DNA of 64,000 nt, taken from the IMG/VR virus record IMGVR_UViG_3300028833_000068, positions 64,001 to 128,000 of that record. One strand, 5' to 3'. How positions within the stretch are numbered: position 1 is the first letter of the stretch; every line of letters starts with the position of its first letter. The stretch is from a virus. Lineage: Duplodnaviria > Caudoviricetes. The translations under genes were made by a program, and so were the position numbers. Below are positions 1 through 64,000 of the stretch, piece by piece. The notes beneath the pieces are model-generated. The model did no database searches. It saw nothing but the letters and a program-made list of their open reading frames with translations, and was not told the DNA's origin.

Positions 1-2684
1 ATTCTATTCATTAATTTCTTGAATTCTTCAGCAACAGAATAAGCCAACTCATTTTCTCCTTGGGGTGCTTGCTGTTGCTGCGTTTGAACTTGTGGCTGAC
101 CAACAACTTGATTATAGAAGTTTATAACCTCTTGTGGTGTATTATGGTCAATTTCAGAACCGCCACCGCCATATTCAGAACCATTTTGTATAACCCATCT
201 CTTTAATACAGTACCATTATTATCAAAGTTCTTCCTAAATTCTAATCCAATACCACTACCATTGAAACAATCTATACAACCATTATCGTAATTAAGTTGC
301 AATGGATAATCAACGCCATTTGGATTAACTAGCGATAAATTGGTTTTATAATCATATGCAAAATACTTGCCATTTATGGTATATATAATCATATATGTCC
401 ATTCTTCAGCTTCCACAATACTATCAACATTATTTGGTAATAGTTCTTCTGCATCTATATTGGTTGCTGCATAGCTTTTGTCTCTAAATCCAAATACATT
501 GAATTTACCATCCATTTTCTGCAACACCCTTAAATCACTGTGACTGTCTGGTCGTGTGACATCACTAATGCCTCTTGCCACATATTCTTGTTTCTTAAAG
601 TCGAATATTGCTTTCTCCTCACTATTTCTTAAATAGCAATACAAGTAACGGCTATTTGCACTATAAAGTTTAACTGTTGATTCAATTTCTTCATTACACA
701 ATCTGCGCTGTACGTAGTCATATATGACCCAAGTGTTCATCGCAATTCGTGGATTATAAACGCCAACGACAACCTTGTTGTTAACTGGACTATTGCTCCC
801 TAATCCTTGGAATTCTGCATATACGTCTTTTTGCTGCAAATCTATGAAATGAACATTCTTGCCTTGGTTAACACCACAAGCAATACCCTTTTTTATGTCA
901 AGATAACCCCATTTGTCATACCATTCTCCTATTTGTTGGCCATTATAGTCAAAATAACCAAATTTATCTTGTTTTTCAGCAACAATTATTAACTGATTGG
1001 CATCAATGAAGTCATCTACCCATTCTTTAAGTAATAAATCACCACCCCATTGTGTTACAATATTTTTTAGTGTTTTTGTACTAGTATCACCATAACTGTC
1101 AGTTTCTTTCTCGTTTACTGTAACAACATAACACCCATTTGCAATTTCTCTCTCCAAATGGTAATTTGGATATTCTTGTCCATCCTCTGAAGGATTTCCA
1201 TCATCATATGCCCTATATTTACCAAACATACCCTCAACGATACCATTTTCGCTGATAATATAGTATTCGCCATTTCTAGGTGTGTCTCTATGTACAATGC
1301 AGTCTAAATCATACCCATTATTACTATCACCGCCAACAGTAAATAGTGAATGATAATCATCACAAATGGTCTCAATAAAGATTCTATACCATTTTCCTTC
1401 ATCTGCTTGGGTACAAACTTTGTTTATTACCATACTTTCTACATTGGTAGCATCTAAATGCTTATATTCATTCTCACCATAAGGAGAATAAAAAGTGAAA
1501 AAATGACTCGAATCATTAGATACTGCAAAAACACCAAGACCGCTTGGTAACTCTAAGAATTCCGCTATTTGATACATCTCCCATCTAGAATTAGCCCAAC
1601 TAGAAGAAGGGTTTTGTTCGTTAATGGCGAGTAATGTTGAGCTTTCACCTCTCAAAATAACATAAGGAACATCTTCATTGTTAGAAATAATAACATCATT
1701 GGTATTTGGATTTGGAACTCCTTCCCATCCTATTGGGTCTCTGTCATCTCTATCTACATCATAAAGATAAAAACTTGTATTTTCATCTGGTTCTGTGTAT
1801 TCATAGTTATCGTCATATTCTTGCAAAAGATACAAGTCATCTGTTATACTATATCCGTGTTCCCATCTTCTTTGCTCATAATGTTCTATTTTAGCCTCCA
1901 TATCCTCAAAATCAGAGTCATCAATGCCCTCACTTCTATAGAATTCAAAGGCACTATCTGGCATGTCAATCTCAGTCAATGTAACTGGTTCATCATCCTT
2001 ATCCATAAATTGATGACTAGGGAAATGGAACTGATAACGAGTAAATGGATAATCTTTACCAAGTCTGCTTTCTCCCTTTGACATATCAAAGTTAACATAG
2101 TATTTATCATCACCATTTTCTAGATAATGGTCATAATATTGTCTACCACCACGAAAGTCAGTACGACCACCAGCAGTACACCAATACATATTCTCTCCAA
2201 GCTTACAATCTGCTTCATATGTATTAGGAACGGCAATTATCCAATCATCTTCATCGAAAACAATGTCAAAATCATTAGCTAGCTCTGATGGAACTTCTTC
2301 AACCCAACCATTATTCATCAACGTAGTAGTAGATTCATCACTCTTGGTTAGAACAGTATCCTCCTCTGGGACAAATCTCAACCCAGCTTCAACTGAAGGA
2401 CAATGCTGAATTTGCACCTCTGGATGTTCTTTATAGTGTTGAAACATCTTTTGGATTCTACCATTGTTCAAATTTCTAGTAATTTCATCACTCTCATTAT
2501 CCCACTTGCTTAAAAGCCATTGAGAATAACTCTTTTTCTTTGTGGGGTCAATCTCAATAACTGCGTCAATAACATCAGAAGGAACATTTTGATATTTATA
2601 ATGAAGAACCTCCCTAGGGTCTCTGCCTTCCTCTAACAACTGCTCAAACTCTATCCTATCTAATATTTCATTTAAAAAAGTCAT
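1..2684 (-). CDS. Large protein (>890 aa, runs off the window edge) with a jumbo-phage 'WCT' (PcfJ-like) domain
   Basis: ATG at 2684. I translated the first ~230 codons and the last few by hand; the two ends are in the same frame, and the ORF track reports no ORF here, consistent with no stop before the edge. N-term MTFLNEILDRIEFEQLLEEG; contains IVFDEDDWIIAVPNTYEADCKLGENMYWCTAG...YQFHFPSHQFMDKDD. Confidence 0.8.
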   Translation of the reverse strand, partial: MTFLNEILDRIEFEQLLEEGRDPREVLHYKYQNVPSDVIDAVIEIDPTKKKSYSQWLLSKWDNESDEITRNLNNGRIQKMFQHYKEHPEVQIQHCPSVEAGLRFVPEEDTVLTKSDESTTTLMNNGWVEEVPSELANDFDIVFDEDDWIIAVPNTYEADCKLGENMYWCTAGGRTDFRGGRQYYDHYLENGDDKYYVNFDMSKGESRLGKDYPFTRYQFHFPSHQFMDKDDEPVTLTEIDMPDSAFEFYRSEGIDDSDFEDMEAKIEHYEQRRWEHGYSITDDLYLLQEYDDNYEYTEPDENTSFYLYDVDRDDRDPIGWEGVPNPNTNDVIISNNEDVPYVILRGESSTLLAINEQNPSSSWANSRWEMYQIAEFLELPSGLGVFAVSNDSSHFFTFYSPYGENEYKHLDATNVESMVINKVCTQADEGKWYRIFIETICDDYHSLFTVGGDSNNGYDLDCIVHRDTPRNGEYYIISENGIVEGMFGKYRAYDDGNPSEDGQEYPNYHLEREIANGCYVVTVNEKETDSYGDTSTKTLKNIVTQWGGDLLLKEWVDDFIDANQLIIVAEKQDKFGYFDYNGQQIGEWYDKWGYLDIKKGIACGVNQGKNVHFIDLQQKDVYAEFQGLGSNSPVNNKVVVGVYNPRIAMNTWVIYDYVQRRLCNEEIESTVKLYSANSRYLYCYLRNSEEKAIFDFKKQEYVARGISDVTRPDSHSDLRVLQKMDGKFNVFGFRDKSYAATNIDAEELLPNNVDSIVEAEEWTYMIIYTINGKYFAYDYKTNLSLVNPNGVDYPLQLNYDNGCIDCFNGSGIGLEFRKNFDNNGTVLKRWVIQNGSEYGGGGSEIDHNTPQEVINFYNQVVGQPQVQTQQQQAPQGENELAYSVAEEFKKLMNR

Positions 2685-2725
2685 ACTTATATAACACTAT
2701 TTCACTATAAATATAAAAAAGGTGA

Positions 2726-3217
2726 CTAAACAGCCACCTTTTTCCAAAAAAAATTTGTAATATCAATAAACTCAAGTTTTTTATCTCCATTCTCTAGCTT
2801 CTCGTGATTAATATAGAATAATTTCTGATTTGTTGTTTCTTTATTCAAACCACCAAGTTCTTCATCATAGTGTCCCAACTTGATGTAATCGAACCAATTA
2901 AACTCAACGTTTTTATAATAATTATCCATACCACTATACCAACCAACCTTTAAATGCCTTACCTCATGTACATATTCAGCTAGTGCATTAATTGTCTCTG
3001 GTTCTGCGTCACCACCCATAAAACATACAGTTGTTATACCATCGTTCTTGTCTATCAACCTATCAAGCTCATCTGCCGTAAGTTCTGTGCCAACATCATC
3101 CCAAAGGAACTTAGAATGGCATCCCTTACAATGACAAGGACAGTTGGTTATATTAATCGCTAACGTTATCTCATTCGGTATTTCTTCAAATACCACCATC
3201 GCATTATAATACTTCAT
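2726..3217 (-). CDS. nrdG: Anaerobic ribonucleotide reductase activating enzyme (radical SAM)
   Basis: CxxxCxxC motif (CPCHCKGCHS), FMGGD, DYIKLGHY, TTNQK; downstream of nrdD. Confidence 0.93.
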   Translation of the reverse strand: MKYYNAMVVFEEIPNEITLAINITNCPCHCKGCHSKFLWDDVGTELTADELDRLIDKNDGITTVCFMGGDAEPETINALAEYVHEVRHLKVGWYSGMDNYYKNVEFNWFDYIKLGHYDEELGGLNKETTNQKLFYINHEKLENGDKKLEFIDITNFFWKKVAV

Positions 3218-3447
3218 ACTCCCTTATCCTTAAAATAATTCTCATCCAATACGTATAACCCACATTCACACACATCTTTCTCCTTATAATCTGTACAAGG
3301 ACAATGCAAGTCCTTACCCTCATAATCCTCAGAATCGTGCGTACAAGGGCATAACCCATCACATTTCTCACATCTCCTTAATATTGCATTCACAACCTTG
3401 TCATTTGGATTTAACTTCCAACCTTGCTTACGTAATATTTGTATCAT
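3214..3447 (-). CDS. Ferredoxin-thioredoxin reductase catalytic-subunit-like protein
   Basis: WKLNPND, CPC...CPC...CECGLY cysteine pattern of FTR catalytic chains. Confidence 0.82.
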   Translation of the reverse strand: MIQILRKQGWKLNPNDKVVNAILRRCEKCDGLCPCTHDSEDYEGKDLHCPCTDYKEKDVCECGLYVLDENYFKDKGV

Positions 3448-4150
3448 TTTTTAAAACCTTTATTAATTCTTCTAATGGAGAACTCGTTTCAAGAATATAG
3501 AACAAATCCTTATTTGGACCAAATTCCCCACATAATTCATTTTCTTTTGTTATCCTTGCTAGTACAGCTTCTTCAAAACTATCATATTTTCCTAGGTCAA
3601 GTGTCTTATAATCTTTCATTAACCTTGCAGAATATTTACCATCTCTAAGTCGATTAACTCCAGTAATTTTCCCTTTTTTCCTTATATTCGTCATATTTTC
3701 TCTATGAGAACATATTCTGAGGTTTGATTTCCTATTATCTAATGTATCCCCATTAATATGGTCAACAACTCTTTTTATTGAATATTCTTCATTGTGAACC
3801 CCCATAACAAATCTATGAGCAAGTATCTTATGCAATTGTGGAGTTGAAATTATGGCATATATTTTACTATTATGCCTACAAATATATATCTTCTTGTCTT
3901 TCAGCTTATCATAATCGTCCAAATCAAATTTTACCTTAGCATTTGGTTCAAAATTTTTATCATATGTAATACATTCAGCATAGTTATCGTTCAATATCCA
4001 TTCATTTCTATCGAATATCGTCCTTTCCAATACTTTACCATAACGCCACATCTGCATTAGATGTCTTTTACAATATTCCTTTCCTTTGAATCTAGCTCTT
4101 GATTTTTCACCACAAATACAACAATTAGTTAATGGTTCTCTATTCCTCAT
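3428..4150 (-). CDS. HNH-AP2 homing endonuclease
   Basis: N-terminal CxxC..CxxH; DHINGDTLDNRKSNLRICSHRENMTN (HNH); AP2-like LGKYDSFEEAVLAR. Confidence 0.88.
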   Translation of the reverse strand: MRNREPLTNCCICGEKSRARFKGKEYCKRHLMQMWRYGKVLERTIFDRNEWILNDNYAECITYDKNFEPNAKVKFDLDDYDKLKDKKIYICRHNSKIYAIISTPQLHKILAHRFVMGVHNEEYSIKRVVDHINGDTLDNRKSNLRICSHRENMTNIRKKGKITGVNRLRDGKYSARLMKDYKTLDLGKYDSFEEAVLARITKENELCGEFGPNKDLFYILETSSPLEELIKVLKNDTNIT

Positions 4151-4169
4151 AACAGTATACTATCCAAAT

Positions 4170-4194
4170 GTGGCTTACAAACACTGTAAGCCAC
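4170..4194. terminator. Hairpin after nrdD
   Basis: gtggcttaca-aacac-tgtaagccac perfect 10-bp stem. Confidence 0.55.
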
Positions 4195-4203
4195 CTTATT
4201 TTT

Positions 4204-6396
4204 TTATTCTACATTATAATATCTCATATGTTCCTCTATTTGCCTTGCTTCATTGAAAGAACTTACTCGTTTAAGATACCCGATTATCCTTGTTAGATAA
4301 TCGATATCTTTACTTCCACACTTTGGACAAACATCCAATGTATCTTTACTTATGTAACCACATTCATTGCAGACAGAATTCTTGCAATTGAACGTGAAAT
4401 AACTACATCCATATTCTGATGCCACTCTCAATAACTGCCTATATTGGTCGAATGAAAGGTGCTCATTCAAATTTAAATGAGCAGCTTGTCCTCCATCAAG
4501 ATATTTAACAAAGTTGTTGCCATGTAATTTCATCTTATCAAGAATTGAAAGACTAGTATCTTCTGGATTAAAGAAATAGCTGCTATACATTATATGCTTT
4601 GGTGATACGTAATATCCATCTTTTTTGTCCCAATTATAGTTCTTGTTGGAAAGATTTTCACCTGGGATAAACTCTGTGTTGTACATGCACTCTCTAGTTC
4701 TATCCTTCTTATTTGATATGTTGATGGTTTCAAGTACTTTGTTTACAAATTCCTCATAATCTTTATTGAGGTTTGCATCTATTGATAAAAACTCTGCTGC
4801 ATCTGTAAGACCATTTACGCCAACTGTAAGATATTGTTTACGCATATTAATGAAGCCAGCTCTATAAACATCGAGCATATTTGCATTAAGGAAGTCCTTA
4901 ATAATCTCATTGAAAGCTCTTTGATACTTATGAACTCTCTCAGTCATTTCAGTAATACCACTTGAAATATATTTATAAAGAAGTTCCTTATCTTTAACTT
5001 CATTAATATTAACTTGTTTTGATGCTTCAAGCTCAATACCCTCGAACTCACTGAAATATAATCTAGTAGCATTCTGAATAACACGGTTAAGATTAATTGT
5101 CATAACTGACTTAGAACCAGTTGCAACAGATGCCGTACCCATTGAGAATTGGTGTGTTGTATGATTGTGCTCATCATCCTCAACATCTTTAAGAGAGTTG
5201 CGCAATCTACAACAGCTTGAGAGGCTATCTGGTGAATCGCTCAAATAACAGAAGAAAGAATGACCTTCAGCCCACATTTCTGCTGTGAAATCTGCATATT
5301 CCTTATCCACAATATCATGCCCATCAGTAAGCATTGCCATTGTTTCTACTGGGAATGTCAATACATATTTCGTTCTTTCCTCGTTGAACCACTTCATGAA
5401 TTTCTTCTGAAGCCAAGAAAGCGTTTCCCATTTTGGCGCAGTTCCATCTGGGAATCTGAAATCGTTGAATACGCCTTCGAAATAATTCTTATCGAAGTAT
5501 CCAACATTCCAGAATACAGTTTGGTAACCTCTGTTACCTGCGGGCATATTCATGGAATGTACCACTTGTTGGAAGCAATTTTCTATTACTTGCTCTAATG
5601 TTCTACCTTTTCTATTTAATTCAACTTGTTTATCCAAAATGTTAAGATAGTCATCACCATAATCTTTTCTAATGAAATAGTCCATATACATAAGGAATTC
5701 TGGTGTTGCAACAGCTCCCATAAACTGTGATGACACTGAATAAACTAAGTTAATAAATTCGCCACAATATGACTTTAGGTCTGTTGGGGCTTTAGATTGT
5801 CCTCCAAGGTTCTTAAGCCCGTCTACAAGGAAAGGATACATTGTAATGGCAACACAATAGGGATATCCTGGAGTTCCACTTTCATCGTGTTTATATAAAA
5901 CATGTGATTCGAGGTCTTTTATATATTGGTCAGCTAATTTCTTAGAATACAATACTTTAATTTTATTATGCATTATATATCTATTTTGCTGAATATTCTT
6001 TCCTTTATGTAGTTCTTGACCTAATGTAACTACATTTTTGTTTTCCACATTAGCATTGGAATCATATTTTGAGCCTGTGGAGGCATTAGATGCATTGATA
6101 TAGTCTCTGATGAAATCGCTGTCTTTCTTTAAGGTTTTGTCCTTGTCTTTCTTCTCTTCATATTTCTTAATGTATTCTCTAGCAACTTTCTTATTAACAG
6201 ACATAAGTGCTTCTTCTACTTGTCTTCTAATTTCATTTGAAGAAATCTTGTCATAAATGAATAGATTACTGATTAAAGACTCAATTAAACCATCTGGACA
6301 AACCTCATTGACAGATGTATATGCTTCACAAATCCCGTGTTTTACCTTTGAAGGGTCATATTCTTCAAAGTATCCTTCGCTTTTTCTTACTTCCAT
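4204..6396 (-). CDS. nrdD: Class III (anaerobic) ribonucleoside-triphosphate reductase
   Basis: N-terminal ATP cone, SSCCRL, Zn site CNECG..CPKCG, glycyl radical motif TRIIGYL. Confidence 0.96.
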   Translation of the reverse strand: MEVRKSEGYFEEYDPSKVKHGICEAYTSVNEVCPDGLIESLISNLFIYDKISSNEIRRQVEEALMSVNKKVAREYIKKYEEKKDKDKTLKKDSDFIRDYINASNASTGSKYDSNANVENKNVVTLGQELHKGKNIQQNRYIMHNKIKVLYSKKLADQYIKDLESHVLYKHDESGTPGYPYCVAITMYPFLVDGLKNLGGQSKAPTDLKSYCGEFINLVYSVSSQFMGAVATPEFLMYMDYFIRKDYGDDYLNILDKQVELNRKGRTLEQVIENCFQQVVHSMNMPAGNRGYQTVFWNVGYFDKNYFEGVFNDFRFPDGTAPKWETLSWLQKKFMKWFNEERTKYVLTFPVETMAMLTDGHDIVDKEYADFTAEMWAEGHSFFCYLSDSPDSLSSCCRLRNSLKDVEDDEHNHTTHQFSMGTASVATGSKSVMTINLNRVIQNATRLYFSEFEGIELEASKQVNINEVKDKELLYKYISSGITEMTERVHKYQRAFNEIIKDFLNANMLDVYRAGFINMRKQYLTVGVNGLTDAAEFLSIDANLNKDYEEFVNKVLETINISNKKDRTRECMYNTEFIPGENLSNKNYNWDKKDGYYVSPKHIMYSSYFFNPEDTSLSILDKMKLHGNNFVKYLDGGQAAHLNLNEHLSFDQYRQLLRVASEYGCSYFTFNCKNSVCNECGYISKDTLDVCPKCGSKDIDYLTRIIGYLKRVSSFNEARQIEEHMRYYNVE

Positions 6397-6617
6397 TAAA
6401 GCAAAACTTTTTTATTCTATTATTTTATTAAATTCGGTTAACCATTTTTTAATTTTAACATCTGATGTAAGAATAAATATAGAGTAAGTCTTTAAAAAAA
6501 TTCTCAAAAATTAAAAAAATGGCTATCATTTTTCGCAACTACTTGATAGCCAACTGATAAAAAAAATAATTTTTTTTTTATTAATTTTTTCTACAAAAAA
6601 ATGTATTGTTGTTATAT

Positions 6618-8024
6618 TTACTTTTTCTTTTCTGTCATACTTTTCATTATTTGAGTTTGTAGTTTAAAGGTATCATCCTTTTCTTTCTTTTTCAGTTCAA
6701 ATAAGCTATCGAATTCATCAGTATTATCAGTACTTATGCGACAAGTTCCATTATTAAACTCAACATTATGGAAGACTTTACCGCTCTTTCCTGCACGATT
6801 CTTAAGGATTGCTATTGTTGCTTTATTTGCTGCAATATCATCAACTGTTCTTGCAATTGACATAATTACGTGAGCAATCTGTGCTTTTTTCACAGAGCCA
6901 CCAATTTTATCCATTGTTACAAGTTCAAGATTGATTGAATCCTTTGTTCCTTGGGAAGGAATCCAAATTGCCATATCAAGTTCACCAGCCATAGCTTCAA
7001 ATTTACGCATTGTCTTACCCTCTTGTGAGAACTCATTTGATGATGCTCTATCATTCTCATGTTCAAGACATTCGAAATAGTCTATAATGGTTAAATCTGG
7101 CTTGAATCCACTATTAATCAGTTTCCTTATGAACCTTTCAAGTTGTCTTGCTGTTTTTTCTCCACTTGGAAATTTAACTATTCTTAAGTTCTTATCCAAT
7201 TTATCCTTATCAGGGAAATTTGCAATTGTTTCTTTAACCAATTCAATATTCTCTGGTTTTGATAAATCTTTTGCTTCAATACCAGTAATGCGTCCAATAT
7301 GTTTTCTTTGGATTTGCTTTATTCTATCCTCAAACACAATTTGTAGCACTTTAAACCCACTGCAAGCTGCATGAGAAGCCATCGCTGTAGTCAGCGATGT
7401 CTTTCCAAAACTCGTAGGCCCGATAATAACTCCAAGTTCTCCTTTTCCAAGACCGCCTTCAAGGGCTTCATCAATCTTACCAATGCCAGTTGGAATTGGG
7501 GTACGATAATCGTCTGATAAAGTTTCTCCTATATGTTCGAATACTGTTTCTCCAAAGTCATTATGGATACCTTGTGTCATGGCATCGTTAAGAAGTCCAA
7601 CGCATCTGTCATATTGGTCATCTTCGCCTTTTCCAGCAATTTTAAGGATTTCATTGGCCGTTTTAATTATATTCTGTTGTCTGAAGAATTTTTCAGCCAT
7701 ATCTCTGATTCTATCTACCCCATCAGTCTGGGTTTCACGAATCTTTTCAATAATTGCGAGATATGTTTCAATCTCTTTTTCAGAGTGTGATATATCTCGC
7801 AATTCAATTTCCATCATATCGTATGATGGCACGTGTCCTTCTCTTTCAAAAAAGTTCTTCATCACGCCCACATATGTCTTCAGATTTGGGTCTGTAAACA
7901 TATTTTGGTCTATTATTGAACTTAAATCTTCAAAGAAGGTGTGATTTTCCATGAATTCATGGGTGAGTTTATACTGGAACTTCTCACCCAAGAATCCTAG
8001 ATTTGTTTTATTAGGTTGAGCCAT
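6618..8024 (-). CDS. DnaB/T4 gp41-like replicative helicase
   Basis: IPTGIGKIDEALEGGLGKGELGVIIGPTSFGKT (Walker A), IIDY, KNRAG. Confidence 0.93.
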   Translation of the reverse strand: MAQPNKTNLGFLGEKFQYKLTHEFMENHTFFEDLSSIIDQNMFTDPNLKTYVGVMKNFFEREGHVPSYDMMEIELRDISHSEKEIETYLAIIEKIRETQTDGVDRIRDMAEKFFRQQNIIKTANEILKIAGKGEDDQYDRCVGLLNDAMTQGIHNDFGETVFEHIGETLSDDYRTPIPTGIGKIDEALEGGLGKGELGVIIGPTSFGKTSLTTAMASHAACSGFKVLQIVFEDRIKQIQRKHIGRITGIEAKDLSKPENIELVKETIANFPDKDKLDKNLRIVKFPSGEKTARQLERFIRKLINSGFKPDLTIIDYFECLEHENDRASSNEFSQEGKTMRKFEAMAGELDMAIWIPSQGTKDSINLELVTMDKIGGSVKKAQIAHVIMSIARTVDDIAANKATIAILKNRAGKSGKVFHNVEFNNGTCRISTDNTDEFDSLFELKKKEKDDTFKLQTQIMKSMTEKKK

Positions 8025-8058
8025 TAATCTTGGTCATTTTACTCAAATTATTTTCCAA

Positions 8059-8832
8059 TTAATATAGGTTTTTAAAGTATTTATTGGTCTTTGCTTGTAC
8101 TGCACGTTCCCAATCCTTTTCTATCTTCTTGTTAGCCAAATACAAGCTATAAGAATACCTCTTGTTCTTTCCGTTACCATCCTTGCCATAATCGTCAATA
8201 ACGGTATACTTGCTCAAGTATTTGGAATTTTCCCTTGGGTCAAACTTTCCATTTTCCTTAAGTTCTTCCTTTGATGGGGAACAAACCTCGCAGATTTTCT
8301 TTGTAATTTGAAGCAATACATCTGGTTTATCAATAATCATGCCCTTCAATACCTCATGTTCAAATGACAATCTATCCTCATTTGCCTTGAAGAATGCCTC
8401 TTTTTCATAAGAGAATGTTTGACCTTCCTTATTGGTAATCTTCACATTCTTATTACTTAAATCAACCTTGTCACGAATATACTTTGGATAAGCATATCCA
8501 TCCCAAATCTTAGTAATCACATCTCTTTTGTTGTCGGATATTACAATCTTGAACGTACAAGCCCAAGGTTCAATTAAGGGAGAAATGAATTCCTCATTGT
8601 CTTCTGGGAACTGTGGATTAAAGTAATACCACGAATAAACACGACTCTTTGACTTTAAATCATCATCGATTAAACGAACAATCTCATCTACCTTCTCCTT
8701 GAACTCCAACGTGTTCATACTGTTCTCAATGAAGTTGTAAATTCTGAAATTTCGCTTACAGATAATGTTGTCATTCACATAAATAGTAAACTCAAATCTC
8801 TCCTCTTTGTAATCTCTTTCCTTATTTTCCAT
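8059..8832 (-). CDS. Hypothetical protein (257 aa)
   Basis: Long ORF in operon with helicase. Confidence 0.75.
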   Translation of the reverse strand: MENKERDYKEERFEFTIYVNDNIICKRNFRIYNFIENSMNTLEFKEKVDEIVRLIDDDLKSKSRVYSWYYFNPQFPEDNEEFISPLIEPWACTFKIVISDNKRDVITKIWDGYAYPKYIRDKVDLSNKNVKITNKEGQTFSYEKEAFFKANEDRLSFEHEVLKGMIIDKPDVLLQITKKICEVCSPSKEELKENGKFDPRENSKYLSKYTVIDDYGKDGNGKNKRYSYSLYLANKKIEKDWERAVQAKTNKYFKNLY

Positions 8833-8866
8833 AATTTTTAATAATTAAAAGTTAAACATATATAAA

Positions 8867-9121
8867 CTAAACTCTATAATAATCAAACACTTCTGATAAT
8901 TTAATGCTTCCTTCCCCAAATATTTTATAACCTCGATTATTTGCCACTGAGAACTTGGATGGATTATTTAATGCTTCATAAATTTTTTCTTTAGAATTGC
9001 CTTTCCTTTGGTCACAAAGTTCAAAATAATATTCTAATATTCTAAATTTTCCCCATAACTTTTCCCTTTTAAGTTTTTGAGCAAATTTTTTAAATGATTT
9101 ACTTTTGTATCTATCGTTCAT
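8867..9121 (-). CDS. Hypothetical protein
   Basis: ORF directly behind a host-type promoter. Confidence 0.65.
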   Translation of the reverse strand: MNDRYKSKSFKKFAQKLKREKLWGKFRILEYYFELCDQRKGNSKEKIYEALNNPSKFSVANNRGYKIFGEGSIKLSEVFDYYRV

Positions 9122-9137
9122 AATTCAAATTTCGTAA

Positions 9138-9171
9138 TGCAAAGATATATAAAAAAATGTTAAATTCCAAA
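9138..9171 (-). promoter_or_regulatory. Bacteroidota sigma-A-type promoter
   Basis: Minus strand TTTG...TATCTTTGCA (-33/-7 elements). Confidence 0.75.
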
Positions 9172-9190
9172 TTTTATGTTAAAAAATGTT

Positions 9191-9532
9191 TTAAATTTTA
9201 AAATAATTAAAAACATCTCCAATTGTGATATATCTACATTCACCCCAATTTAATGGTTCAAACTCCTTTCCATCATTTTTTTTCTTGTATATTTCATCAA
9301 AGGCTTTATATCTTATATCTTCGATACCAAGACAAATATAGGTCTCATCACAATACTTTAATGCAGCTTTAATGTCAGATGGTGTTAAGCCATTAAGCAT
9401 ATCTGGGAAATAGTATATCATACATTTCAGCCTATTATAAGTCTTTAAATCCTTATTGGATATTAGTTTTTTAAGATACTCCTTTAACCAATAACACTTA
9501 TATTGTTCAATTTTCTTTTCTATACTGCTCAT
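9191..9532 (-). CDS. Hypothetical protein
   Basis: ORF overlapping the end of the exonuclease gene. Confidence 0.65.
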   Translation of the reverse strand: MSSIEKKIEQYKCYWLKEYLKKLISNKDLKTYNRLKCMIYYFPDMLNGLTPSDIKAALKYCDETYICLGIEDIRYKAFDEIYKKKNDGKEFEPLNWGECRYITIGDVFNYFKI

Positions 9533-10673
9533 AACGTCTATTCTCCATTAAAATAATTCTAGAATATGGCTCTAATATGTTACCAAATTTTTCTTCATCT
9601 AATATTTCATTTATTTTATTCTCACTTACAATCTTATATACATTCTTTATACTCCTATCACTAGTATCAATTGGTGCATATAACTCTTCATCCATAGTTT
9701 CCTTCGCCTCATCTGTTAATAATGGAACTGATAAATCAATGATTTTCTCGTTTATCTCATAAAGCCTATCACCTTGGCATCCATCTGTAACCACATTAAC
9801 GATGTTTTCAAGCGATTTGAGAGGCTTTTGCTTGTTCTGCTTCCTCTCTTCCAATAACTCCTTTGAACGACTTATAATCGCCTCCAAATTAAGTCTATCA
9901 GTCTTTAATTGTGGGAACAACTTAACCAATGTGGTATTACCAACGCCCTTTACGCCTTTTATGTTATCAGATACATCTCCGCATATCATTTTCTCAAGAA
10001 CAATGTTCTCTGGCAATATGCCAATCTTTTCAACAGCGTTTTCTTTTGTGATAAACTCTCTTAATCTAGGATTATATATAATGACGGTATCTGAAATCAA
10101 TTGCGTTAAATCTCTGTCTGACGAAACAATCACAATCTTTTCATCTGCTTTCTTGTTCTTCACATAATAACTTATAATGTCATCACCTTCAACGTTCTCA
10201 AACTCATATTGCCGTATGCACAATTCATCAAGTATTTCTTGAAGAATAGGCTTTTGTCTTGCAAAACTCTCATCGTCACTCTCTTGCCTATTAGACTTCT
10301 CCCTAGAATGACTCATTACCATCTTAGCAAAGTCACGCAGTTTCTTATCATATTCAGTCATATTGGGGTCATGGTTCTCATAGTTCTTATCCCTATTTGC
10401 CTTATAATCCTTGTATATTTGGTATCTGAGCACCCCACTCCCGTCACCATCGAATGCGGCAATACAATAATTGAAATCCTTCTTTCTAAGAATATCACCT
10501 ATCATCCTTAATGATGTCAATATAATTCCATATTCCTTTCCATCATTATTCATCTTATGGTCTACAGAAGCCATTTTCATGATGTTATTGCCATCTATCA
10601 ATAATGTATACGTGTATTTTGTTATGTCTATATTGTTCGCTTCTGCTATTCGTTTCCTAATTGGTTGTCTCAT
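9507..10673 (-). CDS. 5'-3' exonuclease / flap endonuclease (T4 RNase H / PolI N-terminal family)
   Basis: LLIDGNN, YKANR, EGDDII, VSSDRDLTQL, GDVSDNIKGVKGVG. Confidence 0.93.
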   Translation of the reverse strand: MRQPIRKRIAEANNIDITKYTYTLLIDGNNIMKMASVDHKMNNDGKEYGIILTSLRMIGDILRKKDFNYCIAAFDGDGSGVLRYQIYKDYKANRDKNYENHDPNMTEYDKKLRDFAKMVMSHSREKSNRQESDDESFARQKPILQEILDELCIRQYEFENVEGDDIISYYVKNKKADEKIVIVSSDRDLTQLISDTVIIYNPRLREFITKENAVEKIGILPENIVLEKMICGDVSDNIKGVKGVGNTTLVKLFPQLKTDRLNLEAIISRSKELLEERKQNKQKPLKSLENIVNVVTDGCQGDRLYEINEKIIDLSVPLLTDEAKETMDEELYAPIDTSDRSIKNVYKIVSENKINEILDEEKFGNILEPYSRIILMENRRYEQYRKEN

Positions 10674-11034
10674 ATTCTACCACTTTAACTTGTAAGTTTT
10701 TTTCATTCATAATATCAATCATATGCTTTGTTCCGTGAGATTTACCATCCCAAAATGCAATAAGGGCATCTGCCACCTCTGCCATTTGTTCATTTCTACG
10801 AAATCCAGCCCTCTTACCAAACTTCTTCCAATCTGCTGGATATATTTCCAACGTAAATCCCTCATCCTCACAGTACTTTTCTCCAAGTAAATCAGCTCCA
10901 CGTGCATGACCACTAACTATGATGATATTATGGGTTTTCCTTTTCTCACGAAGATACTTATTACACTGCTCATGTAATAAACGATAATTGCTAAAACCTC
11001 TTGACCCAGCTATGATAACTTTAAAGTTTTCCAT
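10657..11034 (-). CDS. YspA-like SLOG family protein (DUF2493-like)
   Basis: VIIAGSRGF, VSGHARGAD, AGFRRNEQMA, AFWDGKSHGT. Confidence 0.88.
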   Translation of the reverse strand: MENFKVIIAGSRGFSNYRLLHEQCNKYLREKRKTHNIIIVSGHARGADLLGEKYCEDEGFTLEIYPADWKKFGKRAGFRRNEQMAEVADALIAFWDGKSHGTKHMIDIMNEKNLQVKVVEYETTN

Positions 11035-11048
11035 ATTCAGTTATTTTT

Positions 11049-11082
11049 TGCAAAGATATACAAAAAATTGTTAAAAACCAAA
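11049..11082 (-). promoter_or_regulatory. Bacteroidota-type promoter, back-to-back with a plus-strand TATTTATT motif (11092-11099)
   Basis: TTTG...TATCTTTGCA on minus strand. Confidence 0.7.
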
Positions 11083-11117
11083 TTTAAAAGGTATTTATTG
11101 AAAAATATTTTAAAAAA

Positions 11118-12428
11118 ATGAAAATCAAAATAACTGAATCACAATATGATAACCTTGTATTGGTTGAAACTGAAAATGCTGCTTTTAAAAGAAGTAATGC
11201 TAAGGATGCCAATCTAAAGCGAATTTGGAAAGTGATTGACATGAAACAAAAACAACTTTATAAAGAGGTCTTTGGTGAATTGTCAGAAAAAATGTATGAC
11301 ATTACAGTTGCCAAAGAAAAAAGAATGAAGGGAGTAAAACCAAAAGGAGATTTCTTAAAGATACCAAATAATATGTTCTCAGCTGGAAATGATAAACTTC
11401 CAGCTAGTGTACTAATTGTGAACATGTCTTCCGCTTTAATGTGCCCATCATACTACCTTGGTGTTTGCCAAATCACAAATGGCGCTTGTTATGCAATGAG
11501 AGATGAAAACCAATACTCAAGAGTAGATGTTGGTTCTGTACTTCGAAACAATTGGCAACGTGACCTTATGCATACCCAAATGCTACAACAATATCAACAT
11601 GGCAATAAAAAACCAATGAGAACATTTTTCAAAATTCTAGAAACATATATACAATTGGGAAATGCATATGCTGAAAACTTATATAAGATAGAATTAGAAA
11701 AGATGGAATACAAATATGGAAGAGAATTAACCCAAGAAGAAAAAAATCTATTAAGAGTTCAACAATCTGATAGTAAAATTACCGATATTAGATTGAATGA
11801 AAGCGGTGATTTCCATTGCCAACTAGCAGTAGACCTATGGGCTAAATTCGCTAGAAAAATTAAAAAGAAATATGGCATTAATACCCATGCTTATACAGCT
11901 AGAAATCTTGATTATTCAAAAGCATCACAAGATATGTCCATTAACTATTCACATCAAGGGGATGGAAATGCAAGAGGTGGCTTACCAAGAAGATTTAAAG
12001 CTGTTAGTGATGCAGAGTTTAATTCACTAGAAGGTGGTAATGAGGTTAAAAACCAACAGCCAATACTAGGACAAAAACCTAATGGCGAATTCTTCTATAA
12101 ATGCCCTTGCAGTAATAAAGAAACTAAATGCGATAGATGTGGCGTTTGTTTTGCCCCAAATAAGACTGGAACACCATACACCATTTATGTTAAATATCAT
12201 GGTGCTGTAGCTGCAAATGGACTCAAAAACTTATTTACAGCCAAGGAAATTAATAGTGTAATGAATGCACTAAAGACAAATGGATGGGTTACAGATAAAG
12301 AAATGAAATCTAGAAATAGAAAAGACAACGTTAAAAAACTTAACGACTACTCAGAAAAAATATTGGCACAAAGAAATGGAAAAGCACCAAAAGATGAATT
12401 TAATACTGAAAAAGTTGGAAAAGAATAA
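11118..12428 (+). CDS. Gp88-like Cys-rich (Fe-S/radical-SAM-related) protein with N-terminal ITES leader
   Basis: GNDKL, CPS..C..CYA, IRLNESGDF, AYT, CPC..CDRCGVC; N-term MKIKITESQYDNLVLVE. Confidence 0.7.
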   Translation: MKIKITESQYDNLVLVETENAAFKRSNAKDANLKRIWKVIDMKQKQLYKEVFGELSEKMYDITVAKEKRMKGVKPKGDFLKIPNNMFSAGNDKLPASVLIVNMSSALMCPSYYLGVCQITNGACYAMRDENQYSRVDVGSVLRNNWQRDLMHTQMLQQYQHGNKKPMRTFFKILETYIQLGNAYAENLYKIELEKMEYKYGRELTQEEKNLLRVQQSDSKITDIRLNESGDFHCQLAVDLWAKFARKIKKKYGINTHAYTARNLDYSKASQDMSINYSHQGDGNARGGLPRRFKAVSDAEFNSLEGGNEVKNQQPILGQKPNGEFFYKCPCSNKETKCDRCGVCFAPNKTGTPYTIYVKYHGAVAANGLKNLFTAKEINSVMNALKTNGWVTDKEMKSRNRKDNVKKLNDYSEKILAQRNGKAPKDEFNTEKVGKE

Positions 12429-12455
12429 AAGGCTAAGAAACAAAACTTAGCCTTT
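12428..12455. terminator. Bidirectional intrinsic terminator
   Basis: aaaggctaag...cttagccttt between convergent genes. Confidence 0.75.
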
Positions 12456-12460
12456 CTTAT

Positions 12461-12958
12461 TTATTCTAACAACTTCTTATCATCATATTTGTCAAATATC
12501 TTCTGAATCATATCCATAGTTCCAAGAGTTGCCTTCATAATCATCTCATGAATCTTCATTACCTCATTCAACTTGGTCTTGTTGGACTTCCTCTTACCAA
12601 ATAATGAATCCTTATATTCAGACACAATCGCCTCATATGCTCTCTTCCATTCAGGATGTAGTTCAAAAATTGGTAGACAATACTTCATGAACTCAGCAAT
12701 CTCATCAGTCTTCTTCTTGCGATGCTTCTTAGGCCAATAATCAAGAATAATGTCAAAATCATAATCCAACATGATTTGGCTCTTATCATTTTCATCCAAT
12801 TGATTCATCACTTGTTCCTCAATTGACGTTGGGGGTAAGTCAATACCATGCCACTTCTGAGCTGGAATTACCTCAAACTCATTCTCAATCGTAATATTTC
12901 TAGTAACAATTCTACGGTCACTAGTAATTGCCTTAAATGTTATTATTGTTTTATTCAT
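12461..12958 (-). CDS. Hypothetical protein
   Basis: 165-aa ORF. Confidence 0.7.
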   Translation of the reverse strand: MNKTIITFKAITSDRRIVTRNITIENEFEVIPAQKWHGIDLPPTSIEEQVMNQLDENDKSQIMLDYDFDIILDYWPKKHRKKKTDEIAEFMKYCLPIFELHPEWKRAYEAIVSEYKDSLFGKRKSNKTKLNEVMKIHEMIMKATLGTMDMIQKIFDKYDDKKLLE

Positions 12959-12962
12959 ATTT

Positions 12963-13193
12963 TTATCTGTACGTTGGTTTATATTCCCACCTATCTATCA
13001 CTTTGTTATACTTGTTATACACCTCCACGTTGAAGCATTTAACTTTTATCAAGTTCTCCTTAGAAATTCTTTCGGAAATATAGTTATTGACCTTATCGAT
13101 GATGTTGTCTTTGCAGCCAATAATCGTTTTGGTAAGAACTGTCTTACGAGACCAACTAGGTTTAACTAATGCTTCTCTTATAATCGCTTTCAT
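12963..13193 (-). CDS. Hypothetical protein (start likely MKAIIRE)
   Basis: ATG at 13193 lies just downstream of the promoter at 13210. Confidence 0.6.
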   Translation of the reverse strand: MKAIIREALVKPSWSRKTVLTKTIIGCKDNIIDKVNNYISERISKENLIKVKCFNVEVYNKYNKVIDRWEYKPTYR

Positions 13194-13209
13194 ATTTATT
13201 CTTTTTTTT

Positions 13210-13256
13210 TGCAAATGTACGAAAAAAAATTGGAGTGACAAAATATCTACTCCAAT
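13210..13256 (-). promoter_or_regulatory. Hairpin-promoter module
   Basis: attggagt...actccaat inverted repeat, T-tract, then TACATTTGCA on minus strand. Confidence 0.7.
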
Positions 13257-13268
13257 CTTTAATATATT

Positions 13269-13373
13269 TTAACGAATATACTCTATTAGTCTATCTATAT
13301 CATTAAAATATAAATCATCATCTTTCATGAACTTATTATATTTTTCATCTAAAAAATATATGAGTTTTGCCAT
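13269..13373 (-). CDS. Small protein (34 aa)
   Basis: Manual translation MAKLIYFLDEKYNKFMKDDDLYFNDIDRLIEYIR; start is immediately after TATCTTTGCA (13376-13385). Confidence 0.4.
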   Translation of the reverse strand: MAKLIYFLDEKYNKFMKDDDLYFNDIDRLIEYIR

Positions 13374-13432
13374 AATGCAAAGATATAAAAAAAATCTGAG
13401 AATTCCAAATAAATCCCCAGATTTTTATTCTT

Positions 13433-14584
13433 TTATCTTATATACATTCCCAAAGGTTTCTTCTTCAACACTTCCATAAGCTGATTATTGAGTTCAGCTT
13501 GATTCTTCATGAGATTCCACGGGAGCATTTCATCCAACCTCTCCTTCAACTCATTTAATACAGTCTCCTTCTCAGCCTTCCCTTGTTCAAGCAACATGTT
13601 GTAGTCCATTTGAGCTTCAGCTTCGGGAATCTTAATTTGTCCCGAAAAAGTCCCTCGGATTATACCTAATAGAATCTTCGCTTCTGCCACAAGCAAACGT
13701 CTAATAATCTGTTGAGTTGGGTTGTTCATCAACTCGTACCTCATCTTGTCCAACGGCACTTGGTCTGGCGTTATAATTACATCATCCTTGTTCTCAATCC
13801 TACAAAGGTCAGCATCTTCTGCACTTCCACTAACATCATAGTAGGTATACCAACAAATGCAATTGTGGTACTTACGCCACCCCCATGTGTCATCAGCAGC
13901 AACACCACCAATCATGTTTGGTGAACCTGGAACGGACATGAGGTGAATCAAGTGTGTACCATCTGGACCAGCTGTAACCTTATAAGCTAAGTCACCCCTT
14001 AGCATGGAGTTCTTATACTTCAAGTCTGCTGCCATTAAAGCCGTGTCATAGACATTGCCCACATAGAAGCCTGTCAAACCACCCATGTAGGATAGATTGC
14101 CAAGTTGTCCAAAACCACCACCAATACCAGTATCAAGTGTACCCAAGTTACCGTATAAAGCAGCCTTGGTTGTTGATGGCGTGATATATAAAACCTTATT
14201 GATTTCACGTCCAGCTGGAACAACGTACACTTGTTTGCCTTTTTCAATTCTGAAGAAATCTTTTTTAAGTTCATAGTTACCACGTTGCTGTAAACCTACC
14301 TCTCTACTGAACCAATAACTGTAATCCCTACTCCAATCCATTGTACGCACGGTCATTGCATAAGCAAGTTCATTTGCGTTTTGGAATTGGAATGTGTTCT
14401 TGCTTTGGATATTAAGCCATTGAGTTTTTAGCACCCAATTCTGTACCTTTTCTGAGTAATCGCCTATTGCTACGTCCAAGAGGTCACAAAGTTGCTCGTC
14501 CTCAAGTTGAACCTTACGCACTGGACTTCCCAAAAGTGTCCTCGTTAATTTAAATAAGTCTTTTATTTCTTGACTAAGTACCAT
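13433..14584 (-). CDS. Neck protein (T4 gp13-like)
   Basis: N-term LLGSPVRKVQLEDEQL..AI, C-term AEAKILLG.IRG.F..I; architecture resembles gp13. Confidence 0.7.
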   Translation of the reverse strand: MVLSQEIKDLFKLTRTLLGSPVRKVQLEDEQLCDLLDVAIGDYSEKVQNWVLKTQWLNIQSKNTFQFQNANELAYAMTVRTMDWSRDYSYWFSREVGLQQRGNYELKKDFFRIEKGKQVYVVPAGREINKVLYITPSTTKAALYGNLGTLDTGIGGGFGQLGNLSYMGGLTGFYVGNVYDTALMAADLKYKNSMLRGDLAYKVTAGPDGTHLIHLMSVPGSPNMIGGVAADDTWGWRKYHNCICWYTYYDVSGSAEDADLCRIENKDDVIITPDQVPLDKMRYELMNNPTQQIIRRLLVAEAKILLGIIRGTFSGQIKIPEAEAQMDYNMLLEQGKAEKETVLNELKERLDEMLPWNLMKNQAELNNQLMEVLKKKPLGMYIR

Positions 14585-15515
14585 ATTTATTTATTTCATT
14601 TATTAAATCATTATTATTACTATAAATAGTATCTAAATAATGATTTGGTATTTCTTTTTCTTTAGAAAAATAAAATAATTTTATCCCATTATTTTTACAT
14701 TTTTCAAATTTTTCTTTATCTTTTTTAACAGTATATTCATATTTCTTATTTCCACCAAAATATTTGACGGGTTTAAAATGTTGTATTCCTTGGTATTCGA
14801 TTCCAACTTTTTTAGATGGTATATAAATATCAATACTTTGTCCTTTAAGCCAATCTGTTTTGTATTGACAAATAACTTCTTCACCATAATATTTCTTTAA
14901 TATGTCAAATAACAGCATTTCATTAATATTATGTTCCTCATGACATTTAGGGCAACCAACACCAGTCATGTGAGAATGTGGTGACTGCCAGAATTCTCCA
15001 TGCTCTGGACATATAATACAAACCTTATCATCAGTCCCTTTACATTCTACCTTTGAGTAATCATATTTATTATTATGTACCTTTTTTGACCTTTTTATAA
15101 AAATTTCGTTAGTTAATTTAGCCACTCTAGAACACATTTGACATCCTTGACCTCTTAAATGCTTTTCTGGAGTTTTCTCAAATTCTCCATGTATCGAGCA
15201 TATTATTATCACTGGAGTCTTTTCATTAACATATTTAACTTTTGAATAATCATACTTATCGCCATGAACTTTTTTAGCTCGCTCTATGAACTCTTCTGTA
15301 GTATAAGCGAAACTTCTGTGATTACAATATTTGCACCCTTGCTTTTGATTAATATGATTATTAAATGGCATTTCAAAAACATTTCCACAGTTTTTACAGA
15401 TTATTTTATTTTTAGCAAATAAACCTTCATTCTCCACCAATGAGTAGTCATACTTATTACCATGAACTTTTTTAGCTCGCTCTATCATTTCTAAAATTGT
15501 TAATCGTTTACTCAT
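14574..15515 (-). CDS. Free-standing endonuclease: DUF723-like Zn-finger repeats plus Vsr/PD-(D/E)xK-like domain
   Basis: Three HG.KYDYS..C..C repeats; DIYIPSKKVGIEYQGIQHF. Confidence 0.82.
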   Translation of the reverse strand: MSKRLTILEMIERAKKVHGNKYDYSLVENEGLFAKNKIICKNCGNVFEMPFNNHINQKQGCKYCNHRSFAYTTEEFIERAKKVHGDKYDYSKVKYVNEKTPVIIICSIHGEFEKTPEKHLRGQGCQMCSRVAKLTNEIFIKRSKKVHNNKYDYSKVECKGTDDKVCIICPEHGEFWQSPHSHMTGVGCPKCHEEHNINEMLLFDILKKYYGEEVICQYKTDWLKGQSIDIYIPSKKVGIEYQGIQHFKPVKYFGGNKKYEYTVKKDKEKFEKCKNNGIKLFYFSKEKEIPNHYLDTIYSNNNDLINEINKYGT

Positions 15516-15758
15516 AATATTTTCTTTTTATATATAAATATAAAGGTTTACTAAAAAGTGCGCCTAGTAAAGTGTAATTTATATAAAAAAAAACAGCAAC
15601 ATTTATTGCTGTTTTATATTACCTCGTTTATTTCATCTTCTGCGTTTCTCTGTATGAATCTTCTCATGCTACGCTTCCTATACTTGATAAGCAAATGTTG
15701 TCTATCAGTTTTACTAAACCTTCTGCCATCAGTAGTCCAATGTTCTGTGAGAGCATAT

Positions 15759-16154
15759 TTAACTCTTCTTCTCATTGCCATGTGTTTCATGCTGCTTTTT
15801 TCTTTCCTCCATTTTTTCCTTTATAAGTTTTCTTTGTAATCTGTCTGCGATTATTTCTGCATGACAGCATTTAGGTTTGCAGAAGCATTGAAGGTATATA
15901 TCCTCACCATTTTTATAGTGTTCATATATTTCATCAAATGCCTTTGTAAGCTCTGTATTTTTGCCGTAGGCTGCGTCAAAATACTTCTCGTAGGCTTCTA
16001 CTGCCTCGTCCCTAGTTTTGAACGTGAGGGTCTTAAAAACGCTTTTAACACCATTATGAGAAAACGGATTACCTAATGGGCTAGGTCTAGCAACATAGAA
16101 ATTGTTAGGTTCTGATGTATGGTCTTCGTTATGACTATTATAAACGTATATCAT
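15759..16154 (-). CDS. DUF4326-like protein
   Basis: YVARPSPLGNPF, LQCFCKPKCCHAEII. Confidence 0.82.
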   Translation of the reverse strand: MIYVYNSHNEDHTSEPNNFYVARPSPLGNPFSHNGVKSVFKTLTFKTRDEAVEAYEKYFDAAYGKNTELTKAFDEIYEHYKNGEDIYLQCFCKPKCCHAEIIADRLQRKLIKEKMEERKKQHETHGNEKKS

Positions 16155-16600
16155 ACTTCTATATCCTTTAGTTTATAGTCTACTATTTCTCCATTATAGA
16201 TTCTCTTACCACTATTTTCAATATACTTTTTGAGGAAATCATGCCATAATCTAACATAGGTATCAACGTATACTATATCGTTAGTATATTTACCCCAAGG
16301 ATTCAATCTAACTTCCCTATTACGATAATCCCCATTATAACGTTTAAATGTTACTAACCCACTTTCTATGTGTTTTAAGAGATTACCCATAAATCCATCA
16401 AGGGTTCTGCCTCTTCCCTTACTAAGGAAATCTTCAACGAATGTATTACTACCTTTTGGAAAATTGGTTCTACGTATTCTTCCTTGATTTCTCCAATATG
16501 ACCCAGCGTATTCGCCCTTAAGGATTCTGTGAAAGTAGATATGCCCATCAAGCGATAGTTCTCTTTTCAAGAACATATAAAATACTTGTGTTGCTGTCAT
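16151..16600 (-). CDS. Hypothetical protein
   Basis: 149-aa ORF, ATGA overlap with next gene. Confidence 0.7.
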   Translation of the reverse strand: MTATQVFYMFLKRELSLDGHIYFHRILKGEYAGSYWRNQGRIRRTNFPKGSNTFVEDFLSKGRGRTLDGFMGNLLKHIESGLVTFKRYNGDYRNREVRLNPWGKYTNDIVYVDTYVRLWHDFLKKYIENSGKRIYNGEIVDYKLKDIEV

Positions 16601-16603
16601 AGT

Positions 16604-16807
16604 TTAGAAATTATTGTCAATATACCTAAGAATCTCATTGATTTCCTTCGGTGATTTCTTTGAAAACTTATCAAATAACTTAATCGCTAGGTTTCTGTCA
16701 ATCTCATTGCTCTTAAATGCCTCTGCTGCATTTAATATAGCTTCAACTTGGTCACTAGGCATATTCAACATTGATGCCATAGTCTTCTTTAAAAACATAT
16801 TTGCCAT
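16604..16807 (-). CDS. Hypothetical protein
   Basis: ORF behind host-type promoter at 16825-16834. Confidence 0.65.
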   Translation of the reverse strand: MANMFLKKTMASMLNMPSDQVEAILNAAEAFKSNEIDRNLAIKLFDKFSKKSPKEINEILRYIDNNF

Positions 16808-16861
16808 AATCTTTGTATTTTTTTTGCAAAGATATGTAAAAAAAATGAAATTAACAAATTT

Positions 16862-17026
16862 TTAGAGATTTAATTTCCCTAAAGCATCATATAAATCCTT
16901 AATCTCTTCCTTTGAAAACTTTACCTCATCAATATAATGGCCATAAACATCATATACAGCCAATGTGTACTCTAACTTGTAATCATCACAAGTTAACTCA
17001 ATCTTATTATTATTAATTATATCCAT
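16862..17026 (-). CDS. Small hypothetical protein
   Basis: Manual translation MDIINNKIELTCDDYKLEY...; TATTTATT motif upstream (about 17045-17052). Confidence 0.5.
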   Translation of the reverse strand: MDIINNNKIELTCDDYKLEYTLAVYDVYGHYIDEVKFSKEEIKDLYDALGKLNL

Positions 17027-17138
17027 ATCTAAATCCAATTTAGAATAAATATAACAATACTTTCAAAAAAGAAAAATGCAGCTACTTTCACAAGCAACTG
17101 CATCGTTAAATATGATTATTCATGGTGTGCCAACGCTA

Positions 17139-17345
17139 TTAATCCCACCCCCATATTTCATGGGACATAGGAAATCGCATCGACATCCTCTCTAGAGATT
17201 CATCCTTAAACCATTTCTTCTGCCTAAAGTACCACTTGAACTTCTTATGGGACTTACTCATCACGTGAGCATGATAGAACTTAACCTTCTTCCCCAATTT
17301 ATTCCAATACTTCTTTGGAGTATTTTGTTTATTTCCATTAGACAT
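17139..17345 (-). CDS. Small basic hypothetical protein
   Basis: 68 aa, K/W-rich, directly downstream of the tRNAs. Confidence 0.55.
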   Translation of the reverse strand: MSNGNKQNTPKKYWNKLGKKVKFYHAHVMSKSHKKFKWYFRQKKWFKDESLERMSMRFPMSHEIWGWD

Positions 17346-17361
17346 TCTTTATGATTTTTTG

Positions 17362-17432
17362 TAGCGATTGAGGTAGTCGAAACCCCACTTCCTGGGCCAA
17401 ATCCAGACGTGCGACCGCCACACCGAACCGCT
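17362..17432 (-). tRNA. Atypical tRNA-Gln(UUG)-like
   Basis: Acceptor AGCGGTT/AATCGCT, anticodon arm TCTGG-ATTTGGC-CCAGG, T arm GGGGT-TTCGACT-ACCTC; C8, A32 and T53 are non-canonical. Confidence 0.65.
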
Positions 17433-17475
17433 TGGTCTACAGATACTTACGTATTTGTTTCTCTAGTAAATTTTG

Positions 17476-17557
17476 TACCCTCGGAGAGACTCGGACTCTC
17501 AAGCCTTACGGCACTAGATCCTTGGTCTAGCGTGTCTGCCAATTCCACCACAAGGGC
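17476..17557 (-). tRNA. tRNA-Leu, anticodon AAG as folded (atypical)
   Basis: GCCCTTG TGGTGGAATTGGCAGACAC, arm CTAGA-CCAAGGA-TCTAG, long variable arm, T arm GAGAG-TCCGAGT-CTCTC. Confidence 0.8.
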
Positions 17558-17567
17558 AAATAGTTTG

Positions 17568-17654
17568 TAGCTCTGAATGGAGTCGAACCATCACAAGGCA
17601 AATGCCTTATACATTTTGAGTGTATTGCGTCTCAACCATTTGCGCCACAGAGCC
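17568..17654 (-). tRNA. tRNA-Leu(CAA)
   Basis: Acceptor GGCTCTG/CAGAGCT, ATACA-CTCAAAA-TGTAT, variable arm AAGGC/GCCTT, GGTTCGACTCC. Confidence 0.9.
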
Positions 17655-17668
17655 ATATAATATATTTT

Positions 17669-17766
17669 TCCTACACGAAGAGGCTACCATATTGTCTGAC
17701 CAACGTCTCTTCTCCTTCAGCATTCCTTCGTCAGAAAGGTCATGCCATCCAATCCCTCCCTCGGAA
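17669..17766 (-). ncRNA. Candidate structured RNA at the head of the tRNA operon
   Basis: GC-rich non-coding stretch; ends pair (cgag[g]gagg/cctcttcg), inner stem tctgac/gtcaga. Confidence 0.35.
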
Positions 17767-17806
17767 AAAAAATTGCATTACAAACTAGTATTTACCCAAT
17801 TCGTAA

Positions 17807-17841
17807 TGCAAAGATATGAAAAAAAATTCAAATAACCAAAT
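17807..17841 (-). promoter_or_regulatory. Bacteroidota-type promoter driving the tRNA cluster
   Basis: TTTG...TATCTTTGCA. Confidence 0.7.
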
Positions 17842-17854
17842 TATTTAATAAGAA

Positions 17855-17986
17855 TTAACGAATTATTCGTTTTTCTGTTCTTCTAATAGTACCTCCAACG
17901 CTTCCGTTGTTAAGTGGGTTACTTGGTCTCTGTACTGCTTGTGTTGCAGCAGTATTGTTCTGTTTATTTTTACAACCGCATGCCAT
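17855..17986 (-). CDS. Small MACGCK protein (43 aa)
   Basis: Manual translation MACGCKNKQNNTAATQAVQRPSNP...RRTEKRIIR. Confidence 0.55.
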   Translation of the reverse strand: MACGCKNKQNNTAATQAVQRPSNPLNNGSVGGTIRRTEKRIIR

Positions 17987-18012
17987 AATATTTTTCTTAT
18001 TTAATAACGTTA

Positions 18013-18474
18013 TTATTCTTCTGTATAATAATAATCCTCTTCGCTTGGAATATCTAATGGATTATAATTAATTTCCATTATGCTTTCTAAAGCTTTCTTA
18101 ACAATTCCATTGTCATGTATTGGAATGCAGCGTCCATCATTGTTGCAGTATTCAATACTTCCAACTTCAATTGTTGGATTATCTATTATTTCATCTGGGT
18201 CATCTGGCACATCATAGCTGTTACTTCTCATACCTCTTTTCATGTATGGGTCTCCTATAACTTCAAATGTTATATTAGCAAATCTACCACCTTGCAATTC
18301 AATATCTGTATCATTTTCTCCAAGAATTACATCCAATCGTCCTTTTTTGGCTACAGATTGGGCGATAGATTGCAAGAGCAAGTTGTTATCTTGTTGTTCT
18401 TGCAGCACCATTGCAACACTACGTTGGACTAGATTGTGCAAATCTGACTCAGTTAATCTTATTATCTTCTTCAT
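18013..18474 (-). CDS. Leader-bearing (MKKIIRLTESDLH) acidic protein
   Basis: N-term leader ending VLQE; TATTTATT motif near 18500. Confidence 0.8.
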   Translation of the reverse strand: MKKIIRLTESDLHNLVQRSVAMVLQEQQDNNLLLQSIAQSVAKKGRLDVILGENDTDIELQGGRFANITFEVIGDPYMKRGMRSNSYDVPDDPDEIIDNPTIEVGSIEYCNNDGRCIPIHDNGIVKKALESIMEINYNPLDIPSEEDYYYTEE

Positions 18475-18527
18475 TGCCTATATTTATACTATTTCTCTAA
18501 TAAATATAACATCTTTTGAAAAAAGAA

Positions 18528-18740
18528 TCAAGATTTATCAATATTTTCCAATATTTCTTTAGCTAACTCGCTCTCATAGCACCAACGTTTATAGCATATT
18601 GGCTTTACAAGTCCTCTATTGCTATAAAACTTGCCATCCACCCACCAAGCAGATTCTACCTTGTTTCCACGTGTTAAAACTAATATTCTACCACGTCTAC
18701 AATCTGGCTTCTCATTCCTCAGTGTCTTCCAAATGCTCAT
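18528..18740 (-). CDS. Hypothetical protein
   Basis: 70-aa ORF, coupled overlap. Confidence 0.6.
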   Translation of the reverse strand: MSIWKTLRNEKPDCRRGRILVLTRGNKVESAWWVDGKFYSNRGLVKPICYKRWCYESELAKEILENIDKS

Positions 18741-18903
18741 TTCTGATTATATTCCCCAATTTTACATTTCACAAAACTATCTGTGTCATGACCATCGACC
18801 TTACAACGACCATCATATCCAGTTCCGATGTGAAAGTTGACTATTCCCATGTTCTCAAAATGCGTACAAGTTTTGCATTCTCCATAATGTTCACAAACTT
18901 TAC

Positions 18904-19329
18904 TCATAAACCTAAATAATCTAATATTGGATAACAATTCTTTCTTATTTCCTCTCTTTCATCCTTTGTATACTTAGAATGGTCACTTACAAGATAATCA
19001 ACTTCTTCCCTACCATTGCGTTCTGCCACGCATTTTGTAAGATGGCTACATTCCCAATCAATTACAGCTCCAAGCCAATCTACCTTATTGTATCCATGAC
19101 TTCTACCATACATTACATGATGACTGTTATGGTGTTTATGCCACATTCTAACACGCTGGTAATCTCCCCAAATGAGTTTAAGCCAAGGTTTTTCAATGTC
19201 ATGCAATAACCATTTTGGCTTCCATACACCTAGTTTCCAAGCCGTATAATTAAAAGCAAACCAGTGCCATACCCAATACGGAAATGAACTTTTTTCTTTT
19301 ACTGTAAATTTTCTGAAATTTATGGCCAT
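18904..19329 (-). CDS. HD-like protein (DUF5662-like)
   Basis: LLHDIEK, HKHHNSHH, VIDWEC. Confidence 0.6.
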   Translation of the reverse strand: MAINFRKFTVKEKSSFPYWVWHWFAFNYTAWKLGVWKPKWLLHDIEKPWLKLIWGDYQRVRMWHKHHNSHHVMYGRSHGYNKVDWLGAVIDWECSHLTKCVAERNGREEVDYLVSDHSKYTKDEREEIRKNCYPILDYLGL

Positions 19330-19354
19330 AAATGATGTTTATATAAAAATAATC

Positions 19355-19612
19355 TTAATTTATTTGGTTTCTCAAAAAATAATCAAAATTGTCTTTTTGT
19401 AGCGTTATACCAACATATGTATCATATACCTTTATGTTCCCATTTTCAGTTTCTTCACATCTGTAAAAACCTTTGTGTACGGTTTTAAGAAAAATAACCC
19501 CGCCTTCAATGCAGTTATACTGAAAACGCCTATGACAATAATATAATGGTAATTGTTCATATTTTTCTAAATATCGTTGATATAATCCAGTGAGTCCTAA
19601 TTCAATTTTCAT
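19355..19612 (-). CDS. Hypothetical protein (start likely MKIELG)
   Basis: ATGA overlap with upstream gene. Confidence 0.55.
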   Translation of the reverse strand: MKIELGLTGLYQRYLEKYEQLPLYYCHRRFQYNCIEGGVIFLKTVHKGFYRCEETENGNIKVYDTYVGITLQKDNFDYFLRNQIN

Positions 19613-20145
19613 GTGACTTTCAAGTAATTTCTGTAGATGTAATTTTTGTCGAAACAAGCATATTTCAAGATTTCATTTTTAATTACCAATATATCATTTG
19701 TATTGAATAATGGTATTCCATAACTTTGACACACTATTCTTACATTTTCATACCTATAGAAATTTTCATTGCAAAAGACAATCATTTTCTTATCCTTCGC
19801 AAATAAGCCCAATTCCAACAATGATATTGGTGACTTTGAATTTGGCAATATATTCATAGCAATAAGGTCAGCACGTTCAAGATGATATAATTCCCAATCA
19901 ATTTGTTTCTTTAATTCATCTTTGTCAGCATCCTTATTCCATTCAGCACGCCTTGGGTTATAAATCATGATTGGATGAACTATATCCTTTTCATCCAACT
20001 CACGAATTAACTCACTCTGCCAATCCAAACTTTCTCCATCGTCTATAGTTCCTCCAAGAAACACATTTAATGGATACACCCCATCTATGGTGTACCTACT
20101 GTTATCATAGTCATGGGGCGGTGTAAATACTTTATTCTTTCTCAT
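19609..20145 (-). CDS. Nucleoside 2-deoxyribosyltransferase-like protein
   Basis: VFLGGTI, YNPRR..W, QIDWEL, SPISLLELG. Confidence 0.85.
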   Translation of the reverse strand: MRKNKVFTPPHDYDNSRYTIDGVYPLNVFLGGTIDDGESLDWQSELIRELDEKDIVHPIMIYNPRRAEWNKDADKDELKKQIDWELYHLERADLIAMNILPNSKSPISLLELGLFAKDKKMIVFCNENFYRYENVRIVCQSYGIPLFNTNDILVIKNEILKYACFDKNYIYRNYLKVT

Positions 20146-20186
20146 ACATTGCAAATATATAGAAAAATATTGAGAAAAACAAATGT

Positions 20187-20855
20187 TTAAGACTTCTTAA
20201 CAAGTACTGAATCTGCCAATCCGTAATCTACAGACTCTTGTCCTAACAGCCAATAGTTTCTATCACAATCGTGTTCTATTTGTTCAAAAGGTTTATTGGT
20301 ATTCTTTGCAAGTATCTCATATAAATCCTTCTTGCATCGTCTTGTTTGTTCAAGTTCAATCTCCATATCCTTCAAAACTCCTTGCATCCCACTGCTCACT
20401 TGATGTATCATCACTCTGCTATGTGGTAAAACGAACCTCTTACCTTTTGTTCCACAAGAAAGTAATACTGCACCCATTGATGCTGCCATACCCAAACAAG
20501 TAGTTGATACATCAGACTCAATAAAATTCATCGTATCAATTAATGAAAGACCAGCCAAAACATCTCCTCCAGGAGAATTGATGTATAAACTAATATCTCT
20601 ATTATCAACTGAATTTAGATACAACATCTGTGCAACCATTGTATCCATTGAGATACTATCAACTTGTCCACTCAAAAATAGTATTCTGTCTTGAATCAAG
20701 CGCGAGAAGACGTTCATCTCACTGACTCGCATAGCAGAATCTCGCTCTTCAATGATGGTTGGGTATACCATGTCCTTAATCTTATCATCAATAACTGATG
20801 GTGAAATGTTTGCCTTATCAATTGCAAACTTCCTAAAATCTTCTATTATTTCCAT
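20187..20855 (-). CDS. clpP: ATP-dependent Clp protease proteolytic subunit
   Basis: YINSPGG, GMAASMG (Ser), MIHQ (His), DRNYW (Asp). Confidence 0.95.
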   Translation of the reverse strand: MEIIEDFRKFAIDKANISPSVIDDKIKDMVYPTIIEERDSAMRVSEMNVFSRLIQDRILFLSGQVDSISMDTMVAQMLYLNSVDNRDISLYINSPGGDVLAGLSLIDTMNFIESDVSTTCLGMAASMGAVLLSCGTKGKRFVLPHSRVMIHQVSSGMQGVLKDMEIELEQTRRCKKDLYEILAKNTNKPFEQIEHDCDRNYWLLGQESVDYGLADSVLVKKS

Positions 20856-20860
20856 ATCTT

Positions 20861-21109
20861 TTAAAAAATATTTAAGTCTTCTATTGTTAAGTGTTCATTA
20901 TAAACAAAGTTATATCTACACAATATACTTTGTATTGCAGCTCTAGTAATCTCTGTATTTGGTTCTCCAATAAACTGATTTAACTGCTCTTTTAGTGATT
21001 CTCGTGACCATTCTAATGGTGTTATACCAATTCGTTCATTAGGGTCTATTGGCGTAATGCGAATACCATTACGTTTATTTACCTTGTTTGAAAATTCAAG
21101 CCTTGCCAT
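20861..21109 (-). CDS. Hypothetical protein
   Basis: 82-aa ORF. Confidence 0.55.
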   Translation of the reverse strand: MARLEFSNKVNKRNGIRITPIDPNERIGITPLEWSRESLKEQLNQFIGEPNTEITRAAIQSILCRYNFVYNEHLTIEDLNIF

Positions 21110-21163
21110 ATAGTATCATTAAAATGAATAAAAATGATTAATTTTGATTAAGTTTTTTTTATT

Positions 21164-21194
21164 TAGGGGACTAATAGTTAGTTAGTCCCCTTTT
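21164..21194 (-). terminator. Intrinsic terminator
   Basis: aggggactaa...ttagtcccct hairpin. Confidence 0.7.
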
Positions 21195-21201
21195 AATAGG
21201 C

Positions 21202-21891
21202 TTACTCATTTGTCAATTTCTTTCCAATTTCCTTTTCAAAGTCAAGTGTATTCTTGGTTGCTGCTGCATCCAAATTAAGCGCAAATGTCTCATTAAGTGA
21301 ATCCATTGTAGCTCCAGCGGATGCTAACTTTCTGTATGATGTTGTTACACAATTAATCATGTCATAGTTTCCACCAAGTTTGCTTCTTGAACTGTAGCTC
21401 CTATACTTGAATCCCAAATCATCAGCGGCCTTTGTAGTTGTGATATCACAGCCTATGTATAGGAACTCCCAAGAATATGTCTCAGTTTGAAGTTTAATTT
21501 TATCTTGTACTTGCTTCAATGTATATTCTCTTGATGCGTTTTCCTTACCATCTGTGAACACAGCAACTAGAACCTTTCCTGGTCTGTCTTCCTCTCGCAT
21601 TGCTGCAAGCCATTTTCCTGTATTATCGATGGCTACTCCCAATCCATCGTTCATGGCTGTCATTCCATCTGGGTTATACTTAAATTCCTCAATATCGTTT
21701 ACGTCCTTTCCAACAAACACCTCATCTACTCTATCACTGAATGTATAAAGTGAAACTGTGCATTTACCTTCCTTATTTGCTTTTTGTTCATCGATGATTT
21801 TTTTAACACCGCCTACTACATCTTCTTTAGATGTATACATACTACCACTCTTATCTATCACCATTGTGATATGAATATAATCATTTCTCAT
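21202..21891 (-). CDS. von Willebrand factor A domain protein
   Basis: MIDAS motif DKSGSM...T...FTDG. Confidence 0.88.
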   Translation of the reverse strand: MRNDYIHITMVIDKSGSMYTSKEDVVGGVKKIIDEQKANKEGKCTVSLYTFSDRVDEVFVGKDVNDIEEFKYNPDGMTAMNDGLGVAIDNTGKWLAAMREEDRPGKVLVAVFTDGKENASREYTLKQVQDKIKLQTETYSWEFLYIGCDITTTKAADDLGFKYRSYSSRSKLGGNYDMINCVTTSYRKLASAGATMDSLNETFALNLDAAATKNTLDFEKEIGKKLTNE

Positions 21892-21895
21892 TGCT

Positions 21896-22123
21896 TTAAT
21901 TTAATTTATTTAAATCGTTATTATCTTGTTCAAATAGAATTTGTATTTTTCCACTAGAGTCTACCGCTACGTTTGCATTATCGATTGCCTCAAAGGTTTT
22001 CTTTCTAAGTTCTTCATCTTCTTTAAGTTTAGGGTATTCTTTCAATACCATCAACTTAGCCTTTTCCCTAAGTTTTTTATTCTTAAGCCTTTGGATTCTT
22101 GCTTCTGATATTCTTTTGCTCAT
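21896..22123 (-). CDS. Hypothetical protein
   Basis: 75-aa ORF in operon. Confidence 0.6.
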   Translation of the reverse strand: MSKRISEARIQRLKNKKLREKAKLMVLKEYPKLKEDEELRKKTFEAIDNANVAVDSSGKIQILFEQDNNDLNKLN

Positions 22124-22126
22124 ACG

Positions 22127-22597
22127 TTACTTGTTTCTTTTCTTTGCAGCCTTTTCCTCTGCTTTCCTTAGTTTTTCCTCTTCCTTGCGTCTCTTTTCCT
22201 CGTCTTCAATCTGTTCAATTACGGCATATGAGGCTTCCATCATATCAACGTAGTTTTCATACTTTCTACGCATTCTGAACATTTCCTTTGCAATATCACC
22301 TTCAACATTTAACTTATCCTTTTCACTATCATAGGAAATATTAGAAATAGCACCTTCCATAAGTCTATCTTGCATTTCCTTGCTTAGTCTATCAAATGCT
22401 TCCTCATAGATAATTAAGAATGCATCTTTCTGTGTAAGATATTGTACGGTAGCTCCTGCTTTTGCAACTTTAAGTACATTTTTAGCCTTTGTTACTGACA
22501 TTACCTTGAGGTTAATACCCATTTGAGGTAAATTTGTTTGTTCGAACTTATCTTGTGCAAGTTCTGCAATGTCTGCTGACGTTTCAAAAAATTTCAT
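22127..22597 (-). CDS. Hypothetical protein (possibly degenerate phage metallopeptidase-like fold)
   Basis: IIYEEAFDRLS...LMEGAI; no HExxH. Confidence 0.6.
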   Translation of the reverse strand: MKFFETSADIAELAQDKFEQTNLPQMGINLKVMSVTKAKNVLKVAKAGATVQYLTQKDAFLIIYEEAFDRLSKEMQDRLMEGAISNISYDSEKDKLNVEGDIAKEMFRMRRKYENYVDMMEASYAVIEQIEDEEKRRKEEEKLRKAEEKAAKKRNK

Positions 22598-22605
22598 AAC
22601 TTTCT

Positions 22606-22812
22606 TTATTTTATAGGTTTTATTTTTTCAATATTTAGGTTTACAATATTTGCATTAATATACTCTTGTCCTTGTTTTTCGTGGGTATATTTACCATCTC
22701 TAATAACTATAATAGTGCATAGTCCACCTTTTTGAATGGAATATAAGTACCATTGACGATTTGGTTTCCAGTCATCGATGTATTCAACTATATCTCCTAC
22801 TTTAAGTTCCAT
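22606..22812 (-). CDS. Hypothetical protein
   Basis: MELKVGDIV start, SH3/KOW-like. Confidence 0.6.
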   Translation of the reverse strand: MELKVGDIVEYIDDWKPNRQWYLYSIQKGGLCTIIVIRDGKYTHEKQGQEYINANIVNLNIEKIKPIK

Positions 22813-22951
22813 ATTCCACTAATTTTGTTTCATAAATGGCATAACCATTTTTAAATTGTTCACCTTGTTTTCTTGCTGATTCAAGACTTGTAGTTCTCAT
22901 TATTGGTATTTCCAAATCATTTTCAAATCTGCATAGGATGTATTTTTCCAT
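22802..22951 (-). CDS. Small hypothetical protein (49 aa)
   Basis: Manual translation MEKYILCRFENDLEIP...; behind promoter at 22966-22975. Confidence 0.5.
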   Translation of the reverse strand: MEKYILCRFENDLEIPIMRTTSLESARKQGEQFKNGYAIYETKLVEYGT

Positions 22952-23039
22952 ATTATTCCTTTTTATGCAAAGATATATAAAAAAATGTTAAAAAACAAGT
23001 ATTTATTGAATTATTTTCAAAAAACATTAAATTTTATGT

Positions 23040-23753
23040 ATGGCAAGGATAAAAAGGGCAAAAAAAAGGAATAAGGTTAAGATATATTCTATCATTCACA
23101 CCAATCATGGAAAGATGAAAGAAACGATTTGCAGTGCAAAGACTGAAAAGGAAATATATAAGAAATTCAATGATATATTAAAGGAGAACAAGAAGGTTAT
23201 ATTTCCAATGAGATATAACAATCTTGAACATATTATGAAGCCATCTGAGCATGAAATCGTTATTATAAAGTGTAGGGATGAATTTGAAGGTAAGGTAAAT
23301 AAGGTTAGGACTGATACTGGTGAATTTGTCAATTATCAAACTGATGAGGATAACTGGATGGTAATTGACCGTGCGCCATATGAAATTGAAGAAACCTTTT
23401 GGGTATATGGTTATCATCCACGACTTCAAAGAAAAACATTTGAATGGATATTTGAGAATTTTATATTAAATGATTCAAAGAACAAGTATATGTTCAAAAC
23501 CATACAAGTATATCATAACAAGGTATTAATTGATTGTAATGGTAAACTTGAAATGATTATGTGCAAGAATAAGAGTGATTCTGTAAGATTCTACAACTTG
23601 CTTGAAACATACGCTAGCAAGGCTAAGTGTAAATATGTGCTATTTATGGGGGATTTATTGCACAGCAAATATAAAGGTGAATGGATACAGAGAATAATGG
23701 ATATGACTGGTTGGAATAAAAAGAAAATCACACGAAAATCTACTAGAGATTGA
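23040..23753 (+). CDS. Hypothetical protein (237 aa)
   Basis: Long ORF; TATTTATT at 23000-23007. Confidence 0.75.
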   Translation: MARIKRAKKRNKVKIYSIIHTNHGKMKETICSAKTEKEIYKKFNDILKENKKVIFPMRYNNLEHIMKPSEHEIVIIKCRDEFEGKVNKVRTDTGEFVNYQTDEDNWMVIDRAPYEIEETFWVYGYHPRLQRKTFEWIFENFILNDSKNKYMFKTIQVYHNKVLIDCNGKLEMIMCKNKSDSVRFYNLLETYASKAKCKYVLFMGDLLHSKYKGEWIQRIMDMTGWNKKKITRKSTRD

Positions 23754-23836
23754 ATGAAGAATTATAAAAAAATAAATTGCACTTAAATAAGTGATTTTTT
23801 GGTTATAGACACTTTTTATAATAAAAGGAAAGAATT

Positions 23837-23986
23837 ATGAATAGAAAGAGATTAACTACAGAACAGTTCGTAGAACGAGCAAAAAAGATTCATGTGGATA
23901 AATATGATTACATTAAAACCATTACAACTTCACTATGTCCATCACAATATTTTGTTCGAAGTTTCTTGAAGCCAAATGTTTTATAA
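23837..23986 (+). pseudogene. Truncated DUF723-repeat endonuclease remnant
   Basis: MNRKRLTTEQFVERAKKIHVDKYDY matches the N-termini of the three intact paralogues; similarity ends at the GNAT stop codon. Confidence 0.75.
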
Positions 23987-24360
23987 AATTCTACTAGTCT
24001 TTTTGTCTTTAAACCATCTTTAGGGGCTTTATAAATAGTCCAAAATGGAGAAGGATGGTGATATGGGCAAGCATTTAAGTGTATTAAATCGTATTTACCT
24101 TTAAAACGTCTGATGACATCATTTAATAGATACCGCCCATAACCTTTGTTTCTATTTCCATCTGTTGTGCTAAATGTGTTTAGATATATTACTTTTTTAT
24201 CTTTATATTCATTGATGTATTTTGTTTTATCTTCAATTGTTTCTACATCTGCATCTATAGAACACAAAACTTTTTCATCATCTGAAATTAGCTTGTATCT
24301 ATAATACTCTATTTCTCTAAAATTTGCAAATCCTTTACGTTTTTCTTTAATAACTTCCAT
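23908..24360 (-). CDS. GNAT family acetyltransferase
   Basis: RNKGYGRYLL, LVEFYKTFGF. Confidence 0.82.
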   Translation of the reverse strand: MEVIKEKRKGFANFREIEYYRYKLISDDEKVLCSIDADVETIEDKTKYINEYKDKKVIYLNTFSTTDGNRNKGYGRYLLNDVIRRFKGKYDLIHLNACPYHHPSPFWTIYKAPKDGLKTKRLVEFYKTFGFKKLRTKYCDGHSEVVMVLM

Positions 24361-24377
24361 ATTGAATTGATTTTTTT

Positions 24378-24427
24378 TGCAAATATACAAAAAAAAGTTG
24401 AACTGATAAAATATCAATTCAACTTTT
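24378..24427 (-). promoter_or_regulatory. Hairpin-promoter module
   Basis: aaaagttgaa...ttcaactttt stem, T-tract, then TATATTTGCA. Confidence 0.75.
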
Positions 24428-24433
24428 AACATT

Positions 24434-24988
24434 CTATAACTTAAATGGTGTATCAAAATCCTTTAACATTGGATGGTTCTTGTCCTTTTCTGACAAGATT
24501 GCCTCATTCAATGGTATTTGCCAATCAATCCCCAATGATTCATCCAATATATTGATTCCACCATCCACTTCTGGATGATAAAACTCATCACACTTGTATT
24601 GGAACACAGCCTCATCTGACAACACTGCAAAACCGTGTGCAAATCCCTTTGGAATGAAGAATTGTCTATGATTATCTTCTGTAAGAAGTACTGATACGTG
24701 TTCTCCATATGTTGGACTACCTTTTCTTAAGTCAACTGCAACATCTAATACCTTTCCCTTCACGCATCTTACAAGTTTTGATTGTGAATATGGTGGTTTT
24801 TGGAAATGTAAGCCTCTCATGACACCGTATGATGATTTGCTTTCATTGTCTTGAACAAAATTGATTTTTCCAACCTTTTCTTCAAAGTCTCTTTGTGAGA
24901 ATGATTCAAGGAAATATCCTCTTTCATCTTTAAAAATCTTTGGTTCTATAATCACAACGCCATCAATATTAGTCTTTACTACGTTCAT
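24434..24988 (-). CDS. rfbC: dTDP-4-dehydrorhamnose 3,5-epimerase
   Basis: DERGYF, RGLHFQ, VAVDLRKGSPTYG, GFAHGF, YKCD. Confidence 0.96.
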   Translation of the reverse strand: MNVVKTNIDGVVIIEPKIFKDERGYFLESFSQRDFEEKVGKINFVQDNESKSSYGVMRGLHFQKPPYSQSKLVRCVKGKVLDVAVDLRKGSPTYGEHVSVLLTEDNHRQFFIPKGFAHGFAVLSDEAVFQYKCDEFYHPEVDGGINILDESLGIDWQIPLNEAILSEKDKNHPMLKDFDTPFKL

Positions 24989-25241
24989 AATCTGTGTTTT
25001 TAACAATTATCATAACTCCACCAAAGTTGATGTTTATTTCTCCTTCTGATGGTATAAATTTATCTTCAGCATTTATTCTATTCCTATAGAACAAATCTTC
25101 GTCAACTCTTTTAAATTCCTCATCATTAAGATAGATGTACAGTTTGGATTGTTGAGCAACCCCATCCTCCTTAAGTCTTGAGGAAACCATTTGACCAAGT
25201 TCAAAAATGCTCATTGTTCCAAACTTAAAATTTTCTTCCAT
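24969..25241 (-). CDS. Hypothetical protein
   Basis: 90-aa ORF in operon. Confidence 0.6.
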   Translation of the reverse strand: MEENFKFGTMSIFELGQMVSSRLKEDGVAQQSKLYIYLNDEEFKRVDEDLFYRNRINAEDKFIPSEGEININFGGVMIIVKNTDYERSKD

Positions 25242-25245
25242 AACC

Positions 25246-25464
25246 TTAATTAAATAAATTCAAAAAACAATCTATCTTATGTTTAAATTTTTGCCAAAAT
25301 GTTAGTTCAACTTTCTTTTTTCCAGTTAACACATCATGCATATCCTTTCCCATTGAACCATTTAACTGTTCTGCAATATTCCATTGCAGTCCTTTAAGAG
25401 CCAATGCGTCCATTCTCTTCTCACTTTCGTAAGTAGTCACTTCTCTGTTATATTCACTATCCAT
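25246..25464 (-). CDS. Hypothetical protein
   Basis: 72-aa ORF in operon. Confidence 0.6.
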   Translation of the reverse strand: MDSEYNREVTTYESEKRMDALALKGLQWNIAEQLNGSMGKDMHDVLTGKKKVELTFWQKFKHKIDCFLNLFN

Positions 25465-25819
25465 TGTTATTACTCCTTTCTAACGCTTCTTGTAGTGTAT
25501 TTATTAGCCAATTACTACTACTAACAAACGCTCCATCTAAAAATATTGTTACATACCAATATTCTAATGGCAAACCAATCATAATCATTGGTGTTAATAT
25601 TACACTTGGTAATATCCATAAATTAAGCGCTGACATTCCAAATCCTAACCACCACCCAGAACATATAAAACAAGAGAGCATTTCATCCAATTGTGGATGA
25701 ATCTTTTTAGCTATTTCGTGCATTTTAACAAAACAATGAAATGGACCATTTGCATAAATTATAGTATTTGCAATACCATAACAAACAATCATATAAATAA
25801 CTAATATTAACCAGTACAT
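25457..25819 (-). CDS. Membrane protein (DUF1360-like)
   Basis: Hydrophobic segments with LSCFICSGWW (CxxC). Confidence 0.7.
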   Translation of the reverse strand: MYWLILVIYMIVCYGIANTIIYANGPFHCFVKMHEIAKKIHPQLDEMLSCFICSGWWLGFGMSALNLWILPSVILTPMIMIGLPLEYWYVTIFLDGAFVSSSNWLINTLQEALERSNNNG

Positions 25820-26706
25820 ATTTCAATTAATTCATTTATCTTATTTTCTAACTTGTCATTATAATTTATATAAAACAAATTCACATTATTCTCAGTACAT
25901 AATTTCAATTTATTTCTATCTAAATTTTTTCTATGCTCAAACATTTTTTCTCCACCAAAAAATTCTATTGGCTCAAAATGCTGTATACCTTGACATTCTA
26001 TTGCTATATCATATTTTGGTAAATAAAAATCTAAGCTTTGTTTACCTAGCCATGATAAATTTTCCTTCTTACAATGCCATATGTATTTTAAATTATTCTT
26101 TTCCAATTCTCTAGCAACTTTTTCTTCCAAAATACTGTTTTGACAATGTGGACATCCAACACCTCTCATATGATGCATAGGATAAGTATAAAATTCTCCA
26201 TGTTTAGAACAAATAACGCATACCTTTGTTTTCTGATTTACATATACTGTTTTACTATAATCATATTTCTCACCATACAATTCTTTGCAAATTGAAATAA
26301 ATTCATCTGTCGTATAATTATGTGTCAAAGAACATTTTTTGCATCCATAACCTTTTAAATGATGTTGTGGAGTTTGCCAGAACTCACCATGAATAGGACA
26401 AATTATGCATACTTTAGTTTGATTATCCACATAATTTACATTAGAATAATCATATCTATTACCGTGAATTTCCTTTGCTTTATTTATAAATTCTTCTAGT
26501 GTATACTTAGTGCTCCTATGTGAACAATGCGGACAATTCTGACCATGCAAATGGTCTAAAGGACGTTGAAAAAAGCTTCCATGAATTTTACAAACAATTT
26601 CAACTGGTTTTTGAGTTGATTCATATATGACTTTCGAATAATCATATTTATCTCCATGTACATTTTTAGCTTGTTCAACAAACTCCTCAGTTGTCTTTCT
26701 TTTCAT
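25807..26706 (-). CDS. DUF723-repeat plus Vsr-like endonuclease
   Basis: Three KYDYS..CPxHG repeats; LDFYLPKYDIAIECQGIQHF. Confidence 0.82.
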   Translation of the reverse strand: MKRKTTEEFVEQAKNVHGDKYDYSKVIYESTQKPVEIVCKIHGSFFQRPLDHLHGQNCPHCSHRSTKYTLEEFINKAKEIHGNRYDYSNVNYVDNQTKVCIICPIHGEFWQTPQHHLKGYGCKKCSLTHNYTTDEFISICKELYGEKYDYSKTVYVNQKTKVCVICSKHGEFYTYPMHHMRGVGCPHCQNSILEEKVARELEKNNLKYIWHCKKENLSWLGKQSLDFYLPKYDIAIECQGIQHFEPIEFFGGEKMFEHRKNLDRNKLKLCTENNVNLFYINYNDKLENKINELIEICTG

Positions 26707-27181
26707 TATCTTTTATTAACTCTTTTATATCTTCATTATTTTCGATTTGAGGCGCTTCTTGAGCTTTCTCAGCCTCTTTCACTTTCTTCGTGGTCTTCTT
26801 CCTACCCTTGGGCGTTTTAACGCTCTCAGTGACAAATTTAATGGTCTTAAGCTCATCATATGGAAGCTGTGAGAACAATTCCTTAAGCTCCTCAACTTTT
26901 GTCTTAAGTAGTTGAAGTTTAAGCACAATTTCATTGTTTGCCCTAATCGTTTCTTCAATTAAGTCAAACATATCCTCATAGGTTGTATCCTTGGAATCAG
27001 CATAATAATACGTCAAACTCTTGTCATTATCTCCAGCGGTGACTTTTATTCTCCCATCAGCACTTGGGTATGCTTTCCACCTATTGGGGTATATAACCTT
27101 TACCATTAAAGCCTCATTATACATTTCAATACCTCTAAAATAAGGCTTCATATCATTCATCCTCTCTTGTAACGTTCTCAT
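26687..27181 (-). CDS. Hypothetical protein
   Basis: About 164-aa ORF. Confidence 0.7.
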   Translation of the reverse strand: MRTLQERMNDMKPYFRGIEMYNEALMVKVIYPNRWKAYPSADGRIKVTAGDNDKSLTYYYADSKDTTYEDMFDLIEETIRANNEIVLKLQLLKTKVEELKELFSQLPYDELKTIKFVTESVKTPKGRKKTTKKVKEAEKAQEAPQIENNEDIKELIKDNEKKDN

Positions 27182-27182
27182 T

Positions 27183-27374
27183 TTAGAAACCACATATTAA
27201 CATTGTTAGGATATAAGCAAACGCAACACCAAATACTATTAATTCATTCTGTGTTGCAAGTTTTCCACTCTTCAATCTAAATACACTAACCACATGGAAT
27301 ATATCAACAATCAGTGTAAGTATTGCCATTATAAATAAAAATACCTTAATTTGTAATAATAAAGTTGCTATCAT
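27183..27374 (-). CDS. Small two-TM membrane protein
   Basis: Two hydrophobic stretches. Confidence 0.6.
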   Translation of the reverse strand: MIATLLLQIKVFLFIMAILTLIVDIFHVVSVFRLKSGKLATQNELIVFGVAFAYILTMLICGF

Positions 27375-27461
27375 AATATTTTTTTTTTAATTTAAATATA
27401 TTATTGCCTTATAAAATATAAAAAAATTGCTCAACAATTAAAGTATTGTTAAGCAATTAAT

Positions 27462-28157
27462 TCATTTCTTTGTTAAATCAAATGTGGCTGAAACGCCTAC
27501 CATTAATCCAAACTGTTTATTCATAATGTCATATCCTCCAGTAACTGCTGGTCCTATTGCCATTCTATCCCATACTGTCCTTTTTTGTTTCTTATGGAAC
27601 ATTGTAACATCAGATATTGTGCCACCATTGTTGCTTCCAATTGTTGCGTGATTCATTCCATTTTCTTCTTTATTTACAATTGTAAACTTATTCTTAACCT
27701 TTGCTTGGATTGAATACCATTTTGGTTCTGTATATGAATTCACGTTTAACTTATATTGAAATGTATCGTTTGGTTCACTTGTATATTCATATGTCCTAGC
27801 CACTTGAGGAATAGTAATTGGAATTGTATCATAAACCGTACTATCCTTTATGTTTGGTTTAGTGGTAACATTGCCTGTATTATAGTCTTTTTGGTGTGTA
27901 AATTGGATTACATAATCGAGTTTATCCTTATATTTCTTCAAAGAATCATATAATTCAGCATTTTCCTTTTTTAAAGCAGAGAAAGCTTTACTATAATAAA
28001 TCTTGTTATAATTATTCAAACTATCATAGTATTCAACTTCTTCTATAAGTTTTTGTGATGACTTATATTGCCTATTAGAATACCATAATAATCCGCACGT
28101 AATTAAGAATAAAACTAAAACAATATAGAAACATTTTTGTTTAGTAAATTTCTCCAT
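27462..28157 (-). CDS. Membrane-anchored coiled-coil protein, possible spanin-like lysis protein
   Basis: N-terminal TM, coiled coil, C-terminal amphipathic beta-hairpin; adjacent to holin-like gene. Confidence 0.55.
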   Translation of the reverse strand: MEKFTKQKCFYIVLVLFLITCGLLWYSNRQYKSSQKLIEEVEYYDSLNNYNKIYYSKAFSALKKENAELYDSLKKYKDKLDYVIQFTHQKDYNTGNVTTKPNIKDSTVYDTIPITIPQVARTYEYTSEPNDTFQYKLNVNSYTEPKWYSIQAKVKNKFTIVNKEENGMNHATIGSNNGGTISDVTMFHKKQKRTVWDRMAIGPAVTGGYDIMNKQFGLMVGVSATFDLTKK

Positions 28158-28158
28158 A

Positions 28159-28920
28159 TTACTTTCTCCTATGCTTTAATTGTGCCTTCAAATCAAGAAG
28201 TTCACTTAGTTTACCACCGCATTCTCTCATCTTTTCCTCAATCAACTTATCATCTGGTAAATTTCCACTCTTATGAAAAGATACACCCAAGAATCCTAAA
28301 GGTTCTTCAATACCATTAAGGAATACTATTGATACATATTCTCCACCATCTTCTTTTAATTGTTTTGCAAAGTCATAATCGATTTTTTCAATGTCATCAG
28401 AAGTCCCAATGAAGAACTTATGCTTATACATATAGTTTGGATATGCATACATGTTCAAAGGAACATCTTGATACTTTTTATAGCATCTATTAACTCCTTT
28501 TTCTCTATTGGCAAATTCATATGACATATCTGCATATCTAAATGGTAATCCACTGATATTCTTCTTACCATTATGCAACTCGAATATGAATACTCTGTCT
28601 GCGTCTAGAGTATATAAAAGAGCACCAAGTAAATGTTGAACTTGTGGTGTAACAATAAAATCCCTTATATCTTCTTCTGTTGTGTCATCTGCAATTTTCT
28701 CAGCAGTTTTGGACAAAAATACCTCATTCTTAACAATATTATATGTGAAGAAACCAGCTAAACTTGTGGCTAGAAAGAAAAACATAACGAAATAAACTTT
28801 TAAAATCTTTGTCCACTTTGCATTTGCAATTGTTGATGTCAACCATTTTGCAGCTTGAATATGGATTGGTTCTTTTTTACCACTAGGATTTATATTAATA
28901 TTTACATCTTTGTTTTTCAT
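28159..28920 (-). CDS. Holin-like protein (single TM plus GAF-like domain, T4 T-like architecture)
   Basis: One TM followed by LDADRVFIFELHNG...LGFLGVSF. Confidence 0.6.
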   Translation of the reverse strand: MKNKDVNININPSGKKEPIHIQAAKWLTSTIANAKWTKILKVYFVMFFFLATSLAGFFTYNIVKNEVFLSKTAEKIADDTTEEDIRDFIVTPQVQHLLGALLYTLDADRVFIFELHNGKKNISGLPFRYADMSYEFANREKGVNRCYKKYQDVPLNMYAYPNYMYKHKFFIGTSDDIEKIDYDFAKQLKEDGGEYVSIVFLNGIEEPLGFLGVSFHKSGNLPDDKLIEEKMRECGGKLSELLDLKAQLKHRRK

Positions 28921-28952
28921 TTCTACTATTATATATTAATTAAATCTTGTTA

Positions 28953-29774
28953 TTAATCCATTAACTTTCTAGCCTTTTTGACCATATCAGAGAACTCATT
29001 GTTTTCTTGGATTCTAAAACTAGCTGTTGATGTCTTTGCTTCAACACTCTTATAACCCCAAAGTTGCTTCATTCTCTCCTTCTGCTCATTAACCAAAGTC
29101 ATATTCACTTTCTTAGTTACCATTGGCTCTTTTTTATGCCATTCTACCAAGTATTGGTTATCTGAACTATCCTTCATAATAAATTTATTGCCTTCAGTCT
29201 TATACTCATCTGGTATTCTTGTCATCATATGTCCTTCAGAAAGGAACTGAGTATTCTTAAAGGTTAACATCTTGATTTTCTTTGACTCTCCCATTGTTTC
29301 TCTTTGTTTTTCTACTTCATTTTTATTTAATTCACGTCCTGTTAGACCAATTTCAACTGCTGCATCCTTGCCTTTCTTCACAGCTTCAGCATGGTCTTTT
29401 GCTGCATCATAAATCTTACCATCCTTATCAAAGTCTGCGTTTCCAAACTCATCATTCTTGTGCTTATCCTCAGCATCCTTTGAAACATATCCCTTCATCT
29501 GGGACTTAACTCTGTCCTTAAATGGCTTATTGATGTTGTCATACTCCAAGTCATGCATCCCCTTATTGTCAGTAGCATTAATTCCGCCACTAACCTTTTG
29601 GGTTTTGCTTGTCAAACCTCCATCGTACTTTTCAGTTTCTTTCTTGATGTCACTGTAGGCTTTCCTATTAATTTCTGCTGATTCCTTATTACCAAATTGA
29701 ACAGGTTTGAATTCATTCTTGGTCTCTTCGTTTAGAATCCTTCTTAATTCTCCTACGCTAATAGTTGTTATCAT
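28953..29774 (-). CDS. Leader-bearing hypothetical protein (probable head-associated)
   Basis: N-term ELRRILNEE, internal LVNEQKERMKQLWGY. Confidence 0.7.
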   Translation of the reverse strand: MITTISVGELRRILNEETKNEFKPVQFGNKESAEINRKAYSDIKKETEKYDGGLTSKTQKVSGGINATDNKGMHDLEYDNINKPFKDRVKSQMKGYVSKDAEDKHKNDEFGNADFDKDGKIYDAAKDHAEAVKKGKDAAVEIGLTGRELNKNEVEKQRETMGESKKIKMLTFKNTQFLSEGHMMTRIPDEYKTEGNKFIMKDSSDNQYLVEWHKKEPMVTKKVNMTLVNEQKERMKQLWGYKSVEAKTSTASFRIQENNEFSDMVKKARKLMD

Positions 29775-29937
29775 ATCTTTTTTATTTTTAAAATTGATTT
29801 ATGTATAATCCTCTTAACATCTGCTCAAACATGAGCCTTGTTTGTTCTTTACCACTAATTTTTTCTTCGTGAAGTTTATCATCAATTTCACGAACCTTCT
29901 TAATGGTATCTGCATTTGCTTCGTAATCTATCATAGT

Positions 29938-30264
29938 TTACTTCTGTCTATTCATTGAGATTGAACCACCTCTTTCTAAAGCTGGTTTCATATCAACTTG
30001 ATTTGTCTTTGCTTGGGTAACATCACCAAGATTATGCTTTTGCCTCATAATTGGTTCTTTCCAAGGGTTTCCTCCCACTCCTTTTTTTTTGTTCTTTCCA
30101 CTAAAAGCAGGATATGCAACACCACCAGATGAATCTGAATTACCAACCATAAGTCCAGCACTATTGGTAGCACCATCACCACCTTCTTCTTGTAATATCC
30201 TATTCACAGCTTCTGCAACAATCTGATGCAAATCGCTCTCTGTTAATCTTATAATCTTTTTCAT
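29938..30264 (-). CDS. Leader-bearing small protein
   Basis: MKKIIRLTESDLHQIVAEAVNRILQEE then low-complexity tail. Confidence 0.8.
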   Translation of the reverse strand: MKKIIRLTESDLHQIVAEAVNRILQEEGGDGATNSAGLMVGNSDSSGGVAYPAFSGKNKKKGVGGNPWKEPIMRQKHNLGDVTQAKTNQVDMKPALERGGSISMNRQK

Positions 30265-30267
30265 AAT

Positions 30268-30621
30268 TTAAAATAAATTATTAATTACCGTACCAATTGC
30301 TTCCTCTTGGTCACAATCATTTTCACTCCAATATTTACATATTTGATTTATTAATTCATCTGCCTCATCACCTTGCAAGAAATAATCCTCACCTTGTTCA
30401 CCTTCTATTGATATATATGACATGCTTGTGTTTATCTCAACGTGATAATAACCATCACAAACATCAAATTTGCCATTCATATAAGAAGCATCACCATTAA
30501 GATATGGATTATAATCACTTGACAAATCCATTGGGTCGTTAAACTCCTTCAATATTCTTTTGACAGATTCATTAACAATATTACGTAAATCACTCTCCGT
30601 TAATCTTATAATTTTCTTCAT
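30268..30621 (-). CDS. Leader-bearing acidic protein
   Basis: MKKIIRLTESDLRNIVNESVKRILKE; TATTTATA at about 30643-30651. Confidence 0.8.
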   Translation of the reverse strand: MKKIIRLTESDLRNIVNESVKRILKEFNDPMDLSSDYNPYLNGDASYMNGKFDVCDGYYHVEINTSMSYISIEGEQGEDYFLQGDEADELINQICKYWSENDCDQEEAIGTVINNLF

Positions 30622-30720
30622 ATATCTAGACAGCTATTTACATATAAATATTCCATTTATGTTAAAATTGTTAAATCTCTTGGTTATTTATTGGAAATTT
30701 AGTATATTTACAAAAAAAAT

Positions 30721-31137
30721 ATGATAGCAGATTATAACACAATGCCAAGAATGTTTAGCGAATGTAATAAGAAATATTTCAATCGTGAACTTCCAATGCC
30801 AAAATTTGGTTTAATTAATAAAACTAGTATTTTGGCAAGATTTGAATTCTTCAAAGAAAAAGAAGGGGAGAAAATCAAACATAAAAAGATTTTGTTTTCT
30901 GATTGTTTTGACTTTGAAAATAGCGTTTTTGAGAATCTTATGGTACACGAGATGATTCACTATTATCTTGCTTGGAATGGAATTAAAAATCCTACAGAGC
31001 ATAATAAAGAATTTATGGATATTGCCAATAAATTAAATGCTGAATATGGTTTAAATATTACAAAAAAAGTAGATGCATCCTCATTCAAAAAGACTGAAAA
31101 TGCACCTAAAAGTATATTTAAAATCCTATTTGGGTAA
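30721..31137 (+). CDS. SprT-like zinc metalloprotease
   Basis: NKKYF..ELP, MVHEMIHY, EHNKEF. Confidence 0.85.
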   Translation: MIADYNTMPRMFSECNKKYFNRELPMPKFGLINKTSILARFEFFKEKEGEKIKHKKILFSDCFDFENSVFENLMVHEMIHYYLAWNGIKNPTEHNKEFMDIANKLNAEYGLNITKKVDASSFKKTENAPKSIFKILFG

Positions 31138-31138
31138 A

Positions 31139-31651
31139 TTAAGCACCAACTGTTTGATTTTTCCAAGCATTAAAGTTTGCGCTAGAACGTCCACCAGCAC
31201 TATTAAGTTGATTAATACAACTTTGAACTGCTTTAATTGTTGTTGCGCCAGCTACTCCAGGAGTTCTTTGTGCTTGTTGTAAGAAATTATTTAATGCTTT
31301 AATCGCATTGTTTTTTGCTGACTGAATATTTGTATTTGCTGCTCCAGCCTTAACTGTATTACCAACATTATAGGCTGTTTGTCTTGCAGTATCATATGCT
31401 TGACCAACCTTGTTCGCAGCAGTGTTATAAGCATTACCAATTGCTTGTCCAGCTCTATTCATTGCACCACTAGCTGCATTCATGGCATTGCCACCAAATT
31501 TCTGCATACCACGTCCAGCCATTTGTCCTAATGCTTGAGCACCTCCCTTAAAAGAATCCCAAAAGCCTTCTTGAATCATATAGTTTCTAACAGCATCCTC
31601 AACAAGGAAATGAAGGTCTTGTTCTGTTAATTGAATTTGTTTATTATTCAT
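31139..31651 (-). CDS. Leader-bearing Ala/Gly/Gln-rich helical protein
   Basis: IQLTEQDLHFLVEDAVRNYMIQE-GFWDSFK. Confidence 0.75.
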   Translation of the reverse strand: MNNKQIQLTEQDLHFLVEDAVRNYMIQEGFWDSFKGGAQALGQMAGRGMQKFGGNAMNAASGAMNRAGQAIGNAYNTAANKVGQAYDTARQTAYNVGNTVKAGAANTNIQSAKNNAIKALNNFLQQAQRTPGVAGATTIKAVQSCINQLNSAGGRSSANFNAWKNQTVGA

Positions 31652-31918
31652 ATTTATTTTTTCTTAATTTTATAGATTATTTTTCCATTTTTCTTATTAC
31701 CCTTAAACTGATAAGGATTATCTTCTTCTTGTTTCTTGGCTTCCATCATGGCAACTTCACCATAGTTATCAAATTCAAAGTCTATCATAATTATTTAGTT
31801 TTTTCGTCTATTATTTCAGAAATTATTGCCATTTTATAAGGTTCAACATCCTTTGTTTCCATTGGATAAATCTCAAGATATTCGTGGTCTTCAAGAGTTC
31901 TTACAATATTTTTCATAA

Positions 31919-32302
31919 TTAAATTGAATTATATAATTTTCTTATTCTTTCCTTTAATGGGTTATTCATCCTCTTTGGGTTCTTAATTGCTGCCTTAACG
32001 TCATCAGCCCATCCATATTTCACATAATAACGAGATTGCTGATTCCCAGTTGTCTCATCATATGGCTCATCAATCCTCTCTTCCTTTGTTATTACTGAAA
32101 GGTCATATAAACGCTTTCTAAGCTCTCCATTATGCAATCCCATAGATTTTAACCTATCATTGGGAACTGCGCCTATAGGGTCTTTAAAAATGTTCTTAAT
32201 GAATTCTATGACATCTTCATAGAAATCTTGGAATGGAGGTTTTCTATTATCTTCCTCAAGCAATCTCCCATATGCTGACTCATTGATGTGTATTACCTTC
32301 AT
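31919..32302 (-). CDS. Leader-bearing hypothetical protein
   Basis: MKVIHINESAYGRLLEE. Confidence 0.7.
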   Translation of the reverse strand: MKVIHINESAYGRLLEEDNRKPPFQDFYEDVIEFIKNIFKDPIGAVPNDRLKSMGLHNGELRKRLYDLSVITKEERIDEPYDETTGNQQSRYYVKYGWADDVKAAIKNPKRMNNPLKERIRKLYNSI

Positions 32303-32511
32303 TACCTTGTAACTCCTCCCTTCCACGTGCTGCTACGATTCCATAAGGTTCTAAATAAATCCTCAATGACTTCTGCCGTAATCTCCTTGACAGCCTTCTT
32401 AAAGTCTCTAGAATCATATGCAGAAGATATGCGGTTGGAAACAATTGCTTCAACCTCAGTCTTATTTATCTCCTCATTGATTATCTCTCTTATTCTTTCA
32501 TCTGAAATCAT
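32302..32511 (-). CDS. Small protein with leader-like N-terminus
   Basis: RIREIINEE; TATTTATA motif at about 32527-32535. Confidence 0.65.
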   Translation of the reverse strand: MISDERIREIINEEINKTEVEAIVSNRISSAYDSRDFKKAVKEITAEVIEDLFRTLWNRSSTWKGGVTR

Positions 32512-32573
32512 AAAACATTATTTTTATATAAATATCATAATAACAAAAAAAAGGATGCTATTTCTAGCACCCT

Positions 32574-32969
32574 TTATCTATTATCTAAGACCATCCATGT
32601 ATACGACTTGCGCATATCCTTCTTTTCGTGAACCTCAAAACCAATTGACTTATAGAATTCAACCAATTGGTTATCTTTCATATAGTATTCATCTGAAGAA
32701 TGAACAATAAGGTAGATGAACTTACCCTTTGTGTTCTCCTTAACGAGGTTTAGAAGTTGTCTTCCATATCCTTTTTTCCTTTCTCCAAACTTAGTAGTGA
32801 AGTCTGAAAGATAGAATATGTCACAATCTGGAAATTCTAACCTCCTTTTCCTATCCAAACTAAATGTTTGAAAAGCGACCTCTAGACTTGATAGACATCT
32901 GTTGGTCTGGTCATCAACTAACTTAAAATAAGTTGAGCCACAAGCATTTTTAACAACCAATTTTTCCAT
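32574..32969 (-). CDS. GNAT family acetyltransferase
   Basis: RKKGYGRQLL, LVEFYKSIGF. Confidence 0.82.
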   Translation of the reverse strand: MEKLVVKNACGSTYFKLVDDQTNRCLSSLEVAFQTFSLDRKRRLEFPDCDIFYLSDFTTKFGERKKGYGRQLLNLVKENTKGKFIYLIVHSSDEYYMKDNQLVEFYKSIGFEVHEKKDMRKSYTWMVLDNR

Positions 32970-33087
32970 TTATCTTCTTTTACCTAATTTTTTGATTCCG
33001 TACTCCTTTGGTGTAAGATAATAGCGTTCAATCTCTTTAACCTCACTCACAAGTTTGTCTTTTGCGTATAGCACTCTAGCCGCATCT

Positions 33088-33777
33088 TCAATACTGACTG
33101 GTTCCATTTTCTTTAAAATGTTTCTTAATTAACTCTACAATCAAATACTCACACACAACACCATTATAGGCTTTGCAATCATCGTAGCTGAATGTGACAT
33201 TGGGAATTTCCTCAACTGTAAAGGATTTTTCCTCAAGGCAGACTGTATAATCCTCGTTATCAACCTTTACCCTTATATCGCCTTCTCTTTCCTTTATCTG
33301 GAATCTTGTTATCTCACCCTTGCTGTATCTCGCAGTATCGAATATTTCGGAATTATAGCTCTTGGCTTGTGCGATTGCATCTTTCTTATCAAGGCACACA
33401 TACTTGTATGAGCCATGAGCATAACGCTCACCACTGCCATCACCCTTAAGGAATATTGTTGAATAATCGAACATGCAACCACAATTATAACAAACCTTAT
33501 TATAAAGCTCAAAATAATAAGAGTCACCATTATCCTCACCACGATAAAGTTTGATTCTAAAGGCATCCTTAATGGTTATTCCAAGAATCTTGTGTGGTGT
33601 TATGACACAATGATAGTCTCGGATTAAACCACCGATACCCTCGAACACTACGTATACAGTGAATGGCTTGCCTACCTCTTGCTTACGAAACACATTATCA
33701 TGCTTTCTATAAGGTGGTAGAGAAAGGTCTTCCCTCCTAGCTGTGAAATAATCCTCTATGTGTAAACCTATACTCAT
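33088..33777 (-). CDS. Hypothetical protein (start likely MSIGLH)
   Basis: ORF behind hairpin-promoter module. Confidence 0.7.
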   Translation of the reverse strand: MSIGLHIEDYFTARREDLSLPPYRKHDNVFRKQEVGKPFTVYVVFEGIGGLIRDYHCVITPHKILGITIKDAFRIKLYRGEDNGDSYYFELYNKVCYNCGCMFDYSTIFLKGDGSGERYAHGSYKYVCLDKKDAIAQAKSYNSEIFDTARYSKGEITRFQIKEREGDIRVKVDNEDYTVCLEEKSFTVEEIPNVTFSYDDCKAYNGVVCEYLIVELIKKHFKENGTSQY

Positions 33778-33794
33778 ATAACTTATTTTTACGC

Positions 33795-33846
33795 TGCAAA
33801 TGTACGAAAAAAAATTGGACTGACCAAATATCAATCCAACTTTTAA
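33795..33846 (-). promoter_or_regulatory. Hairpin-promoter module
   Basis: ttgga.tga...tca.tccaa stem plus TACATTTGCA. Confidence 0.7.
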
Positions 33847-33852
33847 CTTTTA

Positions 33853-34623
33853 TTAATATTTATTCTGTGAGGCTTTCTTTATCAATTCTTCAATATCCGT
33901 ATAAACTGTATATGGAAAATCTACATTAACATTAGAATAATGAAGTAACGTTACTCCATGTTCTTCGCAAAGTTTGATTTTCAATTCATCATTATTCTTC
34001 TGTAACTCAAAATGTTCCTTTCCGCCAAAATATTCAATTGGTTTAAAATGTTGCAAACCTTGACATTCTATAGCAACATTGTACTTAGGTAAATAGAAAT
34101 CAAATCTTTTAATTTTTTTCCCATCAACTAACCAATCAAAAACCTTTTGTTGTTCATATTCAATACCATTATTAATTAAAGCTTGTTCAACATTTCTCTC
34201 TAACTTAGATATTTTACAGTATGGACATCCTTGTTTGTGAGTTAAATGGTTATGTGGTGTCATTTCAAACTCCCTACCACATTCATTACATTTAATTACT
34301 AACTTAGTTTCTTTGTTTTTGTATACACTTTTAGAATAATCAAATTGCTCTCCGTGTAATGCTTTTGCTCTACTAGTAAAAACCTCTGTCGTTATTTTTT
34401 CTCTATTTGAACATACTCGGCATCCTCTTCCTAATAAGTGTTTTTCTGGAGTTTGCCAAAACTCACCGTGAATTGGGCATATTATGCAAACTTTTGTTCT
34501 AGCATTAACGTACTCAACTTTTGAATAATCATACTTGTCACCATGAATTTTCCTAGCACGTTCGATAAATTCATCCTTTGTAAAAGCAAACTTTTCCCTT
34601 AATATCTCATATTGTTTTTTCAT
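33853..34623 (-). CDS. DUF723-repeat plus Vsr-like endonuclease
   Basis: Two Zn repeats; FDFYLPKYNVAIECQGLQHF. Confidence 0.82.
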   Translation of the reverse strand: MKKQYEILREKFAFTKDEFIERARKIHGDKYDYSKVEYVNARTKVCIICPIHGEFWQTPEKHLLGRGCRVCSNREKITTEVFTSRAKALHGEQFDYSKSVYKNKETKLVIKCNECGREFEMTPHNHLTHKQGCPYCKISKLERNVEQALINNGIEYEQQKVFDWLVDGKKIKRFDFYLPKYNVAIECQGLQHFKPIEYFGGKEHFELQKNNDELKIKLCEEHGVTLLHYSNVNVDFPYTVYTDIEELIKKASQNKY

Positions 34624-35195
34624 TGGTTATCTCTTTCTGATGCTTGTTTAAGCTTTGCCATAAGGTCTCCATCTTGAGTTATGCTGTCACGCCAGTTCAT
34701 ATAAGCATCCCTAATTTTGCCAATAGTTCTTGCATTTGTTTCGCTTAACTGCATTGCATCACACCAAATATAGAGTCCATCTGCTCCTGAAGGGTCTGAA
34801 TATCTGAATTGGAAACTAAGGTTCAATGAAGGAATCTTACCATCCAATGTCATGTCCTCTGCCTTTGGATAGTACTTCAATGCCTTATCCCCAAACTTAA
34901 CATTGTCATTGATGGCTTTCCTTACTGCGCTCTCTTGAGAAGTTCTGACATCACCGAACTGTGGTGTATCTTTATCTATCTCAAAAACTTCTGAATGGTT
35001 ATCATCAGTCTCTTCCTCAGTTAAGATTTTTTTTTTATTTCCATCAATTGCTTCTTGCATCAGAATCTTATTTCTTGTCAAGAAGTTATCATTTTCTTTC
35101 TCTTCAGTTACAAACTGTTCTGCTGCCCATTTTGCTTGTTCTACTCTTCCTCTTCTGAGGGTATTAAGCATTTTCTTTGTAATATTATCTGTCAT
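34620..35195 (-). CDS. Hypothetical protein
   Basis: 191 aa; contains KKILTEE. Confidence 0.7.
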   Translation of the reverse strand: MTDNITKKMLNTLRRGRVEQAKWAAEQFVTEEKENDNFLTRNKILMQEAIDGNKKKILTEEETDDNHSEVFEIDKDTPQFGDVRTSQESAVRKAINDNVKFGDKALKYYPKAEDMTLDGKIPSLNLSFQFRYSDPSGADGLYIWCDAMQLSETNARTIGKIRDAYMNWRDSITQDGDLMAKLKQASERDNQ

Positions 35196-35719
35196 AGTAT
35201 GTAATCAATTTCCATTCCATTCCAAGAATAACCAAACATATTGTCAGCTTTTCTTGATACTTTATTTTCCTTAAAGGTCTCCTTCATGGCTTCCTCTTCA
35301 ATTTCCTCAGTTGGGGTTAATACAGAAGCATCACCATTCATTGCCTCCATTGGAGGGTCTTGATGAACTTTATCGTATGCTTCCATAAATATTTTCTTTT
35401 GAATCTCTAATGTTTCCTTTTTATCATCTTCATCCTTGAAGTCTTCCTTCGCCTCATATACCTTTGGGTCGTTCCAAGAATTATCTTCTGTTTTTTCAAA
35501 AGGAATATCATCACTATCAAGTTGTTCCTCTATTTCCTCAAGTGGTGCTAACACTGAAGGGTCTCCATTAACTACTGCTTGCTTTGCACCTTCCTCAATT
35601 GCATCCAATGCAGCCTCCATTTCATCATTTGGAGTTGTATCTATAATTGGTTTTTTAACTTTATTTGTTGTTGTCTTCTTAGCTGTAGTCTTCTTTGCTG
35701 ATTTTCTCTTTATAGCCAT
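35192..35719 (-). CDS. Hypothetical protein with basic N-terminus and acidic body
   Basis: KKTT repeats; internal duplication NGD.SVL.P.EEIEE. Confidence 0.7.
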   Translation of the reverse strand: MAIKRKSAKKTTAKKTTTNKVKKPIIDTTPNDEMEAALDAIEEGAKQAVVNGDPSVLAPLEEIEEQLDSDDIPFEKTEDNSWNDPKVYEAKEDFKDEDDKKETLEIQKKIFMEAYDKVHQDPPMEAMNGDASVLTPTEEIEEEAMKETFKENKVSRKADNMFGYSWNGMEIDYIL

Positions 35720-35745
35720 AACTTTTTCTATTTATATAAATATTA

Positions 35746-36471
35746 TTAACTTAGCAAATCTCCCATATTTTTATACATTAACATAGAAGAACGTAATTTC
35801 CTTAAACTTTTTTTATTGATTTGTCTAGCTCGTTCAGAACTGATTCCGTATTTCTTTCCAATTTCAACCATTGTTAATTCCTTTTTATTATTCAAACCAT
35901 AATAGTTCTCAACTATTTCTCTTTCCCTTTTGGTTAGAACATTTAACAATTTGGTGATAACTTCTTTTTGTTCTTGATTCATTTCCCTCTTATGTTCATC
36001 AGCTTCATTGGAAAAGGATTTATCATTTTTTGCAACCATTTCATCTTCATTATCTGAAATTGAATTTTCCAATACATTCGTACTATTATCACTATTTTCA
36101 ATTTCTACAATGTTCAACAGTTTTTTCTTCTTGATTGCTTCCAACATATATACCCTTATCCACCATACGGCATAAGATATAAACTTAACATCTTGATTTT
36201 CATCGAACTTGTCAATTGCCCTTATTAATCCCATATTCCCCTCAGATATGAGGTCTGAAATTGGGATGCCACGACCAGTATAATGTTTTGCAATGTCAAA
36301 AACAAATTTTAGATTTGCCTCCAATAATTCATTTTGAGCTTTAATATTACCTTTCTTGCAAAGTCTTAACAAACGTTTTTCCTTTGCCTTTGTTAAAGGT
36401 TTATATTTCTTTAAGTCATCATAATATACTTGTACTGTTTTATTAAAATCATTTACATATTGATTGTTCAT
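35746..36471 (-). CDS. Sigma70-family RNA polymerase sigma factor
   Basis: ANLKFV, DLISEGNMGLIRAIDKFD, FISYAVWWIR, EIG...ISSERARQI. Confidence 0.93.
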   Translation of the reverse strand: MNNQYVNDFNKTVQVYYDDLKKYKPLTKAKEKRLLRLCKKGNIKAQNELLEANLKFVFDIAKHYTGRGIPISDLISEGNMGLIRAIDKFDENQDVKFISYAVWWIRVYMLEAIKKKKLLNIVEIENSDNSTNVLENSISDNEDEMVAKNDKSFSNEADEHKREMNQEQKEVITKLLNVLTKREREIVENYYGLNNKKELTMVEIGKKYGISSERARQINKKSLRKLRSSMLMYKNMGDLLS

Positions 36472-36488
36472 ATTGATTGATTTATCGA

Positions 36489-38858
36489 CTATTTCAAAAC
36501 TACCTTTGAAATATTATTCTCTTTCACAACTGAAATATGATGGTCACACATATCGTGAACCTCTTGATTATGACTAATCAAAATAAGAGTCTCATATTGT
36601 TTTGATATTTTTTCCAATAGATTTTTCATATTATCATAATTATCCTTTGAAACTCTACCCCACACCTCATCTAGAGTGCATATAGAACTTTTCGGGATTG
36701 TTGACATCTCAGACAATACTGACCTCAATGCTATTCCACTTGCTGTAAGTTCAAATCCGCTACCACTTGATAGATTAGAATAAACTCCATCCTTAATAAG
36801 GTTGAACATCACATCATTCTTTTGGTTTATTGCTACCTCTACATCAAAATCGCAAACATCACCCAATAACTTCGATAATTTTGCATTAATAATTGGAAGC
36901 GTCTTTCTAAGAACCATCTTTGAAATACCATTTTTACCAACAAGTTCAAGGTAAATCTTCCAGTTTCTTACTAACTTTTCCTCCTCATTAAGCTTCTTGA
37001 TGACTTCCTTTCTATCATCAATTTGCTTCTTGTGATTCTTTATATCTGCTTCATTCCTACTGATATAGGATGTATTCAATTCCTTAGTATTACGCTTATC
37101 TCGTATAAATACATCGTTATTACGAATTTGAATGTCAATTGAATTATTCTTGTCTATTGCCTCACTATTTTTATCATATTCTCTCTTAATATTTCTATTT
37201 TCTTGATATTCATTTCGAAGCTTTTCAACATTCACCTCCAATGCGGCTTTCTTAATCGTTAGATTATTTCTCTTGTTAAACAATTCTCTCTTATTCTTTA
37301 AGGAATTAACCTTGTTTGTTAACGCTTCTTTCTCTATTCCCATATTCTTGCCTTTCAGTAGAATTCCTTCAAGTTCCTTTGTTAATTCCTCAATTCTCTT
37401 CGAATTATCAACATTATCCAATTTTCTATGACAAGTTGGACAGATTTCACTTGATTTAAGATGTGTCACATTGTGCTCAATATTTTTATATTTCTCCCTT
37501 AATACTGCAATATCCGTATTAAGCTTGGATAATTCGCCTTGTAACTTATCATATTCTTCAATTGAAAAGTCAACATCACCAATTTCTGTAAGTTCCTTCG
37601 TAATCACTTCTATCTCTTCTTTTTTCTTAGTACCTTCAAATATATTCTCTTGCATCTTTCTCGTCAATGTAGTGATGTCAATCTTGAGAGTGTTATTATC
37701 AATAACTGTCTTTGAAGATAAAAGAGTCTCACGATTCTTCTCCAATGTTTCTATTTCCTTATCAAGAGTCTTGTTTTCTTTCTTGAACTTCTTATTTTCC
37801 TCTTCAAGGGTTTTAATTGTCAAGTTAAATGCCTCAATCTCTTGCATAAGAGTTTCCTCATTATATCTGTTTGACAATAGCATTGGTTTGACCTCAGAAT
37901 TGAATTTTTCCCTTGCTAGCTTGTCTTTTTCCTCAAGGGGTAATAAACCTATCCACCTTGATAATAAACGTCCTCTATCAGCCTCTTTCTTATTCACAAG
38001 GTCATCAAGGGTGGCATCTGTAACAGACATAATAAGGTCAAAATCACTCTCAATACCTATTGCATCCTTAATTGCTTTGTTGGTTTGTACTCCATTTTCC
38101 TCTTGCTGGTTTTCAACGTCATACTCTTCCAATTCTTCCTTGGAATCACCAACCAACTTATAGTATTCTACCTTCTGTGTTGTCTTACTCTTTTCACTTC
38201 TTCTCTCCAATGCTGGTCTTGATAACGTTCTCTTGATTATGTAATCAACACCATCAATGTTAATACAACCTTCTACAACAACATTGGTAGCCTTCGGTAA
38301 GTGTTTATTGAAGATTTTATCTTGAGTATCTACCTTGTTCGTTTTACCAAATAATAGGAAGTGAATGAGGTCAATGGATAATGTTGACTTACCAGCTTGA
38401 TTTTGACCACTTAAGGAAGTAAGTCCATGAATACTTGTAAAATCGAAATAGTTGCTGGTTCCATAACTGAGAAAATTATCCCATCGTATCCACTTGATAG
38501 AATATCTCCTATACTTGTCGTAAATTTGATAATCAATTTTTCCATTTATCTCTGCGTCTATTTTCTTTATTAAATCAAAATCGTAATTTGAAATGTTATT
38601 AGCTTTCAAGTAAGCTTCAAACAACTTTATTTGGAACTGTGGGTCTTGAATATTCTGAATAATGTCAGTATTCAAAGATATTTGTTCTCCATCTTCATCA
38701 ACCATCAAGAACTCTGGGATAACCTTAATTTTATCCTTTGGAAGATTATACTTCTTGCTGAACTTGGCGATAATTGATTTTTCCTTCTCCTTGGAATAAT
38801 CATATGGTGATACATTCCAATGTATGTTAACTCTAGATTTTTCCTTTAATTGAATCAT
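36489..38858 (-). CDS. SbcC/Rad50 (T4 gp46-like) ATPase
   Basis: NFLSYG, GQNQAGKST, CPTC zinc hook, SGSGFE, LDEVWG, ISH. Confidence 0.9.
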   Translation of the reverse strand: MIQLKEKSRVNIHWNVSPYDYSKEKEKSIIAKFSKKYNLPKDKIKVIPEFLMVDEDGEQISLNTDIIQNIQDPQFQIKLFEAYLKANNISNYDFDLIKKIDAEINGKIDYQIYDKYRRYSIKWIRWDNFLSYGTSNYFDFTSIHGLTSLSGQNQAGKSTLSIDLIHFLLFGKTNKVDTQDKIFNKHLPKATNVVVEGCINIDGVDYIIKRTLSRPALERRSEKSKTTQKVEYYKLVGDSKEELEEYDVENQQEENGVQTNKAIKDAIGIESDFDLIMSVTDATLDDLVNKKEADRGRLLSRWIGLLPLEEKDKLAREKFNSEVKPMLLSNRYNEETLMQEIEAFNLTIKTLEEENKKFKKENKTLDKEIETLEKNRETLLSSKTVIDNNTLKIDITTLTRKMQENIFEGTKKKEEIEVITKELTEIGDVDFSIEEYDKLQGELSKLNTDIAVLREKYKNIEHNVTHLKSSEICPTCHRKLDNVDNSKRIEELTKELEGILLKGKNMGIEKEALTNKVNSLKNKRELFNKRNNLTIKKAALEVNVEKLRNEYQENRNIKREYDKNSEAIDKNNSIDIQIRNNDVFIRDKRNTKELNTSYISRNEADIKNHKKQIDDRKEVIKKLNEEEKLVRNWKIYLELVGKNGISKMVLRKTLPIINAKLSKLLGDVCDFDVEVAINQKNDVMFNLIKDGVYSNLSSGSGFELTASGIALRSVLSEMSTIPKSSICTLDEVWGRVSKDNYDNMKNLLEKISKQYETLILISHNQEVHDMCDHHISVVKENNISKVVLK

Positions 38859-38860
38859 TG

Positions 38861-39226
38861 TTAGTTTTTCTTAATTACTCGTATTTTTCTTACAACTACT
38901 GGTGTTTTTACTTCTTTTTCTTTAATGTCTTCTTCTTTGGTTGTGGATTCTCCTTTAACTGTTTCCTCAATAACTCGTTTTGCTTCATCTTCTCTTGAAG
39001 AGTGTGTTTCTTGTTTAGTTTGTTTCTTGTATTCATCTTTACTTAAATCTTTAATTCCTTTATTTTCCCTTTCTATATTATCCATTGGTGAAGTTCCAAA
39101 CTTGATAATACTAAATCCTTGAGATAAACAACGATTTGCAAAAGCATTGATGTCTTCAATCTCATTTAATTCACAATATTGACGTATCTGTCTCTCCAAC
39201 GTCTGGTTTACATACAATCTGCTCAT
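38861..39226 (-). CDS. Hypothetical protein
   Basis: 121 aa; promoter TATATTTGCA at 39229-39238. Confidence 0.7.
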   Translation of the reverse strand: MSRLYVNQTLERQIRQYCELNEIEDINAFANRCLSQGFSIIKFGTSPMDNIERENKGIKDLSKDEYKKQTKQETHSSREDEAKRVIEETVKGESTTKEEDIKEKEVKTPVVVRKIRVIKKN

Positions 39227-39367
39227 ATTGCAAATATATAGAAAATAATTGAAATAAACAAATTTCTTGATATAAATTTTTAAAAAATGTTAAAATATTA
39301 TTTAATATTAATATTTTATATATTATAGTTTAATATATTATTTTAATATTATATTAGTTATTGAGTT

Positions 39368-40141
39368 ATGAATAAAGAAGGAAAAGAAGTATATCTAGGT
39401 TTAGATATAAGTACTGCATGTATCGGGATAAGTATTATTATAGATGATGGGTCTGATTACGGTAAGATTGTTGAACTAACCCATATCAACCCCAAAGTAT
39501 CAAGCAAGATAAAAGGTATCGAACAACTGTTCTTGAAAAAGAAGATATTTGAGGAATTCATCACCAAATATAAAGACTTTGGCATTGACCATGTTGTAAT
39601 TGAAGAACCACTCTTGAGAAGTAACAATGTTTTAACTGTTTCAACATTATTGAGGTTTAATGGTATGATTTCAGATTGTATCTACAATGTATTGGGGATT
39701 GTACCAAACTACATATCGTCATATGAGGCAAGGGAGTATAGCTTCCCAGAGCTTATGGCTATAAGGAAATATGGCAAGGATGAAAAGCAATATGAATTCT
39801 CCAAGATTCATAAGGAGATTAAAGATTGCAAGTTAGTTCTATTTGGTAGTTATCCTTGGACAATTGACAAGAAGACAGTTCTTCAAGAGAAAGTTGCTGA
39901 GATATTCCCAGACATTGAATGGCTGTATAACAAGAAGGGTGAATTGAAGAAAGAAAACTTCGATGCCTCAGACAGTTATATTGCATTTTTAGGCTTTCTA
40001 AACAAGAAACGCTATGGGGAACTAGAATTCTCTAGTGAGATTGTTGGAGAGGCTAACGATGGCAAAGGAACAAGGGAAATCGACTATATCGTTAGATATT
40101 GGAATAAGGAAGAATTAAGAAGAACATATGTTAGTGTATAA
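39368..40141 (+). CDS. RuvC-like Holliday junction resolvase
   Basis: LGLDISTACIG, VVIEEP, FDASDS. Confidence 0.8.
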   Translation: MNKEGKEVYLGLDISTACIGISIIIDDGSDYGKIVELTHINPKVSSKIKGIEQLFLKKKIFEEFITKYKDFGIDHVVIEEPLLRSNNVLTVSTLLRFNGMISDCIYNVLGIVPNYISSYEAREYSFPELMAIRKYGKDEKQYEFSKIHKEIKDCKLVLFGSYPWTIDKKTVLQEKVAEIFPDIEWLYNKKGELKKENFDASDSYIAFLGFLNKKRYGELEFSSEIVGEANDGKGTREIDYIVRYWNKEELRRTYVSV

Positions 40142-40145
40142 AAAG

Positions 40146-40176
40146 AAAGCGAGACTCAATTAAGAATCTCGCTTTT
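40146..40176. terminator. Bidirectional intrinsic terminator
   Basis: aaagcgaga...tctcgcttt between convergent genes. Confidence 0.75.
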
Positions 40177-40182
40177 TATTTT

Positions 40183-40572
40183 TTAATTTATTAATCTCAT
40201 TAAAGCCCATTCCCCACGAAGCTCAATGATTGTAAATTCTTCCGTTGAAAACAAGCCAAATGACTCGCAATCTATTCTAGCATGGAGGAATATTGCTCTA
40301 TTTTTAAATTTTGTTTTAACTGTTTGAATTAAACCACTTGCGACACCTTGGTTTCTGTACTTCTCTTCCACAAAAAGACAAGATAAGTAAATAGGTTTTT
40401 TATTTTCAACACCAAATTTGACAGCATAGTCTTCTTTACCAACTTTTGTATAAACACGTATTCTGCCTAATTTTTTTCTCTTATCTTTAGCGGTTATTAA
40501 AACATAGGGTGTTGTGTATGCACTCTCACCCTTTTCAAAATCATATTTTACATTATCCATAGATATATCCAA
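40183..40572 (-). CDS. GNAT family acetyltransferase
   Basis: LFVEEKYRNQGVASGLI. Confidence 0.75.
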   Translation of the reverse strand: MDISMDNVKYDFEKGESAYTTPYVLITAKDKRKKLGRIRVYTKVGKEDYAVKFGVENKKPIYLSCLFVEEKYRNQGVASGLIQTVKTKFKNRAIFLHARIDCESFGLFSTEEFTIIELRGEWALMRLIN

Positions 40573-40951
40573 GTGTTATCACTCCAATAAACGCTATCAT
40601 AACACACACTCCAATACCAACCTCACCCATGTTGAAATTGAGTTTATAGTTATGGAAATTGGCACAAGTGGAAAGGGTGCTTTTAAGAGAGTCACACAGC
40701 TTAAAATAGCTTCCAATTGGATGCGTATCATACTGTGAGGGTTTGGATGCAAACTCATCCAATGCTTTTTTCTCATCATCGTCCATGAGATAACCCTCAT
40801 ACTTTGCAGAGGTCATCTTTGCCAAGACGTGATAGAACCAATTCTTCTCAGCCTTCTTGATAAGGTCTTCCTCCTTAATCAAGAGACGATTAATAATCAC
40901 CAATGCTGCAATACAAGCAACAATAATCAATGTAATAATCTGTGCATTCAT
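40553..40951 (-). CDS. Membrane protein
   Basis: N- and C-terminal TM segments. Confidence 0.65.
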   Translation of the reverse strand: MNAQIITLIIVACIAALVIINRLLIKEEDLIKKAEKNWFYHVLAKMTSAKYEGYLMDDDEKKALDEFASKPSQYDTHPIGSYFKLCDSLKSTLSTCANFHNYKLNFNMGEVGIGVCVMIAFIGVITLGYIYG

Positions 40952-40954
40952 AAT

Positions 40955-41695
40955 TTATTCAGTATAATCTTTACTAAAACCGCCTATACAAATACCTCTT
41001 AATCTTTCTTTGTTAAATGATAAAGCAAAATCAAATCCCCAATGTGAAACTCCACCACAAATAATTCTTTCAACATCATCTTCACACAGCGTAACTTTAG
41101 TATCTTTCCTAGGGTCATTTTCTCCAACCACTTTAAAAATGTATCTTCCATCCTTCTCCCACTTATTAGTAAATGCTATTTTATGCAATGCATTTTTTTC
41201 ATCAGCAAAATAACAATCATCAAAAATAGGAAGTTTATTTAAATCATCAGAGCAATAATCTTTCAAAAAGTCTTTATAACTGTTATGATAATTATATGGG
41301 TATTCAACTCCATTAAATGCAGAATAAAAAATTGCAACTTGTGTTAATAAAGGTAGACAATTAAATTTACTGAATATTCTGTGATAGACCATATAACGTT
41401 TATCTAAAATATCATATTCATCATTCCAAGTTATACCATTGTATCCTATAACATATAAAGATTCTTTACTTTTGTTTCGTGAATCAACACCATGCTCATT
41501 CTTAAAACCAACTTTCAAATATACTGTATCATGTGTTTTTCCATCACCAAATTCATCTGTTAATGGTCCAATAGAACAGCAATCTATTGATTTTAAACCA
41601 CGTTTTTTTAATTCTTCAGAAATTAGTTCTTCCAAATCATTATTATTAGTACAAAAGTCTTTTATTAATGACAATCTTTCTTCTAACGTTTTCAT
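40955..41695 (-). CDS. Hypothetical protein
   Basis: 246-aa ORF. Confidence 0.7.
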   Translation of the reverse strand: MKTLEERLSLIKDFCTNNNDLEELISEELKKRGLKSIDCCSIGPLTDEFGDGKTHDTVYLKVGFKNEHGVDSRNKSKESLYVIGYNGITWNDEYDILDKRYMVYHRIFSKFNCLPLLTQVAIFYSAFNGVEYPYNYHNSYKDFLKDYCSDDLNKLPIFDDCYFADEKNALHKIAFTNKWEKDGRYIFKVVGENDPRKDTKVTLCEDDVERIICGGVSHWGFDFALSFNKERLRGICIGGFSKDYTE

Positions 41696-41713
41696 ATTAT
41701 TTAAATTTTTAAA

Positions 41714-42397
41714 TTAAGCCCATACTCTTACTCTCTGTTTTGGTGTCATATGTTCCCCATACTTGAATGGGTCAACACCATTGTCAGCAATTTCCTTCAG
41801 TCTAGCGATAACACCCTCAAGCTCTCCAATGGTTTTAAGAGCCTTTACAACAACTGTCCTAAGTCCAAGCTGTCTTCCCTCACCATAGATTGCCTCATGG
41901 TCTTTGAAACGTTCGCAAACTCCACTATTCTCAACACCCTTAATGATATTGAGGATGTCTTGCTTCATATCATCAAGCTTCCAAGCCATCTTCTCAACGT
42001 ACTGGTAAGCTGCCTTTTCATTCTTCTTTGCCATTTCTTGAATATCCTCAATCAGTTTATTGAGTTCACCAAGACGCACACAATACTCTGCCATAGGTTT
42101 GCTTATTCCACGATGTGCAAGAATCTCATTGGCAATAGTTCCCCAAGAACGATATGCATGGTTCTTATACACTTTAATTGACTTCAAGGTAATCATTGGC
42201 TTCAGCATTTTCTCAATCTGTTCAGCAACAATTGAGATTTCCTTTTCCTTCTTCTTAGTCTTCTTTGGTTTGAGGTCAAGGAAACGTTTCTTACCCCTAC
42301 GAGTTTTCTGCTTTTCAGCAACGCTAATCTTCCATTCCTTAATGGTCATCTTAACACCATCAACGATGATATAGTTGTTTTCACTAACTTTTGCCAT
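41714..42397 (-). CDS. Hypothetical basic helical protein
   Basis: 227-aa ORF. Confidence 0.7.
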   Translation of the reverse strand: MAKVSENNYIIVDGVKMTIKEWKISVAEKQKTRRGKKRFLDLKPKKTKKKEKEISIVAEQIEKMLKPMITLKSIKVYKNHAYRSWGTIANEILAHRGISKPMAEYCVRLGELNKLIEDIQEMAKKNEKAAYQYVEKMAWKLDDMKQDILNIIKGVENSGVCERFKDHEAIYGEGRQLGLRTVVVKALKTIGELEGVIARLKEIADNGVDPFKYGEHMTPKQRVRVWA

Positions 42398-42408
42398 AAT
42401 ACTCCAAA

Positions 42409-42654
42409 TTACATTCTACATATGTTAATTGGTTCACTGTGTGGTAATGTCAAAATATCACCACATACATTATGAACAACATTAATTTCATTCCCAACAG
42501 CTAGCCTAACTTGCGCATCTAATACTTTAAAAAATTTATTAGTTTCACCATCCATTACGCAAACAGTTCCATTTGTATATTTGTAAAGAAACAAACCTAA
42601 AAACTCTCGTTTGACTAATGGGTCATAAAAAACAATGCAATCACCTCTTTCCAT
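42409..42654 (-). CDS. Hypothetical protein
   Basis: 81-aa ORF. Confidence 0.6.
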   Translation of the reverse strand: MERGDCIVFYDPLVKREFLGLFLYKYTNGTVCVMDGETNKFFKVLDAQVRLAVGNEINVVHNVCGDILTLPHSEPINICRM

Positions 42655-42658
42655 ACTA

Positions 42659-42976
42659 TTAATCCTCCAAACTTAATGAATTCTTCATATATTCTACTGC
42701 AATTTCTTTCTTCTCCTTATCTGTAAGAAGTTGCCATAGCATAACTCTAAGAGCCTTGATATCTAGTTCAGAAATGTTATGTACCTCATAGTTGGTATCA
42801 ACACAAAATGTTGAATTCCCGTTCTTGAACAGTTCCTTGAAGGTTCTCTTTTCAGTGTGTTTGAATAAACCAACCTTCAACTCAGTCTCAACACGTTTCT
42901 TTAGCTTAATCTTGCCATTTGCACGTGCGTCTACCTTTTCTTTGATTAGTTTCAAAGTTTCGCCTTTATTAATCAT
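42659..42976 (-). CDS. Hypothetical protein
   Basis: First gene after hairpin-promoter module. Confidence 0.65.
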   Translation of the reverse strand: MINKGETLKLIKEKVDARANGKIKLKKRVETELKVGLFKHTEKRTFKELFKNGNSTFCVDTNYEVHNISELDIKALRVMLWQLLTDKEKKEIAVEYMKNSLSLED

Positions 42977-43004
42977 AAAATTTCAATTTTTTGTTATTTT
43001 CTGC

Positions 43005-43056
43005 TGCAAATATACAAAAAAAAATTGAACTAGCAAAACACTAATTCAATTTTTAA
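43005..43056 (-). promoter_or_regulatory. Hairpin-promoter module
   Basis: aaaaattgaa.tag...cta.ttcaattttt plus TATATTTGCA. Confidence 0.75.
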
Positions 43057-43062
43057 CATTTT

Positions 43063-44583
43063 TTAGTATAAAGATAAATCATTTGTTGTAAGTTTAACTC
43101 TATTCTTAATTGTTTCTATTTTTTTCCTTGTTTCATCTATGTTTGAAGACTTTTTAATTATTGTTGGCCTAATAGTTTTAACAGTGAAGTTATTTTTCTT
43201 TTTATGTAAACATTTCCAATTAAACCAAGAAGAATTACATATTTTTTTATCCATATATGTAATCTTTACATCTTGATTTTTCCAAGAAACATAATTAAAT
43301 GATAATTGGTCTCTATGAGAACCATCCTTAAGTTCCTTAAACCAATCCTCCATTAACTTAACACAATCTGCATTATTATGTTTTCTAAGTATTATATTGG
43401 ATTGTAATAGTCCATATTTCTCTGGGAAACCTTCTTCCTTATATCTATCAATCTGTTTATTAACATTGTTGCTTGTATCTTTTCGCATACTTATAACAGC
43501 ACTAGCTTCATCATAGATACAATCTCTTTGTGGATGCTGTGGAACATATATTGAACAATCATCCTTCAATGTCTTATTTATAAAGTCATTTAAATCTCCC
43601 TTAAGTTCTACATTGCCATCAACCCATATTGAAATATCATAATCATTTAACAACTTATGAGCATTAATCTTAACATATCTTTGCTTCTTAACTTGTGATA
43701 AACTCTCTGTTTCCTTTGGTAATGGTTTAATATCCCAAACATCACTTTTTAAAGACGAATTATCAGTAAAACAAACATAATCAAAGTCTTCAGTAATATA
43801 TGTTGGTTCTATAAGGGCATCATAACCACCAGTTATGCAAGTATAAACAACTTTCTTGTTTTTTTCCATAGACCAATATCTCTTATACTTTTTAATCCAC
43901 TCTTCTTGGCTTAGTTTTTGAACTCTTTTAGAACCTAATGGCTTCCAAGAACCACTACCGTAATGAACAACATAATCTTCAAATTTTATGTCTATATGTT
44001 TAAACTTTTCTGCTTCTAAGAAAAAAGCTCCACCAGTATCATATCTATCAGCATATTTATTTATCTTATTGCAAACTAAGCCATGCATATAATTTTCATT
44101 AAAATAGTGTACGTCTTTCTCCTTACACATTTTAACATTGATGAAAGTTATAAATGGTAAAACTCTTTTAACTGTGCTCATCTGTTGTGTAATTACTTCC
44201 CCAGCATATATAACATTCTCATCAAATAAATTGGAACAATCTCTCTTTAATAATACATCAGAATCTAGCAATATGAAATTATCGTTTATCAATTCCATAC
44301 ATTTTTCAACACTATAACAATGTTTTGCACTACCCCATTGATTAATTCTACCTCCAGACCTATTCCTATTGGGATATTTCTCAAGCCATTTATCAAAGTT
44401 AATGATTTGACCTTTTGTGTTATCTAATACCAATACATTATCATAGAATGCAGTAAATGGGGCTTTATCACTATTATCAAAAATATAGATAATAGCATCG
44501 TCAACAAATAAATTAATACTCCTCACCAAACATTCGGTAAGGAGAGGAGTATTATAATGTATTATTACAAAACGTTTTTTCAT
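43063..44583 (-). CDS. Two-domain glycosyltransferase (GT-A domain plus DUF616/TOD1-like domain)
   Basis: FDNSD, LLDSDV; VVYTCITGGYD, SIWVDGN, HPQRDCIYDE, RDQLSFNY. Confidence 0.85.
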   Translation of the reverse strand: MKKRFVIIHYNTPLLTECLVRSINLFVDDAIIYIFDNSDKAPFTAFYDNVLVLDNTKGQIINFDKWLEKYPNRNRSGGRINQWGSAKHCYSVEKCMELINDNFILLDSDVLLKRDCSNLFDENVIYAGEVITQQMSTVKRVLPFITFINVKMCKEKDVHYFNENYMHGLVCNKINKYADRYDTGGAFFLEAEKFKHIDIKFEDYVVHYGSGSWKPLGSKRVQKLSQEEWIKKYKRYWSMEKNKKVVYTCITGGYDALIEPTYITEDFDYVCFTDNSSLKSDVWDIKPLPKETESLSQVKKQRYVKINAHKLLNDYDISIWVDGNVELKGDLNDFINKTLKDDCSIYVPQHPQRDCIYDEASAVISMRKDTSNNVNKQIDRYKEEGFPEKYGLLQSNIILRKHNNADCVKLMEDWFKELKDGSHRDQLSFNYVSWKNQDVKITYMDKKICNSSWFNWKCLHKKKNNFTVKTIRPTIIKKSSNIDETRKKIETIKNRVKLTTNDLSLY

Positions 44584-44591
44584 TAAAAATT

Positions 44592-45476
44592 TTAACTATT
44601 CGCCCAATTATTATTATCATTAGGGTCAATACCTTGACGAAGAAGGAACTTTCCAGTTACAATCTTATATTGTTTTGGGTCAAGGTCATAATCAATCAAG
44701 TCCCTTGTGAAATAGTCATACTTAAATTGTCTCAATTCATCAGAATCATATTCAGAATAATCCCAACCATTTACAATCTTATTGGTTGCCTTGTTAACAG
44801 CAAAGTGAGAATAACCTTGATTGTTTTGGAATGATTCTTCAGTTAAAGGCTTGTTATTATGCTTACTCTCAATATCTAACATTGCCTCATACCATTCACG
44901 AGTCTTTCCAGGATATTTCTTTCTGATTGCAATATTTCTACGCTCCCAATCAGCATTCGTCATTTTCTCTCTTTGTGTATAATAATCATCCATATATGCC
45001 TTGTCATCTAATTGGTCTGGAGAAAATGTCCATTCCTTCAAACACTTTTTAACTGACTTTCCAATCATTTGTTGGAGTTGACTTTCAGTTAATCTTATAA
45101 CTCTATTTTTCATCTTTATATTTCTTGATTCCTTTTTAACATATTTGCCATCTCTGTATTCAAGATTACCCTCATGCCAATCTTGAACATCGTTTGCTTG
45201 CCTATCAAGTCTTTTTAACTCTCCATTAGTATATGAGAAAGGCATCTTGGTTTTACCCAACATTCTATCCATTTCGTGACTATCCTTCCTCTGTTTAACC
45301 TTATCAACGCCAAACTGTTTATCACAAGTATCTATTGCATGGTCTCTGAAAGCTTCTGCTTGATTCTTTCTTCTTTCAGCTTCATATGTTGTTATATCTG
45401 GGCTGTTTGATAACTGCTTTGCTTTCGTTGCAGCAGCATCATAAGTCTTCCAATCCATTTCGTTCATATTAGCCAT
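44592..45476 (-). CDS. Multi-module protein with an internal IRLTES leader
   Basis: Start likely MANMNE; internal MKNRVIRLTESQLQQMIGKSVKKCLKE at 45113. Confidence 0.7.
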   Translation of the reverse strand: MANMNEMDWKTYDAAATKAKQLSNSPDITTYEAERRKNQAEAFRDHAIDTCDKQFGVDKVKQRKDSHEMDRMLGKTKMPFSYTNGELKRLDRQANDVQDWHEGNLEYRDGKYVKKESRNIKMKNRVIRLTESQLQQMIGKSVKKCLKEWTFSPDQLDDKAYMDDYYTQREKMTNADWERRNIAIRKKYPGKTREWYEAMLDIESKHNNKPLTEESFQNNQGYSHFAVNKATNKIVNGWDYSEYDSDELRQFKYDYFTRDLIDYDLDPKQYKIVTGKFLLRQGIDPNDNNNWANS

Positions 45477-45480
45477 GTTC

Positions 45481-45750
45481 TTACCAATTTTTAATCCACT
45501 CAGCCTTCTGAAGTCCTTCATCTAGAGTGTCATTATCTGTACGATATAACTCTGCTGCTTTTGTTCCATCAGCATCATCAATATTGCTCTGAGCATTGTA
45601 ATCCTTGTCACCAAAGACACTACTTACCTTTGTAAGGTCATAGTAAGCACCAACAGCATAATGACCATTAGCACCATATACTACTGAATCTTCATCCAAT
45701 TTAGCTGCCATAGCCTTTAGGATGTCACTATCTTTAAATTTCTTTGTCAT
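45481..45750 (-). CDS. Hypothetical protein
   Basis: 89 aa; TATTTATA at about 45767-45775. Confidence 0.65.
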   Translation of the reverse strand: MTKKFKDSDILKAMAAKLDEDSVVYGANGHYAVGAYYDLTKVSSVFGDKDYNAQSNIDDADGTKAAELYRTDNDTLDEGLQKAEWIKNW

Positions 45751-45811
45751 AATTCGAATTATTTCCTATAAATATTTGTTTTTTTCAAAAATTTAACATA
45801 TCTTTGCAATT

Positions 45812-46846
45812 ATGAAACAAGAACTTGAAAAATTATACAATATTCTAACGATATTCCTTGGGGAATCAAAGGGAGGTTTTGATGAGAATAACTTCCAATA
45901 TCAATTCCCTTGTCCACACTGTGTTGAAAAATACGGATGGCAAGAAGCACGCAAACATAACCTAGAGGTTAATATCGGAAAAGGGGTTTACAGTTGTTGG
46001 AAATGCTCATCAGAAGGTGATGACATTATGCACGGTTCAATCAAGAAACTAATCAAGGCGTTTGGAAATGAAAAACTCCTTGATGAATATATGTCCATAA
46101 TGCGTTCCATTAGGGACAGCGAACTCTATAAATTGCATTTCAGTGATTTTAACATTGATACATCCATTGTTGAAAATGAAGAATTTAAGTTTCCATCAAC
46201 ATTCAAGTTCTTCAAGAAAGGAGAAAAATGTAATTATGGTGCATTGAAATATCTTAATGATAGAGGAATAGATTGGGATATAATTGAAAGGTATAAGATT
46301 GGATATACTGAGAAAGAGGAAGATTACAAGATGAAGAAATATTCATATCGTGTCATTATACCCTCTTATAATACCCTAGGAGACCTTAATTATTGGGTGG
46401 GTAGGGATTATCTACCCAAGAGTGATAAATTCCCTTCTAGGACAAAATATGCCAATCCAAAAGCAGAAAAAAAGGAGATAATATTTAATGAGGATAAAAT
46501 ACAATGGGATGCTGACATAACATTGGTTGAGGGTGCTTTTGACCACATAGTTGTACCTAACTCAATTCCATTGTTGGGTAAGGCATTGGATAAGGATTAC
46601 AAGTTATATTGGGATTTGATTACAAAGGCCAATGCCAACGTGAATATCTTCCTTGATTCTGATGCATATCAGACTGTTAAAGAGGTATATAAACTTCTCA
46701 ATCATGGTAGACTGTACGGTAAGGTCAGATATATACTTGTGGAGAATGATGAAGACCCGTCCTCACTGTTTCAAAAGGGGGGATATAAAGAAATTGCTAG
46801 GCATCTTGCAAATGCCCAACAAATTGATGAAGTGTATTTACAATGA
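45812..46846 (+). CDS. DNA primase
   Basis: CPHC..CWKC Zn finger, RVIIP, WVGR, KYANP, LVEGAFD, FLDSDA (TOPRIM). Confidence 0.92.
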   Translation: MKQELEKLYNILTIFLGESKGGFDENNFQYQFPCPHCVEKYGWQEARKHNLEVNIGKGVYSCWKCSSEGDDIMHGSIKKLIKAFGNEKLLDEYMSIMRSIRDSELYKLHFSDFNIDTSIVENEEFKFPSTFKFFKKGEKCNYGALKYLNDRGIDWDIIERYKIGYTEKEEDYKMKKYSYRVIIPSYNTLGDLNYWVGRDYLPKSDKFPSRTKYANPKAEKKEIIFNEDKIQWDADITLVEGAFDHIVVPNSIPLLGKALDKDYKLYWDLITKANANVNIFLDSDAYQTVKEVYKLLNHGRLYGKVRYILVENDEDPSSLFQKGGYKEIARHLANAQQIDEVYLQ

Positions 46847-47164
46847 TAACCAACCAATTTCAACACTTATATCATCCCTACAGTAGCTGTAAGTGACAGT
46901 GGTGACATCGAAACCATTTGACTTATACTTTGTCTTAATCCTGTCTGCAAGAGTTTCTAACTGTCCCTTTGACAATTCAACCTTCATGTACCTTTTAGTA
47001 GTATATTTGACAGAAAAGTCTACTGACATTTTCCCATCCTTTGCTGCTGTTTCTATCATTGCGTCAATTGCGTTGTACAGACTGTCAAGTGCATCTTGAG
47101 TACAAGCCATACAAACACTCTTATAGGCATAGCTACGTGCCATTGCTGCATTAATCATATTCAA
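46838..47164 (-). CDS. Hypothetical protein
   Basis: 108-aa ORF. Confidence 0.65.
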   Translation of the reverse strand: MNMINAAMARSYAYKSVCMACTQDALDSLYNAIDAMIETAAKDGKMSVDFSVKYTTKRYMKVELSKGQLETLADRIKTKYKSNGFDVTTVTYSYCRDDISVEIGWLSL

Positions 47165-47523
47165 TCTATTCTTTCAAGTTTAACTTCAATTACACCTCCC
47201 TGCCATGATGACAGTAACATACAGCCCCAGTTTTCTGAGACAGCTAGAGCGGTCTTAACCTTTTCGTTTTTGTAGTCTACCTCTATTATTGGTAGACCAC
47301 CATTAAGGATTAAATTATTTATCTTCTCTTGAGACTCCCAATCAAGATACTCAAAATCATAAGGAGCAGCTTGCTCTTGAGGATTGTTAACATCCTTTCC
47401 GTATACCCTATATGGTTTGCCACTCCTCAGCAAACGAATCTCGTATACTCTAACAATGCTGTTAAGGATTCTTCCCTCATAAGCCACATTAAATGGCTCT
47501 TTTAATACTACTTTATTAGACAT
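47161..47523 (-). CDS. Hypothetical protein
   Basis: First gene after hairpin-promoter module. Confidence 0.65.
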   Translation of the reverse strand: MSNKVVLKEPFNVAYEGRILNSIVRVYEIRLLRSGKPYRVYGKDVNNPQEQAAPYDFEYLDWESQEKINNLILNGGLPIIEVDYKNEKVKTALAVSENWGCMLLSSWQGGVIEVKLERID

Positions 47524-47539
47524 TTTTTACTTCACTTTT

Positions 47540-47593
47540 TGCAAATATACGAAAAAAAATTGAGGTGACAAAACTATCACCCCAATTTTTAAC
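47540..47593 (-). promoter_or_regulatory. Hairpin-promoter module
   Basis: aaaaattgaggtga...tcaccccaattttt plus TATATTTGCA. Confidence 0.75.
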
Positions 47594-47598
47594 ATATT

Positions 47599-50253
47599 TT
47601 ATGATTCATTTTGAACTGTCCATTTATTATCTTCATCTATTCCTGGAATACCATCATTTCCTATTGGCCAAGTAACACCATTTTTCTTTACAAATGTACC
47701 ATTCTCTGCTACATTAAATACCCAATCATTTGTGCATTGATATGCTGATATATCAGTTGAAAGGCACTTTATATAGTTAAGACTTATACAGTCGCAAAAC
47801 ATCTCTCCACAAGAATAATCTGCCATTTTAGTTACTTGAAGTTCTGGCGCTGTTTCTAATGCTGAACATCCTTTGAACATACCATTATAGCAATATTTCG
47901 TCAATGTCGTTGCTGACAATGTTGTTGCAGTTGTAGAAGTCAAACTAGTACAATCGTGGAACATATACGTATAACAACCCTCAGCTAATGTGGTAGCGGG
48001 AAGACTCGGAGTTTCTGTTAAATTCCTACAATTTTCAAACATTTGTTTATAACAAGAATTTCCTAACACAGTTGCTGGCAGATTTGGTGGCGTTGTTATA
48101 CTAGTTCCATTGAACATATATGCATAAGCTAACATAGGCACATATTGGGCGGCTAATAAATCACTAGGAACGCTAGTAATTCCACTACAACCAGCAAACA
48201 TACTAGAATAACACTGGTCTGCTAATACTGTTGCTGGTAACAATCCACTAGGAACACTAGTTAGTTTAGTGCCTCCAAACATACCAGCATAACATCCACT
48301 TGCAAGTTCAGTTGATGGTAAATAATTCCAACTAAGGCTTGTAATTCCACTACATCCGCCAAACATATTACTATAGCAATCTTTTTCCATCTTTGTTGCG
48401 CTTAAGATAGGAAGGCTTGTCAAATTAGTATCTGCAAACATATACCCATAACAACCCTCAGCTAATGTGGTAGCGGGAAGTTCTGGGCCTTCTACTAAGT
48501 TATTACAGTCATAGAACATACCATAATAACAATATTTAGTCAATGTAGCTGGAACTAATTTAATTCCACTTGCATCAGTTAAACCAGTACAATTCATAAA
48601 TAAATTAACAAATGGTCCATCTATTTCCCCAGTCCCACTTGCCTTACTAGGGAATTTTGTTTTATCTGCAAAGAAATCTCCGTATAGTAATGATAATGGA
48701 TTTCCACTTACTTTAAATTTTAAATTACTTGTAGTAAAAGTTCCTATACCAGGAGATGCTTGATAACCTGGAACTTCATTTGGCATAAGTTCTCCTTTAA
48801 AATAAATTACATCACCCACATTAAGAGAATCAACGTTAAGCCTTTGTTCACCGTGTTCTGTACTTGCATTTGGCACTTCTTGCCAAGTTGCCCCTTTATC
48901 AAGAGAAGCATATAACTTACCACTAGTAGTTCTATTAGTCCAATAAATTGCAGTTCCCCAATCTGCTGGGTCTACTGTTAATTTTTCAGTAATTTCAAAT
49001 GTTAAATATTCAGAACAAGCAACTGCTCCCATATATTGTTCTATATAAATTGTCTTTCCACTTTCACACTCTTCATCAGAACTAGTTAATTTTGGAGTAC
49101 AAGTACCACTTATAGTTTGTTGTGTATTATTCTCTTTAAACTTAATTAAGACTGACCTACCATCTGAGTCCAAAAATGGACTTCCGTCATTGTTAATTGT
49201 TCCTTCTGTCTCTACAAAAACGAAATTGTTAAAGTCTGATTCATTTTGTACAGTATATGCTGTAATTGTTCCGCCAGCTTGAGGTACATAGAACTTTTCT
49301 TGTGCTCGACTAATAGAAGAACAAGAGAAACTTGTTTTAGCCAATTGTGTAATAGTTATATCACTATTTTCACATTCAATTCCATTATTTTTCGCCTTAA
49401 TGGTAAATATTCTATCAGACCCTGTATTGTTTTCATAAATCTTTGTGATTTTAATTGGATTGGCAGAAGTATTTATATCTATTATTCCGTCAGTAGAGCT
49501 TTGGAAACCATTAATAAACACAGATGTTGTAAACGAACAACCGCTTCTTCCAATATTATACAAGTTTATATCTGTCGTTCTACCGCTATAAGGAATTATA
49601 GTATCACTTTGACTTAAAACCTTAGATAAGAATTGGCAACAATCAATCAACAATGGTGTTGCATGTAATTGCTTTATATTAACAACTTTATCATTACAAA
49701 GTTCATTATTAAAATAAGGCTTTATTGTTATATTATTATCAAGAAATATAGAGGTATTTTGTTTTGCAGATATATTAAAAGAATTACTATTTTTAATGGT
49801 TTCCTCAACGGTTCCATCAACCTCAAAAGTAAACAAGTCCTTGCAAGCACTGTCAAAATTATAAATGTTATAACTTTGCATTGCATTTGCTGGTATCGTA
49901 AGTCCATCAAGATAACTACTAGTTAAAGAACTGCAAGCACATGTAACACCAAAACCTTTTTGTACAATTGTCACTTGAGCAGCGTTAAATCCACTACATC
50001 TTTCACCATTAATGAATGGTTCAATTGTAACTATAGTTCCCCTATCAGCTTCGTTAGGGTTTGATTTTGCTTTAAGAGTTATTCTGTTGTCAGCAATGCT
50101 AGATAGTGATAACCAATCACTAGCAGTACTAGGTATATTTATGGAACTATCATAAATTTGCATTGACCCATCACTACATTCATCGCTTATACTATAGACA
50201 ATTGCAATATTGTGTTCATTTCTATCAATTTGTATCGAACGATTATCAGCCAT
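47599..50253 (-). CDS. BACON/Ig-like repeats plus BspA-type leucine-rich repeat protein
   Basis: N-terminal beta modules ending in I.Q; about 11 LPATTLAxxCYxxMFxxCxxL repeats. Confidence 0.8.
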   Translation of the reverse strand: MADNRSIQIDRNEHNIAIVYSISDECSDGSMQIYDSSINIPSTASDWLSLSSIADNRITLKAKSNPNEADRGTIVTIEPFINGERCSGFNAAQVTIVQKGFGVTCACSSLTSSYLDGLTIPANAMQSYNIYNFDSACKDLFTFEVDGTVEETIKNSNSFNISAKQNTSIFLDNNITIKPYFNNELCNDKVVNIKQLHATPLLIDCCQFLSKVLSQSDTIIPYSGRTTDINLYNIGRSGCSFTTSVFINGFQSSTDGIIDINTSANPIKITKIYENNTGSDRIFTIKAKNNGIECENSDITITQLAKTSFSCSSISRAQEKFYVPQAGGTITAYTVQNESDFNNFVFVETEGTINNDGSPFLDSDGRSVLIKFKENNTQQTISGTCTPKLTSSDEECESGKTIYIEQYMGAVACSEYLTFEITEKLTVDPADWGTAIYWTNRTTSGKLYASLDKGATWQEVPNASTEHGEQRLNVDSLNVGDVIYFKGELMPNEVPGYQASPGIGTFTTSNLKFKVSGNPLSLLYGDFFADKTKFPSKASGTGEIDGPFVNLFMNCTGLTDASGIKLVPATLTKYCYYGMFYDCNNLVEGPELPATTLAEGCYGYMFADTNLTSLPILSATKMEKDCYSNMFGGCSGITSLSWNYLPSTELASGCYAGMFGGTKLTSVPSGLLPATVLADQCYSSMFAGCSGITSVPSDLLAAQYVPMLAYAYMFNGTSITTPPNLPATVLGNSCYKQMFENCRNLTETPSLPATTLAEGCYTYMFHDCTSLTSTTATTLSATTLTKYCYNGMFKGCSALETAPELQVTKMADYSCGEMFCDCISLNYIKCLSTDISAYQCTNDWVFNVAENGTFVKKNGVTWPIGNDGIPGIDEDNKWTVQNES
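47971..48480. repeat. Exact 33-bp direct repeat (47971-48003 and 48448-48480) within LRR array
   Basis: ataacaaccctcagctaatgtggtagcgggaag occurs twice. Confidence 0.85.
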
Positions 50254-50295
50254 AAAAATTATTTTTTTATTTGAATTATTATTTGAAACATTTAT

Positions 50296-50481
50296 TTAAT
50301 TTTCCTCAAGGGAAATATATTTCTTAACATACTTATCAATATCTATTATCCTACCATCCTCATCAAAAAGTTTATATGTGGATATTCCATTTTTATTAAT
50401 CCCAAACACCACTTTATTATATGGTATATACTTTTCAATTGATGACCATGTTATATCATCTTCACCATATATTCTAGACAT
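50296..50481 (-). CDS. Hypothetical protein
   Basis: 61-aa ORF downstream of amidase. Confidence 0.55.
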   Translation of the reverse strand: MSRIYGEDDITWSSIEKYIPYNKVVFGINKNGISTYKLFDEDGRIIDIDKYVKKYISLEEN

Positions 50482-50483
50482 GA

Positions 50484-51131
50484 TTATTTCCCTTTCTTAT
50501 AATTAATAAAATCAATTATTCCCTCAACGTGAAGTCTCACAACACCATGAACACCTTCGTCAGATGTAAGATATTTAAGGTCTTCCTTATTATCATAAAA
50601 GAAGTTTTCTGTTAATACAGCAGCACACTTTGCCTTTTTAATGATGTAGAAGTCTGCTTCCTTATCTCTATCACCATCAGTCCAATCTTCCCTTATCTTT
50701 CTACCTTTTAAATTGGAATCTGCCCTCTTATAAAGGAAATCAGCCAATGTATCTGAAATTGTCTTTCCTCTTGTAGTATATGCTTCCCAACCCTTTCCAT
50801 TCATCCATTGTGATGAATCTCCAACAGCATTCGCATGAACTGATACAAGAAGAACATTTGAAGCACCTTCCTTATTACAAATTGTGTTTATTCTTCTAAT
50901 CCTTTCAGCTAATGAAACATCTACTGTTTCTGGGGTAACCAATCTAGCATCATATTTCATATCTTTTAGTTTATCAACTATCATTTCAGATATTACTCTA
51001 GTATACTTCCATTCTTTGAATCTACCCTTTTCAACGAAGTCAGAAGGAACATTTAAGTCACTACCTTCAAGAATCGGGGATTGCTTTCCGAGCGTATTAT
51101 ACCCATGTCCGTTATCTATTAATATTATCAT
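50484..51131 (-). CDS. N-acetylmuramoyl-L-alanine amidase (Amidase_3; probable endolysin)
   Basis: IDNGHG, E, VSVHANA, AVLTENFF. Confidence 0.93.
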   Translation of the reverse strand: MIILIDNGHGYNTLGKQSPILEGSDLNVPSDFVEKGRFKEWKYTRVISEMIVDKLKDMKYDARLVTPETVDVSLAERIRRINTICNKEGASNVLLVSVHANAVGDSSQWMNGKGWEAYTTRGKTISDTLADFLYKRADSNLKGRKIREDWTDGDRDKEADFYIIKKAKCAAVLTENFFYDNKEDLKYLTSDEGVHGVVRLHVEGIIDFINYKKGK

Positions 51132-51174
51132 AATATTTGTTTTTTCATATAAATATCTTATTTTTTATAAAAAG

Positions 51175-51486
51175 ATGGGATACGTTTATTTAATTGGAGA
51201 AGAAAATGATGAAAGCAAATATAAAATTGGTTCAACCAAATGCAAAGACATTAACAATAGGTTGAAACAACTTCAAACTGGGAATTCCAATCCTTTATTT
51301 ATTCGTGAATACTATGAGACATCACGTCCATTCAAGTTGGAAACAATGCTCCATAATAGATTCAAGAATAATAATGTCATTGGAGAGTGGTTTGAACTAA
51401 GTGACGATGATATAAAAGCGTTCAAAGATGAATGCGAGCATTTTCAAACCATAATTGATAGTTTAAAAGAAAATCCGTACTTCTAA
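51175..51486 (+). CDS. GIY-YIG / T5orf172-like nuclease domain protein
   Basis: MGYVYLI, YKIG, RLKQLQTGN, LETMLH, GEWF. Confidence 0.85.
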   Translation: MGYVYLIGEENDESKYKIGSTKCKDINNRLKQLQTGNSNPLFIREYYETSRPFKLETMLHNRFKNNNVIGEWFELSDDDIKAFKDECEHFQTIIDSLKENPYF

Positions 51487-51502
51487 ATGAAATACGGATT
51501 TT
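51470..51502. terminator. Bidirectional terminator
   Basis: aaaatccgta...tacggatttt. Confidence 0.65.
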
Positions 51503-51516
51503 CCTTATTTAAGAGT

Positions 51517-54500
51517 TTATTGCTTATTCTCTAGATTTTCCAATCTTGCTTTCAAGTCCATTATGGTGTTCTTCAAAGCTTCATTTTCATTCTCAAGATA
51601 GCCAATCTTAAGCATCATTAATGATGTATAATCAACTGCCTTATAGCCATCTTCCTTGGTGAAAACAATCTCATTAAGACCTTGTTCTTCAACCTCTTGT
51701 GCAATGATACCATAGACCTTATCCTTATTTGGATTATCCTTGAAGTTGAATTCCTTAATCTCAACCTTTCTTGCTGCAATCTTCTTGTTGATGTCAGCAT
51801 TGTTGATATTCTCTTTCAAGTTAACGTCTGATGAATAGATTGCACTAGTTGCAGTAATTTGTCCAGCAACGTTTAAAGAACCTGGAACATTAAGAGTTGT
51901 TGTAGCTGCATCCCAGTTTGTAAGATGTTGCAACTGATTTGCAATTCTCAATGTTGTTGCAGTTGACCCATTATAGGTTGTATCACTTGTGCTAGGAACG
52001 CCAGTTTGTACTGTAAGTGCTGCCAAATCATTTGTAAGTTCACTCGTACTAGTAGGCACTGTGATGTTAATCGTTGAAACACCAGTTGGATTATAAGTTC
52101 CAACATTTGTGCCATTCTTCTGAATTGTAAGTGTTTGAACTCCACTCAAATGGCTTAAATTACTTGGAATATTAAATGATTTTCCAGTCGAACCATTATA
52201 TCCAGCACCATCGGCAGATGGAGCGCCTAAAGCCCAAGTAAGCGAACTCAAGTCATTTGTGAATGCCTTTATTGTTGTTGGTAAACTAAATGTTGCATTT
52301 CCATCCTTTGGATTAAATGTAGTAGTTCCACCAGTTTGGTCTTTTAAGGTAAGAGTGCCAACACCATCCAAATGAGACAATGAGCTTGGAATTGTAATAC
52401 CCTTTGCGCTAGAACCATTATATCCAGTAGAATCAGCAATCGGTGTACCTAATGACCAAGTTAATTTCTCTAGGTCATTGTCCAAATCACTTATTTTAGT
52501 TACTCCAGTGATAGTAATTGCTGTACTAGTTCCTGGATGGAATGTAACAGTATTCAAACCTTGTGTTATGGTAAAAGTGCTATTCTTAATGGTGTTTTCA
52601 ACTCCAGTTGCACGACTAATTTCATTAGTAATTGCAGTTTGTAATTCAGTTTCAGCACTAGTTGCACGTGTTACCTCATTGCTGATTGCAGTTTGTAAGT
52701 TTCCACTAATAGCATTTACTTCTGATTTTGTATAATAATTGCTTGGGTCAAATATTTGATTAAGTTCAATTTTTATAGTTTCTTGACCAGCATCTGTATT
52801 AAATACTATAACAAGTTGTCTATTAGTGTTATCAAGATATACTGAATTAACCATTCCATCCTTAATGAAATTAGTTGCATCAATGCTATCTATAATTACA
52901 CCATTTTTATTTTTGAAATCAATGGTTTTACCACTTGGGTTATAGTCAGCGTAATGAACAGCATCAGCCTTTCTTTCACTGATTTCAGTGTTAAGCGCTG
53001 TTTGTAACGTTGTCTCAGCATTAGTTGCACGTGTAACTTCATTATCAATTGCAGTTCGCAATGCTGTATCAGCAGTTGTACGATTAGTAATCTCAGTTTC
53101 TAATGCGCCACTTAATGCATTATCAAAGTTTGTTGAACGAGTAACTTCTGCTGTCAAGTCAGCTTGCAATTGGTCATCTCTATTACTTGAACGAGTAATC
53201 TCAGCATTAAGATTTGAAGTTAATGTGCTCTCAGCATTAGTTGCACGTGTTCTCTCAGTATCAATTGCAGTATTCAATGCTGTTTCAGCACTTTGAGCAC
53301 GATTCTTCTCTGCTGTAATCTTATCATCTAAGTCATTCTCAGCATTGGTTGCACGAGTTACCTCATTACTGATTGCAGTTTCATTTGCAGAAATCTTAGT
53401 ATCATGTTCATTATCCTTTGCAACTGAATGACTAATCTCATTATCAAGCTTAGTGTTAAGAGTTGTTTCTGCGCTGATTGCACGATTTGTCTCAGTTACA
53501 ATTTCATTATGTAATGTTGTCTCAGCACTCGTTGCACGAGTAGTTTCTGCTATTAAATCTGTGCGCAATTGATTTTCAACTCCAGTCGCACGAGTTTCCT
53601 CTGCATTAACATCATTGATTCTATCTTGAATCTCAGTGTTCAATGCTCCGCTTAAAGCGTTAAACTTAGCAGTTACATTATTAGTGTCAGCAGTTGTAAA
53701 TCCAGTACCAATCTTATCGGTTAGAATTGTTTCAGCACTAATAGCACGATTTCTTTCCTCAGTGTCCGCACTAACTCTATAATCTATCTCCTCATTAATT
53801 AGATTTCTTAATGCATTATCTTCACTTGCTCTATCAATACCTTCTTGGATAAGTTTATCATTTAATACACCAAACTGATATGTAACTGTTTCAAATGCAT
53901 TACTAGAGAAACCGCTACCAATCGTTGATTTAATATCTGATATATCATTGTCGTGCTCATGGTCCTTTTGTTCAGAACGCTCAATTTCAGCATTTAATAC
54001 ATCTCTTATTTCATTTTCAACACTAGTTGCACGTTGTATCTCGTGATTAATATCATAAGCATTCTTAGTAATACCACTATTTGAAACATAGAGTGCATTG
54101 TTTTCATAATCAATTACGAGAATATTATCATCTTTTGGTGATGTTGTTGCACTAGCATAAAGAATGTCTGAACCAGTTGCAGCACTAACTCTTCTTAACT
54201 TAATTGCTTGGTTATCGTTGTCATCAGCTGGTTTCCATTCATTAATTAATCCTCTCAAAGGAATACGCTCCTCTTTACGAGTTGTTCCTGAATAGTAGAC
54301 AATAACCAATGTCTCGTCACTTGGGTCATAGGTTATGCTATCAATGAATGAAATATTGTCAACAACTGCCTCTCTAGTATTAACACCAGTAGACTGAGTT
54401 GAGTCTGAATAGTAAAGTATAATCTTTGTGCCCCCACTATAATTTTCAGTCTTCAAATCAATAAAATTAAATAAACCATCTTCTAATAGTCTGATTGTAT

Positions 54501-56274
54501 TACCACTTTGAGAACTTAAGTTAACCTTAATATCAGCCTTTTTACCTACTTGAGGATATGCAATATCGCCAATTTCTACGTTGATTGATGAATCAGCACT
54601 GATAGTCTTTAAGCTTGCTTGCGTGTTTGCACTAAGTTCAGCAATCTCATTATCATGTTTTGTATCAGCACTTTCAGAACGAGCAATCTCAGTATCAATC
54701 TTACCACTTAATGTATCAAGGACGTTCTTAACAGTTGTTGCTCCAGTTACATCATACTTGATGTTATCAGCTTCACCCCTTACATAAAGCTCATGGTTTC
54801 TATCTTCTAGAATATTATGTGCGGCTGTTGTTGCAATTTTAGCATCGGCAGAAAGCTTATCCTTTCCAGCAACATCTCTGTTTTTATAAAGATTAATATT
54901 ATGTCCTTCATTAAAGACATCCCACTCATCTATCATTTTCCCAATAGGGATTCTGACTATTTTTTCTTCTCCCTTATCATCAGTGTATGTTAAAACAAGT
55001 TCTTCTGTGACTGTATCATAGTAAATGTATTTAAACACTTCAACAGTATTAAGTTCAATTTCTGTTTTTTTGTCAACAATTTGTCCATTATCATTTAAAC
55101 TAGATACTTTGAAAATAAGTTTATTCTCATTGGAAATATATTCAAGTTTTGAACTTGCAAAAAAACCATCAACTTTATTAACAATAATATTATTACTATC
55201 ATTAGATAACTTTAGTTTAGTTAACTCGTCAAGAACAGATTTAACACTAGTTTTTTCTCCGTCTTTATAGTATATAATATTACTTGCTTTTCCATCAACA
55301 TATAAACATCTTCCATCACTTGTTCTATTGAGAATATTACTAGATGTGGCAAGTTTTTCATATTGCTTAGTTATAGGATTAATGGTTTCATCTTTAATTC
55401 TAATGTCAGCACTTAATATATCTTGGTTTGGTTTATGATGAACATAATCTGGGCTATCCATCTTTACCTCAGTTTTTGTGAGAATAACTGGAGTTTTAGT
55501 TCCTTCATCCACTGTCCATTCATCAATCAAATTAGTGCAATCAATCTTAACTGGTTCATCAATATCCTTAATATCTAACCATATTGATTGGTCTTCAATA
55601 TGATATGTACCACCAGTCACATAATGATTAAGAAGAGGAACAGTAGTTCCACTTTCATCATTAACCTTAAAAGTAAACTCTTCTTTTTCTTCATCATAAT
55701 TAAGGTCAATGTAGATGAATAAACCTTCATATTTTTTATCACCAGTAGGGTTGGTTACTATTCTTAGGTCATTTTTTCTAACAATTCCTTCTTCTGGAAA
55801 TATTGTAGATTCTGCGACCTTAACTTCACCGCTAATGAAAGTACTATCATCAGTCTTTTCTGCAAACATATTTAAGGTGGTACTGCTCAATGCAGTAACA
55901 GTAAGACTCTTGATTGCATCTTCAAGAGCTTGACCAAGGTCTTCGATTTCAGCTTCTGTTTTATCAATATCGATAATACAAAATTTATTATAGTCATTTG
56001 TCCACCCATCTTCATTTGTGTCTGCACCGATACAGAACATTATATGAGGTTCTTCACCATCAATAGCATATCTAAGAATAGTAGGTTCTGCCAAAAGAGA
56101 ACGTCCATAGTGAGGCTCGTCACCTTCTAGTACCTCGTTACGCCATATATCTTCATAAATATACTTTTTTGCTGCGCTTCTAGCTTTATCTAAAGTTGGA
56201 GCAGTAAACACATCACTGTGGTGTCTAAATTGTAATCTATTAATCGTATTCATTGTATATATTTTTTCTTTCAA
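51517..56274 (-). CDS. Long tail fibre with coiled-coil repeats and C-terminal peptidase S74 chaperone
   Basis: E.TRAT.AE repeats; SSDVNLKENI...YGIIAQEVEE...VDY. Confidence 0.85.
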   Translation of the reverse strand: MKEKIYTMNTINRLQFRHHSDVFTAPTLDKARSAAKKYIYEDIWRNEVLEGDEPHYGRSLLAEPTILRYAIDGEEPHIMFCIGADTNEDGWTNDYNKFCIIDIDKTEAEIEDLGQALEDAIKSLTVTALSSTTLNMFAEKTDDSTFISGEVKVAESTIFPEEGIVRKNDLRIVTNPTGDKKYEGLFIYIDLNYDEEKEEFTFKVNDESGTTVPLLNHYVTGGTYHIEDQSIWLDIKDIDEPVKIDCTNLIDEWTVDEGTKTPVILTKTEVKMDSPDYVHHKPNQDILSADIRIKDETINPITKQYEKLATSSNILNRTSDGRCLYVDGKASNIIYYKDGEKTSVKSVLDELTKLKLSNDSNNIIVNKVDGFFASSKLEYISNENKLIFKVSSLNDNGQIVDKKTEIELNTVEVFKYIYYDTVTEELVLTYTDDKGEEKIVRIPIGKMIDEWDVFNEGHNINLYKNRDVAGKDKLSADAKIATTAAHNILEDRNHELYVRGEADNIKYDVTGATTVKNVLDTLSGKIDTEIARSESADTKHDNEIAELSANTQASLKTISADSSINVEIGDIAYPQVGKKADIKVNLSSQSGNTIRLLEDGLFNFIDLKTENYSGGTKIILYYSDSTQSTGVNTREAVVDNISFIDSITYDPSDETLVIVYYSGTTRKEERIPLRGLINEWKPADDNDNQAIKLRRVSAATGSDILYASATTSPKDDNILVIDYENNALYVSNSGITKNAYDINHEIQRATSVENEIRDVLNAEIERSEQKDHEHDNDISDIKSTIGSGFSSNAFETVTYQFGVLNDKLIQEGIDRASEDNALRNLINEEIDYRVSADTEERNRAISAETILTDKIGTGFTTADTNNVTAKFNALSGALNTEIQDRINDVNAEETRATGVENQLRTDLIAETTRATSAETTLHNEIVTETNRAISAETTLNTKLDNEISHSVAKDNEHDTKISANETAISNEVTRATNAENDLDDKITAEKNRAQSAETALNTAIDTERTRATNAESTLTSNLNAEITRSSNRDDQLQADLTAEVTRSTNFDNALSGALETEITNRTTADTALRTAIDNEVTRATNAETTLQTALNTEISERKADAVHYADYNPSGKTIDFKNKNGVIIDSIDATNFIKDGMVNSVYLDNTNRQLVIVFNTDAGQETIKIELNQIFDPSNYYTKSEVNAISGNLQTAISNEVTRATSAETELQTAITNEISRATGVENTIKNSTFTITQGLNTVTFHPGTSTAITITGVTKISDLDNDLEKLTWSLGTPIADSTGYNGSSAKGITIPSSLSHLDGVGTLTLKDQTGGTTTFNPKDGNATFSLPTTIKAFTNDLSSLTWALGAPSADGAGYNGSTGKSFNIPSNLSHLSGVQTLTIQKNGTNVGTYNPTGVSTINITVPTSTSELTNDLAALTVQTGVPSTSDTTYNGSTATTLRIANQLQHLTNWDAATTTLNVPGSLNVAGQITATSAIYSSDVNLKENINNADINKKIAARKVEIKEFNFKDNPNKDKVYGIIAQEVEEQGLNEIVFTKEDGYKAVDYTSLMMLKIGYLENENEALKNTIMDLKARLENLENKQ

Positions 56275-56279
56275 TGTTA

Positions 56280-58460
56280 TTAAATCTCACCAAAGTTTCC
56301 ATCAAACTTAACTTTTATGAAATGGTCTGGATTCTTGTCCTTTGACTCAAGAACTAAATTGAAGTCATTTTTTTCAACACTAGCCGACATCGTATATGCA
56401 CTGCTAGTATCTATGGTTAAACCACTAATCTCATCCTCCCTTTCTTTTGCTCTTTCTGTCTCAGCATCTATCTTTTCATCTAATGCTGTATCAGCAGAAA
56501 TTCTTTCTTCACGTTCAGTGTCAATTGCGCCACTTAAAGCCTCATCAACAGCTTCACGCTCTGCTCTCTCATCTTCAATTGCGCCACTTAGAATCTCATC
56601 ACCCTCAATTCTAGCCTCAGTTTCAGCACTAAGCATGTCTAATAATTCAGTAGTGGTACTTGATATAGCATCAATTGCATCCCAAATCTCAGTATCAGCA
56701 GATTCTCTAATCTGTCTCTCTTCTTCAAGAGCATCCTCAAGGTCTGTGATTGCACTAATGGTATATGCTGAAAGTTCATCAATTTCATATTGAAGGATGG
56801 TGTCTCCAGAAATACGAGCATCTCTTTCTTCATCAATTAATGGAATTACAATGTCAAGTATTCTCTCTGTGATTAAGTCATCAGTATTCTTAAGATATTT
56901 ATCACAATTTTCGACATATACTCTATACTCTAGATTCTTTTGTTTAGCATCTGGGTCAAAACATGGATTCTGAATAACAATGGTATCACCTTCATTCATC
57001 ACTTTCTTTTCCCAATATCTACCGTTGTATTCATTAATGAACATTTCAACTCTAGATTCAAGAATGTGCCCACCATTCACTAGTAATACCTCTGCATCCT
57101 TGCCTTCAGTTTCAAAACCCTTCTTGTCAGCAAAGTTTGTTGCAAGCCAAACTTGTCCACTCTCTGGCATTAATATTGCCTTATACAGCACGCCATCAAT
57201 ATATTCTGAATCACGATAATTAGAACCATCATAATCCTTCACAAGCCTTACACTATAATAAGGAGTTGGGCATTCAGCAACTTGCCATACACCACCCTTG
57301 TCATAGTCAAATACCTTAACATATGTATCTTGACCTTCAGCAATTTCAGTAGTTGTCCAAAAGAATGCTTGCTCAGTAATACCTTGATATTTTTGACCAT
57401 TCTTATAATAACCACTTCCAGCTGGAAGTACCTTCATTCCATACTTATCAACTCCCTTTGCATCTTCATTAATTGGATTCTCATTTGGAGTAACATCAGT
57501 GTTATCGAATATATAATCATCAGAATCATCACTAGCATTAGATGCTGTTGATGAACAAGTTCCAATATATGGTTTAGTACCACTACAAGTGCATTGCTCT
57601 TGTCCTACCCAACCACACTCTGACTTAAGATACTTACCAGCCACCTTACCAAGCTCAACATGACATTGTGCCGAATTGTGGTTTCTATATTCACAAGGTT
57701 CAATAGAATTCAATAGTTTATCCCAATCAGCCTTAGATGGAACACGCCAGTAATACTTTCTATCACTAACTTCCTTGCAAATTTCATTCACATCATATTC
57801 AAGGTCAAGAAGTTCTTGAATCTTCTTAACACCATTACCATTGTAAAGATATCCATAGTCATTCACCTTCTCCTTGGTCACATATCTAGTACCATTCTCA
57901 GCATCAGTTGGCAAAGTTCCACCATCAGTCAAGTCAATGACCTTTATGGCTGGAGCTAACATACCAGTTTTCTCAACTCCAGCAATACCAAGAGGAGATT
58001 TCATAGTACCCAATCCCCTTAATGTGTTGTCACTGATAACCTTTGTCAACACATCATTACCGATGACATCTATGAGGTTGTCTGCTGTGATGATGTTCTC
58101 AATTGTTGTTGATTTTTCACCATCGTCATCCTTGTAAGTAATAGTTAATGTAACACCATTTTTGTCGCCACATTCAGTAACGGTATTGAAATCATATGTG
58201 AAGTTTTTATCGATTGTTGTATCAATATCTACTTTAATCTCTTGACCATTATTTCTTGTAATGATAAGAGTACCATCTGACTTCGTACAGTCTTCACCCC
58301 TTACAAAAGTTGCAGCACTGATGTCATAATCCTTGAGAGTAAGGAAGTTACTGTCTATCTCCCCGATAGATAGTTTACAATTTTTTGTAATATCGATCGG
58401 TTTTCCATGCTCATCATAGTAATTAGAATTAACCTTATAGAAAAAAAGACTTTCTGCCAT
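56280..58460 (-). CDS. Fibre-associated protein with FISUMP (Fib_succ_major)-like domain and coiled coil
   Basis: YGYLY, WRVPSKADW, GKYLKS..GW, YG..VLPAG, FFWT, YSVRLVKD; E..ARI.AD repeats. Confidence 0.8.
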   Translation of the reverse strand: MAESLFFYKVNSNYYDEHGKPIDITKNCKLSIGEIDSNFLTLKDYDISAATFVRGEDCTKSDGTLIITRNNGQEIKVDIDTTIDKNFTYDFNTVTECGDKNGVTLTITYKDDDGEKSTTIENIITADNLIDVIGNDVLTKVISDNTLRGLGTMKSPLGIAGVEKTGMLAPAIKVIDLTDGGTLPTDAENGTRYVTKEKVNDYGYLYNGNGVKKIQELLDLEYDVNEICKEVSDRKYYWRVPSKADWDKLLNSIEPCEYRNHNSAQCHVELGKVAGKYLKSECGWVGQEQCTCSGTKPYIGTCSSTASNASDDSDDYIFDNTDVTPNENPINEDAKGVDKYGMKVLPAGSGYYKNGQKYQGITEQAFFWTTTEIAEGQDTYVKVFDYDKGGVWQVAECPTPYYSVRLVKDYDGSNYRDSEYIDGVLYKAILMPESGQVWLATNFADKKGFETEGKDAEVLLVNGGHILESRVEMFINEYNGRYWEKKVMNEGDTIVIQNPCFDPDAKQKNLEYRVYVENCDKYLKNTDDLITERILDIVIPLIDEERDARISGDTILQYEIDELSAYTISAITDLEDALEEERQIRESADTEIWDAIDAISSTTTELLDMLSAETEARIEGDEILSGAIEDERAEREAVDEALSGAIDTEREERISADTALDEKIDAETERAKEREDEISGLTIDTSSAYTMSASVEKNDFNLVLESKDKNPDHFIKVKFDGNFGEI

Positions 58461-58578
58461 ATTTTTTTATTATTTTTTATTTTATTATTTTCTTTAAAAA
58501 TAAATATCAAAAACTTTCAGATATAATCTATTTATTGGTGATATATTATTATAAATCCTACAAATTTTTGAAAAAAAT

Positions 58579-58905
58579 ATGAGACACCCAAAAGGATATT
58601 GGAAAAATAGGGAAAATATGATGGCTGAAGCCAAGAAATATTTAACCAAAGATGAGTTTAAAAAAGGAAACCTTACGGCATTCTTAATGTCGTATAAATA
58701 TGGTTTCATAGACGAAATGCACTGGCTAGTCAAACAGAAACAACACAAGAACGGATATTGGACTTACAAACATATTGAGGAAGAGGCATTGAAGTATAAT
58801 ACCAAGACAGAATTCTTCAAGGGAAATCAAACAGCATATAGAGCAGCATTAAAACTAGGAATAATAGATGATTTCTTCATGCTTAATGACTACATACAAA
58901 ACTAA
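58579..58905 (+). CDS. Two-repeat helical protein resembling the DNA-binding repeats of phage homing endonucleases
   Basis: GYW....EA.KY.TK.EF.KGN.TA......G.ID repeated twice. Confidence 0.65.
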   Translation: MRHPKGYWKNRENMMAEAKKYLTKDEFKKGNLTAFLMSYKYGFIDEMHWLVKQKQHKNGYWTYKHIEEEALKYNTKTEFFKGNQTAYRAALKLGIIDDFFMLNDYIQN

Positions 58906-58943
58906 AAAAGAGCAACCATTATTGATTACTCTTTTTTCTATTG

Positions 58944-59600
58944 TTATTCCCATCCTTTTCCTTTGGTATACTTAGATTTTCCACTATAATAATCATGCAT
59001 ATCATTTGCCATTGAGATTTTTATTTTATCATGAAACAATTTATTGTTACTTATTTTATTTATTAAGAAATTTAATATTTTTTGGTTTATTTTTGAATCA
59101 TCTAAATTTGGAAATTTATTCACAAACTTATCATAAAGTTCATACTCTTCATCAAAATCACGGTCACTAGACCAAGAACGCTCATTGTTTGATAATTTAA
59201 TCTCAATCCTTTTTAAATACTTATGCAAAGGATATATATCCAAGTTATACAATCTTTCTTCTGCTTCACCTTTTCCATCAAAAGCAAAAGGCTGTAATCT
59301 TGCACCACGCAAATTCTGAATCATATCGCCATCAAACACGAAACAAACTGAACTTCCTTTACTTTGTATGTTATAATTTTTATCTCTTGTAAATGAAATA
59401 CATGGTTTGCTAGATATATCTTCTTCACTAGAAGGGACATTAGCTCTCAAACAATCATCATCAACAATCCAAGATGCTTGTATAAGGCTAGTATAATGAT
59501 ATAGTTCTCCATGATAGTTTTCATTTATATTTTGTCTTAAATAACTATCTATCGTTTCCCTAATAATCGATTTAACTCTATTTTGATTTATTCTTCTCAT
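58944..59600 (-). CDS. Leader-bearing ADP-ribosyltransferase-fold-like protein
   Basis: SIIRETIDSYLRQNINE, then LYHYT...ISFTRD...EAEER. Confidence 0.55.
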   Translation of the reverse strand: MRRINQNRVKSIIRETIDSYLRQNINENYHGELYHYTSLIQASWIVDDDCLRANVPSSEEDISSKPCISFTRDKNYNIQSKGSSVCFVFDGDMIQNLRGARLQPFAFDGKGEAEERLYNLDIYPLHKYLKRIEIKLSNNERSWSSDRDFDEEYELYDKFVNKFPNLDDSKINQKILNFLINKISNNKLFHDKIKISMANDMHDYYSGKSKYTKGKGWE

Positions 59601-61563
59601 ACTTATAATTATGTTCAATTATCATTTGTTCCATGAAGCAATTATATATCTTGAATGAAGAAAGGTATCCAATAAATGTTCCTGCAAAATATTTTTCAAG
59701 TGGGTATACCCTTGTTGGATTCAGCATATAATTTCTTTGTATTGTTTCAGCAAGACCTTGCGTACCGCCACCAATGGATATGTTATACGGTACTCCCTCT
59801 TGTTTCTCATAGAGTTCATTCAATGCCTTTAAATTAATCATTGGGAGGTCTTTTGTTATATATACTAGTTTACCATTAACATAAAAGAAAAGTTTCATTT
59901 TACCAAATACATTTGTCATCCTAACATTAACTGTACACCATTCACAACTTGGTATTACATTTTCGAATGAATATCCTTCAATGATATTTGTCTTATCCCT
60001 TCCTTCCTTCTCACAATCCATTACAAGCATCCTATAACCTATTTCACCCTTATCTGTTATTCTAAAGGCTAAGGCATTGTTATATAGGTCGTTATATGGG
60101 TTATAATCATTTGCTGATTGGTCTCTTAAGGCATCAATATTGGATATGGTATATCCAGTCTTGGTACGATTCATCAAGATGAAGAGATTGCCTTTGAATT
60201 GGCTCTTGCGTCCCATATACATAAACTGAGTTCCTTCAACCCAATTGGAAACTGTCTTACCTGTCTTGGTTCTATCGAAGAACAAGAACTTATTATCAGT
60301 ATAAAAATAATATTGGTTTGCTTCAGATAACTTAAAGCCATCATTGGTTTGATATTCGAAATCAGATATATCTAACTCAGGTTCAATATAATCCCTTGCT
60401 TCATCCAAACCCATTACTTCACCATTGTCGAATATATAATCGTCACCAAATTCATCGCATCCATTTAATTCATTTCCATTATAATTTGGATTTTTCTTTT
60501 TCTTATACGATATTGGACATCCACATCCGTGAAAGAATGGAATTAATATGAATTCATTATCTTCATCACCCCCATTTTCACCGCAACACCAAGTAAGCGT
60601 TTTATAAGGTAAATCTGAATCACAAGGTATTACCTTTGGCTTTCTATTTGATTCTATATCAAGATAATCTGACATGTCATCCCAATCACATTCATCTCTT
60701 TCAAATAAATCAATATCATAATATCTATAGTTGGTATAATCTCCCAATTCAAATGGGTCACATCCATCAAAATCAGGATTTGGATTATAAAAGTTTCCAA
60801 TAATATAATCTTTCTTATCTATTTCTCCACCTTCAACATAATCATCAACACCCAATTCATAACACTCCTCAAGTCCATCTACATCGTCTTTGTCATACAT
60901 ATAAATCCACTTGTTTTCTGCCCTCGTTCCAATGTAGAAGAATATACCTTTATTCTGAGGATATTTATCATTCAATGTCTTATTTGATTCCTTATCTAAG
61001 TCACATCTTTTTAATGTGAATTCAAGATTCAATGTGTCTCCATGTTCAAATGACGTTGGTAATACTTGATACTTATCGCACTCAGTCTTGAAAAAGCCTT
61101 GAAAAAAACCCCCATTAAGTTTCACAGAGCCGTTTTCTATATGAAGTGGGTAGTCATACTGCAAGGTATTTCCAGACACAGCATGGAGCTTTAAACGAGT
61201 GTCATTTTCAACAATTTCAAACTTGTTCTTTTGAAATAATTCGAAGAAGTCTTTATTTGAAATTCTATCCTTACGGAATGTAAATAAACCATTATCCACC
61301 CCAGTATATGTTATATTATATAATGTATAACCCAAAGATATGGATTTATCCCAAGTATAACCACTTTTACTATATATCCAATTATTACTGTCAAAACAAT
61401 CTTCATCTGACAAATCTATATATGATATTAAACAATCATCATATAACCCATCCTTTATTCTGAATGAGCCATAAGAGTCTTTATTCACATAAAAATCCCA
61501 ATATTCATCTCTATTAATCCTTAATTTAAGATTATGATAGTTGTTTACCTTTAAATTTGCCAT
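59578..61563 (-). CDS. Large probable virion protein (LamG/concanavalin-like C-terminus)
   Basis: FFYVNGKLV, ISIGGG, FIGYLSSFKIYN; upstream of fibre genes. Confidence 0.65.
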   Translation of the reverse strand: MANLKVNNYHNLKLRINRDEYWDFYVNKDSYGSFRIKDGLYDDCLISYIDLSDEDCFDSNNWIYSKSGYTWDKSISLGYTLYNITYTGVDNGLFTFRKDRISNKDFFELFQKNKFEIVENDTRLKLHAVSGNTLQYDYPLHIENGSVKLNGGFFQGFFKTECDKYQVLPTSFEHGDTLNLEFTLKRCDLDKESNKTLNDKYPQNKGIFFYIGTRAENKWIYMYDKDDVDGLEECYELGVDDYVEGGEIDKKDYIIGNFYNPNPDFDGCDPFELGDYTNYRYYDIDLFERDECDWDDMSDYLDIESNRKPKVIPCDSDLPYKTLTWCCGENGGDEDNEFILIPFFHGCGCPISYKKKKNPNYNGNELNGCDEFGDDYIFDNGEVMGLDEARDYIEPELDISDFEYQTNDGFKLSEANQYYFYTDNKFLFFDRTKTGKTVSNWVEGTQFMYMGRKSQFKGNLFILMNRTKTGYTISNIDALRDQSANDYNPYNDLYNNALAFRITDKGEIGYRMLVMDCEKEGRDKTNIIEGYSFENVIPSCEWCTVNVRMTNVFGKMKLFFYVNGKLVYITKDLPMINLKALNELYEKQEGVPYNISIGGGTQGLAETIQRNYMLNPTRVYPLEKYFAGTFIGYLSSFKIYNCFMEQMIIEHNYKYEKNKSK

Positions 61564-61588
61564 TATATAATGTAATTAATTCTCTTTA

Positions 61589-61600
61589 ATAAATATTTAT
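61589..61600. promoter_or_regulatory. Palindromic bidirectional TATTTAT motif between divergent genes
   Basis: ATAAATATTTAT is a perfect palindrome about 21-25 nt from both start codons. Confidence 0.55.
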
Positions 61601-61621
61601 ATGAAATAAAAGAAGATACTT

Positions 61622-61870
61622 ATGAAAGTAATTAATTTAAATGAATCTCAGTTTGGAAGATTGTTTGAAGGTGTAACTGACGCAGACTTTGGAACAAGTT
61701 CAGTTCCAGAATTTGATAGTAAAGACCAAGTTGAACTTCAACCAACAATTACAGATAAAGGTGGTAGTCCTAAAAAGGCTAATCCAATAGACAGCAATGA
61801 GTTTGCTGATGAAATGTGCCCACAAGGATGGGGATTCATTGGCGGTAAAAATGCTTCAAGACCAGTTTAA
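61622..61870 (+). CDS. Leader-bearing small protein
   Basis: MKVINLNESQFGRLFE. Confidence 0.7.
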   Translation: MKVINLNESQFGRLFEGVTDADFGTSSVPEFDSKDQVELQPTITDKGGSPKKANPIDSNEFADEMCPQGWGFIGGKNASRPV

Positions 61871-61873
61871 ACT

Positions 61874-62392
61874 ATGTCATTAATAATAGAAGATTCACAG
61901 AAAGTGACACAAAGGAAAATTCCAGTTCCTAAGAATGCTCAACAAGTTTTTAGTGCATTATATAATGCGCTAGAACCAACTATGGGTAAAAATAACCTCA
62001 AGAACCTTAAAAACCTTGCAACTGATAAGACTTATAATAAAAAAGGTGAGGAAACAAAGAAAAATGGTAAAGAACAAGGTGTTAACTATGTGAATATTGA
62101 TGTTGCAAAAATGAGAAAAAGCAGATGGCCAAATGACCCATTACAACAAATGGCACAAGGTGGACAACTTGCTTATGATTTATATGACAAGGGCATTGAA
62201 AAGGCAAGAAGACAAGAAGAAATTCCTCCAGTAGAGCCACCAAAGCCTACAAGCGATGCTGACGTTAAACCAAGCGATGTGAAGGTAAAACAAATAGAAC
62301 TTCCTAGCGGAACTATCTCATATAATGAGAATAAAGAGATTGGTAAAAAAATATACATAACTGAAAAACAAGTTATTAAATTGAAAAAATGA
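61874..62392 (+). CDS. Hypothetical protein with leader-like motif at the C-terminus
   Basis: Ends KKIYITEKQVIKLKK. Confidence 0.7.
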   Translation: MSLIIEDSQKVTQRKIPVPKNAQQVFSALYNALEPTMGKNNLKNLKNLATDKTYNKKGEETKKNGKEQGVNYVNIDVAKMRKSRWPNDPLQQMAQGGQLAYDLYDKGIEKARRQEEIPPVEPPKPTSDADVKPSDVKVKQIELPSGTISYNENKEIGKKIYITEKQVIKLKK

Positions 62393-62643
62393 ATACAGTC
62401 GAAAATACATATAATAAAATAGGTAATACCATTGATTATATATTTGGTGGAGGAACTAAAGAACAAGGCGGAAACCTCGCAAGCGCAGATGGAAAACCAA
62501 CAACACTAGAAATGTATGGAATGAAAGCAAGACAATACCATTTAATGAGAAATGAATGGAAAAAAGACTTGCAATATACAAAACCATTAATAGAATCAGA
62601 ATATATGGTTCAAACTGAATTTAAAATAAACGGTGGAAAATAA
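62389..62643 (+). CDS. Hypothetical protein
   Basis: ATGA overlap with upstream gene. Confidence 0.6.
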   Translation: MNTVENTYNKIGNTIDYIFGGGTKEQGGNLASADGKPTTLEMYGMKARQYHLMRNEWKKDLQYTKPLIESEYMVQTEFKINGGK

Positions 62644-62695
62644 TAAAAGAACTATTTATAATAGAATAATAAAATATTAAATTTTATATAAGATT

Positions 62696-63115
62696 ATGGG
62701 AAAACAGACATGTTTAGAGAAAGCAGGAATCAATGAACGTCATAACGAAATTGTACGTTCAGATTATAATATCGAAGACCAGTATTCAAGTGCTCATAAA
62801 GATGCTATTTCTGACGATGAAGCTCAAGGCAAAGGACATCCTACTATAAAAGGTCACACACACTGGCTACCAAACTGTAATGGAACTGCAAGTAATATGA
62901 TTAAATATGACAACTTTGCAACAAGCCCAAGTGACCAGATAGGCGGTTTATATGACCGTAAGGGCAGAGCTGGAATTCCTGGACGTGAGGAACAAATGGC
63001 ACGTTCAATTTACAATTATGAAGAGTCTTATGGCCCTACTTCAGTTGATACCACAGCCAATGTGAATGACGGTCAGTACTTCGTGGGTCAGCAGATTGGC
63101 CAAGAAAACGCTTAA
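62696..63115 (+). CDS. Hypothetical protein
   Basis: 139 aa; TATTTATA at 62653-62660. Confidence 0.7.
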   Translation: MGKQTCLEKAGINERHNEIVRSDYNIEDQYSSAHKDAISDDEAQGKGHPTIKGHTHWLPNCNGTASNMIKYDNFATSPSDQIGGLYDRKGRAGIPGREEQMARSIYNYEESYGPTSVDTTANVNDGQYFVGQQIGQENA

Positions 63116-63254
63116 AAAATTTGGAATTCTCCAGATTTTCTATATCTTTGCATAAATCTTTTATATTATACAAACTACAAAAATATTGAAGAAGACAATA
63201 TAAAAACTTTTAAAGATAAAGAGAAATTAATAAAAAGTATAATTACATAATGTT

Positions 63255-63536
63255 ATGGGATTTTACGACAGCAATAGATTAGCAAATTTGGCAAGAAACA
63301 TACTATTTGGTATGGATGTTGTCAGTAAAAGATGTGACAAAATTTATGAGTCTGCAAAAGATAAGAAGCTTGAAGATGTTAATTTTGACATGAGTGAAGA
63401 GGCGAAGAGAAGGGCAATTAATGAAAATAAGAGGTTCTTCTCAGACCAAAATGTTCAAAGAAGATTAAAGCTACTTCAAGATATTATAGTTGATGATACA
63501 CACCTTAATAAATTAAGAGCATTATACGGACAATAA
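63255..63536 (+). CDS. Hypothetical protein
   Basis: 93 aa; host-type promoter at 63143-63152. Confidence 0.65.
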   Translation: MGFYDSNRLANLARNILFGMDVVSKRCDKIYESAKDKKLEDVNFDMSEEAKRRAINENKRFFSDQNVQRRLKLLQDIIVDDTHLNKLRALYGQ

Positions 63537-63538
63537 TA

Positions 63539-64000
63539 ATGAAGAAAATACTTTTACGAGATAGAATAAAACCTTTCTTGAACGAAGAAATCGATAGTGA
63601 TAGCGTATTACAATCGATTCGCAATAAGAATAAAGTTAGGATACGCTATGATGATGGTATGGAGGACAATGGCGGTAACTCCAAGGGTAGCCGTGTCATC
63701 ATGCCTATGGCTATTGGTACAACTAAGAAAGGGTATCCAGTAGTAAGAGCATGGCAAGAAGGTGGTGGCTCTCGTAGAGGTATACCAAAGTGGAAATTCT
63801 TCAGATTAGATCGTATTACATCTTGGCAACCATTAAGGAATAAAAAGTTCTTCCAAGCCCCAGATGGCTATAACCCAAATGGGGATAAAACAATGGGAAC
63901 ATTTGTTGATAATGCAAAGTTTAATGATTTTATTAGCCCATTAGAGAGGGAGAAAATGCGTTATCAAAATGATGTTAAGTTTGGCCAGCAAAAGAACAAC
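63539..64000 (+). CDS. WYL-like domain protein (partial, runs off the window)
   Basis: Manual translation MKKILLRDRIKPFLNEE...VRIRY...RVIMPMAIG...VRAWQ...WKFFRLDRITSW. Confidence 0.75.
   Translation, partial: MKKILLRDRIKPFLNEEIDSDSVLQSIRNKNKVRIRYDDGMEDNGGNSKGSRVIMPMAIGTTKKGYPVVRAWQEGGGSRRGIPKWKFFRLDRITSWQPLRNKKFFQAPDGYNPNGDKTMGTFVDNAKFNDFISPLEREKMRYQNDVKFGQQKNN

Follow-up and report, generated by a model that had tools for sequence, protein, structure and literature searches.

A conserved, portable peptide module in jumbo phages of rumen Prevotella: a candidate prohead-targeting propeptide

In jumbo phages of rumen Prevotella, many unrelated small proteins begin with the same conserved peptide. 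This module of about 25 residues starts as a short strand, followed by a helix cap and then by an amphipathic helix, which ends with two hydrophobic residues, a variable position and Glu. It is abundant, strongly conserved and apparently undescribed: searches of Pfam, PHROGs, NCBIfam and PADLOC matched neither the module nor the protein bodies behind it to any family, and a full-text literature search for its motif returned no relevant paper. Circumstantial evidence from sequences and gene context leads us to put a probability of roughly 0.6 on the module being, in T4-like jumbo phages, a portable propeptide for prohead targeting and a long form of the capsid targeting sequence (CTS) of T4. 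The window examined here, a stretch of 64,000 nucleotides, belongs to a 171-kb viral contig with a CheckV completeness of 53%, i.e. about half a genome.

The module, its copies and the bodies behind it

An alignment of copies gives a module length of 25–26 residues; the rumen form has 26, and a form from outside the rumen has 22. The terminal Glu is retained in 86–93% of 233 copies, which agrees with the hydrophobic-x-Glu ending proposed in the preliminary description of this DNA; it is preceded by I/V (P4), L/I (P3) and a variable residue, and conservation ceases directly past it. Two more hydrophobic-x-Glu sites lie within the module, and P3 is Leu, Ile or Val at all three candidate cut sites. 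Nearly every module residue is conserved, polar ones included, and the leader is the most conserved portion among ortholog proteins. At the DNA level, synonymous codons vary freely among 182 distinct copies, including exchanges between the TCN and AGY codons of Ser and the TTR and CTN codons of Leu; selection acts on the peptide sequence of the module.

A six-frame profile scan of the contig finds exactly 10 strong copies, followed by a gap down to noise. Five of these are N-terminal and five internal; the window holds four N-terminal copies and one internal copy (Table 1), and four of the five copies outside it are internal. The preliminary description had proposed that such a scan should also cover the N-termini of the scaffold and capsid proteins; the profile gives these no score, and they were rejected as module homologs. 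A short h-[KR]-E-S-h motif common to the module and these N-termini was noticed post hoc. Complete relatives carry 9–31 copies each and, overall, 6,971 protein clusters contain the module at E<=1e-3. Most viral copies are N-terminal (150/181, 83%), with Met at a fixed position in 146 of the 150, while about 11% are internal and many proteins have two to three copies. A conserved second cut site ('E-S') was sought upstream of internal copies and is too weak (Glu 21%, Ser 15%). A tblastn search with two carriers against a cultured-phage collection gave no real match.

Table 1. Module genes and related features of the window
Feature	Position	Strand	Details
GP88-like protein	11118..12428	+	Pfam GP88 E 1.9e-6; TATTTAT box upstream
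Leader-tagged gene, 153 aa	18013..18474	-	leader 18397-18474; body orphan fold
TATTTAT promoter-like box	18500..18506	-	32 nt upstream of 18474 start
Leader-tagged gene, 108 aa	29938..30264	-	leader 30187-30264
Leader-tagged gene, 117 aa	30268..30621	-	leader 30544-30621
TATTTAT promoter-like box	30644..30650	-	29 nt upstream of 30621 start
Leader-tagged gene, 170 aa, Gly/Ala/Asn-rich body	31139..31651	-	variant leader 31568-31651
Gene with second, shorter leader type	31919..32302	-	leader 32252-32302
309-aa protein with internal module	44592..45521	-	module 45033-45110, residues 138-163
Gene with second, shorter leader type	61622..61870	+	leader 61622-61672; TATTTAT box ahead

The near-identical leaders first described at 18474, 30264 and 30621 on the minus strand are borne out, having the same first 12 residues and a similar helix, and the gene at 31651 has a clear leader variant (HMM E 0.003 within the contig) with one additional helix residue. 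The internal copy in the 309-aa protein, which retains Met immediately before the module, had been overlooked. Other proposed members fall away. The genes at 32302 and 61622 were taken for variants of the main leader; they instead carry a second, shorter type (M-K-V-I-x-L-N-E-S...R-L-F-E), present on at least four body families, and score E ~1 or worse against the main-module profile, which misses the 32302 gene. This gene has orthologs in two syntenic relatives (G001 and G002). The protein at 11118, also listed as a variant, is the top-ranked non-member of the main-module profile (E ~1); its first 10 residues resemble the start of the leader loosely, as does its likeness to the second type, and its membership is doubtful. 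The 'helix-only' leaders proposed at 29774, 32511, 59600, 63539 and 2684 have E >=14 or are absent from the profile results and are taken as chance.

As first described, the bodies behind the leaders are unrelated: blastp among them finds no similarity, and they match nothing in Pfam or PHROGs. The labels given to individual bodies fared unevenly, since GP88 holds for 11118–12428 but WYL (63539) lies just below the Pfam cut-off and the ART-like label (58944–59600) is unconfirmed. The idea that the leaders tag diverse effectors is not borne out either: the bodies are orphans, the weaker 'leaders' of the ART- and WYL-labelled proteins are not true members, searches of the bodies against Pfam, PHROGs, NCBIfam and PADLOC yielded no recognised effector, and precomputed Pfam results for 120 longer carriers contain no families. 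Body charge is mixed among the tagged proteins. The 18474 gene has full-length orthologs in G001, G002 and other relatives, in which the first 9 residues are invariant even at 35% overall identity. An AF2 model of its product shows the leader as coil and helix with a pLDDT of ~60 and the body at ~90; the body has no fold match in the PDB, and its ESM Atlas matches are unnamed viral clusters only. A single codon separates the 30264 gene from the leader gene ahead of it (30621), and the box upstream of the 30621 gene probably serves both tandem genes. In G002 (59%) and G001 (43%), orthologs of the 30264 gene occupy the syntenic position. Elsewhere, syntenic sites of the window and of G001/G002 have the same leader with differing bodies: the match of the 30621 gene to these genomes is confined to its leader, its body being without a match there, and in the slot of the 31651 gene the same leader variant is found, with an alignment limited to the first 28 residues. 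Bodies are exchanged behind the leader.

Head machinery of the relatives and a proposed route into the prohead

The argument from head machinery rests on relatives because the window's contig is only ~53% complete. The preliminary description had let its reading depend on a gp21-like protease; neither an S77 protease nor a Gp23 capsid protein is matched in the 171-kb contig, but G001 and G002, with which it is syntenic, encode both. The phage clade is T4-like: the syntenic relatives (43–98% protein identity) have an S77/gp21-type protease, a gp20 portal, an acidic scaffold and a capsid protein of the gp23 type. Among the relatives, the portal matches PF07230 (E 1e-87) and the protease PF03420 (E 4e-24), and the capsid protein matches gp23 in the PDB (E 5e-29). 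As for the specificity of the protease, aligning this capsid protein with mature T4 gp23 places a predicted cut past a conserved I/L-K-E, before N-V-A. Of 20 viral contigs with the module, 14 have an S77 protease above the Pfam cut-off, as do 11 of the 13 that reach at least 180 kb. Two large module-bearing contigs (G005 and G007) give fragmentary protease or capsid matches only, and absence of the protease from G005 cannot be concluded because its capsid gene is likewise found only as fragments; fragmented marker genes have been described in related gut jumbo phages (PMC12880540).

In G001, the gene order is portal (gp20), small leader-bearing genes, protease, scaffold and gp23-type capsid protein, the same as in an annotated T4-like coliphage, whose small genes at this place encode prohead core proteins. 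In T4, the genes for the prohead core proteins gp67 and gp68 lie between gene 20 (portal) and gene 21 (protease). Like these, two conserved leader-bearing proteins of G001 (110 and 132 aa) are encoded between the portal and protease genes, so that leader genes adjoin the protease in the gp67/gp68 slot; the pair has no sequence similarity to gp67/gp68 of the annotated coliphage, and the strands in G001 are mixed. Linkage to the protease extends beyond this locus: 17 of 63 module copies lie within 10 kb of it as compared with 3.6 expected (pooled P 5e-8, with loci that are not phylogenetically independent), 27 of the 75 best viral module loci include it, and the association recurs in other clades (G017, G019). 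At the loci inspected, the only recurrent neighbours of module genes are head protease, scaffold and capsid genes. In addition, a TATTTAT box is located 24–50 nt upstream of capsid, scaffold, protease, portal and terminase genes in relatives, and the same box precedes four of nine contig module genes, or six of nine when operon mates are counted (Fisher P 0.02 and 3e-4, respectively).

In the proposed model, tagged genes would be transcribed together with the head genes. The leader, with its extended first 8 residues, Thr-Glu-Ser-Asp helix cap and amphipathic helix of ~17 residues, would dock the protein onto the scaffolding core during prohead assembly, and the S77 (gp21-type) protease would then cut past at least one of three sites (L-T-E, V-K-E and I-L-x-E), freeing the variable body within the head. 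Proteins with internal copies would be two-part polyproteins that are co-loaded and then cut apart. Packaging, docking, cleavage, retention in the head and ejection or injection of the tagged proteins are all steps that we infer. Internal and multi-copy modules, as well as the host copies borne by IS1595 transposons, misfit a simple N-terminal tag; also against the targeting reading, most copies in the window sit among replication and nucleotide-metabolism genes, away from head genes, and the bodies are of mixed charge.

Copies in host chromosomes and alternative readings

In Prevotella chromosomes, many leader copies travel as passengers within IS1595 transposons. Immediately downstream of the leader gene, 17 of the 30 bacterial loci have a convergent IS1595 transposase, full or partial (PF12762, E 9e-43; also PF12760). 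Segatella bryantii DSM 11371 is among the bacteria with a chromosomal leader gene. The IS copies have the left end, leader block and transposase in common, while both flanking passenger segments differ, and the leader block is ~90% DNA-identical between copies with unrelated flanks. The surroundings are those of an ordinary chromosome, with a GC content of 0.40–0.55 and no phage (head) genes nearby. These features could indicate a role of the module inside the host cell, apart from phage heads and within IS1595 transposon biology. We consider this very improbable, as a full or sizeable partial transposase is found in only ~4 of 75 viral module loci, the window's contig contains no transposase alongside its 10 modules, none of which is an IS1595 passenger, and several chromosomal copies have a TATTTAT box of the phage head-gene type, which suggests phage-type genes in transit. 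A quite unlikely extension of the targeting reading would make the leader both an in-trans capsid address and a recombination handle that renews cargo, with tagged genes carried by IS1595 elements behind a box of the phage head-gene type and proteins encoded by these elements or the host entering jumbo-phage heads on infection; if true, this could serve as a Trojan-horse defence or benefit the transposon as a shuttle between phage and host. A further reading, in which the conserved block serves mainly DNA recombination as a handle for cassette swapping and the peptide is a by-product, would fit the near-identity of leader blocks between unrelated flanks, the syntenic sites with the same leader and different bodies, and an 11-mer (gttaatcttat) common to four window copies. 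This 11-mer, which had been offered as a sign of leader conservation at the DNA level, is indeed exact at 18452, 30242, 30599 and 45088, but it is not enriched over chance when one mismatch is allowed and it uses preferred AT-rich codons. With the peptide fixed while synonymous codons vary widely, we regard such a handle as the least probable reading, and a DNA element as sole explanation is largely refuted because of the codon variation in the 182 copies.

Other readings accept a function of the peptide and place it elsewhere. The module could be a helix for docking or zippering in a complex other than the capsid, where it would bind a common hub protein of phage or host or bundle small proteins within the infected cell; the handful of copies next to the protease would then be structural paralogs that have the helix in common by descent. 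Conservation of nearly all residues, polar ones included, is what a specific binding peptide would show, and the frequent internal and repeated copies, the host-chromosomal copies and the position of most window copies among replication and nucleotide-metabolism genes are in keeping with it. We nevertheless judge a docking helix unlikely: the only genes that co-occur with the module are its head protease, scaffold and capsid neighbours, the promoter-like box is common to module and head genes, and the N-terminal bias together with the fixed hydrophobic-x-Glu end better suits a processed propeptide. The leader is also long enough to hold an enzyme recognition sequence and might mark proteins for export, for regulated proteolysis or for a dedicated modifying enzyme, in the manner of a RiPP-type leader. 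This is very doubtful: across 75 viral and 30 bacterial loci, leader genes have no recurring neighbour that encodes a modifying enzyme, a transporter or an adaptor, the neighbour that does recur being the head protease, and the leader is too charged for a signal peptide.

Comparison with known systems and implications

The capsid targeting sequence of the T4 internal proteins was reportedly described by Mullaney and Black in 1996. It is found on IPI, IPII, IPIII and Alt and is removed by the prohead protease gp21 (PMC9026906, section 2.6). Like this CTS, the module is an N-terminal peptide on otherwise unrelated, fast-evolving proteins and ends in hydrophobic-x-Glu, matching the gp21-style Leu/Ile-x-Glu; judged from the relatives, the module-bearing clade also has the gp21-type protease, scaffold and gp23-type capsid of T4. 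The first 9 residues of the module (M-K-...-L-x-E) parallel the T4 tag in length and logic. In contrast to the 10-residue CTS, with which it has no sequence similarity, the module is 25–26 residues long, contains a long helix and offers three candidate cut sites, about one in nine of its copies is internal, many proteins have two or three, and its repertoire is far larger at 9–31 copies per genome and ~7,000 clusters. It is also borne by transposons in host chromosomes, and the tagged bodies are of mixed charge, unlike the basic internal proteins of T4.

In the giant phages phiKZ, 201phi2-1 and SPN3US, gp21-like proteases cut the propeptides that head, inner-body and ejection proteins carry (PMC9026906, PMC5694885, PMC7411985). 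Cleavage there occurs after Glu, with several redundant sites per propeptide, and many head-internal proteins are processed. The module carriers are likewise jumbo phages with a gp21-related protease. However, their capsid and portal genes are T4-type, P3 is Leu/Ile, as in T4, instead of the small residues (S/A/G) of phiKZ-type sites, and phiKZ-type propeptides do not share a single near-identical, portable module. Cargo-loading peptides of encapsulins are similar in being short and portable and in directing diverse cargo into an HK97-fold shell, as the module may do; they are, however, usually C-terminal and uncleaved, bind the shell protein directly and are unrelated to the module in sequence.

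Should the targeting reading fail, an abundant and strongly conserved module would still want explanation. If it is true, rumen and other T4-like jumbo phages fill their heads by means of a single, easily recognised peptide with proteins from a very large repertoire that changes fast, with ~7,000 tagged clusters that are nearly all of unknown function. It would then allow candidate head-internal or ejected proteins of uncultured phages to be listed from sequence, and the module could serve as a tag to load foreign proteins into the heads of Bacteroidota phages. Finally, the tagged proteins would provide a test case for the exchange of cargo genes, including exchange via transposons common to phage and host.

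Copies of the leader in the contig and in other records

The leader, a module of about 25 residues composed of a short strand, a helix cap and an amphipathic helix ending in hydrophobic-hydrophobic-x-Glu, was sought in all six frames of the whole contig with a profile built from nine clear copies. Ten strong copies were found (15-52 bits; the remainder all score 6 bits or less), five of them N-terminal (four in the window and one at contig position 133,056) and five internal (one in the window and four outside it), with 'internal' status resting on an open frame upstream. Translation of the ORFs bears out the near-identical leaders at 18474, 30264 and 30621 and the variant at 31651 of the preliminary description; the 11-mer quoted there occurs at four module sites, and the bodies, i.e. 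the remainder of each tagged protein, are indeed mutually unrelated. The proposed variants at 32302 and 61622 are leaders, but of a second, shorter type, which heads at least four body families in related phages. The N-terminus encoded at 11118-12428, also listed as a variant, is only loosely leader-like (the product is a GP88-family protein, Pfam E 1.9e-6, with a TATTTAT box upstream), and five supposed 'helix-only' forms score at noise level. The 607-aa protein with two internal modules weakly matches a Dps-like PHROG at its N-terminus (E 0.004), and its homologs in the related phage genomes G001 and G002 (650-662 aa) carry two modules each.

The source record is a 171,411-bp linear IMG/VR virus contig (33% GC, 53% complete by CheckV estimate), of which the window covers positions 64,001-128,000. 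By simple longest-ORF calls, the window mainly encodes replication and nucleotide metabolism (NrdD, DnaB, exonuclease, SbcC), plus numerous small orphan genes, and a baseplate-wedge homolog lies immediately upstream. The window is syntenic with G001 and G002 (protein identity 43-98%), including the 153-aa and 108-aa leader genes. In the slot of 31139-31651 both relatives keep the same leader variant, with the alignment limited to 28 residues, and the body of the 117-aa gene 30268-30621 has no match in either.

A profile search of 1.84 billion representative proteins gave 6,971 clusters at E<=1e-3, of which 736 reach E<=1e-10, with two- and three-copy proteins over-represented among the top matches because the scores of copies are summed. 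A sample of loci with less of this bias contains 181 viral copies, 150 of them N-terminal; a Met stands at a fixed place in 146 of the 150. An open frame of more than 60 codons extends upstream of 20 of the 181 copies, and the Met is kept in 14 of these. At least 164 module loci were confirmed in IMG/VR, mostly in rumen metagenomes and including complete genomes of 295-413 kb. In non-rumen T4-like phages the leader is one helical turn shorter, its first 12 residues being identical to the rumen form; their head clusters also contain additional N-terminal leader types. No family in Pfam, PHROGs, NCBIfam or PADLOC matches module or bodies, a full-text literature search found the motif in no paper, and no cultured phage record carrying it was found.

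Coordinates of features (window coordinates unless marked contig; L-numbers are viral or bacterial locus records)
Feature	Location	Remark
Internal module	45033-45110	within 309-aa ORF 44592-45521
Internal modules outside window		251-aa protein, one; 124-aa protein, one; 607-aa protein, two
607-aa protein	contig 139807-141630 (L005:13807-15630)	
Second-motif subfamily	contig 149391-149765 (L006:5391-5765)	also many database matches
IS1595 elements with leader-tagged passenger	L104:4716-7514, L116:5077-7508, L094:6850-7806	L094 is from phage genome G004
Shorter-leader records, non-rumen	L180-L186, L176, L179, L182, L191:19568-19879	
h-[KR]-E-S-h in capsid and scaffold proteins	L088:16892-18931 and L088:15328-16821	also in G002-G004
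G004 S77 protease ORF	L093:11939-13093	384 aa
Homing-endonuclease genes (HNH/GIY-type)	14574-15515, 25807-26706, 33853-34623; contig 17234-18373, 30068-30997, 148227-149147	

Association with head genes and candidate cleavage sites

Neither the T4 prohead protease nor the gp23 family has a match in the 171-kb contig (about 53% complete); because of the synteny with relatives, the missing half of the genome should hold the head cluster. An S77 (gp21-type) prohead protease scores above the Pfam cut-off in 14 of 20 module-bearing contigs tested, including 11 of the 13 of at least 180 kb. The G001 head cluster opens with a leader gene, followed by a T4-type large terminase and a gp20-type portal (E 1e-87). 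Two unknown genes and then two genes for leader-bearing proteins of 110 and 132 aa separate the portal from the S77 protease, after which come an acidic scaffold-like protein of 497 aa and a gp23-type capsid protein (E 5e-29 against gp23 in the PDB). In an annotated T4-like coliphage the portal and protease genes likewise enclose genes for two small prohead core proteins, and scaffold and capsid protein follow in the same order, which puts the G001 leader genes in the gp67/gp68 position. Four complete genomes have 63 module copies between them, and the protease gene is within 10 kb of 17, where 3.6 would be expected (pooled binomial P 5e-8), a value that overstates the case because the counts, some of them from orthologous families, are not phylogenetically independent. 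The protease is within 10 kb at 27 of the 75 best viral loci, and the linkage recurs in other clades (leader genes flank it on both sides in G017 and one lies 9 kb off in G019).

Alignment to mature T4 gp23 places the G001 capsid maturation site after residue 44, where a conserved I-K-E is followed by N-V-A (L-K-E, then N-V-A, at the same place in the non-rumen clade); this predicted site fits the T4 cleavage rule, Leu/Ile-x-Glu (PMC9026906). The module itself contains three hydrophobic-x-Glu triplets (L-T-E, V-K-E and I-L-x-E) at a spacing of 8-9 residues, and its logo begins with two Lys residues before the strand and ends at the Glu (86-93% of copies), with no conservation beyond. One subfamily has a second conserved motif, I-G-D-T-x-x-G-Q-x-x-L-G-R-L, right after the final Glu, which would be unexpected if all sequence after the Glu were free cargo. 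AlphaFold2 models of the 153-aa family (residues 1-8 extended, helix from residue 9; pLDDT about 60 for the leader and 90 for the body) predict a leader that behaves as a free N-terminal extension, not part of the body's fold; the body has no fold match in the PDB.

In G001 and G003 a TATTTAT box, which we infer to be a late promoter, lies 24-50 nt 5' of the capsid, scaffold, protease, portal and terminase genes. It precedes 31 of 230 genes in the contig, among them 4 of 9 module genes (two more counting operon mates), an endolysin-like gene and several of the many HNH/GIY-type homing-endonuclease paralogs, which share an N-terminal motif.

A rare pentapeptide from the middle of the module, h-[KR]-E-S-h, recurs in the head proteins of four relatives, at residue 21 in the capsid propeptide and at residue 10 in the scaffold. 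Noticed post hoc, it is found four times in the 53,921 residues of the contig proteome, three within modules, and may represent a site favoured by the protease or a common motif for binding to the core. The G004 protease is longer than its relatives (about 232 aa), and its Pfam match is split by some 110 residues, starting with Cys after a conserved Gly-Glu, that look like an intein or similar insertion. Capsid and protease matches in G005 and G007 (records L080 and L042) are fragmentary, one with an in-frame stop, a pattern that suggests head genes that are split or interrupted by introns, as has been reported in related gut jumbo phages (PMC12880540).

Bacterial copies and competing readings

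Scanning one prokaryote genome per species gave 30 module loci, nearly all in rumen Prevotella and including the isolates Segatella bryantii DSM 11371, Prevotella sp. MA2016 and tf2-5. Their surroundings are ordinary chromosome, and several copies have the TATTTAT box. At 17 of the 30 loci a convergent IS1595 transposase (PF12762, E 9e-43) lies just 3' of the leader gene. Copies of the element have in common their left end, the transposase and a leader block about 90% identical in DNA, and differ in the passenger segments either side of the leader. Such leader-carrying elements are also present in genuine jumbo phage genomes, e.g. G004. A transposon-linked host function is a less well supported reading. 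That the conserved block is a recombination handle is largely excluded: across 182 distinct DNA copies from this contig and related loci the peptide is fixed and the codons are free to vary (TCA, AGT, TCT and AGC for Ser; TTA, CTA, CTT and TTG for Leu), and orthologs of the 153-aa protein keep nine invariant N-terminal residues even at 35% overall identity, so selection acts on the peptide. A non-capsid docking helix and a recognition tag for another process are also less well supported than the favoured reading, in which the leader serves as a prohead-targeting propeptide of the T4 kind and the S77 protease cuts it; to this we give a probability of about 0.6.

As such a propeptide, the leader would dock the tagged protein in the prohead and be cut, the protein then being kept in the head and ejected. 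The preliminary description made the cargo 'diverse effectors', which is unsupported, the bodies being orphans of mixed charge. The three cut-site-like triplets may be redundant, like those reported in the propeptides of phiKZ (PMC9026906). Another possibility is that the true counterpart of T4's 10-residue tag is the first nine residues alone and that the helix is an extra docking element. Proteins with internal copies may be polyproteins that are loaded whole and then cut apart.
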